Source: Euprymna scolopes
Taxonomy: Eukaryota
NCBI GenBank assembly: GCA_053919585.1
Contig: CM132785.1
Length of the DNA stretch: 64,000 nt
Strand: one strand, 5' to 3'
In this document: in pieces, positions 1 through 64,000 of the stretch
Position numbering within the stretch: position 1 is the stretch's first letter
Layout of the letters: every line of letters starts with the position of its first letter
Made by a program: the position numbers and the translations under genes
The notes under the pieces: model-generated
The model's input: only the letters and a program-made list of their open reading frames with translations
Told to the model about the DNA's origin: nothing
Database searches by the model: none

Positions 1-153
1 CCGTAAACTGTCAATATCTTTTTTTCCTAAGAATTAAAAACAATTGTTATAAAAATTCATTTTTCTTTTATCAATTAATTGAAGAACGAAATTTCACAAG
101 AAATAATCTAAACATAAGGTTAATATTAATAAACGTGATATCATAATTCTAAC

Positions 154-333
154 CTCCACGGCCGCCTCCCATTTTTTCTAGCGTATCTCTTGCTCTGCGA
201 AGATCGGAACTGACTTCTGGCAGACATGCTCTTTCACCTTCCTCTATCAAACTTTTCAGGGCACTCATATCTTTAGAAGCAATCGCTTTCTTCAATCTAG
301 TGCGCAGACCCTCCGGGCTGACCAATACAGTTT
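154..333 (-). CDS. Exon, class A module (ETVLVSPEGLRTRLKKAIASKD...EKMGGGRG), 180 nt
   Basis: Acceptor tttcatcAG at 335-334; donor GTTAG at 153-149. Confidence 0.9.
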
Positions 334-3300
334 CTGATGAAATGAAAGATAGATTCAATTTTAAAAGATTATTTTCTATGTATGCAATGTCGCATGAAGA
401 CAGATATGCACATATATATGATATGTATTTGTGTATCGCAGCATCACAGTTAAACAGTTGATCAGAGAGATAAACAAATTACGGATTTCAATCGACACAT
501 TTGGTCTAATGATTTATAGATGTCAAAAGTTCTAGAATTTTTCTAAAACAGATTATTCAAAATTAAAAGTATGTAACAATAAACTTAGAAACAAATATTC
601 CGACATTTTAGTATTGCTTTTTATAAAGAACTAAGTCTCATGTTGAATCATCCTACATATTTGATGCATAGTTCATTTTTAAGAAAAACCGTATAGAGAG
701 TTCCAAAATTAACCACCTATTTTGATATTAATTTTTATTTCAAAATAGATGGTTAATTTTTGGACAAACTGTATATTAACTTAATTATAACTAATTAACC
801 ATCAAAATAGATGGTTAATTTTTGGATAAACTGTATATTCGTTTTTTTTATTATAAAAATGAATAAGATCACTACTACATTTTTACTTTAATAAGAATTT
901 TTATTTTATATTCATGTTAAATTATTTTTATTTATTTTAAACAATCAAATTTTTTAATATCTGTGTAGAGACATAAAACAATCCCTAACCAAACTCACTC
1001 GAATAGGTAAAAATGAAAAAATATTTTTTTATTTTGCTTCTTGGTAAAGCATTCGCCTTCAGTTGCCATATATTATGATATTTTGAGTTCAAATCTAACA
1101 TTAGCAACTTGCTTTTTTTTCTAAGTTTTATTTGCTATGGCATCATTTTCTTGAATAAATATTTAATTAATATCCTTAATTTTTTATCTTGGCCATAAAA
1201 TTCAGGAAAATTTAAGCAATTCCACATGAACGGAGTTTTCAGTAAATATTTTATGATTAGCTTTTAATAAATCATTTTACGTTATATATTTGTTAACTGA
1301 GCATACATATTCTACAAAAATGAGAGATACATAATAACTGTGCCCACCTCTTTTTGGGGTTTCTTTCATGTCATATAATCTTTTTCTGGCACGTTGAATG
1401 GTTGAATCAAGTTCAGGCATACCTGCAGACACACACTGAATCATAACTGCCTCAAGTGTGTCTCTGTCTCCCTCTCTAATTGCTGACCTTAACTGATCAC
1501 GCAGTGTATCAGCTGATAATTGGCCTGAAGGTAAACGGTCAATGAGATCAATAACACAGAAGAAGATTGACAAAAATGATAGAAAATACACTACGTGCGT
1601 TAAGAGAAAATTGCAACCAATTTACAACAACTGACCTCCACGACCACCTCCCAAATTCTCTAGAACGTCCCTGGCTTTGCGAAGATCAGTCGATAGTTCT
1701 GGATATCTGGCAGATTCTGTTTCCAAAATTGCTTTCTCCAAGGCATTAATGTCTTTATCGTTGATAGCCAATGCCAATTGATCACGAAGTGTGTCTGGTA
1801 ATTTCACATCTGCCCAGAAAAAAGATTCCAAGCCATCAACAGAATTCAATTGCGAAGCTAACTACCAACATTACATTACAAAGAGAGTCGTATTAGAAAA
1901 CAATCAAATTCCATCGATCAACAAAAGAATGCAAATCTAACCTCCAGTGCCACCGCGTAGAATATCTGCTACACTTCTGGCCTTCTGGATATCAGCTGCC
2001 AGCTCTGGCATTCCAGCTGAAACACATTCGTTGATCGCTTTGTCCAACATGACTTTATCTTTCCTTTTCATTGCTTCATTTAATTTATTGTGGAGAAAAT
2101 CTGCCCTTTTAGTACCTGGTAAACCAATGAAAAATTATCGGTTAGAGTCTCAAAATATTACAAGATTTATTCAAGAAGTAATTTCACTGAATTTAAAAGT
2201 GAGAATATAACATGCGATTCTAACCTCCACGTCCACCACCAAGACTTTCCAAGGTGTCTCTTGCTTCAAGAAGATCTGAACTCACTTCTGGCAGGAAAGC
2301 CAGTTCTGCTTCTTTTATTACATTCTGAAGATCTTGTTCATCTTTTGATGCAATTGATTTCCTTATTTTTTCTCGTAAGGTGTCAGGGTTGACTAATATA
2401 GTTTCTAAAATAATTAAAACAACGTTAAAACAAATGGTGAATGTTTTAATATTGAAGACATGTCGATTTTCTATAAACAATTAGTTATTCACTTGTTTAA
2501 CACTGGCATTTAAGTTTCTGTGGCATAGTATCAAAAAGGAGCTTCGATCTTGCTTGTTTGAATTACATCATGTAAAACTTCTTTGGTTAATTTCAATATA
2601 TATCTGTTTCTAATAATAGAATGTTTTAGTTGTAATTCAGAGAGAAAATGTTTTTAAAAATGCTTAATAAAAATTAAACATGACAGAAGCACTACAAATA
2701 CTAAGCATGATAAGGCATTCTGAATAATTCTACCAGAGGCAGGGTTAGTATAATGCGAAACCTAACTAAAAGGGTTAATATAACCGCAACACAACGGTGG
2801 TAAAATCCAACAACTGTCTTTCACATAATTTTGCACTTTAAATCAAATAATATGAAATAGATTTAACATTGAGGAGCTATTAATAAACAGGAAATTTCTT
2901 TTAGAGTAATAATAGGAAACATTAGATAGACAAGAGTAAATGAATGTGCAAATTCAAACCTCGCTTTGGTGCATCATCCATTGCCTGTAACTTTCGCTTG
3001 GCTCGCTGTATAGAAACATCAAGTTCAGGCATACCTGCTGCTATGCATACTGTCAAAATTGCTTCCAAGTTTGCTCTATCTCCCTCTCTGATCGCCGATT
3101 TTAATTGATCACGCAATGTTACAGCTGATAATTTACCTAATGTACAAAAGTGAACAACACAAATGACATGAAAAGACCCTGCCTGATGAGAAATACGTCA
3201 AATACACAATGTGCGGTAAGAGAAAATTGCAACCAATTTATAACAACTGACCTCCACGACCACCTCCCAAATTCTCTAGAGCGTCCCTGGCTTTGCGAAG

Positions 3301-6300
3301 ATCAGTCGATAGTTCTGGATATCTGGCAGATTCTGTTTCCAAAATTGCTTTCTCCAGAGCCTTAATGTTCTTTTGCCTGATAGCCAATGTCAATTGATCA
3401 CGAAGTGTGTCTGGTAATTTCACATCTGCCCAGAAAAAAAAATTCATGCCATCAACAGAATAAATCGCGAAGCTAACTACCAATATTACATTACAAAGAG
3501 AGTCATATTAGAAAATAATCAAATTCCACCGACCAACAAAAGAATGCAAATCTAACCTCCAGTGCTACTGCGTAGAATATCTGCTACACTTCTGGCCTTC
3601 TGGATATCAGCTGCCAGCTCTGGCATTCCGGCTGAAACACATTCGCTGATCACTTTGTCCAACACGGTTCTGTCTTTTGCTTTCATCGCCTCGTCCAATT
3701 TTGCACGCAGACTGTCAACACTCTTAGTTCCTGACAAAGCACAATTACCAAGCATAAGTCAACAATAAATACGCCCCCACTATTCTTGAACAATACATAG
3801 AAATAACACATACTATATCGAATGCAAAGTATTTAGAAGGAAATCTAACCTCCGCGGCCACCACCCAGACTTTCCAGAGTGTCTCTGGCTTTAACTAGCT
3901 CTGAGCTCAATTCTGGAAGAGCTGCTTCTTCGGCCTCTTCTATCACGCTTTGCAAAGCGCTTATGTCTTTCGATGCGATTGCTTTCTTCAGTTTATCGCG
4001 AACACTGGTCGGGCTGGCCCATTCCGATTCTGCTAAAATTAACAAGAAACCTCCATTGAAACCAGCTAGAGAATGAGCCAGAAAACGAGGCAATAATAAA
4101 TCAGAATCATTATTATTTCCATAAAGCAATCACCTAAGAAAGAAATTTGGCAAAATTCAAACTTTATCACCTAACACTGGTTAAGATAACTGGATGAATT
4201 TCTAGCGATTAATGTTTGTAAATAATGTTAAATCCCGAGTGTGCCCACCTCGTTTTGGAGCCTCTTCCAAGTCTTGTAAAGTATGCCTGGCACGCTGTAT
4301 GGCAGAGTCGAGTTCAGGCATACCAGCGGACACACATTCAAGTAAAACAGCCTCCAGACTTTCTCTGTCTCCCTCTCTGATCGCTGTCCTTAACTGATCG
4401 TCCAATATGTCAGCTGATAATTTACCTAATGTACAAAAGTGAACAACACAAATAACATGAAAAGACCCTGCCTGATGAGAAATACGTCAAATACACAACG
4501 TGCGTTAAGAGAAAATTGCAACCAATTTACAACAACTGACCTCCACGACCACCTCCCAAATTCTCTAGAACGTCCCTGGCTTTGCGAAGATCAGTCGATA
4601 GTTCTGGATATCTGGCAGATTCTGTTTCCAAAATTGCTTTCTCCAAGGCATTAATGTCTTTATCGTTGATAGCCAATGTCAATTGATCACGAAGTGTGTC
4701 TGGTAATTTCACATCTGCCCAGAAAAAAAAATTCATGCCATCAACAGAATTCAATCGCGAAGCTAACTACCAACATTACATTACAAAGAGAGTCGTATTA
4801 GAAAATAATCAAATTCCAACAAAACAATGCAAATCTAACCTCCAGTGCCACCGCGTAGAATATCTGCTACACTTCTGGCCTTCTGGATATCAGCTGCCAG
4901 CTCTGGCATTCCGGCTGAAACACATTCGCTGATCACTTTGTCCAACACGGTTCTGTCTTTTGCTTTCATCGCCTCGTCCAATTTTGCACGCAGACTGTCA
5001 ACACTCTTAGTTCCTGACAAAGCACAATTACCAAGCATAAGTCAACAATAAATACGCCCCCACTATTCTTGAACAATACATAGAAATAACACATACTATA
5101 TCGAATGCAAAGTATTTAGAAGGAAATCTAACCTCCGCGGCCGCCACCCAGACTTTCCAGAGTGTCTCTGGCTTTAACTAGCTCTGAGCTCAATTCTGGA
5201 AGAGCTGCTTCTTCGGCCTCTTCTATCACGCTTTGCAAAGCGCTTATGTCTTTCGATGCGATTGCTTTCTTCAGTTTATCGCGAACACTGGTCGGGCTGG
5301 CCCATTCCGATTCCGCTAAAATTAACAAGAAACCTCCATTGAAACCAGCTAGAGAATGAGCCAGAAAACGAGGCAATAATAAATCAGAATCATTATTATT
5401 TCCATAAAGCAATCACCTAAGAAAGAAATTTGGCAAAATTCAAACTTTATCACCTAACACTGGTTAAGATAACTGGATGAATTTCTAGCGATTAATGTTT
5501 GTAAATAATGTTAAATCCCGAGTGTGCCCACCTCGTTTTGGAGCCTCTTCCAAGTCTTGTAAAGTATGCCTGGCACGCTGTATGGCAGAGTCGAGTTCAG
5601 GCATACCAGCGGACACACATTCAAGTAAAACAGCCTCCAGACTTTCTCTGTCTCCCTCTCTGATCGCTGTCCTTAACTGATCGTCCAATATGTCAGCTGA
5701 TAATTTACCTAATGTACAAAAGTGAACAACACAAATAACATGAAAAGACCCTGCCTGATGAGAAATACGTCAAATACACAACGTGCATTAAGAGAAAATT
5801 GCAACCAATTTACAACAACTGACCTCCACGACCACCTCCCAAATTCTCTAGAACGTCCCTGGCTTTGCGAAGATCAGTCGATAGTTCTGGATATCTGGCA
5901 GATTCTGTTTCCAAAATTGCTTTCTCCAGAGCCTTAATGTCCTTTTGCCTGATAGCCAATGTCAATTGATCACGAAGTGTTTCTGGTAATTTCACATCTG
6001 CCCAGAAAAAAAAATTCATGCCATCAACAGAATTCAATCGCGAAGCTAACTACCAACATTACATTACAAAGAGAGTCATATTAGAAAATAATCAAATTCC
6101 AACAACAAACAAAACAATGCAAATCTAACCTCCAGTGCCACCGCGTAGAATATCTGCTACACTTCTGGCCTTCTGGATATCAGCTGCCAGCTCTGGCATT
6201 CCGGCTGAAACACATTCGCTGATCACTTTGTCCAACACGGTTCTGTCTTTTGCTTTCATCGCCTCGTCCAATTTTGCACGCAGACTGTCAACACTCTTAG

Positions 6301-9300
6301 TTCCTGACAAAGCACAATTACCAAGCATAAGTCAACAATAAATACGCCCCCACTATTCTTGAACAATACATAGAAATAACACATACTATATCGAATGCAA
6401 AATATTTAGAAGGAAATCTAACCTCCGCGGCCGCCACCCAGACTTTCCAGAGTGTCTCTGGCTTTAACTAGCTCTGAGCTCAATTCTGGAAGAGCTGCTT
6501 CTTCGGCCTCTTCTATCACGCTTTGCAAAGCGCTTATGTCTTTCGATGCGATTGCTTTCTTCAGTTTATCGCGAACACTGGTCGGGCTGGCCCATTCCGA
6601 TTCTGCTAAAATTAACAAGAAACCTCCATTGAAACCAGCTAGAGAATGAGCCAGAAAACGAGGCAATAATAAATCAGAATCATTATTATTTCCATAAAGC
6701 AATCACCTAAGAAAGAAATTTGGCAAAATTCAAACTTTATCACCTAACACTGGTTAAGATAACTGGATGAATTTCTAGCGATTAATGTTTGTAAATAATG
6801 TTAAATCCCGAGTGTGCCCACCTCGTTTTGGAGCCTCTTCCAAGTCTTGTAAAGTATGCCTGGCACGCTGTATGGCAGAGTCGAGTTCAGGCATACCAGC
6901 GGACACACATTCAAGTAAAACAGCCTCCAGACTTTCTCTGTCTCCCTCTCTGATCGCTGTCCTTAACTGATCGTCCAATATGTCAGCTGATAATTTACCT
7001 AATGTACAAAAGTGAACAACACAAATAACATGAAAAGACCCTGCCTGATGAGAAATACGTCAAATACACAACGCGCGTTAAGAGAAAATTGCAACCAATT
7101 TACAACAACTGACCTCCACGACCACCTCCCAAATTCTCTAGAACGTCCCTTGCTTTGCGAAGATCAGTCAATAGTTCTGGATATCTGGCAGATTCTGTTT
7201 CCAAAATTGCTTTCTCCAGAGCCTTAATGTCCTTTTGCCTGATAGCCAATGTCAATTGATCACGAAGTGTGTCTGGTAATTTCACATCTGCCCAGAAAAA
7301 AAAATTCATGCCATCAACAGAATTCAATCGCGAAGCTAACTACCAACATTACATTACAAAAAAAAATCGTATTAGAAAATAATCAAATTCCAACAAAACA
7401 ATGCAAATCTAACCTCCAGTGCCACCGCGTAGAATATCTGCTACACTTCTGGCCTTCTGGATATCAGCTGCCAGCTCTGGCATTCCGGCTGAAACACATT
7501 CGCTGATCACTTTGTCCAACACGGTTCTGTCTTTTGCTTTCATCGCCTCGTCCAATTTTGCACGCAGACTGTCAACACTCTTAGTTCCTGACAAAGCACA
7601 ATTACCAAGCATAAGTCAACAATAAATACGCCCCCACTATTCTTGAACAATACATAGAAATAACACATACTATATCGAATGCAAAGTATTTAGAAGGAAA
7701 TCTAACCTCCGCGGCCGCCACCCAGACTTTCCAGAGTGTCTCTGGCTTTAACTAGCTCTGAGTTCAATTCTGGAAGAGCTGCTTCTTCGGCCTCTTCTAT
7801 CACGCTTTGCAAAGCGCTTATGTCTTTCGATGCGATTGCTTTCTTCAGTTTATCGCGAACACTGGTCGGGCTGGCCCATTCCGATTCCGCTAAAATTAAC
7901 AAGAAACCTCCATTGAAACCAGCTAGAGAATGAGCCAGAAAACGAGGCAATAATAAATCAGAATCATTATTATTTCCATAAAGCAATCACCTAAGAAAGA
8001 AATTTGGCAAAATTCAAACTTTATCACCTAACACTGGTTAAGATAACTGGATGAATTTCTAGCGATTAATGTTTGTAAATAATGTTAAATCCCGAGTGTG
8101 CCCACCTCGTTTTGGAGCCTCTTCCAAGTCTTGTAAAGTATGCCTGGCACGCTGTATGGCAGAGTCGAGTTCAGGCATACCAGCGGACACACATTCAAGT
8201 AAAACAGCCTCCAGACTTTCTCTGTCTCCCTCTCTGATCGCTGTCCTTAACTGATCGTCCAATATGTCAGCTGATAATTTACCTAATGTACAAAAGTGAA
8301 CAACACAAATAACATGAAAAGACCCTGCCTGATGAGAAATACGTCAAATACACAACGTGCATTAAGAGAAAATTGCAACCAATTTACAACAACTGACCTC
8401 CACGACCACCTCCCAAATTCTCTAGAACGTCCCTGGCTTTGCGAAGATCAGTCGATAGTTCTGGATATCTGGCAGATTCTGTTTCCAAAATTGCTTTCTC
8501 CAGAGCCTTAATGTCCTTTTGCCTGATAGCCAATGTCAATTGATCACGAAGTGTTTCTGGTATTTTCACATCTGCCCAGAAAAAAAAATTCATGCCATCA
8601 ACAGAATTCAATCGCGAAGCTAACTACCAACATTACATTACAAAGAGAGTCATATTAGAAAATAATCAAATTCCAACAACAAACAAAACAATGCAAATCT
8701 AACCTCCAGTGCCACCGCGTAGAATATCTGCTACACTTCTGGCCTTCTGGATATCAGCTGCCAGCTCTGGCATTCCGGCTGAAACACATTCGCTGATCAC
8801 TTTGTCCAACACGGTTCTGTCTTTTGCTTTCATCGCCTCGTCCAATTTTGCACGCAGACTGTCAACACTCTTAGTTCCTGACAAAGCACAATTACCAAGC
8901 ATAAGTCAACAATAAATACGCCCCCACTATTCTTGAACAATACATAGAAATAACACATACTATATCGAATGCAAAGTATTTAGAAGGAAATCTAACCTCC
9001 GCGGCCGCCACCCAGACTTTCCAGAGTGTCTCTGGCTTTAACTAGCTCTGAGCTCAATTCTGGAAGAGCTGCTTCTTCGGCCTCTTCTATCACGCTTTGC
9101 AAAGCGCTTATGTCTTTCGATGCGATTGCTTTCTTCAGTTTATCGCGAACACTGGTCGGGCTGGCCCATTCCGATTCTGCTAAAATTAACAAGAAACCTC
9201 CATTGAAACCAGCTAGAGAATGAGCCAGAAAACGAGGCAATAATAAATCAGAATCATTATTATTTCCATAAAGCAATCACCTAAGAAAGAAATTTGGCAA

Positions 9301-12300
9301 AATTCAAACTTTATCACCTAACACTGGTTAAGATAACTGGATGAATTTCTAGCGATTAATGTTTGTAAATAATGTTAAATCCCGAGTGTGCCCACCTCGT
9401 TTTGGAGCCTCTTCCAAGTCTTGTAAAGTATGCCTGGCACGCTGTATGGCAGAGTCGAGTTCAGGCATACCAGCGGACACACATTCAAGTAAAACAGCCT
9501 CCAGACTTTCTCTGTCTCCCTCTCTGATCGCTGTCCTTAACTGATCGTCCAATATGTCAGCTGATAATTTACCTAATGTACAAAAGTGAACAACACAAAT
9601 AACATGAAAAGACCCTGCCTGATGAGAAATACGTCAAATACACAACGTGCGTTAAGAGAAAATTGCAACCAATTTACAACAACTGACCTCCACGACCACC
9701 TCCCAAATTCTCTAGAACGTCCCTGGCTTTGCGAAGATCAGTCGATAGTTCTGGATATCTGGCAGATTCTGTTTCCAAAATTGCTTTCTCCAGAGCCTTA
9801 ATGTCCTTTTGCCTGATAGCCAATGTCAATTGATCACGAAGTGTGTCTGGTAATTTCACATCTGCCCAGAAAAAAAAATTCATGCCATCAACAGAATTCA
9901 ATCGCGAAGCTAACTACCAACATTACATTACAAAGAGAGTCGTATTAGAAAATAATCAAATTCCAACAAAACAATGCAAATCTAACCTCCAGTGCCACCG
10001 CGTAGAATATCTGCTACACTTCTGGCCTTCTGGATATCAGCTGCCAGCTCTGGCATTCCGGCTGAAACACATTCGCTGATCACTTTGTCCAACACGGTTC
10101 TGTCTTTTGCTTTCATCGCCTCGTCCAATTTTGCACGCAGACTGTCAACACTCTTAGTTCCTGACAAAGCACAATTACCAAGCATAAGTCAACAATAAAT
10201 ACGCCCCCACTATTCTTGAACAATACATAGAAATAACACATACTATATCGAATGCAAAGTATTTAGAAGGAAATCTAACCTCCGCGGCCGCCACCCAGAC
10301 TTTCCAGAGTGTCTCTGGCTTTAACTAGCTCTGAGCTCAATTCTGGAAGAGCTGCTTCTTCGGCCTCTTCTATCACGCTTTGCAAAGCGCTTATGTCTTT
10401 CGATGCGATTGCTTTCTTCAGTTTATCGCGAACACTGGTCGGGCTGGCCCATTCCGATTCTGCTAAAATTAACAAGAAACCTCCATTGAAACCAGCTAGA
10501 GAATGAGCCAGAAAACGAGGCAATAATAAATCAGAATCATTATTATTTCCATAAAGCAATCACCTAAGAAAGAAATTTGGCAAAATTCAAACTTTATCAC
10601 CTAACACTGGTTAAGATAACTGGATGAATTTCTAGCGATTAATGTTTGTAAATAATGTTAAATCCCGAGTGTGCCCACCTCGTTTTGGAGCCTCTTCCAA
10701 GTCTTGTAAAGTATGCCTGGCACGCTGTATGGCAGAGTCGAGTTCAGGCATACCAGCGGACACACATTCAAGTAAAACAGCCTCCAGACTTTCTCTGTCT
10801 CCCTCTCTGATCGCTGTCCTTAACTGATCGTCCAATATGTCAGCTGATAATTTACCTAATGTACAAAAGTGAACAACACAAATAACATGAAAAGACCCTG
10901 CCTGATGAGAAATACGTCAAATACACAACGTGCGTTAAGAGAAAATTGCAACCAATTTACAACAACTGACCTCCACGACCACCTCCCAAATTCTCTAGAA
11001 CGTCCCTGGCTTTGCGAAGATCAGTCGATAGTTCTGGATATCTGGCAGATTCTGTTTCCAAAATTGCTTTCTCCAGAGCCTTAATGTCCTTTTGCCTGAT
11101 AGCCAATGTCAATTGATCACGAAGTGTGTCTGGTAATTTCACATCTGCCCAGAAAAAAAAATTCATGCCATCAACAGAATTCAATCGCGAAGCTAACTAC
11201 CAACATTACATTACAAAGAGAGTCGTATTAGAAAATAATCAAATTCCAACAAAACAATGCAAATCTAACCTCCAGTGCCACCGCGTAGAATATCTGCTAC
11301 ACTTCTGGCCTTCTGGATATCAGCTGCCAGCTCTGGCATTCCGGCTGAAACACATTCGCTGATCACTTTGTCCAACACGGTTCTGTCTTTTGCTTTCATC
11401 GCCTTGTCCAATTTTGCACGCAGACTGTCAACACTCTTAGTTCCTGACAAAGCACAATTACCAAGCATAAGTCAACAATAAATACGCCCCCACTATTCTT
11501 GAACAATACATAGAAATAACACATACTATATCGAATGCAAAGTATTTAGAAGGAAATCTAACCTCCGCGGCCGCCACCCAGACTTTCCAGAGTGTCTCTG
11601 GCTTTAACTAGCTCTGAGCTCAATTCTGGAAGAGCTGCTTCTTCGGCCTCTTCTATCACGCTTTGCAAAGCGCTTATGTCTTTCGATGCGATTGCTTTCT
11701 TCAGTTTATCGCGAACACTGGTCGGGCTGGCCCATTCCGATTCTGCTAAAATTAACAAGAAACCTCCATTGAAACCAGCTAGAGAATGAGCCAGAAAACG
11801 AGGCAATAATAAATCAGAATCATTATTATTTCCATAAAGCAATCACCTAAGAAAGAAATTTGGCAAAATTCAAACTTTATCACCTAACACTGGTTAAGAT
11901 AACTGGATGAATTTCTAGCGATTAATGTTTGTAAATAATGTTAAATCCCGAGTGTGCCCACCTCGTTTTGGAGCCTCTTCCAAGTCTTGTAAAGTATGCC
12001 TGGCACGCTGTATGGCAGAGTCGAGTTCAGGCATACCAGCGGACACACATTCAAGTAAAACAGCCTCCAGACTTTCTCTGTCTCCCTCTCTGATCGCTGT
12101 CCTTAACTGATCGTCCAATATGTCAGCTGATAATTTACCTAATGTACAAAAGTGAACAACACAAATAACATGAAAAGACCCTGCCTGATGAGAAATACGT
12201 CAAATACACAACGTGCGTTAAGAGAAAATTGCAACCAATTTACAACAACTGACCTCCACGACCACCTCCCAAATTCTCTAGAACGTCCCTGGCTTTGCGA

Positions 12301-15300
12301 AGATCAGTCGATAGTTCTGGATATCTGGCAGATTCTGTTTCCAAAATTGCTTTCTCCAGAGCCTTAATGTCCTTTTGCCTGATAGCCAATGTCAATTGAT
12401 CACGAAGTGTGTCTGGTAATTTCACATCTGCCCAGAAAAAAAAATTCATGCCATCAACAGAATTCAATCGCGAAGCTAACTACCAACATTACATTACAAA
12501 GAGAGTCGTATTAGAAAATAATCAAATTCCAACAAAACAATGCAAATCTAACCTCCAGTGCCACCGTGTAGAATATCTGCTACACTTCTGGCCTTCTGGA
12601 TATCAGCTGCCAGCTCTGGCATTCCGGCTGAAACACATTCGCTGAGCACTTTGTCCAACACGGTTCTGTCTTTTGCTTTCATCGCCTCGTCCAATTTTGC
12701 ACGCAGACTGTCAACACTCTTAGTTCCTGACAAAGCACAATTACCAAGCATAAGTCAACAATAAATACGCCCCCACTATTCTTGAACAATACATAGAAAT
12801 AACACATACTATATCGAATGCAAAGTATTTAGAAGGAAATCTAACCTCCGCGGCCGCCACCCAGACTTTCCAGAGTGTCTCTGGCTTTAACTAGCTCTGA
12901 GCTCAATTCTGGAAGAGCTGCTTCTTCGGCCTCTTCTATCACGCTTTGCAAAGCGCTTATGTCTTTCGATGCGATTGCTTTCTTCAGTTTATCGCGAACA
13001 CTGGTCGGGCTGGCCCATTCCGATTCTGCTAAAATTAACAAGAAACCTCCATTGAAACCAGCTAGAGAATGAGCCAGAAAACGAGGCAATAATAAATCAG
13101 AATCATTATTATTTCCATAAAGCAATCACCTAAGAAAGAAATTTGGCAAAATTCAAACTTTATCACCTAACACTGGTTAAGATAACTGGATGAATTTCTA
13201 GCGATTAATGTTTGTAAATAATGTTAAATCCCGAGTGTGCCCACCTCGTTTTGGAGCCTCTTCCAACTCTTGTAAAGTATGCCTGGCACGCTGTATGGCA
13301 GAGTCGAGTTCAGGCATACCAGCGGACACACATTCAAGTAAAACAGCCTCCAGACTTTCTCTGTCTCCCTCTCTGATCGCTGTCCTTAACTGATCGTCCA
13401 ATATGTCAGCTGATAATTTACCTAATGTACAAAAGTGAACAACACAAATAACATGAAAAGACCCTGCCTGATGAGAAATACGTCAAATACACAACGTGCG
13501 TTAAGAGAAAATTGCAACCAATTTACAACAACTGACCTCCACGACCACCTCCCAAATTCTCTAGAACGTCCCTGGCTTTGCGAAGATCAGTCGATAGTTC
13601 TGGATATCTGGCAGATTCTGTTTCCAAAATTGCTTTCTCCAGAGCCTTAATGTCCTTTTGCCTGATAGCCAATGTCAATTGATCACGAAGTGTGTCTGGT
13701 AATTTCACATCTGCCCAGAAAAAAAAATTCATGCCATCAACAGAATTCAATCGCGAAGCTAACTACCAACATAACATTACAAAGAGAGTCGTATTAGAAA
13801 ATAATCAAATTCCAACAAAACAATGCAAATCTAACCTCCAGTGCCACCGCGTAGAATATCTGCTACACTTCTGGCCTTCTGGATATCAGCTGCCAGCTCT
13901 GGCATTCCGGCTGAAACACATTCGCTGATCACTTTGTCCAACACGGTTCTGTCTTTTGCTTTCATCGCCTCGTCCAATTTTGCACGCAGACTGTCAACAC
14001 TCTTAGTTCCTGACAAAGCACAATTACCAAGCATAAGTCAACAATAAATACGCCCCCACTATTCTTGAACAATACATAGAAATAACACATACTATATCGA
14101 ATGCAAAGTATTTAGAAGGAAATCTAACCTCCGCGGCCGCCACCCAGACTTTCCAGAGTGTCTCTGGCTTTAACTAGCTCTGAGCTCAATTCTGGAAGAG
14201 CTGCTTCTTCGGCCTCTTCTATCACGCTTTGCAAAGCGCTTATGTCTTTCGATGCGATTGCTTTCTTCAGTTTATCGCGAACACTGGTCGGGCTGGCCCA
14301 TTCCGATTCTGCTAAAATTAACAAGAAACCTCCATTGAAACCAGCTAGAGAATGAGCCAGAAAACGAGGCAATAATAAATCAGAATCATTATTATTTCCA
14401 TAAAGCAATCACCTAAGAAAGAAATTTGGCAAAATTCAAACTTTATCACCTAACACTGGTTAAGATAACTGGATGAATTTCTAGCGATTAATGTTTGCAA
14501 ATAATGTTAAATCCCGAGTGTGCCCACCTCGTTTTGGAGCCTCTTCCAAGTCTTGTAAAGTATGCCTGGCACGCTGTATGGCAGAGTCGAGTTCAGGCAT
14601 ACCAGCGGACACACATTCAAGTAAAACAGCCTCCAGACTTTCTCTGTCTCCCTCTCTGATCGCTGTCCTTAACTGATCGTCCAATATGTCAGCTGATAAT
14701 TTACCTAATGTACAAAAGTGAACAACACAAATAACATGAAAAGACCCTGCCTGATGAGAAATACGTCAAATACACAACGTGCGTTAAGAGAAAATTGCAA
14801 CCAATTTACAACAACTGACCTCCACGACCACCTCCCAAATTCTCTAGAACGTCCCTGGCTTTGCGAAGATCAGTCGATAGTTCTGGATATCTGGCAGATT
14901 CTGTTTCCAAAATTGCTTTCTCCAGAGCCTTAATGTCCTTTTGCCTGATAGCCAATGTCAATTGATCACGAAGTGTGTCTGGTAATTTCACATCTGCCCA
15001 GAAAAAAAAATTCATGCCATCAACAGAATTCAATCGCGAAGCTAACTACCAACATTACATTACAAAGAGAGTCGTATTAGAAAATAATCAAATTCCAACA
15101 AAACAATGCAAATCTAACCTCCAGTGCCACCGCGTAGAATATCTGCTACACTTCTGGCCTTCTGGATATCAGCTGCCAGCTCTGGCATTCCGGCTGAAAC
15201 ACATTCGCTGAGCACTTTGTCCAACACGGTTCTGTCTTTTGCTTTCATCGCCTCGTCCAATTTTGCACGCAGACTGTCAACACTCTTAGTTCCTGACAAA

Positions 15301-18300
15301 GCACAATTACCAAGCATAAGTCAACAATAAATACGCCCCCACTATTCTTGAACAATACATAGAAATAACACATACTATATCGAATGCAAAGTATTTAGAA
15401 GGAAATCTAACCTCCGCGGCCGCCACCCAGACTTTCCAGAGTGTCTCTGGCTTTAACTAGCTCTGAGCTCAATTCTGGAAGAGCTGCTTCTTCGGCCTCT
15501 TCTATCACGCTTTGCAAAGCGCTTATGTCTTTCGATGCGATTGCTTTCTTCAGTTTATCGCGAACACTGGTCGGGCTGGCCCATTCCGATTCTGCTAAAA
15601 TTAACAAGAAACCTCCATTGAAACCAGCTAGAGAATGAGCCAGAAAACGAGGCAATAATAAATCAGAATCATTATTATTTCCATAAAGCAATCACCTAAG
15701 AAAGAAATTTGGCAAAATTCAAACTTTATCACCTAACACTGGTTAAGATAACTGGATGAATTTCTAGCGATTAATGTTTGTAAATAATGTTAAATCCCGA
15801 GTGTGCCCACCTCGTTTTGGAGCCTCTTCCAAGTCTTGTAAAGTATGCCTGGCACGCTGTATGGCAGAGTCGAGTTCAGGCATACCAGCGGACACACATT
15901 CAAGTAAAACAGCCTCCAGACTTTCTCTGTCTCCCTCTCTGATCGCTGTCCTTAACTGATCGTCCAATATGTCAGCTGATAATTTACCTAATGTACAAAA
16001 GTGAACAACACAAATAACATGAAAAGACCCTGCCTGATGAGAAATACGTCAAATACACAACGTGCGTTAAGAGAAAATTGCAACCAATTTACAACAACTG
16101 ACCTCCACGACCACCTCCCAAATTCTCTAGAACGTCCCTGGCTTTGCGAAGATCAGTCGATAGTTCTGGATATCTGGCAGATTCTGTTTCCAAAATTGCT
16201 TTCTCCAGAGCCTTAATGTCCTTTTGCCTGATAGCCAATGTCAATTGATCACGAAGTGTGTCTGGTAATTTCACATCTGCCCAGAAAAAAAAATTCATGC
16301 CATCAACAGAATTCAATCGCGAAGCTAACTACCAACATTACATTACAAAGAGAGTCGTATTAGAAAATAATCAAATTCCAACAAAACAATGCAAATCTAA
16401 CCTCCAGTGCCACCGCGTAGAATATCTGCTACACTTCTGGCCTTCTGGATATCAGCTGCCAGCTCTGGCATTCCGGCTGAAACACATTCGCTGAGCACTT
16501 TGTCCAACACGCTTCTGTCTTTTGCTTTCATCGCCTCGTCCAATTTTGCACGCAGACTGTCAACACTCTTAGTTCCTGACAAAGCACAATTACCAAGCAT
16601 AAGTCAACAATAAATACGCCCCCACTATTCTTGAACAATACATAGAAATAACACATACTATATCGAATGCAAAGTATTTAGAAGGAAATCTAACCTCCGC
16701 GGCCGCCACCCAGACTTTCCAGAGTGTCTCTGGCTTTAACTAGCTCTGAGCTCAATTCTGGAAGAGCTGCTTCTTCGGCCTCTTCTATCACGCTTTGCAA
16801 AGCGCTTATGTCTTTCGATGCGATTGCTTTCTTCAGTTTATCGCGAACACTGGTCGGGCTGGCCCATTCCGATTCTGCTAAAATTAACAAGAAACCTCCA
16901 TTGAAACCAGCTAGAGAATGAGCCAGAAAACGAGGCAATAATAAATCAGAATCATTATTATTTCCATAAAGCAATCACCTAAGAAAGAAATTTGGCAAAA
17001 TTCAAACTTTATCACCTAACACTGGTTAAGATAACTGGATGAATTTCTAGCGATTAATGTTTGTAAATAATGTTAAATCCCGAGTGTGCCCACCTCGTTT
17101 TGGAGCCTCTTCCAAGTCTTGTAAAGTATGCCTGGCACGCTGTATGGCAGAGTCGAGTTCAGGCATACCAGCGGACACACATTCAAGTAAAACAGCCTCC
17201 AGACTTTCTCTGTCTCCCTCTCTGATCGCTGTCCTTAACTGATCGTCCAATATGTCAGCTGATAATTTACCTAATGTACAAAAGTGAACAACACAAATAA
17301 CATGAAAAGACCCTGCCTGATGAGAAATACGTCAAATACACAACGTGCGTTAAGAGAAAATTGCAACCAATTTACAACAACTGACCTCCACGACCACCTC
17401 CCAAATTCTCTAGAACGTCCCTGGCTTTGCGAAGATCAGTCGATAGTTCTGGATATCTGGCAGATTCTGTTTCCAAAATTGCTTTCTCCAGAGCCTTAAT
17501 GTCCTTTTGCCTGATAGCCAATGTCAATTGATCACGAAGTGTGTCTGGTAATTTCACATCTGCCCAGAAAAAAAAATTCATGCCATCAACAGAATTCAAT
17601 CGCGAAGCTAACTACCAACATAACATTACAAAGAGAGTCGTATTAGAAAATAATCAAATTCCAACAAAACAATGCAAATCTAACCTCCAGTGCCACCGCG
17701 TAGAATATCTGCTACACTTCTGGCCTTCTGGATATCAGCTGCCAGCTCTGGCATTCCGGCTGAAACACATTCGCTGATCACTTTGTCCAACACGGTTCTG
17801 TCTTTTGCTTTCATCGCCTCGTCCAATTTTGCACGCAGACTGTCAACACTCTTAGTTCCTGACAAAGCACAATTACCAAGCATAAGTCAACAATAAATAC
17901 GCCCCCACTATTCTTGAACAATACATAGAAATAACACATACTATATCGAATGCAAAGTATTTAGAAGGAAATCTAACCTCCGCGGCCGCCACCCAGACTT
18001 TCCAGAGTGTCTCTGGCTTTAACTAGCTCTGAGCTCAATTCTGGAAGAGCTGCTTCTTCGGCCTCTTCTATCACGCTTTGCAAAGCGCTTATGTCTTTCG
18101 ATGCGATTGCTTTCTTCAGTTTATCGCGAACACTGGTCGGGCTGGCCCATTCCGATTCTGCTAAAATTAACAAGAAACCTCCATTGAAACCAGCTAGAGA
18201 ATGAGCCAGAAAACGAGGCAATAATAAATCAGAATCATTATTATTTCCATAAAGCAATCACCTAAGAAAGAAATTTGGCAAAATTCAAACTTTATCACCT

Positions 18301-21300
18301 AACACTGGTTAAGATAACTGGATGAATTTCTAGCGATTAATGTTTGCAAATAATGTTAAATCCCGAGTGTGCCCACCTCGTTTTGGAGCCTCTTCCAAGT
18401 CTTGTAAAGTATGCCTGGCACGCTGTATGGCAGAGTCGAGTTCAGGCATACCAGCTGACACACATTCAAGTAAAACAGCCTCCAGACTTTCTCTGTCTCC
18501 CTCTCTGATCGCTGTCCTTAACTGATCGTCCAATATGTCAGCTGATAATTTACCTAATGTACAAAAGTGAACAACACAAATAACATGAAAAGACCCTGCC
18601 TGATGAGAAATACGTCAAATACACAACGTGCGTTAAGAGAAAATTGCAACCAATTTACAACAACTGACCTCCACGACCACCTCCCAAATTCTCTAGAACG
18701 TCCCTGGCTTTGCGAAGATCAGTCGATAGTTCTGGATATCTGGCAGATTCTGTTTCCAAAATTGCTTTCTCCAGAGCCTTAATGTCCTTTTGCCTGATAG
18801 CCAATGTCAATTGATCACGAAGTGTGTCTGGTAATTTCACATCTGCCCAGAAAAAAAAATTCATGCCATCAACAGAATTCAATCGCGAAGCTAACTACCA
18901 ACATTACATTACAAAGAGAGTCGTATTAGAAAATAATCAAATTCCAACAAAACAATGCAAATCTAACCTCCAGTGCCACCGCGTAGAATATCTGCTACAC
19001 TTCTGGCCTTCTGGATATCAGCTGCCAGCTCTGGCATTCCGGCTGAAACACATTCGCTGAGCACTTTGTCCAACACGCTTCTGTCTTTTGCTTTCATCGC
19101 CTCGTCCAATTTTGCACGCAGACTGTCAACACTCTTAGTTCCTGACAAAGCACAATTACCAAGCATAAGTCAACAATAAATACGCCCCCACTATTCTTGA
19201 ACAATACATAGAAATAACACATACTATATCGAATGCAAAGTATTTAGAAGGAAATCTAACCTCCGCGGCCGCCACCCAGACTTTCCAGAGTGTCTCTGGC
19301 TTTAACTAGCTCTGAGCTCAATTCTGGAAGAGCTGCTTCTTCGGCCTCTTCTATCACGCTTTGCAAAGCGCTTATGTCTTTCGATGCGATTGCTTTCTTC
19401 AGTTTATCGCGAACACTGGTCGGGCTGGCCCATTCCGATTCTGCTAAAATTAACAAGAAACCTCCATTGAAACCAGCTAGAGAATGAGCCAGAAAACGAG
19501 GCAATAATAAATCAGAATCATTATTATTTCCATAAAGCAATCACCTAAGAAAGAAATTTGGCAAAATTCAAACTTTATCACCTAACACTGGTTAAGATAA
19601 CTGGATGAATTTTTAGCGATTAATGTTTGTAAATAATGTTAAATCCCGAGTGTGCCCACCTCGTTTTGGAGCCTCTTCCAAGTCTTGTAAAGTATGCCTG
19701 GCACGCTGTATGGCAGAGTCGAGTTCAGGCATACCAGCGGACACACATTCAAGTAAAACAGCCTCCAGACTTTCTCTGTCTCCCTCTCTGATCGCTGTCC
19801 TTAACTGATCGTCCAATATGTCAGCTGATAATTTACCTAATGTACAAAAGTGAACAACACAAATAACATGAAAAGACCCTGCCTGATGAGAAATACGTCA
19901 AATACACAACGTGCGTTAAGAGAAAATTGCAACCAATTTACAACAACTGACCTCCACGACCACCTCCCAAATTCTCTAGAACGTCCCTGGCTTTGCGAAG
20001 ATCAGTCGATAGTTCTGGATATCTGGCAGATTCTGTTTCCAAAATTGCTTTCTCCAGAGCCTTAATGTCCTTTTGCCTGATAGCCAATGTCAATTGATCA
20101 CGAAGTGTGTCTGGTAATTTCACATCTGCCCAGAAAAAAAAATTCATGCCATCAACAGAATTCAATCGCGAAGCTAACTACCAACATAACATTACAAAGA
20201 GAGTCGTATTAGAAAATAATCAAATTCCAACAAAACAATGCAAATCTAACCTCCAGTGCCACCGCGTAGAATATCTGCTACACTTCTGGCCTTCTGGATA
20301 TCAGCTGCCAGCTCTGGCATTCCGGCTGAAACACATTCGCTGATCACTTTGTCCAACACGGTTCTGTCTTTTGCTTTCATCGCCTCGTCCAATTTTGCAC
20401 GCAGACTGTCAACACTCTTAGTTCCTGACAAAGCACAATTACCAAGCATAAGTCAACAATAAATTCGCCCCCACTATTCTTGAACAATACATAGAAATAA
20501 CACATACTATATCGAATGCAAAGTATTTAGTAGGAAATCTAACCTCCGCGGCCGCCACCCAGACTTTCCAGAGTGTCTCTGGCTTTAACTAGCTCTGAGC
20601 TCAATTCTGGAAGAGCTGCTTCTTCGGCCTCTTCTATCACGCTTTGCAAAGCGCTTATGTCTTTCGATGCGATTGCTTTCTTCAGTTTATCGCGAACACT
20701 GGTCGGGCTGGCCCATTCCGATTCTGCTAAAATTAACAAGAAACCTCCATTGAAACCAGCTAGAGAATGAGCCAGAAAACGAGGCAATAATAAATCAGAA
20801 TCATTATTATTTCCATAAAGCAATCACCTAAGAAAGAAATTTGGCAAAATTCAAACTTTATCACCTAACACTGGTTAAGATAACTGGATGAATTTTTAGC
20901 GATAAATGTTTGTAAATAATGTTAAATCCCGAGTGTGCCCACCTCGTTTTGGAGCCTCTTCCAAGTCTTGTAAAGTATGCCTGGCACGCTGTATGGCAGA
21001 GTCGAGTTCAGGCATACCAGCGGACACACATTCAAGTAAAACAGCCTCCAGACTTTCTCTGTCTCCCTCTCTGATCGCTGTCCTTAACTGATCGTCCAAT
21101 ATGTCAGCTGATAATTTACCTAATGTACAAAAGTGAACAACACAAATAACATGAAAAGACCCTGCCTGATGAGAAATACGTCAAATACACAACGTGCGTT
21201 AAGAGAAAATTGCAACCAATTTACAACAACTGACCTCCACGACCACCTCCCAAATTCTCTAGAACGTCCCTGGCTTTGCGAAGATCAGTCGATAGTTCTG

Positions 21301-24300
21301 GATATCTGGCAGATTCTGTTTCCAAAATTGCTTTCTCCAGAGCCTTAATGTCCTTTTGCCTGATAGCCAATGTCAATTGATCACGAAGTGTGTCTGGTAA
21401 TTTCACATCTGCCCAGAAAAAAAAATTCATGCCATCAACAGAATTCAATCGCGAAGCTAACTACCAACATAACATTACAAAGAGAGTCGTATTAGAAAAT
21501 AATCAAATTCCAACAAAACAATGCAAATCTAACCTCCAGTGCCACCGCGTAGAATATCTGCTACACTTCTGGCCTTCTGGATATCAGCTGCCAGCTCTGG
21601 CATTCCGGCTGAAACACATTCGCTGATCACTTTGTCCAACACGGTTCTGTCTTTTGCTTTCATCGCCTCGTCCAATTTTGCACGCAGACTGTCAACACTC
21701 TTAGTTCCTGACAAAGCACAATTACCAAGCATAAGTCAACAATAAATACGCCCCCACTATTCTTGAACAATACATAGAAATAACACATACTATATCGAAT
21801 GCAAAGTATTTAGTAGGAAATCTAACCTCCGCGGCCGCCACCCAGACTTTCCAGAGTGTCTCTGGCTTTAACTAGCTCTGAGCTCAATTCTGGAAGAGCT
21901 GCTTCTTCGGCCTCTTCTATCACGCTTTGCAAAGCGCTTATGTCTTTCGATGCGATTGCTTTCTTCAGTTTATCGCGAACACTGGTCGGGCTGGCCCATT
22001 CCGATTCTGCTAAAATTAACAAGAAACCTCCATTGAAACCAGCTAGAGAATGAGCCAGAAAACGAGGCAATAATAAATCAGAATCATTATTATTTCCATA
22101 AAGCAATCACCTAAGAAAGAAATTTGGCAAAATTCAAACTTTATCACCTAACACTGGTTAAGATAACTGGATGAATTTCTAGCGATTAATGTTTGTAAAT
22201 AATGTTAAATCCCGAGTGTGCCCACCTCGTTTTGGAGCCTCTTCCAACTCTTGTAAAGTATGCCTGGCACGCTGTATGGCAGAGTCGAGTTCAGGCATAC
22301 CAGCGGACACACATTCAAGTAAAACAGCCTCCAGACTTTCTCTGTCTCCCTCTCTGATCGCTGTCCTTAACTGATCGTCCAATATGTCAGCTGATAATTT
22401 ACCTAATGTACAAAAGTGAACAACACAAATAACATGAAAAGACCCTGCCTGATGAGAAATACGTCAAATACACAACGTGCGTTAAGAGAAAATTGCAACC
22501 AATTTACAACAACTGACCTCCACGACCACCTCCCAAATTCTCTAGAACGTCCCTGGCTTTGCGAAGATCAGTCGATAGTTCTGGATATCTGGCAGATTCT
22601 GTTTCCAAAATTGCTTTCTCCAGAGCCTTAATGTCCTTTTGCCTGATAGCCAATGTCAATTGATCACGAAGTGTGTCTGGTAATTTCACATCTGCCCAGA
22701 AAAAAAAATTCATGCCATCAACAGAATTCAATCGCGAAGCTAACTACCAACATAACATTACAAAGAGAGTCGTATTAGAAAATAATCAAATTCCAACAAA
22801 ACAATGCAAATCTAACCTCCAGTGCCACCGCGTAGAATATCTGCTACACTTATGGCCTTCTGGATATCAGCTGCCAGCTCTGGCATTCCGGCTGAAACAC
22901 ATTCGCTGATCACTTTGTCCAACACGGTTCTGTCTTTTGCTTTCATCGCCTCGTCCAATTTTGCACGCAGACTGTCAACACTCTTAGTTCCTGACAAAGC
23001 ACAATTACCAAGCATAAGTCAACAATAAATACGCCCCCACTATTCTTGAACAATACATAGAAATAACACATACTATATCGAATGCAAAGTATTTAGTAGG
23101 AAATCTAACCTCCGCGGCCGCCACCCAGACTTTCCAGAGTGTCTCTGGCTTTAACTAGCTCTGAGCTCAATTCTGGAAGAGCTGCTTCTTCGGCCTCTTC
23201 TATCACGCTTTGCAAAGCGCTTATGTCTTTCGATGCGATTGCTTTCTTCAGTTTATCGCGAACACTGGTCGGGCTGGCCCATTCTGATTCTGCTAAAATT
23301 AACAAGAAACCTCCATTGAAACCAGCTAGAGAATGAGCCAGAAAACGAGGCAATAATAAATCAGAATCATTATTATTTCCATAAAGCAATCACCTAAGAA
23401 AGAAATTTGGCAAAATTCAAACTTTATCACCTAACACTGGTTAAGATAACTGGATGAATTTCTAGCGATTAATGTTTGTAAATAATGTTAAATCCCGAGT
23501 GTGCCCACCTCGTTTTGGAGCCTCTTCCAACTCTTGTAAAGTATGCCTGGCACGCTGTATGGCAGAGTCGAGTTCAGGCATACCAGCGGACACACATTCA
23601 AGTAAAACAGCCTCCAGACTTTCTCTGTCTCCCTCTCTGATCGCTGTCCTTAACTGATCGTCCAATATGTCAGCTGATAATTTACCTAATGTACAAAAGT
23701 GAACAACACAAATAACATGAAAAGACTCTGCCTGATGAGAAATACGTCAAATACACAACGTGCGTTAAGAGAAAATTGCAACCAATTTACAACAACTGAC
23801 CTCCACGACCACCTCCCAAATTCTCTAGAACGTCCCTGGCTTTGCGAAGATCAGTCGATAGTTCTGGATATCTGGCAGATTCTGTTTCCAAAATTGCTTT
23901 CTCCAGAGCCTTAATGTCCTTTTGCCTGATAGCCAATGTCAATTGATCACGAAGTGTGTCTGGTAATTTCACATCTGCCCAGAAAAAAAAATTCATGCCA
24001 TCAACAGAATTCAATCGCGAAGCTAACTACCAACATAACATTACAAAGAGAGTCGTATTAGAAAATAATCAAATTCCAACAAAACAATGCAAATCTAACC
24101 TCCAGTGCCACCGCGTAGAATATCTGCTACACTTCTGGCCTTCTGGATATCAGCTGCCAGCTCTGGCATTCCGGCTGAAACACATTCGCTGATCACTTTG
24201 TCCAACACGGTTCTGTCTTTTGCTTTCATCGCCTCGTCCAATTTTGCACGCAGACTGTCAACACTCTTAGTTCCTGACAAAGCACAATTACCAAGCATAA

Positions 24301-27300
24301 GTCAACAATAAATACGCCCCCACTATTCTTGAGCAATACATAGAAATAACACATACTATATCGAATGCAAAGTATTTAGAAGGAAATCTAACCTCCGCGG
24401 CCGCCACCCAGACTTTCCAGAGTGTCTCTGGCTTTAACTAGCTCTGAGCTCAATTCTGGAAGAGCTGCTTCTTCGGCCTCTTCTATCACGCTTTGCAAAG
24501 CGCTTATGTCTTTCGATGCGATTGCTTTCTTCAGTTTATCGCGAACACTGGTCGGGCTGGCCCATTCCGATTCTGCTAAAATTAACAAGAAACCTCCATT
24601 GAAACCAGCTAGAGAATGAGCCAGAAAACGAGGCAATAATAAATCAGAATCATTATTATTTCCATAAAGCAATCACCTAAGAAAGAAATTTGGCAAAATT
24701 CAAACTTTATCACCTAACACTGGTTAAGATAACTGGATGAATTTCTAGCGATTAATGTTTGTAAATAATGTTAAATCCCGAGTGTGCCCACCTCGTTTTG
24801 GAGCCTCTTCCAAGTCTTGTAAAGTATGCCTGGCACGCTGTATGGCAGAGTCGAGTTCAGGCATACCAGCGGACACACATTCAAGTAAAACAGCCTCCAG
24901 ACTTTCTCTGTCTCCCTCTCTGATCGCTGTCCTTAACTGATCGTCCAATATGTCAGCTGATAATTTACCTAATGTACAAAAGTGAACAACACAAATAACA
25001 TGAAAAGACCCTGCCTGATGAGAAATACGTCAAATACACAACGTGCGTTAAGAGAAAATTGCAACCAATTTACAACAACTGACCTCCACGACCACCTCCC
25101 AAATTCTCTAGAACGTCCCTGGCTTTGCGAAGATCAGTCGATAGTTCTGGATATCTGGCAGATTCTGTTTCCAAAATTGCTTTCTCCAGAGCCTTAATGT
25201 CCTTTTGCCTGATAGCCAATGTCAATTGATCACGAAGTGTGTCTGGTAATTTCACATCTGCCCAGAAAAAAAAATTCATGCCATCAACAGAATTCAATCG
25301 CGAAGCTAACTACCAACATAACATTACAAAGAGAGTCGTATTAGAAAATAATCAAATTCCAACAAAACAATGCAAATCTAACCTCCAGTGCCACCGCGTA
25401 GAATATCTGCTACACTTCTGGCCTTCTGGATATCAGCTCCCAGCTCTGGCATTCCGGCTGAAACACATTCGCTGATCACTTTGTCCAACACGGTTCTGTC
25501 TTTTGCTTTCATCGCCTCGTCCAATTTTGCACGCAGACTGTCAACACTCTTAGTTCCTGACAAAGCACAATTACCAAGCATAAGTCAACAATAAATACGC
25601 CCCCACTATTCTTGAACAATACATAGAAATAACACATACTATATCGAATGCAAAGTATTTAGAAGGAAATCTAACCTCCGCGGCCGCCACCCAGACTTTC
25701 CAGAGTGTCTCTGGCTTTAACTAGCTCTGAGCTCAATTCTGGAAGAGCTGCTTCTTCGGCCTCTTCTATCACGCTTTGCAAAGCGCTTATGTCTTTCGAT
25801 GCGATTGCTTTCTTCAGTTTATCGCGAACACTGGTCGGGCTGGCCCATTCCGATTCTGCTAAAATTAACAAGAAACCTCCATTGAAACCAGCTAGAGAAT
25901 GAGCCAGAAAACGAGGCAATAATAAATCAGAATCATTATTATTTCCATAAAGCAATCACCTAAGAAAGAAATTTGGAAAAATTCAAACTTTATCACCTTA
26001 CACTGGTTAAGATAACTGGATGAATTTTTAGCGATTAATGTTTGTAAATAATGTTAAATCCCGAGTGTGCCCACCTCGTTTTGGAGCCTCTTCCAACTCT
26101 TGTAAAGTATGCCTGGCACGCTGTATGGCAGAGTCGAGTTCAGGCATACCAGCGGACACACATTCAAGAAAAACAGCCTCCAGACTTTCTCTGTCTCCCT
26201 CTCTGATCGCTGTCCTTAACTGATCGTCCAATATGTCAGCTGATAATTTACCTAATGTACAAAAGTGAACAACACAAATAACATGAAAAGACCCTGCCTG
26301 ATGAGAAATACGTCAAATACACAACGTGCGTTAAGAGAAAATTGCAACCAATTTACAACAACTGACCTCCACGACCACCTCCCAAATTCTCTAGAACGTC
26401 CCTGGCTTTGCGAAGATCAGTCGATAGTTCTGGATATCTGGCAGATTCTGTTTCCAAAATTGCTTTCTCCAGAGCCTTAATGTCCTTTTGCCTGATAGCC
26501 AATGTCAATTGATCACGAAGTGTGTCTGGTAATTTCACATCTGCCCAGAAAAAAAAATTCATGCCATCAACAGAATTCAATCGCGAAGCTAACTACCAAC
26601 ATTACATTACAAAGAGAGTCGTATTAGAAAATAATCAAATTCCAACAAAACAATGCAAATCTAACCTCCAGTGCCACCGCGTAGAATATCTGCTACACTT
26701 CTGGCCTTCTGGATATCAGCTGCCAGCTCTGGCATTCCGGCTGAAACACATTCGCTGAGCACTTTGTCCAACACGGTTCTGTCTTTTGCTTTCATCGCCT
26801 CGTCCAATTTTGCACGCAGACTGTCAACACTCTTAGTTCCTGACAAAGCACAATTACCAAGCATAAGTCAACAATAAATACGCCCCCACTATTCTTGAAC
26901 AATACATAGAAATAACACATACTATATCGAATGCAAAGTATTTAGAAGGAAATCTAACCTCCGCGGCCGCCACCCAGACTTTCCAGAGTGTCTCTGGCTT
27001 TAACTAGCTCTGAGCTCAATTCTGGAAGAGCTGCTTCTTCGGCCTCTTCTATCACGCTTTGCAAAGCGCTTATGTCTTTCGATGCGATTGCTTTCTTCAG
27101 TTTATCGCGAACACTGGTCGGGCTGGCCCATTCCGATTCTGCTAAAATTAACAAGAAACCTCCATTGAAACCAGCTAGAGAATGAGCCAGAAAACGAGGC
27201 AATAATAAATCAGAATCATTATTATTTCCATAAAGCAATCACCTAAGAAAGAAATTTGGAAAAATTCAAACTTTATCACCTAACACTGGTTAAGATAACT

Positions 27301-30300
27301 GGATGAATTTCTAGCGATTAATGTTTGTAAATAATGTTAAATCCCGAGTGTGCCCACCTCGTTTTGGAGCCTCTTCCAAGTCTTGTAAAGTATGCCTGGC
27401 ACGCTGTATGGCAGAGTCGAGTTCAGGCATACCAGCGGACACACATTCAAGTAAAACAGCCTCCAGACTTTCTCTGTCTCCCTCTCTGATCGCTGTCCTT
27501 AACTGATCGTCCAATATGTCAGCTGATAATTTACCTAATGTACAAAAGTGAACAACACAAATAACATGAAAAGACCCTGCCTGATGAGAAATACGTCAAA
27601 TACACAACGTGCGTTAAGAGAAAATTGCAACCAATTTACAACAACTGACCTCCACGACCACCTCCCAAATTCTCTAGAACGTCCCTGGCTTTGCGAAGAT
27701 CAGTCGATAGTTCTGGATATCTGGCAGATTCTGTTTCCAAAATTGCTTTCTCCAGAGCCTTAATGTCCTTTTGCCTGATAGCCAATGTCAATTGATCACG
27801 AAGTGTGTCTGGTAATATCACATCTGCCCAGAAAAAAAAATTCATGCCATCAACAGAATTCAATCGCGAAGCTAACTACCAACATTACATTACAAAGAGA
27901 GTCGTATTAGAAAATAATCAAATTCCAACAACCAACAAAACAATGCAAATCTAACCTCCAGTGCCACCGCGTAGAATATCGGCTACACTTCTGGCCTTCT
28001 GGATATCAGCTGCCAGCTCTGGCATTCCGGCTGAAACACATTCGCTGATCACTTTGTCCAACACGGTTCTGTCTTTTGCTTTCATCGCCTCGTCCAATTT
28101 TGCATGCAGACTGTCAACACTCTTAGTTCCTGACAAAGCACAATTACCAAGCATAAGTCAACAATAAATACGCCCCCACTATTCTTGAGCAATACATAGA
28201 AATAACACATACTATATCGAATGCAAAGTATTTAGAAGGAAATCTAACCTCCGCGGCCGCCACCCAGACTTTCCAGAGTGTCTCTGGCTTTAACTAGCTC
28301 TGAGCTCAATTCTGGAAGAGCTGCTTCTTCGGCCTCTTCTATCACGCTTTGCAAAGCGCTTATGTCTTTCGATGCGATTGCTTTCTTCAGTTTATCGCGA
28401 ACACTGGTCGGGCTGGCCCATTCCGATTCTGCTAAAATTAACAAGAAACCTCCATTGAAACCAGCTAGAGAATGAGCCAGAAAACGAGGCAATAATAAAT
28501 CAGAATCATTATTATTTCCATAAAGCAATCACCTAAGAAAGAAATTTGGCAAAATTCAAACTTTATCACCTAACACTGGTTAAGATAACTGGATGAATTT
28601 CTAGCGATTAATGTTTGTAAATAATGTTAAATCCCGAGTGTGCGTACCTCGTTTTGGAGCCTCTTCCAAGTCTTGTAAAGTATGCCTGGCACGCTGTATG
28701 GCAGAGTCGAGTTCAGGCATACCAGCGGACACACATTCAAGTAAAACAGCCTCCAGACTTTCTCTGTCTCCCTCTCTGATCGCTGTCCTTAACTGATCGT
28801 CCAATATGTCAGCTGATAATTTACCTAATGTACAAAAGTGAACAACACAAATAACATGAAAAGACCCTGCCTGATGAGAAATACGTCAAATACACAACGT
28901 GCGTTAAGAGAAAATTGCAACCAATTTACAACAACTGACCTCCACGACCACCTCCCAAATTCTCTAGAACGTCCCTGGCTTTGCGAAGATCAGTCGATAG
29001 TTCTGGATATCTGGCAGATTCTGTTTCCAAAATTGCTTTCTCCAGAGCCTTAATGTCCTTTTGCCTGATAGCCAATGTCAATTGATCACGAAGTGTGTCT
29101 GGTAATTTCACATCTGCCCAGAAAAAAAAATTCATGCCATCAACAGAATTCAATCGCGAAGCTAACTACCAACATTACATTACAAAGAGAGTCGTATTAG
29201 AAAATAATCAAATTCCAACAAAACAATGCAAATCTAACCTCCAGTGCCACCGCGTAGAATATCTGCTACACTTCTGGCCTTCTGGATATCAGCTGCCAGC
29301 TCTGGCATTCCGGCTGAAACACATTCGCTGATCACTTTGTCCAACACGGTTCTGTCTTTTGCTTTCATCGCCTCGTCCAATTTTGCACGCAGACTGTCAA
29401 CACTCTTAGTTCCTGACAAAGCACAATTACCAAGCATAAGTCAACAATAAATACGCCCCCACTATTCTTGAACAATACATAGAAATAACACATACTATAT
29501 CGAATGCAAAGTATTTAGAAGGAAATCTAACCTCCGCGGCCGCCACCCAGACTTTCCAGAGTGTCTCTGGCTTTAACTAGCTCTGAGCTCAATTCTGGAA
29601 GAGCTGCTTCTTCGGCCTCTTCTATCACGCTTTGCAAAGCGCTTATGTCTTTCGATGCGATTGCTTTCTTCAGTTTATCGCGAACACTGGTCGGGCTGGC
29701 CCATTCCGATTCTGCTAAAATTAACAAGAAACCTCCATTGAAACCAGCTAGAGAATGAGCCAGAAAACGAGGCAATAATAAATCAGAATCATTATTATTT
29801 CCATAAAGCAATCACCTAAGAAAGAAATTTGGCAAAATTCAAACTTTATCACCTAACACTGGTTAAGATAACTGGATGAATTTCTAGCGATTAATGTTTG
29901 TAAATAATGTTAAATCCCGAGTGTGCCCACCTCGTTTTGGAGCCTCTTCCAAGTCTTGTAAAGTATGCCTGGCACGCTGTATGGCAGAGTCGAGTTCAGG
30001 CATACCAGCGGACACACATTCAAGTAAAACAGCCTCCAGACTTTCTCTGTCTCCCTCTCTGATCGCTGTCCTTAACTGATCGTCCAATATGTCAGCTGAT
30101 AATTTACCTAATGTACAAAAGTGAACAACACAAATAACATGAAAAGACCCTGCCTGATGAGAAATACGTCAAATACACAACGTGCGTTAAGAGAAAATTG
30201 CAACCAATTTACAACAACTGACCTCCACGACCACCTCCCAAATTCTCTAGAACGTCCCTGGCTTTGCGAAGATCAGTCGATAGTTCTGGATATCTGGCAG

Positions 30301-33300
30301 ATTCTGTTTCCAAAATTGCTTTCTCCAGAGCCTTAATGTCCTTTTGCCTGATAGCCAATGTCAATTGATCACGAAGTGTGTCTGGTAATTTCACATCTGC
30401 CCAGAAAAAAAAATTCATGCCATCAACAGAATTCAATCGCGAAGCTAACTACCAACATTACATTACAAAGAGAGTCGTATTAGAAAATAATCAAATTCCA
30501 ACAACCAACAAAACAATGCAAATCTAACCTCCAGTGCCACCGCGTAGAATATCTGCTACACTTCTGGCCTTCTGGATATCAGCTGCCAGCTCTGGCATTC
30601 CGGCTGAAACACATTCGCTGATCACTTTGTCCAACACGGTTCTGTCTTTTGCTTTCATCGCCTCGTCCAATTTTGCACGCAGACTGTCAACACTCTTAGT
30701 TCCTGACAAAGCACAATTACCAAGCATAAGTCAACAATAAATACGCCCCCACTATTCTTGAACAATACATAGAAATAACACATACTATATCGAATGCAAA
30801 GTATTTAGAAGGAAATCTAACCTCCGCGGCCGCCACCCAGACTTTCCAGAGTGTCTCGTGCTTTAACTAGCTCTGAGCTCAATTCTGGAAGAGCTGCTTC
30901 TTCGGCCTCTTCTATCACGCTTTGCAAAGCGCTTATGTCTTTCGATGCGATTGCTTTCTTCAGTTTATCGCGAACACTGGTCGGGCTGACCCATTCCGAT
31001 TCTGCTAAAATTAACAAGAAACCTCCATTGAAACCAGCTAGAGAATGAGCCAGAAAACGAGGCAATAATAAATCAGAATCATTATTATTTCCATAAAGCA
31101 ATCACCTAAGAAAGAGATTTGGCAAAATTCAAACTTTATCACCTAACACTGGTTAAGATAACTGGATGAATTTCTAGCGATTAATGTTTGTAAATAATGT
31201 TAAATCCCGAGTGTGCCCACCTCGTTTTGGAGCCTCTTCCAAGTCTTGTAAAGTATGCCTGGCACGCTGTATGGCAGAGTCGAGTTCAGGCATACCAGCG
31301 GACACACATTCAAGTAAAACAGCCTCCAGACTTTCTCTGTCTCCCTCTCTGATCGCTGTCCTTAACTGATCGTCCAATATGTCAGCTGATAATTTACCTA
31401 ATGTACAAAAGTGAACAACACAAATAACATGAAAAGACCCTGCCTGATGAGAAATACGTCAAATACACAACGTGCGTTAAGAGAAAATTGCAACCAATTT
31501 ACAACAACTGACCTCCACGACCACCTCCCAAATTCTCTAGAACGTCCCTGGCTTTGCGAAGATCAGTCGATAGTTCTGGATATCTGGCAGATTCTGTTTC
31601 CAAAATTGCTTTCTCCAGAGCCTTAATGTCCTTTTGCCTGATAGCCAATGTCAATTGATCACGAAGTGTGTCTGGTAATTTCACATCTGCCCAGAAAAAA
31701 AAATTCATGCCATCAACAGAATTCAATCGCGAAGCTAACTACCAACATTACATTACAAAGAGAGTCGTATTAGAAAATAATCAAATTCCAACAACCAACA
31801 AAACAATGCAAATCTAACCTCCAGTGCCACCGCGTAGAATATCTGCTACACTTCTGGCCTTCTGGATATCAGCTGCCAGCTCTGGCATTCCGGCTGAAAC
31901 ACATTCGCTGATCACTTTGTCCAACACGGTTCTGTCTTTTGCTTTCATCGCCTCGTCCAATTTTGCACGCAGACTGTCAACACTCTTAGTTCCTGACAAA
32001 GCACAATTACCAAGCATAAGTCAACAATAAATACGCCCCCACTATTCTTGAACAATACATAGAAATAACACATACTATATCGAATGCAAAGTATTTAGAA
32101 GGAAATCTAACCTCCGCGGCCGCCACCCAGACTTTCCAGAGTGTCTCGTGCTTTAACTAGCTCTGAGCTCAATTCTGGAAGAGCTGCTTCTTCGGCCTCT
32201 TCTATCACGCTTTGCAAAGCGCTTATGTCTTTCGATGCGATTGCTTTCTTCAGTTTATCGCGAACACTGGTCGGGCTGGCCCATTCCGATTCTGCTAAAA
32301 TTAACAAGAAACCTCCATTGAAACCAGCTAGAGAATGAGCCAGAAAACGAGGCAATAATAAATCAGAATCATTATTATTTCCATAAAGCAATCACCTAAG
32401 AAAGAGATTTGGCAAAATTCAAACTTTATCACCTAACACTGGTTAAGATAACTGGATGAATTTCTAGCGATTAATGTTTGTAAATAATGTTAAATCCCGA
32501 GTGTTCCCACCTCGTTTTGGAGCCTCTTCCAAGTCTTGTAAAGTATGCCTGGCACGCTGTATGGCAGAGTCGAGTTCAGGCATACCAGCGGACACACATT
32601 CAAGTAAAACAGCCTCCAGACTTTCTCTGTCTCCCTCTCTGATCGCTGTCCTTAACTGATCGTCCAATATGTCAGCTGATAATTTACCTAATGTACAAAA
32701 GTGAACAACACAAATAACATGAAAAGACCCTGCCTGATGAGAAATACGTCAAATACACAACGTGCGTTAAGAGAAAATTGCAACCAATTTACAACAACTG
32801 ACCTCCACGACCACCTCCCAAATTCTCTAGAACGTCCCTGGCTTTGCGAAGATCAGTCGATAGTTCTGGATATCTGGCAGATTCTGTTTCCAAAATTGCT
32901 TTCTCCAGAGCCTTAATGTCCTTTTGCCTGATAGCCAATGTCAATTGATCACGAAGTGTGTCTGGTAATTTCACATCTGCCCAGAAAAAAAAATTCATGC
33001 CATCAACAGAATTCAATCGCGAAGCTAACTACCAACATTACATTACAAAGAGAGTCGTATTAGAAAATAATCAAATTCCAACAACCAACAAAACAATGCA
33101 AATCTAACCTCCAGTGCCACCGCGTAGAATATCTGCTACACTTCTGGCCTTCTGGATATCAGCTGCCAGCTCTGGCATTCCGGCTGAAACACATTCGCTG
33201 ATCACTTTGTCCAACACGGTTCTGTCTTTTGCTTTCATCGCCTCGTCCAATTTTGCACGCAGACTGTCAACACTCTTAGTTCCTGACAAAGCACAATTAC

Positions 33301-36300
33301 CAAGCATAAGTCAACAATAAATACGCCCCCACTATTCTTGAACAATACATAGAAATAACACATACTATATCGAATGCAAAGTATTTAGAAGGAAATCTAA
33401 CCTCCGCGGCCGCCACCCAGACTTTCCAGAGTGTCTCTGGCTTTAACTAGCTCTGAGCTCAATTCTGGAAGAGCTGCTTCTTCGGCCTCTTCTATCACGC
33501 TTTGCAAAGCGCTTATGTCTTTCGATGCGATTGCTTTCTTCAGTTTATCGCGAACACTGGTCGGGCTGGCCCATTCCGATTCTGCTAAAATTAACAAGAA
33601 ACCTCCATTGAAACCAGCTAGAGAATGAGCCAGAAAACGAGGCAATAATAAATCAGAATCATTATTATTTCCATAAAGCAATCACCTAAGAAAGAGATTT
33701 GGCAAAATTCAAACTTTATCACCTAACACTGGTTAAGATAACTGGATGAATTTCTAGCGATTAATGTTTGTAAATAATGTTAAATCCCGAGTGTGCCCAC
33801 CTCGTTTTGGAGCCTCTTCCAAGTCTTGTAAAGTATGCCTGGCACGCTGTATGGCAGAGTCGAGTTCAGGCATACCAGCGGACACACATTCAAGTAAAAC
33901 AGCCTCCAGACTTTCTCTGTCTCCCTCTCTGATCGCTGTCCTTAACTGATCGTCCAATATGTCAGCTGATAATTTACCTAATGTACAAAAGTGAACAACA
34001 CAAATAACATGAAAAGACCCTGCCTGATGAGAAATACGTCAAATACACAACGTGCATTAAGAGAAAATTGCAACCAATTTACAACAACTGACCTCCACGA
34101 CCACCTCCCAAATTCTCTAGAACGTCCCTGGCTTTGCGAAGATCAGTCGATAGTTCTGGATATCTGGCAGATTCTGTTTCCAAAATTGCTTTCTCCAGAG
34201 CCTTAATGTCCTTTTGCCTGATAGCCAATGTCAATTGATCACGAAGTGTGTCTGGTAATTTCACATCTGCCCAGAAAAAAAAATTCATGCCATCAACAGA
34301 ATTCAATCGCGAAGCTAACTACCAACATTACATTACAAAGAGAGTCGTATTAGAAAATAATCAAATTCCAACAACCAACAAAACAATGCAAATCTAACCT
34401 CCAGTGCCACCGCGTAGAATATCTGCTACACTTCTGGCCTTCTGGATATCAGCTGCCAGCTCTGGCATTCCGGCTGAAACACATTCGCTGAGCACTTTGT
34501 CCAACACGGTTCTGTCTTTTGCTTTCATCGCCTCGTCCAATTTTGCACGCAGACTGTCAACACTCTTAGTTCCTGACAAAGCACAATTACCAAGCATAAG
34601 TCAACAATAAATACGCCCCCACTATTCTTGAACAATACATAGAAATAACACATACTATATCGAATGCAAAGTATTTAGAAGGAAATCTAACCTCCGCGGC
34701 CGCCACCCAGACTTTCCAGAGTGTCTCTGGCTTTAACTAGCTCTGAGCTCAATTCTGGAAGAGCTGCTTCTTCGGCCTCTTCTATCACGCTTTGCAAAGC
34801 GCTTATGTCTTTCGATGCGATTGCTTTCTTCAGTTTATCGCGAACACTGGTCGGGCTGGCCCATTCCGATTCTGCTAAAATTAACAAGAAACCTCCATTG
34901 AAACCAGCTAGAGAATGAGCCAGAAAACGAGGCAATAATAAATAAGAATCATTATTATTTCCATAAAGCAATCACCTAAGAAAGAGATTTGACAAAATTC
35001 AAACTTTATCACCTAACACTGGTTAAGATAACTGGATGAATTTCTAGCGATTAATGTTTGTAAATAATGTTAAATCCCGAGTGTGCCCACCTCGTTTTGG
35101 AGCCTCTTCCAAGTCTTGTAAAGTATGCCTGGCACGCTGTATGGCAGAGTCGAGTTCAGGCATACCAGCGGACACACATTCAAGTAAAACAGCCTCCAGA
35201 CTTTCTCTGTCTCCCTCTCTGATCGCTGTCCTTAACTGATCGTCCAATATGTCAGCTGATAATTTACCTAATGTACAAAAGTGAACAACACAAATAACAT
35301 GAAAAGACCCTGCCTGATGAGAAATACGTCAAATACACAACGTGCGTTAAGAGAAAATTGCAACCAATTTACAACAACTGACCTCCACGACCACCTCCCA
35401 AATTCTCTAGAACGTCCCTGGCTTTGCGAAGATCAGTCGATAGTTCTGGATATCTGGCAGATTCTGTTTCCAAAATTGCTTTCTCCAGAGCCTTAATGTC
35501 CTTTTGCCTGATAGCCAATGTCAATTGATCACGAAGTGTGTCTGGTAATTTCACATCTGCCCAGAAAAAAAAATTCATGCCATCAACAGAATTCAATCGC
35601 GAAGCTAACTACCAACATTACATTACAAAGAGAGTCGTATTAGAAAATAATCAAATTCCAACAACCAACAAAACAATGCAAATCTAACCTCCAGTGCCAC
35701 CGCGTAGAATATCTGCTACACTTCTGGCCTTCTGGATATCAGCTGCCAGCTCTGGCATTCCGGCTGAAACACATTCGCTGATCACTTTGTCCAACACGGT
35801 TCTGTCTTTTGCTTTCATCGCCTCGTCCAATTTTGCACGCAGACTGTCAACACTCTTAGTTCCTGACAAAGCACAATTACCAAGCATAAGTCAACAATAA
35901 ATACGCCCCCACTATTCTTGAACAATACATAGAAATAACACATACTATATCGAATGCAAAGTATTTAGAAGGAAATCTAACCTCCGCGGCCGCCACCCAG
36001 ACTTTCCAGAGTGTCTCGTGCTTTAACTAGCTCTGAGCTCAATTCTGGAAGAGCTGCTTCTTCGGCCTCTTCTATCACGCTTTGCAAAGCGCTTATGTCT
36101 TTCGATGCGATTGCTTTCTTCAGTTTATCGCGAACACTGGTCGGGCTGGCCCATTCCGATTCTGCTAAAATTAACAAGAAACCTCCATTGAAACCAGCTA
36201 GAGAATGAGCCAGAAAACGAGGCAATAATAAATCAGAATCATTATTATTTCCATAAAGCAATCACCTAAGAAAGAAATTTGGCAAAATTCAAACTTTATC

Positions 36301-39300
36301 ACCTAACACTGGTTAAGATAACTGGATGAATTTCTAGCGATTAATGTTTGTAAATAATGTTAAATCCCGAGTGTGCCCACCTCGTTTTGGAGCCTCTTCC
36401 AAGTCTTGTAAAGTATGCCTGGCACGCTGTATGGCAGAGTCGAGTTCAGGCATACCAGCGGACACACATTCAAGTAAAACAGCCTCCAGACTTTCTCTGT
36501 CTCCCTCTCTGATCGCTGTCCTTAACTGATCGTCCAATATGTCAGCTGATAATTTACCTAATGTACAAAAGTGAACAACACAAATAACATGAAAAGACCC
36601 TGCCTGATGAGAAATACGTCAAATACACAACGTGCGTTAAGAGAAAATTGCAACCAATTTACAACAACTGACCTCCACGACCACCTCCCAAATTCTCTAG
36701 AACGTCCCTTGCTTTGCGAAGATCAGTCGATAGTTCTGGATATCTGGCAGATTCTGTTTCCAAAATTGCTTTCTCCAGAGCCTTAATGTCCTTTTGCCTG
36801 ATAGCCAATGTCAATTGATCACGAAGTGTGTCTGGTAATTTCACATCTGCCCAGAAAAAAAAATTCATGCCATCAACAGAATTCAATCGCGAAGCTAACT
36901 ACCAACATTACATTACAAAGAGAGTCGTATTAGAAAATAATCAAATTCCAACAACCAACAAAACAACGCAAATCTAACCTCCAGTGCCACCGCGTAGAAT
37001 ATCTGCTACACTTCTGGCCTTCTGGATATCAGCTGCCAGCTCTGGCATTCCGGCTGAAACACATTCGCTGAGCACTTTGTCCAACACGGTTCTGTCTTTT
37101 GCTTTCATCGCCTCGTCCAATTTTGCACGCAGACTGTCAACACTCTTAGTTCCTGACAAAGCACAATTACCAAGCATAAGTCAACAATAAATACGCCCCC
37201 ACTATTCTTGAACAATACATAGAAATAACACATACTATATCGAATGCAAAGTATTTAGAAGGAAATCTAACCTCCGCGGCCGCCACCCAGACTTTCCAGA
37301 GTGTCTCTGGCTTTAACTAGCTCTGAGCTCAATTCTGGAAGAGCTGCTTCTTCGGCCTCTTCTATCACGCTTTGCAAAGCGCTTATGTCTTTCGATGCGA
37401 TTGCTTTCTTCAGTTTATCGCGAACACTGGTCGGGCTGGCCCATTCCGATTCTGCTAAAATTAACAAGAAACCTCCATTGAAACCAGCTAGAGAATGAGC
37501 CAGAAAACGAGGCAATAATAAATCAGAATCATTATTATTTCCATAAAGCAATCACCTAAGAAAGAAATTTGGCAAAATTCAAACTTTATCACCTAACACT
37601 GGTTAAGATAACTGGATGAATTTCTAGCGATTAATGTTTGTAAATAATGTTAAATCCCGAGTGTGCCCACCTCGTTTTGGAGCCTCTTCCAAGTCTTGTA
37701 AAGTATGCCTGGCACGCTGTATGGCAGAGTCGAGTTCAGGCATACCAGCGGACACACATTCAAGTAAAACAGCCTCCAGACTTTCTCTGTCTCCCTCTCT
37801 GATCGCTGTCCTTAACTGATCGTCCAATATGTCAGCTGATAATTTACCTAATGTACAAAAGTGAACAACACAAATAACATGAAAAGACCCTGCCTGATGA
37901 GAAATACGTCAAATACACAACGTGCGTTAAGAGAAAATTGCAACCAATTTACAACAACTGACCTCCACGACCACCTCCCAAATTCTCTAGAACGTCCCTG
38001 GCTTTGCGAAGATCAGTCGATAGTTCTGGATATCTGGCAGATTCTGTTTCCAAAATTGCTTTCTCCAGAGCCTTAATGTCCTTTTGCCTGATAGCCAATG
38101 TCAATTGATCACGAAGTGTGTCTGGTAATTTCACATCTGCCCAGAAAAAAAAATTCATGCCATCAACAGAATTCAATCGCGAAGCTAACTACCAACATTA
38201 CATTACAAAGAGAGTCGTATTAGAAAATAATCAAATTCCAACAACCAACAAAACAATGCAAATCTAACCTCCAGTGCCACCGCGTAGAATATCTGCTACA
38301 CTTCTGGCCTTCTGGATATCAGCTGCCAGCTCTGGCATTCCGGCGGAAACACATTCGCTGAGCACTTTGTCCAACACGGTTCTGTCTTTTGCTTTCATCG
38401 CCTCGTCCAATTTTGCACGCAGACTGTCAACACTCTTAGTTCCTGACAAAGCACAATTACCAAGCATAAGTCAACAATAAATACGCCCCCACTATTCTTG
38501 AACAATACATAGAAATAACACATACTATATCGAATGCAAAGTATTTAGAAGGAAATCTAACCTCCGCGGCCGCCACCCAGACTTTCCAGAGTGTCTCTGG
38601 CTTTAACTAGCTCTGAGCTCAATTCTGGAAGAGCTGCTTCTTCGGCCTCTTCTATCACGCTTTGCAAAGCGCTTATGTCTTTCGATGCGATTGCTTTCTT
38701 CAGTTTATCGCGAACACTGGTCGGGCTGGCCCATTCCGATTCTGCTAAAATTAACAAGAAACCTCCATTGAAACCAGCTAGAGAATGAGCCAGAAAACGA
38801 GGCAATAATAAATCAGAATCATTATTATTTCCATAAAGCAATCACCTAAGAAAGAAATTTGGCAAAATTCAAACTTTATCACCTAACACTGGTTAAGATA
38901 ACTGGATGAATTTCTAGCGATTAATGTTTGTAAATAATGTTAAATCCCGAGTGTGCCCACCTCGTTTTGGAGCCTCTTCCAAGTCTTGTAAAGTATGCCT
39001 GGCACGCTGTATGGCAGAGTCGAGTTCAGGCATACCAGCGGACACACATTCAAGTAAAACAGCCTCCAGACTTTCTCTGTCTCCCTCTCTGATCGCTGTC
39101 CTTAACTGATCGTCCAATATGTCAGCTGATAATTTACCTAATGTACAAAAGTGAACAACACAAATAACATGAAAAGACCCTGCCTGATGAGAAATACGTC
39201 AAATACACAACGTGCGTTAAGAGAAAATTGCAACCAATTTACAACAACTGACCTCCACGACCACCTCCCAAATTCTCTAGAACGTCCCTTGCTTTGCGAA

Positions 39301-42300
39301 GATCAGTCGATAGTTCTGGATATCTGGCAGATTCTGTTTCCAAAATTGCTTTCTCCAGAGCCTTAATGTCCTTTTGCCTGATAGCCAATGTCAATTGATC
39401 ACGAAGTGTGTCTGGTAATTTCACATCTGCCCAGAAAAAAAAATTCATGCCATCAACAGAATTCAATCGCGAAGCTAACTACCAACATTACATTACAAAG
39501 AGAGTCGTATTAGAAAATAATCAAATTCCAACAAAACAATGCAAATCTAACCTCCAGTGCCACCGCGTAGAATATCTGCTACACTTCTGGCCTTCTGGAT
39601 ATCAGCTGCCAGCTCTGGCATTCCGGCTGAAACACATTCGCTGATCACTTTGTCCAACACGGTTCTGTCTTTTGCTTTCATCGCCTCGTCCAATTTTGCA
39701 CGCAGACTGTCAACACTCTTAGTTCCTGACAAAGCACAATTACCAAGCATAAGTCAACAATAAATACGCCCCCACTATTCTTGAACAATACATAGAAATA
39801 ACACATACTATATCGAATGCAAAGTATTTAGAAGGAAATCTAACCTCCGCGGCCGCCACCCAGACTTTCCAGAGTGTCTCTGGCTTTAACTAGCTCTGAG
39901 CTCAATTCTGGAAGAGCTGCTTCTTCGGCCTCTTCTATCACGCTTTGCAAAGCGCTTATGTCTTTCGATACGATTGCTTTCTTCAGTTTATCGCGAACAC
40001 TGGTCGGGCTGGCCCATTCCGATTCTGCTAAAATTAACAAGAAACCTCCATTGAAACCAGCTAGAGAATGAGCCAGAAAACGAGGCAATAATAAATCAGA
40101 ATCATTATTATTTCCATAAAGCAATCACCTAAGAAAGAAATTTGGCAAAATTCAAACTTTATCACCTAACACTGGTTAAGATAACTGGATGAATTTCTAG
40201 CGATTAATGTTTGTAAATAATGTTAAATCCCGAGTGTGCCCACCTCGTTTTGGAGCCTCTTCCAACTCTTGTAAAGTATGCCTGGCACGCTGTATGGCAG
40301 AGTCGAGTTCAGGCATACCAGCGGACACACATTCAAGTAAAACAGCCTCCAGACTTTCTCTGTCTCCCTCTCTGATCGCTGTCCTTAACTGATCGTCCAA
40401 TATGTCAGCTGATAATTTACCTAATGTACAAAAGTGAACAACACAAATAACATGAAAAGACCCTGCCTGATGAGAAATACGTCAAATACACAACGTGCGT
40501 TAAGAGAAAATTGCAACCAATTTACAACAACTGACCTCCACGACCACCTCCCAAATTCTCTAGAACGTCCCTTGCTTTGCGAAGATCAGTCGATAGTTCT
40601 GGATATCTGGCAGATTCTGTTTCCAAAATTGCTTTCTCCAGAGCCTTAATGTCCTTTTGCCTGATAGCCAATGTCAATTGATCACGAAGTGTGTCTGGTA
40701 ATTTCACATCTGCCCAGAAAAAAAAATTCATGCCATCAACAGAATTCAATCGCGAAGCTAACTACCAACATTACATTACAAAGAGAGTCGTATTAGAAAA
40801 TAATCAAATTCCAACAACCAACAAAACAATGCAAATCTAACCTCCAGTGCCACCGCGTAGAATATCTGCTACACTTCTGGCCTTCTGGATATCAGCTGCC
40901 AGCTCTGGCATTCCGGCTGAAACACATTCGCTGATCACTTTGTCCAACACGGTTCTGTCTTTTGCTTTCATCGCCTCGTCCAATTTTGCACGCAGACTGT
41001 CAACACTCTTAGTTCCTGACAAAGCACAATTACCAAGCATAAGTCAACAATAAATACGCCCCCACTATTCTTGAACAATACATAGAAATAACACATACTA
41101 TATCGAATGCAAAGTATTTAGAAGGAAATCTAACCTCCGCGGCCGCCACCCAGACTTTCCAGAGTGTCTCTGGCTTTAACTAGCTCTGAGCTCAATTCTG
41201 GAAGAGCTGCTTCTTCGGCCTCTTCTATCACGCTTTGCAAAGCGCTTATGTCTTTCGATGCGATTGCTTTCTTCAGTTTATCGCGAACACTGGTCGGGCT
41301 GGCCCATTCCGATTCTGCTAAAATTAACAAGAAACCTCCATTGAAACCAGCTAGAGAATGAGCCAGAAAACGAGGCAATAATAAATCAGAATCATTATTA
41401 TTTCCATAAAGCAATCACCTAAGAAAGAAATTTGGCAAAATTCAAACTTTATCACCTAACACTGGTTAAGATAACTGGATGAATTTCTAGCGATTAATGT
41501 TTGTAAATAATGTTAAATCCCGAGTGTGCCCACCTCGTTTTGGAGCCTCTTCCAAGTCTTGTAAAGTATGCCTGGCACGCTGTATGGCAGAGTCGAGTTC
41601 AGGCATACCAGCGGACACACATTCAAGTAAAACAGCCTCCAGACTTTCTCTGTCTCCCTCTCTGATCGCTGTCCTTAACTGATCGTCCAATATGTCAGCT
41701 GATAATTTACCTAATGTACAAAAGTGAACAACACAAATAACATGAAAAGACCCTGCCTGATGAGAAATACGTCAAATACACAACGTGCGTTAAGAGAAAA
41801 TTGCAACCAATTTACAACAACTGACCTCCACGACCACCTCCCAAATTCTCTAGAACGTCCCTTGCTTTGCGAAGATCAGTCGATAGTTCTGGATATCTGG
41901 CAGATTCTGTTTCCAAAATTGCTTTCTCCAGAGCCTTAATGTCCTTTTGCCTGATAGCCAATGTCAATTGATCACGAAGTGTGTCTGGTAATTTCACATC
42001 TGCCCAGAAAAAAAAATTCATGCCATCAACAGAATTCAATCGCGAAGCTAACTACCAACATTACATTACAAAGAGAGTCGTATTAGAAAATAATCAAATT
42101 CCAACAACCAACAAAACAACGCAAATCTAACCTCCAGTGCCACCGCGTAGAATATCTGCTACACTTCTGGCCTTCTGGATATCAGCTGCCAGCTCTGGCA
42201 TTCCGGCTGAAACACATTCGCTGAGCACTTTGTCCAACACGGTTCTGTCTTTTGCTTTCATCGCCTCGTCCAATTTTGCACGCAGACTGTCAACACTCTT

Positions 42301-45300
42301 AGTTCCTGACAAAGCACAATTACCAAGCATAAGTCAACAATAAATACGCCCCCACTATTCTTGAACAATACATAGAAATAACACATACTATATCGAATGC
42401 AAAGTATTTAGAAGGAAATCTAACCTCCGCGGCCGCCACCCAGACTTTCCAGAGTGTCTCTGGCTTTAACTAGCTCTGAGCTCAATTCTGGAAGAGCTGC
42501 TTCTTCGGCCTCTTCTATCACGCTTTGCAAAGCGCTTATGTCTTTCGATGCGATTGCTTTCTTCAGTTTATCGCGAACACTGGTCGGGCTGGCCCATTCC
42601 GATTCTGCTAAAATTAACAAGAAACCTCCATTGAAACCAGCTAGAGAATGAGCCAGAAAACGAGGCAATAATAAATCAGAATCATTATTATTTCCATAAA
42701 GCAATCACCTAAGAAAGAAATTTGGCAAAATTCAAACTTTATCACCTAACACTGGTTAAGATAACTGGATGAATTTCTAGCGATTAATGTTTGTAAATAA
42801 TGTTAAATCCCGAGTGTGCCCACCTCGTTTTGGAGCCTCTTCCAAGTCTTGTAAAGTATGCCTGGCACGCTGTATGGCAGAGTCGAGTTCAGGCATACCA
42901 GCGGACACACATTCAAGTAAAACAGCCTCCAGACTTTCTCTGTCTCCCTCTCTGATCGCTGTCCTTAACTGATCGTCCAATATGTCAGCTGATAATTTAC
43001 CTAATGTACAAAAGTGAACAACACAAATAACATGAAAAGACCCTGCCTGATGAGAAATACGTCAAATACACAACGTGCGTTAAGAGAAAATTGCAACCAA
43101 TTTACAACAACTGACCTCCACGACCACCTCCCAAATTCTCTAGAACGTCCCTGGCTTTGCGAAGATCAGTCGATAGTTCTGGATATCTGGCAGATTCTGT
43201 TTCCAAAATTGCTTTCTCCAGAGCCTTAATGTCCTTTTGCCTGATAGCCAATGTCAATTGATCACGAAGTGTGTCTGGTAATTTCACATCTGCCCAGAAA
43301 AAAAAATTCATGCCATCAACAGAATTCAATCGCGAAGCTAACTACCAACATTACATTACAAAGAGAGTCGTATTAGAAAATAATCAAATTCCAACAACCA
43401 ACAAAACAATGCAAATCTAACCTCCAGTGCCACCGCGTAGAATATCTGCTACACTTCTGGCCTTCTGGATATCAGCTGCCAGCTCTGGCATTCCGGCTGA
43501 AACACATTCGCTGAGCACTTTGTCCAACACGGTTCTGTCTTTTGCTTTCATCGCCTCGTCCAATTTTGCACGCAGACTGTCAACACTCTTAGTTCCTGAC
43601 AAAGCACAATTACCAAGCATAAGTCAACAATAAATACGCCCCCACTATTCTTGAACAATACATAGAAATAACACATACTATATCGAATGCAAAGTATTTA
43701 GAAGGAAATCTAACCTCCGCGGCCGCCACCCAGACTTTCCAGAGTGTCTCTGGCTTTAACTAGCTCTGAGCTCAATTCTGGAAGAGCTGCTTCTTCGGCC
43801 TCTTCTATCACGCTTTGCAAAGCGCTTATGTCTTTCGATGCGATTGCTTTCTTCAGTTTATCGCGAACACTGGTCGGGCTGGCCCATTCCGATTCTGCTA
43901 AAATTAACAAGAAACCTCCATTGAAACCAGCTAGAGAATGAGCCAGAAAACGAGGCAATAATAAATCAGAATCATTATTATTTCCATAAAGCAATCACCT
44001 AAGAAAGAAATTTGGCAAAATTCAAACTTTATCACCTAACACTGGTTAAGATAACTGGATGAATTTCTAGCGATTAATGTTTGTAAATAATGTTAAATCC
44101 CGAGTGTGCCCACCTCGTTTTGGAGCCTCTTCCAAGTCTTGTAAAGTATGCCTGGCACGCTGTATGGCAGAGTCGAGTTCAGGCATACCAGCGGACACAC
44201 ATTCAAGTAAAACAGCCTCCAGACTTTCTCTGTCTCCCTCTCTGATCGCTGTCCTTAACTGATCGTCCAATATGTCAGCTGATAATTTACCTAATGTACA
44301 AAAGTGAACAATACAAATAACATGAAAAGACCCTGCCTGATGAGAAATACGTCAAATACACAACGTGCGTTAAGAGAAAATTGCAACCAATTTACAACAA
44401 CTGACCTCCACGACCACCTCCCAAATTCTCTAGAACGTCCCTGGCTTTGCGAAGATCAGTCGATAGTTCTGGATATCTGGCAGATTCTGTTTCCAAAATT
44501 GCTTTCTCCAGAGCCTTAATGTCCTTTTGCCTGATCGCCAATGTTAATTCATCCTGAAGTGCGTTAGGAGTTTTTACATCTGTCCAATAATTATGTGGCA
44601 CTATTAATAGAATAAAATCAGAGTCTATTACGGTAACATTTACAATTGAATTACTTTTTTAATCTGGAATTTCATATTTATGAAACATCATGCTGACCTT
44701 CAGGTGCAATGTGTAATTTATCTGTTAATTTCTTTGCTTGCTGCATATCAACGGCTTGTTCAGGTATGTCTGCTGACACACTGACCCTGATTACTTCCTT
44801 TAACACATTTTCGTCTTTTCCTTTCATTGCTTCCACCAATTTATGCCGTAATCGCTCTGTTTCTTCACTCCCTGTTCAAAATACATTTTTATGTTTTATT
44901 ATGACATTTTCACTGTTTGTTTTTCATCAATCTTATGCACATATCTTGTCTTTGTGGGAATTCCTATTTTTAAGTATTTTCACTCAGTCTGTTTGCTTGA
45001 TTTTTACTTACTCTTTTTTGCTTATAAACTAAATCTCGAGTACGGTTGTAGTTTATTTTTTTAAACATCCCTCTATTTCTGTGTCTTTATGTTATTTTAC
45101 GAAAGTAATCCTTTTCGATCGTCAGAAGCAACGATCCGCCTTTGAATTTCCAATAAATGTCTATTAATAATGGTTATCATGTAGAAAAATAAATTCCGGA
45201 GCATAAAAGTCGTTCATTTTTATGGTACATGTTTTAATAAAATTGAGGCGTATACTATTGGAACGACCGTATGACAAAGCGTACTCTGGATGCCTATGCC

Positions 45301-46351
45301 AGCAATCGCTCATCGCTAGCAAAAGTGCATTGGTAATAATGGATACTTTGAAAAAAATCTATGTAGCATAAAATGTCGCTCGTTTTAACGGTATCATTAC
45401 ATCTTTGTAGCTTTTTAACATTTTGATTAAAATAAAATATGATTCTTTACGTGTGGAATGGCCCTCGTATCTGTTATGACATTTATATTTTTACTAGCAG
45501 GTCAGCCCAGCTTTTTGCGGGCCCTATGTACTGTTCATAATTTTATGTGCGTATGTATATATGTATATTAAAAAGTTTGACTCATGTCCATGTATCCTAC
45601 ATCTTAAATTTCAAGTGTTTAGACCCAAAATTGGCGGAGGAGTTTGGTAGAGTCTGCAAAGGTCAACTCTTTCAACTTTGACCTCTTTGCAGCCAAATTT
45701 TTGCCCCAAAATTGAGTAAAAACTTGCTGCTTGTCTGAACACATTATGTAAAATTTCAAATTTTTAGACACAAAATTGGCTGAATAGTTTGCTAGCGACT
45801 TCAAAGGTGAAATGCTTTGAACTTTGAGCCATTGGCAGGCAAATTGTCGCTAAAAACCAGATTAAAAAGCTTGTCCTATGTCTGAATACACTTTGTGTGA
45901 ACTTTCAAATGTTTAGACCAAAAATTGGCTGAGTAATTCGGTAGAGACCGCAGAGATAAAACTTTTTTAACTTTGGCCCTAATTTTGACCCCTTAACATT
46001 TATCGTTTTTGGCTTAAATCAAATTAAAAAGTTTGATCCCTGTCAAAGTAACCTACATCTAAAATTTCAAGTGTTTAGACCCAAAATTGGTGGAGGAGTT
46101 TGGTAGAATAATCAAAGGTCAAATCGTTTAACAACTTTGACAACTAGATTTTCAGCCGAAAATGGATTAAAAAGATTTTCCCAAATCTCAATACCCCTTA
46201 TGTCAAATCTCGAATCTGTAGACTGAAAATTGACAGAGTAGTTTGGTAGGAAAATATACACACATAGAGGAAAATGTACACACACAGACACACAGAGAGT
46301 CAATTTCACTTTTATAGATATATAGATTACTCTTTACATATATATATTTCA

Positions 46352-46420
<69 letters not shown>

Positions 46421-46729
46421 GTCCTTTTCTTTCTCATTTTTTAAATATATTTCTGCAATATTTTATAAAAAAACATCTTATACTTCATTTAGGTTTTATA
46501 TTCATGACATAAATTATGTTCATGTTATTTTTGTAATAACGTAGTTCTCTTTTTTAGCATTTATACATTTTACGATGTATATATATTGTGAAAATTTATT
46601 TTACCTTGTTTTTTTACCCTCCCTCACCTTACAAAATTTAAGTTGAGCACTGTAATCGAACTTATTTCTCCTAATATATTTTCATACTATATATGAAATG
46701 TAAACTCCAATAATTTTATGTTGTTCCTG

Positions 46730-46774
<45 letters not shown>

Positions 46775-47252
46775 ATTTTATGATTCTGTACATGTATATC
46801 TTATGCATAACACAATTATTTTTTCCTAACACCTCTTTATAGACTTGAGTCTTAATGTTGTTAATTGCATGCACCTATTTTTCAACAGAAAGCCATTTGT
46901 TATAAATATTACATTTCAAACCTTTCTCTGTAGTCTCCGTTTGATATAGTGCTTCCCTTGTCCATTGTATTAACATGTCAAGCTCTGGAAGACCTGCCGC
47001 TATAGACTCATTGAGTACAGTTTCCATACAGGTTCCGTCTCCCTCTCCGAGTGCACTTTCCAACTTTCTCCTTAAACTCTCAACTGTTTTTTTCCCTATT
47101 TAAATAAATACGGAGGATATTGTATTTAAAAATTACAGAGGCTCTCATCACACAGATTTATATCTCTCTGCATTAAGAATCTACACGAACTCATATACAT
47201 AGGCACAAATCTCATACACACAAACACACGTATACACACCCACACAAACTCA

Positions 47253-47309
<57 letters not shown>

Positions 47310-48099
47310 GTGTGTGTGTGCGTGTGTCACTTTGTAGTGTGCTTGAGTTCCTTCCTCATAGTTTCCGAAACGACTGAGCCTATCTTTTGCAAATTTCACA
47401 CAAATCTTATTTAAATGTCTGGCAGTGTTCTTAGACATGTTTTATATAGATCTTAATCCGATAAGTATTAAAAATCGAAAAAGTCCGATCTTAAAAAAAG
47501 CTTTTCTTCGTCATAGATAAAAAAAGAATAATTTTTACATGGGAATATTTCTCGTTACATCGGCAAGAGAGATAATAAAATTTCAGCAGATAACTTCTTC
47601 TTGAAAAAAACCCCAGATTAATTATAATTTGGAGATATAGCTTACTGGCAGAGTATTTGACTATAGATCGAATGATTCCCTGTTTAAGCCAGGGTATACC
47701 ACACCATTTTATTATATTTTTTTTATTAATAATGAGTTCACTTTACGATAAAAGAATAGGCAAAATTTAAAATCGCTGCAAATCATTTCTTCGTTTGCAT
47801 ATTTTAAAATTAATCAGAAGTGACTTTTCCAGGGCATTCATCGTCAAGCCAAAATAGCAACTGACGTGATATTGTAAACAAACACAGACGAAATTTGATA
47901 AACGACATTATCATTATTATTTTTTTTTTTTTTTATACATTTTTTTTTTTTTTGCGAATTCGTCGATAAGGTAAATTATTCCTCATAGTATATAATTATT
48001 AATAGAGAATTGATTCTATAATAATACATATGCAATCTGCATAAATTAAAATATCATGTTCAAGCGTATTGCATGACGGGCAACACCGGGCTGCCAGCT

Positions 48100-48155
<56 letters not shown>

Positions 48156-49544
48156 GAATACGTAATAATGCTTATCCTTTAAATTTTACTGGTTTCATGC
48201 ATCATGAATTCATTTAATAGCATTTTATTATCTCATGTACATTTTTAAACGATATTTACATAAAAAAATTAAATATTTGATAAATAATCTGTCAATAAAG
48301 GAAACGATGCAAAAGACAAAATAAAAGGGGGGGAATCTCTTTCTTCTATTCACCCCAAAGGTAGTGAAAATTAAATTAAAAAATAAGCAACTGTTCAAAA
48401 CTGCTTATATATTGCTAAAATAACAACAATAAATATTATATAAAACATTTTCTAAAATTTAGAATCAAGTAGAATATAAAGTTTTTATAAGAATATCCAT
48501 ATATATATCGAGAGCTTTCATAAGAATACTACTAGTGACGTTTCAAAAGTAATGCCGCCAATTATTTTCCGCCCCCCGATTGGATAAAATAGGATTGCAA
48601 GTTGCATTGTATGATAACTGAACTTATGCATTTATAACTTGAAAGTTTTATGTCTCTGTTGCAGATATTAACGGTGCGAGACTAAAAAAGCAACCCTTGT
48701 CATGGACGTGCGCCAGAAGCAAAGTTGCATCCTTGAGTTCCTCTATGTGGAAAAAATTAAACTGATCAACATTCAACGGTGGCTGTTGAACGTTTACGAA
48801 GCCGATGCAGTTGATGTCAGCACAGTTAGGAGATGAGTTCGTCGATTTCAGAATGGCAACAGAGATCTGAGTGACAAAATGCTCTCTGTACTTTTACAAC
48901 AGAGGCATCAAAAGAGCCTGGCAAAAGTGCATTGAACATGATGGTGACTGACTATGTAAATTCTCGAGTCCAAATGTCGCTTGTTTAATGGTGCCACTCT
49001 CGTATTTGCAGCTTTTTAATGTTTTAGGTTTTGGGTAAAAAAATAGAGGCCTTACTTTTGGAACGACTCTGTATTTGTGTGCGCATATGTTTTGCATTAA
49101 GCTGCATTTTAATTACTATAATTTAAGTCTGATATCTTTTTTTTTATTAATAAAAGAAGTCTTCTGGGTTTACAAACCTCCTCGTCCACCACCAATATTT
49201 TCTAGCAGGTCACGAGCCTTGCTTAACTCCATACTCAGTTCTGGGTAGGCAGCATCTTCGAGTTCTTGAATAACACTTGCCAGGCGTTGTTTATTTTTTG
49301 ATCTCATTGCTACTGCGAGTTGATCACCGAGAAGTTGAGGAGTTTTGATATCTGTTTGGCCAAAGTATTCAAAATGTCAGTTGGGATTTCTAACAAATAT
49401 ACGAGCATCATACATTCCCAAATAGAAATGTAAAATATTAGTACTATTAAAGACTAAAATGAACAACTCTACTCTTACCAAAAACATAAACAACTGTTGC
49501 CATAAAAATAATGAATAGATGAATATAATTATATTTAAGTAAAT

Positions 49545-49610
<66 letters not shown>

Positions 49611-52600
49611 GCATGTATATATATAAATTATATTACGGTTAATATTAAACATATCAACCATAATATATACGTTAAACATTATATTATCTATTTTAAGTCA
49701 GATGTTATAAATAATATATAGACACAGTGAAGCATTGGAAATTGTTGCAGAGGTTTCGTTATGTTGTGAGATTGCTAATGAAGCTCTCTGTGTTACATAT
49801 ACAGTGATTATTTTAGTAAACAAAGAAATAGTTCAAATTCTTTGACAGAAATAGATTGTCGTTATTTGATGGCTGCACGTACTGGCAAGTTGAATTCGAC
49901 TTGAAACGCCGGCTCGTATTTCCAACTGAAATTACCTTAACAGTTCAGCGTCCGAATATTGTCACTTTGAGATTAATTTGAAGAAAGTTTTCGTGATTGA
50001 ATTAATGATTCTATTTGAAAGAAAACTTTGAATGGTTATACCAGCTCTAATAGGAAAATATGAGATCTACAAAAACAATATGTTAGAAATAGCCGGAAAA
50101 AAAAGATTGTACGCCCTATCAAGGTCGGATGCAAAGATTTTATTGCCAATTCAACCTTAACATTCTTGAGTAAGCTTGGTTTTTCCCCAAGAGGAAATAT
50201 TTAGAAAAAGAAATATTTTAAAATCCATATGCATAAGCGTGTATATGGAAATCTCACAGAATAAAACAATACAACAAAGCCTGGTAAGATGCTCTGGGCT
50301 AATGCTAATGGTGCTTCGACCCCGAAATTATACCTTCATTCAGTGTTATAATCTCATAAAATCTTTGTTGGAAGCAATGTTGTTGTACAAGGAACAGTTA
50401 TAGTATATGTATTTAATTTTATGCACATCTTTTATTTACAAACATATATACAATATGATTTTAATTACATTTAAAATGCAATAAAATTAATACATTTAAT
50501 ATATAATACAGTAAAAATGTGCTATATGCTGACCTCCTGTTCCACCTTGAAGAATATTTAATGCTTTTCTGGCTTGGAAAATATCTTCATCCAGTTCTAT
50601 CATTCCTAGAGACACACATTCGCTTATTACTTTACTCAGCGTTGATTTGTCTTTAGCCCTCATGGATTGTTTGAGTTTCACTTTCAGACTGTCAATTTTC
50701 TCGAGATCTAAACGACCAATATGAACATATAAACTTTCATGTGATGAACAACAGCAACTATTCTTTTATGAAAAATGTATAGGTACATGAATTCCCTGAG
50801 GATATAAAGTTATCGTATTAAATGATGTTAGATTCAACCACAAAAATCCAGTATAAAATTAATATATCAAAGAATACAAACAAATCGTTATCTTCATCCT
50901 AAATACGTAATTATCTATGACAAACAAATTATTCGGAAATTGACTGAAATGAGAAATATTGTTTTGTTCTCGAAAAGGATCTAACCTTTGGGTATTCCTC
51001 CCATACTTTTAAGTGTTTCTCTTGCTTTCCGAATATCCGAACCGAGTTCTGGATATCCCATCGCTGTAGCCTCTTCGATTGCCGCGTCCAAAGAGTCTAT
51101 ATCCTTGAGTCTAATTGCTGTTCTTAGTTGATCGCGAAGTGAAGACGGAGTAGGTGACATCATTTCTGAGAATAGGAAATAATGAAATAATGCAAGTATA
51201 TTTCGTTCGTTAGAATTTTTCATGGATTTGTAGCAGATATAAAGACATTATAACCTGGAATGTTTAATAACATCTTAAAATTAAATATTTCTAAAGAAGT
51301 AATGAATTCTATTGCCGACAAATAGTTTTAATGTTTAATTAGATTAAAAAAAAACCTTAATCGATTTTTTTATATCACCAGCTATTTACCTTCCAAAGAG
51401 TATTAATGTCTTGGCAAACAAATTATGAATGATAATGATCCTAGATATATTTAAACTACAGTAAATGTAGTAATTTTCTTGTTAATTTCACAATGTTCCT
51501 CAGTAATAATTTGACCTATGTATCAAACAATAATAAACCCAGGAATCTACTCGCGAATACCACAGTGTTCGTGAAAAAAAAAATTTCCAACAAGTACTCA
51601 GTTTATTGTTGTTTAAATGAGCACCCCTTTCTGCCAATTGGACCCTTGGCAGAAGAACAAAGATATAGACATAAGACTGATTAAAATTATGAACATATTC
51701 AAAATATGAACACAATATGACGAGAAAAGGTAATGGTACACAAGTCTAATAGGAAAGTTCTGAACTATAGTCAGAATTTGTCATACCTTCAAAGACAATT
51801 ATCTGCTTCGCCTTTCGCTTATCATCTTCGACATCTTCAAGAATATCGCGGGCCCGTTTGATATAAAGTTCCAACTCGGGTATGTTTGCAAGAATGCATT
51901 CATTAATGATCCCTTCTAAGTTGTCTTTGTCACCGTCTTTAATAGCAAGCCTTAATTTCTCGCGTAAAATATGAGTCACGTTATCATCTGGATTAATGTG
52001 TAAAAGAGGCAAAGAATAGAATCAAATAAAGCTATAAGAAATTTAAAAAAAGATAAACTTAAGGGGGGATGTAAAATGTTTAGTGTGTTGTGTTATCAAT
52101 TAAATCTAAAATGGAAGGAGGCAGATACAAATTTTCTGAACATCGTTATTGATAATTTATTAGTTTTGACGTGACGTTTCATTGGAAATAGCAGAAATCT
52201 CATTAGGGTAAATTAGAACTTTGAATATAATGGCTGAGAAGATAAGGTAAATGAAAAGTTTGAAAGAAAGTCAACAAAAATGGGTCAGATAACACCATTT
52301 TTGAGAGTAGAAAATCGATGTTACAAACTTTACAATATACATCGTTTAAGACGTTATATATTGATGAAGTTAATGCAAGCTTTAATTCTGATTTCCGTCT
52401 AAAAAGCATAATTTGTGACGAGCAAGAATAAGAATGCTAAGCTTTGAAGGAATTGTATATCATTAATTATGTTAGATCAAAGAAGGAAGAGGGAATAAAC
52501 GAGGTAAATAGTAAGCAATCAAAAGTCACAAGTAAAACAACAGCATAACTCTGAAGAGCGAACCTTTTTGTGAAGATGGTTCCATGGTTTTGATGATGTC

Positions 52601-52740
52601 TCGGGCGCGTTGTATATCGGAATTTAATTCATTAAACCCATGCGAAACACACTGATTAATGATGTTCTCGACCATGTCTCGGTCTCCGATGCAAAGACCA
52701 TGTTCAAGTTTACGACGCAATTCATCAGCGGTGATTGTGT
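154..52740 (-). CDS. Giant multi-exon helical-repeat protein, internal segment (142 exons, ~8,350 aa if all are spliced in order; continues past the left window edge)
   Basis: Exons are bounded by AG acceptors and GT donors, are phase 1 on both sides, and are 174/177/180(183)/201 nt long. No in-frame stop is seen in the exon translations. One ~58-60 aa module per exon. The last exon seen (154-333) still ends in a donor (G|GTTAG). Confidence 0.88.
692..836. mobile_element. Small inverted-repeat (MITE-like) relic with a duplicated arm
   Basis: tccaaaattaaccacctattttga (702-725) pairs with tcaaaatagatggttaatttttgga (740-764). TA-rich flanks. The right arm is repeated at ~802-836. Confidence 0.55.
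1041..1115 (+). mobile_element. Possible decayed tRNA-derived SINE head
   Basis: A-box-like tggtaaagcattcgcc and B-box-like gagttcaaatc, about 45 nt apart. Confidence 0.3.
1348..1524 (-). CDS. Exon, class D module (GQLSADTLRDQLRSAIREGD...ETPKR), 177 nt
   Basis: Acceptor cttcAG at 1526-1525; donor GTGGGC at 1347. Confidence 0.9.
1636..1809 (-). CDS. Exon, class C module (DVKLPDTLRDQLALAINDKD...ENLGGGRG), 174 nt
   Basis: Acceptor gggcAG at 1811-1810; donor GTCAGT at 1635. Confidence 0.9.
1942..2115 (-). CDS. Exon, class B module (GTKRADFLHNKLNEAMKRKD...ILRGGTG), 174 nt; not in the ORF track on this strand
   Basis: Acceptor taccAG at 2117-2116; donor GTTAG at 1941; hand translation is open. 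Confidence 0.88.
2225..2404 (-). CDS. Exon, class A module (ETILVNPDTLREKIRKSIASKD...), 180 nt
   Basis: Acceptor ttttAG at 2406-2405; donor GTTAG at 2224. Confidence 0.9.
2960..3136 (-). CDS. Exon, class D module (GKLSAVTLRDQLKSAIREGD...DDAPKR), 177 nt
   Basis: Acceptor cattAG at 3138-3137; donor GTTTG at 2959. Confidence 0.88.
3252..3425 (-). CDS. Array-1 class C exon (representative; in each unit = C-ORF track start +14 to +187)
   Basis: AG/GTCAG boundaries, 174 nt, DVKLPDTLRDQLTLAIRQK...ARYPELSTDLRKAR...GGGRG. Confidence 0.9.
3557..3730 (-). CDS. Array-1 class B exon (representative; B-ORF start +5 to +178)
   Basis: AG/GTTAG boundaries, 174 nt, GTKSVDSLRAKLDEAMKAKD...ECVSAGMPELAADIQKAR. 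Confidence 0.9.
3850..4032 (-). CDS. Array-1 class A exon (representative; A-ORF start +5 to +187, or +184 with the second AG)
   Basis: Tandem acceptor ttttAGcAG, donor GTTAG; 183 or 180 nt; (A)ESEWASPTSVRDKLKKAIASKD...ESLGGGRG. Confidence 0.88.
4249..4425 (-). CDS. Array-1 class D exon (representative; D-ORF start +47 to +223)
   Basis: AG/GTGGGC boundaries, 177 nt, GKLSADILDDQLRTAIREGD...ECVSAGMPELDSAIQRAR...EEAPKR. Confidence 0.9.
44406..44579 (-). CDS. Chimeric class C exon at the transcriptional start of array 1 (DVKTPNALQDEL, then array-type TLAIRQKD...)
   Basis: Acceptor ggacAG at 44581-44580; donor GTCAG at 44405; 174 nt. Confidence 0.9.
44698..44871 (-). CDS. Diverged class B exon (GSEETERLRHKLVEAMKGKDENVLKEVIRVSVSADIPEQAVDMQQAKKLTDKLHIAPE); missed by the ORF track
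   Basis: Acceptor gaacAG at 44873-44872; donor GTCAG at 44697; 174 nt, open frame, module consensus retained. Confidence 0.8.
45494..46326 (-). mobile_element. Non-autonomous Helitron-like element
   Basis: On the minus strand: A|TCTATATATCTATAAAAG 5' end at 46326, subterminal GCCC...GGGC hairpin, and CTAG|T 3' end at 45494. Internal ~45-bp repeats (tttcaagtgtttagacccaaaattgg...gagtttggtaga) at ~45609, ~45903 and ~46064. Confidence 0.65.
46356..46417. repeat. (TA)n microsatellite
   Basis: Direct reading. Confidence 0.95.
46730..46774. repeat. (CA)n(TA)n compound microsatellite
   Basis: Direct reading. Confidence 0.9.
46922..47095 (-). CDS. Diverged class D exon (GKKTVESLRRKLESALGEGD...ETTEK), 174 nt
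   Basis: Acceptor aaatAG at 47097-47096; donor GTTTG at 46921. Confidence 0.8.
47255..48101 (+). mobile_element. Probable degenerate non-autonomous Helitron-like element (5' end obscured by (TA)n)
   Basis: Begins with (TA)n and (GT)n. Ends with cgggcaacaccgggctgccagCTTG|T, resembling the hairpin-plus-CTAG 3' end of Helitrons. Confidence 0.45.
47631..47702 (+). pseudogene. Degenerate tRNA-Cys-like sequence (pseudogene or SINE head)
   Basis: ggagatatagcttactggcagagtatttgactatagatcgaatgattccctgtttaagccagggtatacc aligns without gaps to metazoan tRNA-Cys(GCA) as I recall it. The anticodon position reads ATA and the T-loop is mutated. Confidence 0.6.
48102..48149. repeat. (TA)n microsatellite
   Basis: Direct reading. 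Confidence 0.95.
48532..49071 (+). mobile_element. Internally deleted, non-autonomous mariner (Tc1/mariner) element
   Basis: Imperfect TIRs (left ...gacgtttcaaaagtaatgcc; right ggccttacttttggaacgactctg) with flanking TA. From ATG 48702 it reads MDVRQKQSCILEFL...IQRWLLNVYEADAVDVSTVRR*VRRFQNGNRDLSD (mariner N-terminal HTH), joined directly to FYNRGIK..WQKCIEHDGD (mariner C-terminus). The catalytic core is absent. Confidence 0.85.
49178..49351 (-). CDS. Diverged class C exon (DIKTPQLLGDQLAVAMRSKNKQRLASVIQELEDAAYPELSMELSKARDLLENIGGGRG); missed by the ORF track
   Basis: Acceptor aaacAG at 49353-49352; donor GTTTG at 49177; 174 nt, open frame. Confidence 0.85.
49546..49608. repeat. (CA)n microsatellite
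   Basis: Direct reading. Confidence 0.95.
50534..50707 (-). CDS. Diverged class B exon (DLEKIDSLKVKLKQSMRAKD...ILQGGTG), 174 nt
   Basis: Acceptor gtttAG at 50709-50708; donor GTCAG at 50533. Confidence 0.87.
50986..51165 (-). CDS. Diverged class A exon (EMMSPTPSSLRDQLRTAIRLKD...MGGIPK), 180 nt
   Basis: Acceptor ttctcAG at 51167-51166; donor GTTAG at 50985. Confidence 0.87.
51787..51987 (-). CDS. Extended class D exon (DDNVTHILREKLRLAIKDGD...VEDDKRKAKQIIVFE), 201 nt
   Basis: Acceptor atccAG at 51989-51988; donor GTATGA at 51786; 67 codons. Confidence 0.8.
52564..52740 (-). CDS. Diverged class D exon (DTITADELRRKLEHGLCIGD...EPSSQK), 177 nt
   Basis: Acceptor ctttAG at 52742-52741; donor GTTCG at 52563. 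Confidence 0.82.
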
Positions 52741-52850
52741 CTAAAGTACGAAATTGTCAAAATTTATTGAATATTTAGGGAATATTAAAAAAGATGAGAC
52801 TGAATAAAATCATAAAAATGTACTTTTAAAAACCGGTGAAATATTGACAA

Positions 52851-52901
<51 letters not shown>

Positions 52902-52912
52902 AATAATAATAT
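52851..52912. repeat. (ATT)n/(TAA)n microsatellite
   Basis: Direct reading. Confidence 0.92.
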
Positions 52913-53115
52913 AAAAGGAATTCATGTCTGTTTACATAAAACGGTGTGGATGTGTAAAAATGTTAATTAAAAAAATAAAGTTATCGATATGTCGGTTAAT
53001 TTTGGATCTAAATATCTGGGGTAGAGACGTGTTGAGTCAATATTTAATGATATTTTTCTAGGTTTACTAATTAATTTCACATACTAAGAATTCTAGCTTG
53101 CCTAAAATATTTATT

Positions 53116-53249
53116 NNNNNNNNNNNNNNNNNNNNNNNNNNNNNNNNNNNNNNNNNNNNNNNNNNNNNNNNNNNNNNNNNNNNNNNNNNNNNNNNNNNNN
53201 NNNNNNNNNNNNNNNNNNNNNNNNNNNNNNNNNNNNNNNNNNNNNNNNN
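53116..53249. other. Assembly gap (134 N)
   Basis: Run of n characters. Confidence 0.99.
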
Positions 53250-53520
53250 AATAAATTTATGTATTATTTAGCACGTTTATCACAGTACAGAAAAGTAATA
53301 AATAGATAAAGTAATAAAGATCATAAAAACAAAATCAACAAGTTTATTAATATAAATATAGCATGATTATACATTACTAGGAATGTGTGTCGTAATTATG
53401 ATAAGCTGAACATGAACAAGCCAAGAAAAAACGTAAAATTTAAATGTATTTACGACTTATTATAGGGCAAAAACAAAAAAAATATATATTTAAGGGTGAT
53501 TACAAAAATTAAAAAGTTGA

Positions 53521-53546
53521 TATATACACACACACACACGAACAAT

Positions 53547-53619
<73 letters not shown>

Positions 53620-53622
53620 GTG
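53521..53622. repeat. Compound (CA)n/(TA)n/(TG)n microsatellite
   Basis: Direct reading. Confidence 0.9.
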
Positions 53623-53831
53623 TTAATATTTTCCAGAGGAAAAGCAACGAATGAAATTTTAACGAGGTTAATACCAGAGTGCTTAATATCAAAATAAAAG
53701 AAAATATACAGTTATTTGTTTTATATGAGAATGAATGTATTGCTACACTCGTAATGCGAATATTTTGGTCAACCAGCTACAAATAATTATAGAACGCATA
53801 AGGCGAAATAGCTTATACAAAAGTTTAGTTC

Positions 53832-53836
<5 letters not shown>

Positions 53837-53876
<40 letters not shown>

Positions 53877-53922
53877 CATTAATATTCTTAGTAGTAGTAG
53901 TAGTAGTAGTAGCAGCAGCAGT
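53837..53922. repeat. (TA)n followed by (GTA)n(GCA)n microsatellites
   Basis: Direct reading. Confidence 0.88.
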
Positions 53923-54131
53923 ATAATTTTAAAATACCTACAGAAACTAGTGTTTCATCCATTCTGGAATAACCAGGGACACAATTAATGCCGGTCGGAA
54001 GATTCTAACCCGACTACAAAGCCATCGATGACTCTTTCAGAAACGAACAAACCTCACAGCCGACCTCATCCGCTGAAATGTAACATCCGTCCCAAGGGAT
54101 CTAATGACTAAAAACGCATGATTTGCTCATA

Positions 54132-54133
<2 letters not shown>

Positions 54134-54173
<40 letters not shown>
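54134..54173. repeat. (TA)n microsatellite
   Basis: Direct reading. Confidence 0.92.
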
Positions 54174-54175
<2 letters not shown>

Positions 54176-54477
54176 TAAATATGCATCGGCAGAGCGGCAT
54201 CATAAAATATATATCCGCAAAAATTGGACTAGGAAAATTACGTCGTTTACACCCTTCTGCTTTGAAATCTGAAATTGGCAAGAAACTAATTAATAACCCA
54301 GCTTGTGCCAGTGCCTATAAAATGGAGTGTTTTAGTATTTTAAATACGCTGACTCAATATCATTTAAATATTCTGTGGTCAGTCTCAATTCTTTTACGCC
54401 TACCGTCGCTTTGCAGACATAATATGGTTCGTTAGATCATTGTACCTGATCAAAGTTGGAAATTAATCTTTTCATAC

Positions 54478-54705
54478 CTCCTCTACCGGAATGCACACAT
54501 ATATTTTATGTTATATTTTTGTGTATATATATATTTAATATGAATTATCATTGGAATTTTATCCCTAAACATTCCAGTAAATCGTAAGGTTTAAATAGGT
54601 CATTAGCAATCACAACTTCTGCAATTGCTTTATCCAAAGCCTTGATGTCTTTTTGTCTAATAGCCATGGTCAGTTGGTCACGCAGTGTGTCGGCCAATTT
54701 CACAT
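54478..54705 (-). pseudogene. Disrupted class C exon (stop-containing): decayed exon or terminal exon of the array-2 transcript
   Basis: Nearly identical to the array-2 C exon up to ...KAIAE. It then has an 18-nt in-frame deletion of the ARYPE turn, many substitutions, TGA at 54550-54548, AT-rich filler, and a residual in-frame GGT AGA GGA G|GTATGA at 54487-54472. Confidence 0.6.
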
Positions 54706-57700
54706 CTGACGAACAAATAAGTTTTACCGTCATTATACATAGCAATCCTACATATTGTATACATCTTGGGAAATTTCCAAGAAAAATGCACATTTTCAAA
54801 ATCGATTACAACATCAATAATACTATCAATCTAACCTCCAGTGCCACCACGAAGAATGTCTGCTAAACTTCTAGCCTTCTGGATATCAGTTTCCAGCTCT
54901 GGCATTCCGACTGACACACATTCGCTGATAACCTTGTCCAAAATGATTCTGTCTTTCGCTTTCATTGCTTCCTCCAATTTACTACGTAGTCCATCAACAC
55001 TCTTACTTCCTAACAAGCGAAAAATAACAACAATCATGAGCAACAATAACCACATCGGATGTATTGAATAAAATGCATTAATTTCAAATCCATCACACTA
55101 AAGCACACAATGCATGATTAAAATTCTAACCTCCACGTCCTCCTCCCAAACTTTCCAGAGTGTCCCTGGCTTTACGTAGATCGGAGCTCACTTCGGGAAA
55201 GGCTGCTTCTTCAGCTTCTCCGATCACACTTTGAAGACTGCGTATATCTTTTGAGGCGATCGCTTTCTTTATTTTATCGCGCACATTCTCAGGACTCACA
55301 GTTACGCTTTCTGTTAAGACAAGCACAATTGACGCACTCAATAACATTACAGAAATAATGTAACGTATTCTGATTTGATTCAAATGCATCTATCAGTAAA
55401 CTGAAATTCTCAAATGATCATTCAAACATCGTTTTTAAATAGAATCTCAACATAGATACGCACAAGAATCATGAAAATATCAATATATATATTTGCCCAC
55501 CTCTTCTTGGCATTTCTTCCAAGTCATCCACAAGTTGTCTTGCTTGCTGTACAGCAGAATCTAGTACTGGCATACCAGCAGACACACATTCATTGATCAC
55601 ACCTTCCAGAGTCTCTATATCGCCATCTTGACTTGCTCTTCTTAGTTTTGCAAGCAATATTTCAGGCGATAATATTCCTATTAGATGAAACAAGCGATTT
55701 ACGTTAAACAAATCTTACAACATAGCAACACTACAAATCCGCTCCTAATCATGCAGTATATATATTAAATCTTTTATCTATTTTGATCTAAATAATTAAT
55801 CGTATATCACTAGAATAATCATTTTGTTAATTATTATTTGCTAAGTATAACCTCTCAACTAAAATTTGTTTTTCTACAAGTAACATAATTACAAACTACA
55901 GCAGGTATGCAAATATAATTATCTATACGATTCAATGAATACATGATGTTATGTGGAGCACAACGTGCGTCAATCAGGGTTTGGTAGATGAACTTATCCT
56001 TATCTATATAATCGTTAGATATATAAGCTGAAATTCAAATTTGAACACTAACCTCCGGTACCACCTCCTAGGCTTTTAAGTGTTTCTCTAGCTTCCTGCA
56101 GATCGCAACTCAATTCTGGGTATCTGGCAGCTTCACATTCTGTAATAGCTTCTTTTAATGCTGTCGTATCTTTGCTTCTAACAGCTTCGGCAATTTTCTC
56201 ACGCAAACTCTCCGCAGATTTAATATCTAACAAGCAGAAGCACAATCCAATTGCAAAACACTTTCGATAATTATGAATTTATTCGGTAAATAATAGAGCA
56301 AGTACTTATTTATACACACTTCAGCAAGAAATATCTCTTATAATGAATCATTCATGAAAAATACGTGAATTAAACACAAGTTTTAAATAAAGTAAATATT
56401 GAAGAAGTTCTAACCTCCACTTCCTCCACGAAGAATATCTAAAAGTTTCCGTGCTTTATCGATATCGGCGTCTAATTCTGGTATTCCAGCTGATACACTT
56501 TCAGTAATAACTTTCTCAAGCAGAGATTTGTCTTGTTTTCTCATGGCTTCTGTCAGTTTCGCTCTCACACTGTCCACATTTGTCGTTCCTGTTAAGCAAA
56601 CGTTTCACAAATACAAACACTGTCACAATATTACACTGAAAGCGACAACTAGTGATAAAGAAAAAGAATATAAAATGAAATTTTCCATGCAAGACAAATG
56701 AAATTTAAGTGAGAATTATTCTAACCTCCGAGACCACCTCCTAACTGTTGAAGGGCTTCTCTTGCTTTCCGTAGCACTGAACTCAGTTCTGGCAATGCGG
56801 CACGCTCGGCACCTTCGATAACTCTTTCCAGACTAGCTTTGTCTTTGGAGTCGCTCGCTTTTTCCAGCTCATCCCGTAATTCACGCACAGACTTCTTTGG
56901 CATTTCTGACAACGGCAACAAACCATTACCATATATTAGTTTAATTTCTTAAAAATTGACCTAAATCATTGTTTTAAATTTACAACTGAAAGTAACCAGA
57001 ATTTGAGTTCAATTAAATAAAACACCCACCTCCTATTCTGGCGTATCCAATAGGGGATAAATTGCGCCTAGCCTCTTGGATTACACTATCCAATTCTGGC
57101 ATTCCAGCCGCTACACATTCACTGATCACATTCTCCAAACTGTCCTTATCTCCAACTCTCATAGTTGTCCTCAATTTCTCTCGTAAAGCGTCCGCTGTTA
57201 AAGTACCTACAATTTCAAATTCACAATTCCCTTTCTCAAACCGATTTAATCACTAATGTAATTTCATAAATTATTACATTTGAATTCTATTCTACTACAG
57301 GACACTCAGTTACTACCAGAGGTTAGATTCTACCGCCGCTCCTCCGCCAATATTATTTCTATAAATCATATATGATTCACTAGTTAAAAAAGTGTCCTCT
57401 TCGACTTTTCAATAATTTTTCATTCAACGGGATTTGATATCAAAGTAATAATTCCAATAGATAATCTCGTTCATAATATTATTAAATTCTACTGACGTAA
57501 ACCTCTTATTATCAGCTCAATATACCAACACAGAAAAGAAGATGTATTTTTTCACTTTCCGAAATGTACAATTTGAAAATGATGCAATCTAATAAAGCAG
57601 ACTTTAGAAACTGACCTCCTCGTCCTCCACCTAAACTTTCCAGTGAATCGCGGGCTTTACGTAGGTCACTGGCAATCTCTGGGTATCTGGCAACCTCAGC

Positions 57701-60700
57701 TTCTGCAATTGCTTTATCCAAAGCCTTGATGTCTTTTTGTCTAATAGCCATGGTCAGTTGGTCACGCAGTGTGTCGGCCGATTTCACATCTGACGAACAA
57801 ATAAGTTTTACCGTCATTATACATAGCAATCCTACATATTGTATACATCTTGGGAAATTTCCAAGAAAAATGCACATTTTCAAAATCGATTACAACGTCA
57901 ATAATACTATCAATCTAACCTCCAGTGCCACCACGAAGAATGTCTGCTAAACTTCTAGCCTTCTGGATATCAGTTTCCAGCTCTGGCATTCCGACTGACA
58001 CACATTCGCTGATAACCTTGTCCAAAATGATTCTGTCTTTCGCTTTCATTGCTTCCTCCAATTTACTACGTAGTCCATCAACACTCTTACTTCCTAACAA
58101 GCGAAAAATAACAACAATCATGAGCAACAATAACCACATCGGATGTATTGAATAAAATGCATTAATTTCAAATCCATCACACTAAAGCACACAATGCATG
58201 ATTAAAATTCTAACCTCCACGTCCTCCTCCCAAACTTTCCAGAGTGTCCCTGGCTTTACGTAGATCGGAGCTCACTTCGGGAAAGGCTGCTTCTTCAGCT
58301 TCTCCGATCACACTTTGAAGACTGCGTATATCTTTTGAGACGATCGCTTTCTTTATTTTATCGCGCACATTCTCAGGACTCACAGTTACGCTTTCTGTTA
58401 AGACAAGCACAATTGACGCACTCAATAACATTACAGAAATAATGTAACGTATTCTGATTTGATTCAAATGCATCTATCAGTAAACTGCAATTCTCAAATG
58501 ACCATTCAAACATCGTTTTTAAATAGAATCTCAACATAGATACGCACAAGAATCATGAAAATATCAATATATATATTTGCCCACCTCTTCTTGGCATTTC
58601 TTCCAAGTCATCCACAAGTTGTCTTGCTTGCTGTACAGCAGAATCTAGTACTGGCATACCAGCAGACACACATTCATTGATCACACCTTCCAGAGTCTCT
58701 ATATCGCCATCTTGACTTGCTCTTCTTAGTTTTGCAAGCAATATTTCAGGCGATAATATTCCTATTAGATGAAACAAGCGATTTACGTTAAACAAATCTT
58801 ACAACATAGCAACACTACAAATCCGCTCCTAATCATGCAGTATATATATTAAATCTTTTATCTATTTTGATCTAAATAATTAATCGTATATCACTAGAAT
58901 AATCATTTTGTTAATTATTATTTGCTAAGTATAACCTCTCAACTAAAATTTGTTTTTCTACAAGTAACATAATTACAAACTACAGCAGGTATACAAATAT
59001 AATTATCTATACGATTCAATGAATACATGATGTTATGTGGAGCACAACGTGCGTCAATCAGGGTTTGGTAGATGAACTTATCCTTATCTATATAATCGTT
59101 AGATATATAAGCTGAAATTCGAATTTGAACACTAACCTCCGGTACCACCTCCTAGGCTTTTCAGTGTTTCTCTAGCTTCCTGCAGATCGCAACTCAATTC
59201 TGGGTATCTGGCAGCTTCACATTCTGTAATAGCTTCTTTTAATGCTGTCGTATCTTTGCTTCTAACAGCTTCGGCAATTTTCTCACGCAAACTCTCCGCA
59301 GATTTAATATCTAACAAGCAGAAGCACAATCCAATTGCAAAACACTTTCGATAATTATGAATTTATTCGGTAAATAATAGAGCAAGTACTTATTTATACA
59401 CACTTCAGCAAGAAATATCTCTTATAATGAATCATTCATGAAAAATACGTGAATTAAACACAAGTTTTAAATAAAGTAAATATTGAAGAAGTTCTAACCT
59501 CCACTTCCTCCACGAAGAATATCTAAAAGTTTCCGTGCTTTATCGATATCGGCGTCTAATTCTGGTATTCCAGCTGATACACTTTCAGTAATAACTTTCT
59601 CAAGCAGAGATTTGTCTTGTTTTCTCATGGCTTCTGTCAGTTTCGCTCTCACACTGTCCACATTTGTCGTTCCTGTTAAGCAAACGTTTCACAAATACAA
59701 ACACTGTCACAATATTACACTGAAAGCGACAACTAGTGATAAAGAAAAAGAATATAAAATGAAATTTTCCATGCAAGACAAATGAAATTTAAGTGAGAAT
59801 TATTCTAACCTCCGAGACCACCTCCTAACTGTTGAAGGGCTTCTCTTGCTTTCCGTAGCACTGAACTCAGTTCTGGCAATGCGGCACGCTCGGCACCTTC
59901 GATAACTCTTTCCAGACTAGCTTTGTCTTTGGAGTCGCTCGCTTTTTCCAGCTCATCCCGTAATTCACGCACAGACTTCTTTGGCATTTCTGACAACGGC
60001 AACAAACCATTACCATATATTAGTTTAATTTCTTAAAAATTGACCTAAATCATTGTTTTAAATTTACAACTGAAAGTAACCAGAATTTGAGTTCAATTAA
60101 ATAAAACACCCACCTCCTATTCTGGCGTATCCAATAGGGGATAAATTGCGCCTAGCCTCTTGGATTACACTATCCAATTCTGGCATTCCAGCCGCTACAC
60201 ATTCACTGATCACATTCTCCAAACTGTCCTTATCTCCAACTCTCATAGTTGTCCTCAATTTCTCTCGTAAAGCGTCCGCTGTTAAAGTACCTACAATTTC
60301 AAATTCACAATTCCCTTTCTCAAACCGATTTAATCACTAATGTAATTTCATAAATTATTACATTTGAATTCTATTCTACTACAGGACACTCAGTTACTAC
60401 CAGAGGTTAGATTCTACCGCCGCTCCTCCGCCAATATTATTTCTATAAATCATATATGATTCACTAGTTAAAAAAGTGTCCTCTTCGACTTTTCAATAAT
60501 TTTTCATTCAACGGGATTTGATATCAAAGTAATAATTCCAATAGATAATCTCGTTCATAATATTATTAAATTCTACTGACGTAAACCTCTTATTATCAGC
60601 TCAATATACCAACACAGAAAAGAAGATGTATTTTTTCACTTTCCGAAATGTACAATTTGAAAATGATGCAATCTAATAAAGCAGACTTTAGAAACTGACC

Positions 60701-63700
60701 TCCTCGTCCTCCACCTAAACTTTCCAGTGAATCGCGGGCTTTACGTAGGTCACTGGCAATCTCTGGGTATCTGGCAACCTCAGCTTCTGCAATTGCTTTA
60801 TCCAAAGCCTTGATGTCTTTTTGTCTAATAGCCATGGTCAGTTGGTCACGCAGTGTGTCGGCCGATTTCACATCTGACGAACAAATAAGTTTTACCGTCA
60901 TTATACATAGCAATCCTACATATTGTATACATCTTGGGAAATTTCCAAGAAAAATGCACATTTTCAAAATCGATTACAACGTCAATAATACTATCAATCT
61001 AACCTCCAGTGCCACCACGAAGAATGTCTGCTAAACTTCTAGCCTTCTGGATATCAGTTTCCAGCTCTGGCATTCCGACTGACACACATTCGCTGATAAC
61101 CTTGTCCAAAATGATTCTGTCTTTCGCTTTCATTGCTTCCTCCAATTTACTACGTAGTCCATCAACACTCTTACTTCCTAACAAGCGAAAAATAACAACA
61201 ATCATGAGCAACAATAACCACATCGGATGTATTGAATAAAATGCATTAATTTCAAATCCATCACACTAAAGCACACAATGCATGATTAAAATTCTAACCT
61301 CCACGTCCTCCTCCCAAACTTTCCAGAGTGTCCCTGGCTTTACGTAGATCGGAGCTCACTTCGGGAAAGGCTGCTTCTTCAGCTTCTCCGATCACACTTT
61401 GAAGACTGCGTATATCTTTTGAGACGATCGCTTTCTTTATTTTATCGCGCACATTCTCAGGACTCACAGTTACGCTTTCTGTTAAGACAAGCACAATTGA
61501 CGCACTCAATAACATTACAGAAATAATGTAACGTATTCTGATTTGATTCAAATGCATCTATCAGTAAACTGCAATTCTCAAATGACCATTCAAACATCGT
61601 TTTTAAATAGAATCTCAACATAGATACGCACAAGAATCATGAAAATATCAATATATATATTTGCCCACCTCTTCTTGGCATTTCTTCCAAGTCATCCACA
61701 AGTTGTCTTGCTTGCTGTACAGCAGAATCTAGTACTGGCATACCAGCAGACACACATTCATTGATCACACCTTCCAGAGTCTCTATATCGCCATCTTGAC
61801 TTGCTCTTCTTAGTTTTGCAAGCAATATTTCAGGCGATAATATTCCTATTAGATGAAACAAGCGATTTACGTTAAACAAATCTTACAACATAGCAACACT
61901 ACAAATCCGCTCCTAATCATGCAGTATATATATTAAATCTTTTATCTATTTTGATCTAAATAATTAATCGTATATCACTAGAATAATCATTTTGTTAATT
62001 ATTATTTGCTAAGTATAACCTCTCAACTAAAATTTGTTTTTCTACAAGTAACATAATTACAAACTACAGAAGGTATGCAAATATAATTATCTATACGATT
62101 CAATGAATACATGATGTTATGTGGAGCACAACGTGCGTCAATCAGGGTTTGGTAGATGAACTTATCCTTATCTATATAATCGTTAGATATATAAGCTGAA
62201 ATTCAAATTTGAACACTAACCTCCGGTACCACCTCCTAGGCTTTTAAGTGTTTCTCTAGCTTCCTGCAGATCGCAACTCAATTCTGGGTATCTGGCAGCT
62301 TCACATTCTGTAATAGCTTCTTTTAATGCTGTCGTATCTTTGCTTCTAACAGCTTCGGCAATTTTCTCACGCAAACTCTCCGCAGATTTAATATCTAACA
62401 AGCAGAAGCACAATCCAATTGCAAAACACTTTCGATAATTATGAATTTATTCGGTAAATAATAGAGCAAGTACTTATTTATACACACTTCAGCAAGAAAT
62501 ATCTCTTATAATGAATCATTCATGAAAAATACGTGAATTAAACACAAGTTTTAAATAAAGTAAATATTGAAGAAGTTCTAACCTCCACTTCCTCCACGAA
62601 GAATATCTAAAAGTTTCCGTGCTTTATCGATATCGGCGTCTAATTCTGGTATTCCAGCTGATACACTTTCAGTAATAACTTTCTCAAGCAGAGATTTGTC
62701 TTGTTTTCTCATGGCTTCTGTCAGTTTCGCTCTCACACTGCCCACATTTGTCGTTCCTGTTAAGCAAACGTTTCACAAATACAAACACTGTCACAATATT
62801 ACACTGAAAGCGACAACTAGTGATAAAGAAAAAGAATATAAAATGAAATTTTCCATGCAAGACAAATGAAATTTAAGTGAGAATTATTCTAACCTCCGAG
62901 ACCACCTCCTAACTGTTGAAGGGCTTCTCTTGCTTTCCGTAGCACTGAACTCAGTTCTGGCAATGCGGCACGCTCGGCACCTTCGATAACTCTTTCCAGA
63001 CTAGCTTTGTCTTTGGAGTCGCTCGCTTTTTCCAGCTCATCCCGTAATTCACGCACAGACTTCTTTGGCATTTCTGACAACGGCAACAAACCATTACCAT
63101 ATATTAGTTTAATTTCTTAAAAATTGACCTAAATCATTGTTTTAAATTTACAACTGAAAGTAACCAGAATTTGAGTTCAATTAAATAAAACACCCACCTC
63201 CTATTCTGGCGTATCCAATAGGGGATAAATTGCGCCTAGCCTCTTGGATTACACTATCCAATTCTGGCATTCCAGCCGCTACACATTCACTGATCACATT
63301 CTCCAAACTGTCCTTATCTCCAACTCTCATAGTTGTCCTCAATTTCTCTCGTAAAGCGTCCGCTGTTAAAGTACCTACAATTTCAAATTCACAATTCCCT
63401 TTCTCAAACCGATTTAATCACTAATGTAATTTCATAAATTATTACATTTGAATTCTATTCTACTACAGGACACTCAGTTACTACCAGAGGTTAGATTCTA
63501 CCGCCGCTCCTCCGCCAATATTATTTCTATAAATCATATATGATTCACTAGTTAAAAAAGTGTCCTCTTCGACTTTTCAATAATTTTTCATTCAACGGGA
63601 TTTGATATCAAAGTAATAATTCCAATAGATAATCTCGTTCATAATATTATTAAATTCTACTGACGTAAACCTCTTATTATCAGCTCAATATACCAACACA

Positions 63701-64000
63701 GAAAAGAAGATGTATTTTTTCACTTTCCGAAATGTACAATTTGAAAATGATGCAATCTAATAAAGCAGACTTTAGAAACTGACCTCCTCGTCCTCCACCT
63801 AAACTTTCCAGTGAATCGCGGGCTTTACGTAGGTCACTGGCAATCTCTGGGTATCTGGCAACCTCAGCTTCTGCAATTGCTTTATCCAAAGCCTTGATGT
63901 CTTTTTGTCTAATAGCCATGGTCAGTTGGTCACGCAGTGTGTCGGCCGATTTCACATCTGACGAACAAATAAGTTTTACCGTCATTATACATAGCAATCC
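54615..64000. repeat. Tandem array 2: at least 3 near-identical units of 3084 bp, each with 8 exons
   Basis: ORFs recur at exactly +3084 (54831/57915/60999; 55126/58210/61294; 56721/59805/62889). Introns are nearly identical between units. Confidence 0.96.
54836..63957 (-). CDS. Upstream segment or paralog of the same repeat protein: 24 intact exons (3 x 8), ~1,410 aa; continues past the right window edge
   Basis: Top-unit exons: 63784-63957, 63198-63374, 62894-63073, 62583-62756, 62221-62394, 61669-61845, 61299-61478, 61004-61177. The same set recurs at -3084 and -6168. All are AG/GT, phase 1-1, and total 1410 nt per unit. Confidence 0.85.

What the first reader, a model, noticed from the sequence alone, without database searches (positions are those of the whole stretch)
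154..63957. Hidden giant 'beads-on-a-string' protein: ~166 symmetric phase-1 exons, one helical module per exon
Seen: what looks like a 1.3-kb satellite with many tiny ORFs is a spliced gene. Every exon examined is a multiple of 3 and has AG/GT ends in phase 1. Each encodes one ~59-aa module with three amphipathic segments (LRDxLxxAIxxKD / LExxIxExxxA / PEL..D...AR..L), usually followed by a Gly-rich linker. Concatenation gives ~8,350 aa below the gap and ~1,410 aa above it, with both ends open. Inference: a mega-dalton-scale elastic, scaffold or ruler protein of tandem three-helix bundles. Its architecture is analogous to titin or nebulin, but I cannot assign the module to a named family. Repeat masking would probably erase or fragment such a gene in automated annotation.
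Basis: partly seen in the sequence, partly recalled or inferred. Interest (0 to 1): 0.92.

Follow-up and report, generated by a model that had tools for sequence, protein, structure and literature searches.

The report
Giant helical-bead gene of a cephalopod
What looks like a 1.3-kb satellite is the middle of one huge spliced animal gene, about 594 kb long, with a kyphoscoliosis-peptidase/hillarin-like head and roughly 630-680 one-exon three-helix "beads", which could encode a titin-sized protein (about 4 MDa) that nobody has described.

Summary
The minus strand of the window carries 166 module exons plus one truncated exon. None lie on the plus strand. All 166 have AG/GT sites in phase 1 and lengths of 174-201 nt, and together they encode 9,799 aa (8,389 below the gap, 1,410 above).

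Most exons sit in two near-identical tandem arrays: 32 units of 4 exons (period 1283/1290 bp) and units of 8 exons (period 3084 bp).

The gene is much larger than the window.
- The same modules run on the same strand for about 563 kb.
- They lie between a kyphoscoliosis-peptidase/hillarin-like head (three Ig-like_KY domains, transglutaminase-like core) about 100 kb upstream and a tail exon about 416 kb downstream.
- Head and tail occur together in one Octopus vulgaris gene model.
- I estimate 630-680 modules, or 37,000-40,000 aa if all are included.

Evidence that it is a real spliced gene:
- Three predicted junctions appear exactly in RNA contigs.
- Diverged modules show dN/dS of about 0.14, while their introns are unalignable.
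- Octopus keeps the same exon-per-module, phase-1 layout.

AlphaFold gives each module as a three-helix bundle. The module has no Pfam family, no solved relative and no literature. Function (tether, spring or scaffold) is inferred only. The scan's earlier notes already flagged other windows of this gene.

The parts
1..26 (-). Last 26 nt (on the + strand) of a B-type module exon that begins before the window (window coordinates -147..26).
154..3136 (-). Six diverged module exons on the 3' side of array 1: 154-333 (A), 1348-1524 (D), 1636-1809 (C), 1942-2115 (B), 2225-2404 (A), 2960-3136 (D).
   Evidence: All have a pyrimidine tract followed by AG, and an AG|GTnAG donor, in phase 1.
3252..44290 (-). 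Array 1: 32 near-identical units (1283 or 1290 bp), each with 4 exons in the order D-A-B-C, so 128 exons. Example unit: D 42824-43000, A 42425-42607 (with a NAGNAG alternative acceptor at 42604), B 42132-42305, C 41826-41999.
   Evidence: The A>B and B>C junctions are seen in polyA RNA contigs.
44406..52740 (-). Eight diverged module exons separated by long introns: 44406-44600, 44698-44871, 46922-47095, 49178-49351, 50534-50707, 50986-51165, 51787-51987, 52564-52740.
45500..46300 (.). High-copy interspersed repeat inside an intron. It is not part of the coding sequence.
   Evidence: word depth of 10^4-10^5 in all four runs, with many ragged joints.
53116..53249 (.). Assembly gap (N) in AT-rich, intron-like DNA.
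54571..54705 (-). Truncated C-type exon at the 3' edge of array 2. Homology to the array exon stops near 54617. The nearest GT (54616) is out of phase. A weak in-phase donor at 54571 would give a 135-nt exon. This exon is probably skipped.
54836..63957 (-). Array 2: 24 exons in near-identical 3084-bp units of 8 exons each (C-D-A-B-C-D-A-B). The array continues for about 10 kb beyond the window's end.

Best explanation
The window is an internal part of one very large protein-coding gene on the minus strand of a cephalopod-like mollusc genome (5.9 Gb).

Layout of the gene, 5' to 3':
- A kyphoscoliosis-peptidase (KY)/hillarin-like head: a transglutaminase-like core, probably catalytically dead, and three Ig-like_KY domains.
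- A Lys/Glu-rich linker.
- An estimated 630-680 modules of about 58 aa, each a small three-helix bundle encoded by its own symmetric phase-1 exon. Most modules are joined to the next by a Gly-rich hinge (GGGRGG or GGTG).
- A short tail.

Two module classes alternate, '...E.E.A.YPEL..DL.KAR..LE.LGGGRG' and '...ECVSAGMPEL..DIQ.AR...', and they form a 4-module super-repeat. Recent unequal crossing-over has amplified 4-exon and 8-exon blocks into the near-identical arrays that fill the window.

Because all exons are phase 1-1, any subset can be spliced together in frame, so isoform length could be tuned.

Inferred mechanism (not shown): an intracellular, micrometre-scale flexible chain of folded beads, anchored through the KY/hillarin-like head to cytoskeletal partners, which acts as a tether, entropic spring or spacer.

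My odds are about 0.85 for the gene anatomy and about 0.35 for this particular function.
For: Shown:
- 336 module matches, all on the minus strand, across the 264 kb that I could read. Of these, 332 have phase-1 AG/GT sites, giving 19,551 aa.
- The two module classes alternate at 94% of steps.
- A head exon with three Ig-like_KY domains lies 98 kb upstream of the window's top end on the same strand (E=1e-58). Further head exons lie at C3:154979295-705 and 154991509-742.
- The tail of Octopus vulgaris CAI9725887 matches C3:154398026-154401640 on the same strand. That octopus model carries head, modules and tail in one protein.
- The motif PEL..D[IL]..AR occurs 302 times on the reverse strand of the whole genome, against 8 on the forward strand and 4-7 in the controls. 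147 of these lie in the 264 kb that I read. Of the others, every listed match on this contig lies at C3:154.405-154.714 Mb.
- Exact predicted junctions in RNA contigs: A>B in run X10 and B>C in run X14, and 99401>98571 in SRR24189497 with an 827-nt GT..AG intron removed.
- Diverged modules: exon identity 75%, median dN/dS 0.14, and below 1 in 50 of 50 pairs. Flanking introns are at random identity.
- Array 1: exon diversity 0.0047 against intron diversity 0.0108, with no stop codon in any of the 128 exons.
- In Octopus bimaculoides, three modules of an NCBI gene model are three phase-1 exons of 174-177 nt with the same boundaries.
- AlphaFold: four three-helix bundles per 4-module unit, pLDDT 83.6. 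Single module: pLDDT 82.8.

Inferred: a single transcript, the total module count, and the function. The function rests on what is known of KY (a Z-disc protein that binds filamin C) and of hillarin (an axon-hillock protein), which I state from my own knowledge.
Against: - No read or contig spans more than two exons, so a single full-length mRNA is not shown.
- Many 'RNA' contigs are collinear with the genome through introns. At the A>B intron the unspliced contig has depth 61 against 83 for the spliced one. They could be pre-mRNA, retained introns or contaminating DNA. No silent control stretch was laid.
- Within array 1, variation is close to neutral (10 synonymous and 21 non-synonymous variants). 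Selection on those young copies is therefore weakly supported.
- About 310 kb of the gene was seen only as pattern or profile hits, not read.
- Copy numbers of near-identical arrays beside an assembly gap may be wrong.
- Octopus models hold at most about 5,242 aa.
- Nothing here bears on tissue, location or binding partners.
Confidence: 0.75

Rival explanations
1. The near-identical arrays in the window are young 'exon satellites' lying inside the real gene. They are transcribed as part of a long pre-mRNA but mostly skipped, so the mature protein is much shorter, a few thousand residues as in the octopus models.
For: The units are about 99% identical, and their variation is close to neutral (10 synonymous and 21 non-synonymous variants). 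Unspliced contigs are abundant. Octopus models hold 16-35 modules, at most 5,242 aa.
Against: All 128 exons are open and keep consensus splice sites. Exon diversity is less than half that of the introns. Spliced A>B and B>C junctions of array-type exons are present in polyA RNA, at a depth comparable to the unspliced form. The octopus models start and end inside modules, so they are partial.
Confidence: 0.15
2. The locus is a cluster of several separate tandem genes of one family, not a single 594-kb gene.
For: NCBI annotates several separate 'uncharacterized protein LOC...' models in the octopus locus. No transcript that spans the locus was seen.
Against: In the 264 kb that I read, every module match lies on one strand. 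I did not look for, and did not see, first or last exons, start-codon exons or a second head there. Those octopus models begin and end in mid-module. The head and tail that share one O. vulgaris model flank the whole array here. All exons are phase-compatible.
Confidence: 0.1
3. The gene is real, but the array copy numbers (and so the size estimates) are assembly errors, collapsed or expanded.
For: An N gap sits 1.3 kb from the edge of the 3084-bp array. The units are near-identical. Logan contigs collapse the array to a single 1313-nt unit.
Against: The units carry private variants, and a 7-bp indel is arranged in blocks (17 units of 1283 bp, 13 of 1290 bp). This is what a read-through assembly gives. 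The diverged 60% of the modules do not depend on copy number.
Confidence: 0.2
4. An alternative function: the hundreds of GGGRGG (RGG-type) hinges make the protein a highly multivalent RNA-binding or condensate-forming scaffold rather than a mechanical tether.
For: 122 of 332 modules end in LGGGRG, and 227 of 332 have at least 3 Gly in their last 7 residues. That RGG motifs are known RNA-binding and arginine-methylation sites is my own knowledge.
Against: Each hinge has only one RGG. The protein is acidic overall (pI 5.35). The conserved positions are the helix cores and the PEL/AR motif, not the hinge.
Confidence: 0.1

Closest known systems
Kyphoscoliosis peptidase (KY) / hillarin family (transglutaminase-like core + Ig-like_KY, PF01841 + PF23265)
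   Same: The 5' head of this gene is a clear member: 84-86% identical to the octopus 'kyphoscoliosis peptidase-like' protein, with three Ig-like_KY domains in this genome. Weak module-like matches (one or two per protein) follow the head in chiton, bivalve, leech and bryozoan relatives.
   Different: Known members have 600-1,400 aa. This gene adds several hundred modules. In the octopus orthologues and other invertebrates, the catalytic Cys seen in fish KY is replaced; the His is replaced in the cephalopod and oyster sequences. Vertebrate KY has no module.
Titin
   Same: Several-megadalton size, hundreds of exons, one domain per symmetric phase-1 exon, super-repeats, and recently duplicated near-identical exon blocks. 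The exon layout permits isoforms that vary in length. The titin side of this comparison is my own knowledge.
   Different: Titin's beads are Ig and FN3 beta-sandwiches plus the PEVK region and a kinase. Here the beads are 57-aa three-helix bundles with Gly-rich hinges. There is no sequence or fold relationship.
Nebulin
   Same: Helical modules arranged in super-repeats, encoded module by module, with a near-identical duplicated exon block (my own knowledge).
   Different: Nebulin modules are about 35-aa single helices with an SDxxYK motif that lie along actin. Here the modules are folded three-helix bundles with PEL...AR motifs, and there is no Pfam match.
Spectrin-repeat rods (spectrin, dystrophin, nesprin)
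   Same: Tandem three-helix bundles that form long cytoskeletal proteins.
   Different: Spectrin repeats have about 106 aa and a continuous helix links neighbouring repeats. Here the modules have about 57 aa and are separated by Gly-rich hinges. There is no Pfam or Foldseek match.
Octopod 'uncharacterized protein' models (O. sinensis LOC115214251, O. bimaculoides LOC106876157/LOC128248363, O. vulgaris CAI9725887, Argonauta hians LOC115214248)
   Same: The same module at 40-65% identity, the same phase-1 exon-per-module layout, and the same head and tail.
   Different: They are annotated as partial fragments of 192-5,242 aa. None is named, described or recognised as one giant gene.

Membership tests
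KY / hillarin family | Ig-like_KY domains (PF23265) | tested here: met
   L040:7832-9271:- (window coordinates 161,832-163,271, same strand) matches PF23265 with E=1.1e-58 in 3 stretches.
KY / hillarin family | Transglutaminase-like core (PF01841) N-terminal to the Ig-like domains | tested here: met
   An exon at C3:154979295-154979705 (minus strand) is 86% identical to residues 78-214 of octopus P0117. The PF01841 match of P0117 (residues 15-124, above Pfam's cut-off) overlaps that exon. The DNA itself could not be fetched.
KY / hillarin family | Catalytic Cys-His-Asp of an active transglutaminase or protease fold | tested here: inconclusive
   In the octopus and Argonauta orthologues, the Cys and His found in fish KY are replaced and the Asp is kept. 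This genome's own exon was not readable. The head is probably a pseudo-enzyme.
KY / hillarin family | The head and the module array belong to one transcript | tested here: inconclusive
   Same strand, and the same order as in the octopus models that join them. No transcript spanning both was seen.
Titin / Ig-FN3 giant muscle proteins | Ig-like I-set and FN3 domains as the repeating unit | tested here: not met
   The modules are all-helical, and no Ig or FN3 family appears in the Pfam scans.
Nebulin | 35-aa nebulin repeats with SDxxYK | tested here: not met
   No Pfam match. The module is 57 aa with three helices, and its consensus lacks the motif.
Spectrin repeat | Three-helix repeat of about 106 aa (PF00435) with helix continuity between repeats | tested here: not met
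   No Pfam match. Helices have 14, 14 and 17 residues, and non-helical Gly-rich hinges separate the modules. No spectrin-type protein appears in the Foldseek lists.
Any curated family or solved structure for the module | A significant match to a profile or fold | tested here: not met
   Pfam: nothing above cut-off. PDB by sequence: only designed helical proteins. Foldseek against PDB and Swiss-Prot: E>1. ESM Atlas: only unnamed clusters.

The most novel reading that the evidence does not exclude
Cephalopods make a single KY/hillarin-headed protein of about 37,000-40,000 residues (about 4 MDa, some 650 three-helix beads). That equals or exceeds titin, so it would be the largest animal protein. 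It would form a previously unseen micrometre-long cytoskeletal filament or tether whose length is set by exon choice and by rapidly evolving exon arrays.
Probability: 0.35. Interest if true: 0.9.

Novelty: new variant of a known kind. Interest (0 to 1): 0.8.

Why it matters
If most exons are used, this gene rivals titin in size. It achieves that size with a different building block, a 57-aa three-helix bundle that has no family, no solved structure and no literature.

It would give cephalopod cell biology (muscle, neurons, skin) a new giant structural component to look for. It would also give a second, independent example of how phase-1 exon cassettes, super-repeats and recent block duplication build megadalton proteins.

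In addition, it shows concretely that standard annotation breaks such genes into anonymous fragments, as seen in the octopus genomes.

Tried and rejected
- Tandem Repeats Finder (maximum period 500) missed the arrays. K-mer spacing found them.
- My first regular expression for the module found nothing, so I replaced it with a profile.
- Pfam scans of single modules and of whole octopus proteins gave only sub-threshold or summed-repeat noise.
- Foldseek of the 4-module and single-module models against PDB, AFDB clusters and Swiss-Prot gave no specific fold relative. The hits were bS20, TPR and designed repeat proteins, all with E>0.1.
- The ESM Atlas returned only unnamed clusters.
- The last protein search, with the C-exon ORF, found only single-module fragments and no two-module spliced product of the array.
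- Cluster look-ups of short hits gave no taxa.
The module count there is therefore an estimate from one pattern with 44-51% sensitivity.
- The first read-laying run was swamped by a high-copy repeat at 45.5-46.3 kb.
- Literature searches on kyphoscoliosis peptidase with cephalopod, on hillarin, and on largest protein with cephalopod found nothing about this gene.
Full report
**1. The observation**

The window is AT-rich, microsatellite-bearing animal DNA with one N run at 53116-53249. K-mer spacing shows two tandem periodicities: 1283/1290 bp from about 3.2 to 44.6 kb, and 3084 bp from about 54.5 kb to the window's end.

A profile built from four modules matches 167 open stretches, all on the minus strand and none on the plus strand. 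For 166 of them there is an AG acceptor behind a pyrimidine tract and a GT donor, both in phase 1. Exon lengths are 174-201 nt, most often 174.

I selected only for GT and for phase, yet the other donor positions also fit a real donor. Among 100 distinct donor contexts, A at -2 occurs in 95%, G at -1 in 99% and G at +5 in 92%.

The exons sum to 9,799 aa, 8,389 below the gap and 1,410 above it.

One array-1 unit reads D 42824-43000, A 42425-42607, B 42132-42305, C 41826-41999 (708 nt = 236 aa), with introns of 119-219 nt.

**2. The gap**

The N run lies in AT-rich non-coding DNA. The nearest exon below it is 52564-52740. Above it, at 1.3 kb, sits a C-type exon whose homology to the array stops near 54617. 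This is where the 3084-bp array ends.

Continuity across the gap cannot be verified, and exons or units may be missing. The frame is not at stake, because every exon is symmetric phase 1. The same module series continues on the same strand on both sides.

**3. The gene is far larger than the window**

The window is G000:C3:154814001-154878000 of a 5.9-Gb assembly.

- In 100 kb fetched on each side, the profile finds 336 modules, all on the minus strand, from -99,410 to +154,552 in window coordinates. Of these, 332 have phase-1 sites, giving 58,653 nt = 19,551 aa.
- Upstream, on the same strand, lie a 480-aa exon with three Ig-like_KY domains (E=1e-58), a Lys/Glu-rich exon, and two further exons matching residues 2-79 and 78-214 of the octopus 'kyphoscoliosis peptidase-like' protein at 79-86% identity.
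- Downstream, the C-terminal tail of Octopus vulgaris CAI9725887 matches C3:154401344-640 and 154398026-220, also on the minus strand. CAI9725887 is a single model with head, 16 modules and tail.
- Head and tail are thus about 594 kb apart and flank the array.

A 32-nt degenerate pattern for PEL..D[IL]..AR occurs 302 times on the reverse strand of the whole genome, against 8 forward and 4-7 in the reversed-pattern controls. 147 of the matches are in the 264 kb that I read, where the pattern catches 44% of modules, or 51% in the downstream part. Every other listed match on this contig lies, regularly spaced, between 154,405,550 and 154,714,000.

That implies about 300-350 more modules, so 630-680 in all. 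If all are used, the protein would have roughly 37,000-40,000 aa plus about 1,100 aa of head and tail. This total is an estimate. I could not fetch that DNA.

Two earlier notes of this scan describe other windows of the same gene, one with 104 and one with at least 50 in-phase helical-module exons.

**4. Is it coding and spliced?**

(a) Selection.
- I compared each diverged module with the module four positions on. Exon nucleotide identity is 75%, median dN 0.165, median dS 1.12 and median dN/dS 0.14. dN/dS is below 1 in all 50 pairs.
- The flanking 100 nt of intron align no better than random DNA (0.56-0.58 against 0.515).
- Inside array 1 the copies are young. Exon diversity is 0.0047 and intron diversity 0.0108, with 10 synonymous and 21 non-synonymous variants and no stop codon in 128 exons. 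The constraint there is only weakly shown.

(b) RNA.
- In polyA RNA-seq contigs, run X10 holds a contig that joins 42305 to 42425 (equivalently 37152 to 37272). It skips 119 nt with GT..AG on the minus strand. This is exactly the predicted A>B junction, at depth 83 against 61 for the unspliced path.
- Run X14 holds a 392-nt contig that joins a B-exon donor (40842) to a C-exon acceptor (38136), again with GT..AG ends.
- A Logan contig (SRR24189497_25331), 99-100% identical to this genome, joins 99401 to 98571. It removes an 827-nt GT..AG intron exactly at my predicted boundaries, while the neighbouring introns are retained, as in a splicing intermediate.
- Many contigs are collinear with the genome through introns. 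Pre-mRNA of a 594-kb gene, intron retention and contaminating DNA all remain possible, and I had no call left for a silent control.

(c) Conservation of structure.
- In O. bimaculoides the three modules of XP_052825468 are three exons of 174-177 nt with the same phase-1 boundaries. A 5,242-aa model overlaps that locus.
- Octopod models P0157-P0160 consist only of contiguous modules and begin and end in mid-module, so they are fragments.

**5. The module**

The consensus of 130 non-redundant modules is xKSPxxLRxKLxxAxxxKDxxxLExxIxECExAGxPELxxDxxxARxxLxxLGGGxG.

AlphaFold gives three helices (residues 4-17, 20-33, 36-52; pLDDT 82.8). An octopus 4-module unit gives 12 helices in four bundles with non-helical hinges (pLDDT 83.6, pTM 0.67).

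Two classes alternate at 94% of steps, forming a 4-module super-repeat (D-A-B-C, or D-A'-B-C downstream) along the whole gene.

No curated family or solved structure matches:
- Pfam gives nothing above cut-off.
- PDB by sequence gives only designed helical proteins.
- Foldseek gives only generic small helical proteins, with E>1.

Outside cephalopods, the profile gives two kinds of match:
- weak C-terminal matches in chiton, bivalve, leech and bryozoan KY/hillarin-like proteins, and none in vertebrate KY;
- repeat-summed matches to 45-aa helical repeats of dinoflagellate, perkinsid and Rhodelphis proteins. Homology there is unproven.

**6. How it most likely works**

Shown: the anatomy of a chain of hundreds of small, independently folding helical bundles, separated by Gly-rich hinges, behind a KY/hillarin-type head. 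In octopus orthologues the transglutaminase-like core of that head has lost the Cys and His that fish KY keeps. The octopus N-terminus shows no obvious signal peptide (by eye), which suggests an intracellular protein.

Inferred: the head docks the protein to cytoskeletal partners, and the bead chain acts as a long flexible tether, entropic spring or spacer. This draws on what is known of KY (a Z-disc protein that binds filamin C) and hillarin (an axon-hillock protein), which I state from my own knowledge. Symmetric phase-1 exons allow the length to be tuned by exon choice. Unequal crossing-over in the arrays lets the length evolve quickly.

An alternative is a multivalent RGG scaffold: 122 of 332 modules end in LGGGRG. 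No data here address tissue, location or partners.

**7. Comparison and novelty**

In architecture the gene works like titin or nebulin: one module per phase-1 exon, super-repeats and duplicated exon blocks. It fails every membership test for those families and for spectrin repeats. By its head it is a member of the KY/hillarin family, but with an unprecedented expansion of the module.

Full-text searches found no paper on it. Databases hold only anonymous octopod fragments.

I rate it a new variant of a known kind. It is of high interest because of its possible titin-class size and its uncharacterised fold unit. The single-transcript claim and the size estimate still need long-read RNA and protein evidence.

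Noticed in passing
window 42604-42607 and the same place in most array-1 units: The A-type exons have a tandem NAGNAG acceptor (ttttag|CAG|AATCG). Use of either AG keeps the frame and would add or drop one residue.
   Followed up: no
L037:4052-4396 and L037:6047-6391 (window coordinates about 128,052-128,393 and 130,047-130,385): Two neighbouring modules lie only a few nucleotides apart in one open frame. tblastn aligns 111 contiguous residues there. These look like two-module exons that have lost their intron.
   Followed up: partly
window 45500-46300: A high-copy interspersed repeat inside an intron. Word depth is 10^4-10^5 in all four RNA runs, with dozens of ragged joints.
   Followed up: no
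window 38025 (and the same place in other units): Contigs of two polyA RNA runs (X10, X14) end inside the C exon and continue with 21 T on the + strand. This fits neither a polyA tail of the sense transcript nor the genome. It may be a priming or assembly artefact.
   Followed up: no
array 1, window 3252-44290: A 7-bp indel in one intron splits the units into 1283-bp and 1290-bp forms that sit in blocks: mostly 1283 bp from about 8.5 to 29 kb and 1290 bp from about 29 to 44 kb. This points to expansion by unequal crossing-over of sub-blocks.
   Followed up: partly
proteins P0007, P0081, P0086, P0095 (dinoflagellates, Rhodelphis) and the AFDB hits: Protist proteins carry long runs of a similar 45-57-aa helical repeat (LxxAIxxxDxxxLxxAIxxAxxxGL...). 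The runs are attached to myosin, kinesin, PARP or SH3 domains. Whether this is homology or convergence is open.
   Followed up: partly
proteins P0176, P0202, P0217, P0221, P0256, P0279, P0285: KY/hillarin-like proteins of chiton, clams, oyster and bryozoan have 1-2 weak module-like matches C-terminal to the head. This suggests that the cephalopod array grew from an ancestral short tail.
   Followed up: partly
L052 (Octopus bimaculoides CM046607.1:38702447-38711637): A gene model of 5,242 residues overlaps the small 192-aa model at the octopus locus. This is the longest annotated fragment that I met.
   Followed up: no
G000:C27:96.02-96.12 Mb, C75:5-14 kb, C21:47.9-49.3 Mb, C2, C17: Other KY/hillarin-like head copies are found in this genome at 25-48% identity, some with stop codons. 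In the searches that I ran, nearly all module matches lay at the C3 locus.
   Followed up: no

What the first reader, a model, noticed from the sequence alone, without database searches (positions are those of the whole stretch)
3120..44535. 41-kb coding VNTR: 32 exon+intron units homogenised to near identity with the reading frame intact
Seen: introns are about as conserved as exons between units. The only length changes I noticed (7 bp, 1 bp) are intronic. None of the 128 exons shows a stop or frameshift in the ORF track, although scattered missense changes occur (e.g. I>L in KVISE, D>E in LQDLE, R>H, A>V). Inference: very recent expansion or ongoing concerted evolution. Protein length probably varies between alleles in steps of ~236 aa.
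Basis: partly seen in the sequence, partly recalled or inferred. Interest (0 to 1): 0.7.

Follow-up and report, generated by a model that had tools for sequence, protein, structure and literature searches.

The report
Young 32-copy exon array in giant gene
A 41-kb stretch of a giant cephalopod muscle-protein-like (KY-like) gene is a block of four small exons plus introns copied 32 times almost perfectly. It is a real, very young in-frame repeat of a known kind, but whether copy number varies between animals or the exons are used could not be tested.

Summary
On the minus strand, window 3137-44290 holds 32 complete head-to-tail units of 1283-1290 bp, plus a 245-bp partial unit up to 44535. Units are on average 99.5% identical.

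- **Unit structure:** each unit has four phase-1/phase-1 exons (59+61+58+58 codons = 236 aa). All 128 exons have AG/GT splice sites, no stop and no indel.
- **Exons versus introns:** introns are as conserved as exons (diversity 0.56% against 0.50%). All three indel events lie in one intron.
- **Host gene:** each exon encodes one ~58-aa three-helix module with no Pfam family. The array sits in the tail of a giant cephalopod KY-like (kyphoscoliosis-peptidase-like) gene. I counted 323 such exons in 264 kb, all on one strand, in an old four-module super-repeat that octopus shares.
- **Origin:** very recent amplification of one super-repeat with continuing exchange. Shared variants cluster, the 3' edge units diverge, and a ~430-bp conversion tract lies in the flank.
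- **Limits:** the intact frame is expected by chance at this age, so it does not show selection. Older copies do show purifying selection (dN/dS mostly 0.1-0.3).

The scan had already described this gene in adjacent windows. The kind is known (LPA KIV-2, nebulin, NBPF).

The parts
3137..44290 (-). 32 complete tandem units (U01 at 44290-43001 to U32 at 4425-3137). Each has exons D-A-B-C with three internal introns and one junction intron. Together they hold 22,656 coding nt, or 7,552 codons.
44291..44535 (-). 5' partial unit: the 3' part of a C-type exon plus the C-to-D intron. It is identical to the unit; identity drops sharply upstream of about 44524-44535, inside the exon.
   Evidence: (L005 row)
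5532..5708 (-). Example exon D (unit U31), 59 codons, phase 1-1, AG/GT.
5133..5315 (-). Example exon A (unit U31), 61 codons, phase 1-1.
4840..5013 (-). Example exon B (unit U31), 58 codons, phase 1-1.
4541..4714 (-). Example exon C (unit U31), 58 codons, phase 1-1. In U31 it carries a cluster of 8 changes that match the flanking C-type exon at 1637-1804.
1358..3136 (-). Older flanking super-repeat copy (D', A', B', C', D'' exons), mostly 42-80% identical to the unit.
1590..2010 (-). Tract of about 430 bp (3' half of exon B', the intron, exon C') that is 95-100% identical to the array consensus. I read it as a gene-conversion tract or a relic of an earlier array edge.
   Evidence: offsets 1616 and 2905; dS 0.08 for C' against 0.45-1.8 for its neighbours
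44711..52732 (-). Seven diverged single-module exons of the same gene lying between the two young arrays.
54696..64000 (-). Second young array: 3084-bp unit of 8 module exons, 99.8% identical at lag 3084, 6.2 units. It runs off the window to about coordinate 73749.

Best explanation
The array is a real intragenic macrosatellite in the repeat tail of a giant cephalopod KY-like (kyphoscoliosis-peptidase-like, transglutaminase-like) gene. The tail is built from hundreds of one-exon, ~58-aa three-helix modules joined by glycine-rich linkers. They are arranged in an old four-module super-repeat (D-A-B-C). One compact copy of that super-repeat (708 coding nt, 575-582 nt of short introns) was amplified very recently to 32 copies by unequal exchange or replication-based duplication. 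It is still exchanging sequence with itself and with flanking copies by gene conversion. Every exon is phase 1-1, so each added unit inserts 236 aa in frame. If all exons are spliced in, the array alone adds 7,552 aa of near-identical beads-on-a-string modules.

Shown: the structure, the youth of the array, the conversion tract, the host locus, and purifying selection on older modules.

Inferred: the mechanism of amplification, inclusion of the exons in mRNA, allelic variation in copy number, and any mechanical or scaffold role.
For: **Array anatomy and identity:**

**Assembly consistency**
- The longest exact repeat inside the array is 2,325 bp.
- Any two placements of a ~10-kb stretch differ at 29 or more sites. 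Accurate long reads could therefore place every unit, and the array is not a degenerate assembly cycle.
- The exact open frames of exons A and B occur on 8 and 6 independent Logan contigs, the longest 1313 bp. That equals 1283+30, the length expected if a 1283-bp tandem unit closes on itself in a 31-mer graph. This last point is my inference.

**Array dynamics**
- Shared variants sit in adjacent units, and units U29-U32 carry most of the private changes.
- A mosaic conversion tract lies in the flank.

**Host gene**
- All 167 module hits in the window and all 323 in 264 kb are on the minus strand.
- Outside the young arrays, 141 of 142 exons have a phase-1 donor and 142 of 142 a matching acceptor. 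The other phases score 23-49.
- Module types recur at lag 4 (0.67, against 0.07-0.28 at lags 1-3). The same order is seen in octopus P0156.
- Upstream exons on the same strand at C3:154,974,692-154,991,742 are 59-86% identical to octopus KY-like protein P0123. One carries Ig-like_KY at 1e-58.
- Octopus P0156 and P0123 carry Transglut_core and Ig-like_KY ahead of 16 modules in P0156 and one in the partial P0123.
- The junction residues I predict (G, D, G at the split codons) match the octopus protein.

**Coding reality**
- Older copies compared with the array give dN/dS of mostly 0.1-0.3.
- Against the 3084-bp array, exon identity is 0.80 and intron identity 0.63.

**Module fold**
- The module folds as a three-helix bundle, pLDDT 84.
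- A three-module octopus fragment has low confidence at its linkers and pTM 0.34.
Against: - I obtained no read evidence.
- Within the array there is no detectable purifying selection (dN/dS 0.64, p=0.15), so the sequence cannot say whether these 128 exons are used.
- Similarity falls with distance across all units (permutation p=0.004), but not within U1-U28 alone (p=0.28). The spatial signal therefore rests largely on the edge units and on visual clustering of shared variants.
- A 134-N gap lies 8.6 kb upstream at 53116-53249, so local assembly is not flawless.
- I did not show that the KY-like head and the array belong to one transcript. They are about 116 kb apart.
Confidence: 0.72

Rival explanations
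1. Assembly artefact: the true locus holds far fewer units (over-expansion) or many more (collapse), and 32 is a product of the assembler.
For: Arrays at 99.5% identity are hard to assemble. An N gap lies nearby at 53116-53249. I obtained no reads. Three unit pairs are identical.
Against: There is no exact repeat longer than 2,325 bp. Any ~10-kb placement differs from every other at 29 or more sites. The variant pattern is not periodic. The unit is found at this locus only. Independent short-read assemblies contain the exact unit frames on contigs of the length expected for a closed 1283-bp tandem unit; that reading is my inference.
Confidence: 0.1
2. An old array kept uniform: it has existed for a long time and is held at near identity by continuous unequal exchange and conversion, possibly under selection for length, rather than being a recent burst.
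For: There is a conversion tract between the array and a non-adjacent flank copy. The edge units are divergent, as expected for long-lived arrays. A second homogenised array lies in the same gene. Related D-type exon frames at 71-86% identity sit on ~1.1-1.4-kb contigs from other samples.
Against: Nothing here separates this from a recent burst, and the two are not exclusive. Only two homogenised arrays exist in the 264 kb examined; the other ~140 exons have diverged freely, so homogenisation is not a general property of the gene.
Confidence: 0.25
3. Real DNA array that is largely silent: most or all of the 128 exons are skipped, or the segment is a neutral by-product of DNA instability that contributes little to the protein.
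For: There is no purifying selection within the array, and the intact frame is expected by chance. All exons are symmetric, so any subset can be skipped in frame.
Against: All 256 splice dinucleotides are intact, though that too is likely by chance (P=0.41). The amplified super-repeat belongs to module types under purifying selection elsewhere in the gene. Neighbouring exons of the gene are reported as spliced one after another (s1-279838; I did not check it).
Confidence: 0.2

Closest known systems
LPA kringle IV type 2 array (human apolipoprotein(a)); from established knowledge, not tested here
   Same: The tandem unit contains exons and introns, the units are near-identical including introns, each is in frame so each adds one protein block, and there are tens of copies.
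   Different: The LPA unit is about 5.5 kb with two exons for one kringle, and its copy-number polymorphism and effect on protein size are proven. Here the unit is 1.29 kb with four exons for four helical modules, and variation is untested.
Nebulin triplicate region and titin super-repeats (giant muscle proteins); from established knowledge
   Same: A multi-exon super-repeat block was recently duplicated inside a giant modular gene with one module per exon and an old higher-order super-repeat.
   Different: Nebulin has 3 copies of an 8-exon block. Here there are 32 copies of a 4-exon block plus a second array of 6.2 copies of an 8-exon block. The module fold is unrelated (a three-helix bundle, not nebulin or Ig/Fn3 repeats).
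NBPF Olduvai (DUF1220) triplet arrays; from established knowledge
   Same: Lineage-specific hyper-amplification of multi-exon, in-frame domain units with high identity.
   Different: That is a primate gene family with many paralogues and a different domain. Here there is a single locus.
KY / kyphoscoliosis peptidase-like proteins (Pfam Transglut_core + Ig-like_KY), e.g. Octopus vulgaris CAI9725887 (P0156)
   Same: The upstream exons on the same strand are 59-86% identical to the octopus protein and carry Ig-like_KY. The octopus protein has the same ~58-aa modules in the same D-A-B-C order.
   Different: The octopus model has 16 modules. This locus has at least 323 in 264 kb, with candidates further downstream. 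As far as I know, vertebrate KY has no such tail.

Membership tests
Intragenic multi-exon macrosatellite (coding VNTR of the LPA KIV-2 type) | Head-to-tail units of 1 kb or more, each containing exons and introns | tested here: met
   32 units of 1283-1290 bp, four exons each
Intragenic multi-exon macrosatellite (coding VNTR of the LPA KIV-2 type) | Units preserve the reading frame, so copy number changes protein length | tested here: met
   All exons are phase 1-1, 708 nt per unit, no stops, no exon indels
Intragenic multi-exon macrosatellite (coding VNTR of the LPA KIV-2 type) | Near identity of units including introns | tested here: met
   Diversity is 0.50% in exons and 0.56% in introns
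Intragenic multi-exon macrosatellite (coding VNTR of the LPA KIV-2 type) | Copy number varies between individuals or alleles | not testable with these tools
The unit is present at one locus only in the assembly.
Intragenic multi-exon macrosatellite (coding VNTR of the LPA KIV-2 type) | Repeated exons are included in the mRNA | not testable with these tools
No RNA reads were obtainable.
KY / kyphoscoliosis peptidase-like family | Ig-like_KY domains (PF23265) | tested here: met
   The own-genome exon L024:7883-9247:- scores 1.1e-58 with 3 stretches
KY / kyphoscoliosis peptidase-like family | Transglutaminase-like core (PF01841) | tested here: inconclusive
   The two own-genome exons scanned alone give no Pfam match. 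They are 79% and 86% identical to octopus P0156 residues 80-156 and 157-292, which hold its Transglut_core match at 93-202. I did not search the joined exons.
KY / kyphoscoliosis peptidase-like family | Head domains and module tail lie in one transcript | not testable with these tools
   They share strand and order, and the octopus models join them, but I have no RNA evidence for this genome.
KY / kyphoscoliosis peptidase-like family | Catalytic Cys-His-Asp triad of the transglutaminase-like core | not tested
   Outside the finding; not examined.

The most novel reading that the evidence does not exclude
All 128 near-identical exons are translated as part of a single KY-like protein of more than 30,000 aa, comparable to titin. 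The number of 236-aa super-repeats then differs between individuals or populations. That would make this a naturally length-polymorphic molecular tether or ruler in cephalopod cells, with ongoing unequal exchange as the tuning mechanism.
Probability: 0.2. Interest if true: 0.75.

Novelty: new member of a known kind. Interest (0 to 1): 0.5.

Why it matters
Arrays of whole exon-plus-intron units at this identity and copy number are rare and are usually lost or collapsed in assemblies. This one gives a clean, datable snapshot of how giant modular proteins grow. A compact super-repeat is amplified in one burst, the edges then decay, and conversion leaks into the flanks. If copy number varies, it would be a large natural protein-length polymorphism in an undescribed, possibly titin-sized cephalopod protein. 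It also warns annotators: no protein model longer than a few modules exists for this gene outside octopus in 1.8 billion representative proteins.

Tried and rejected

- Tandem Repeats Finder found nothing because its period limit is 500.
- Pfam gives no family for any of the four modules. The best match, DUF1843, has E=0.019, below its cut-off.
- The ESM Atlas returned only unnamed clusters at 0.90-0.91 with a low recognition score. I did not use it.
- The word search with one exon returned six short fragments only.
- Foldseek against PDB found nothing at E<=0.001.
- VIA-align wide gave a best Z of 8.5 to a TPR-like domain, within the range the tool calls common for helical bundles. I therefore name no fold family.
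- The PDB sequence search matched only de novo designed helical proteins.
- Ankyrin and Roc proteins, and protist proteins, in the profile search (P0040, P0013, P0056, P0077) match only parts of the profile or have shorter repeats. I do not treat them as family members.
- Literature searches for KY-like proteins in cephalopods, hillarin, and giant repeat proteins in squid or cuttlefish found no description of this gene.

The 3' end of the gene below C3:154,734,001 was not read.

- I made all searches exon by exon, by reference.

**Ideas rejected**
- I rejected the idea that the intact frame shows selection.
Full report
**1. The observation**

The window has one N run, at 53116-53249. K-mer offsets peak at 1283 and 1290 bp between about 3.1 and 44.5 kb. 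A second repeat with period 3084 bp runs from 54.6 kb to the window end. Tandem Repeats Finder reported nothing because its longest period is 500.

Reading the minus strand shows four exons per unit, with AG acceptors and GT donors. Exon-start motifs recur 32 times in register.

I cut 32 units from window 44290 down to 3137. Their lengths are 1290 bp (13 units), 1283 bp (17 units), 1284 bp (U29) and 1289 bp (U32). Unit pairs differ on average at 6.8 positions (99.5% identity), at most 24, and three pairs are identical. Of 1291 alignment columns, 79 vary.

Upstream, a partial unit is identical to the unit from 44291 up to about 44524-44535, inside a C-type exon. Identity then collapses.

Comparing exon and intron columns:
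- Exon columns number 708, with diversity 0.50%.
- Intron columns number 583, with diversity 0.56%.
- All 128 acceptors are AG and all 128 donors are GT.
- Exon columns contain no gaps.

The three indel events all lie in the intron between exons B and C. They are a 7-bp indel carried by 14 units, a 1-bp insertion in U29 and a 1-bp deletion in U32.

There is no stop in any of the 128 exons. There are 23 non-synonymous and 11 synonymous variants. The four exons hold 59, 61, 58 and 58 codons, which is 236 aa per unit and 7,552 codons for the array.

**2. Is the assembled array credible?**

Internal checks are what remain:
- The longest exact repeat anywhere in the array is 2,325 bp.
- Two placements of a run of 8 units (about 10 kb) differ at 29 or more sites. 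For 12 units the minimum is 48.
- Accurate reads of 10-15 kb can therefore be placed uniquely, and the array is not a degenerate cycle.
- The variant pattern is not periodic.
- The unit occurs only at this locus in the 5.9-Gb assembly.
- The exact open frames around exons A and B are present in Logan assemblies of public runs, on 8 and 6 contigs, the longest 1313 bp.

That length equals 1283+30, which is what a 1283-bp tandem unit gives when it closes on itself in a 31-mer graph. This reading is my inference, and I could not fetch the contigs.

None of these checks measures copy number.

**3. What the exons encode and where they sit**

Each exon encodes one ~58-aa module. It has a conserved Asp-x3-Leu, a Pro-Glu(-Leu) turn, an Ala-Arg pair and a glycine-rich tail.

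No Pfam family matches. AlphaFold2, run with 25 module copies as the alignment, gives a three-helix bundle with mean pLDDT 84. Foldseek, a wide structural search and a PDB sequence search give only generic helical or designed proteins.

A profile of the module finds 167 hits in the window, all on the minus strand, 128 of them in the array.

A profile search of 1.84 billion representative proteins finds only 243 matches. Most are single-exon fragments. The named matches are octopus proteins:
- an 'uncharacterized protein LOC128248363';
- 'kyphoscoliosis peptidase-like, partial' from Octopus bimaculoides;
- a 2,069-aa 'Transglutaminase-like domain-containing protein' from Octopus vulgaris.

Two of these, the O. 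vulgaris protein (P0156) and P0123, the representative of the kyphoscoliosis peptidase-like cluster, carry Transglut_core and three Ig-like_KY stretches. In P0156 these are followed by 16 modules; the partial P0123 has one module at its C-terminal end.

In the window's own genome, minus-strand exons at C3:154,974,692-154,991,742 are 59-86% identical to the octopus head region. That is about 97-114 kb upstream of the window in gene sense. One of these exons scores 1e-58 for Ig-like_KY. Two others align at 79% and 86% to the octopus residues that hold the transglutaminase-like core.

The resulting 264 kb holds 323 module exons, all on the minus strand. They begin at C3:154,968,552 and still continue at the lower end of the stretch. 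Further candidates reach down to about C3:154.41 Mb.

Outside the young arrays, 141 of 142 exons have a phase-1 GT donor and 142 of 142 have a compatible AG acceptor. The other phases score 23-49.

Module types recur with period four (match 0.67 at lag 4, against 0.07-0.28 at lags 1-3). The same D-A-B-C order is visible in the octopus protein. The four-module super-repeat is therefore old. The split-codon residues I predict at the exon junctions match the octopus protein.

The organism is a cephalopod. I did not determine which one.

**4. How the array arose**

Only two stretches of the 264 kb are young arrays: this one, and the 3084-bp, 8-exon array (6.2 units, 99.8% identical at lag 3084).

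The amplified unit is unusually compact, at 13 exons per 4 kb against 2-6 elsewhere.

Variants shared by several units sit in neighbouring units, for example in U8-U11, in U17-U19, and in U15-U19 with U21 and U24. The 7-bp insertion marks U1-U3, U5-U11, U13, U28, U30 and U32. Private changes pile up in the 3' edge units: 7 in U29, 8 in U31 and 15 in U32.

Similarity falls with distance across all units (permutation p=0.004). It does not within U1-U28 alone (p=0.28).

The eight clustered changes in exon C of U31 reproduce the sequence of the flanking C-type exon at 1637-1804.

The flanking copy at 1300-3136 is 42-80% identical to the unit, except for a ~430-bp tract at about 1590-2010 that is 95-100% identical. 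In agreement, dS against the array is 0.08 for that exon but 0.45-1.8 for its neighbours. This is the signature of gene conversion, or of an earlier array edge.

Together these results fit a very recent amplification by unequal exchange, followed by continuing exchange.

**5. Selection**

Within the array, dN/dS is 0.64, not different from neutral (p=0.15).

About 4.7% of random substitutions in these exons would create a stop. With ~35 exonic changes, P(no stop) is about 0.2. P(all three indels intronic) is 0.09, and P(no splice dinucleotide hit) is 0.41. The intact frame is therefore what youth alone predicts.

Older copies do show constraint. Their dN/dS against the array consensus is mostly 0.1-0.3. 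Against the 3084-bp array, exon identity is 0.80 and intron identity 0.63. The module is a real, constrained coding unit. Whether these 128 young copies are used is open.

**6. Likely working**

This section is inference.

The octopus protein has no obvious signal peptide at its start. The family's vertebrate member, KY, is a muscle Z-disc-associated protein; that is established knowledge, not tested here.

A three-module octopus fragment, folded without an alignment (single sequence), gives three separate bundles. Confidence is low at the glycine-rich linkers and pTM is 0.34.

The tail would therefore be a long flexible chain of small bundles. It could act as a tether, spacer or multivalent scaffold anchored by the KY-like head. 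The array would lengthen that chain by 128 modules.

**7. Relation to known things and to earlier notes**

The kind is known. Examples are LPA kringle IV-2, the nebulin triplicate region and NBPF Olduvai arrays (established knowledge). This array is a new member, notable for 128 exons at 99.5% identity.

Earlier notes of this scan had already described:
- the host gene from adjacent windows (s1-259177, s1-295486);
- the 3084-bp array (s1-295803);
- a recent coding-unit amplification in another gene of this genome (s1-279843).

I reached the KY-like assignment independently, before reading those notes.

One note reports expression and mostly sequential splicing, with some exon skipping, in a neighbouring window (s1-279838). 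I could not check it.

Literature searches found no description of this gene.

**8. Limits**

- No reads were laid, so copy number, allelic variation and expression are untested.
- The gene's 3' end was not read.
- All searches were made exon by exon, by reference. The joined spliced model was not searched or folded.

Noticed in passing
window 54696-64000, continuing to about 73749 (L015): A second young array in the same gene: a 3084-bp unit of 8 module exons (two super-repeats), 6.2 units, with 3-12 differences between units. It is about 72% identical to the 1.29-kb unit at DNA level.
   Followed up: partly
window 1590-2010: A ~430-bp tract 95-100% identical to the array consensus lies inside an otherwise 42-80% identical flanking copy. 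It is a likely gene-conversion tract. The same pattern (low dS) appears for C- and B-type exons just below the window start, at about -285 and 18.
   Followed up: partly
window 53116-53249: A 134-N run sits in an AT-rich (26% GC) intron between the two arrays.
   Followed up: no
window 46248-54182: The long introns between the arrays carry many perfect dinucleotide microsatellites (TA, CA and TG runs of 15-31 copies). The introns inside the arrays have none.
   Followed up: no
G000 C27:96,022,246-96,030,045 and 96,115,974-96,123,421; C75:5,241-13,579; C21:47,958,286-47,960,022: Other KY-like paralogues, 28-48% identical to the octopus head region. They include a near-duplicate pair on C27, and the matches contain in-frame stops that may be introns. 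No module tail was seen in the hits listed.
   Followed up: no
proteins P0013, P0056, P0077, P0087: Dinoflagellate, Rhodelphis and other protist proteins carry 8-19 copies of a shorter helical repeat with a similar (A/G)-D-x3-L ... A-G-L-P/x-E motif. I could not tell whether this is distant homology or convergence.
   Followed up: no
Logan contigs holding P0159 and P0160: The longest contig carrying the exact array frames is 1313 bp, which is 1283+30. That is as expected for a tandem unit collapsed in a 31-mer graph.
   Followed up: no
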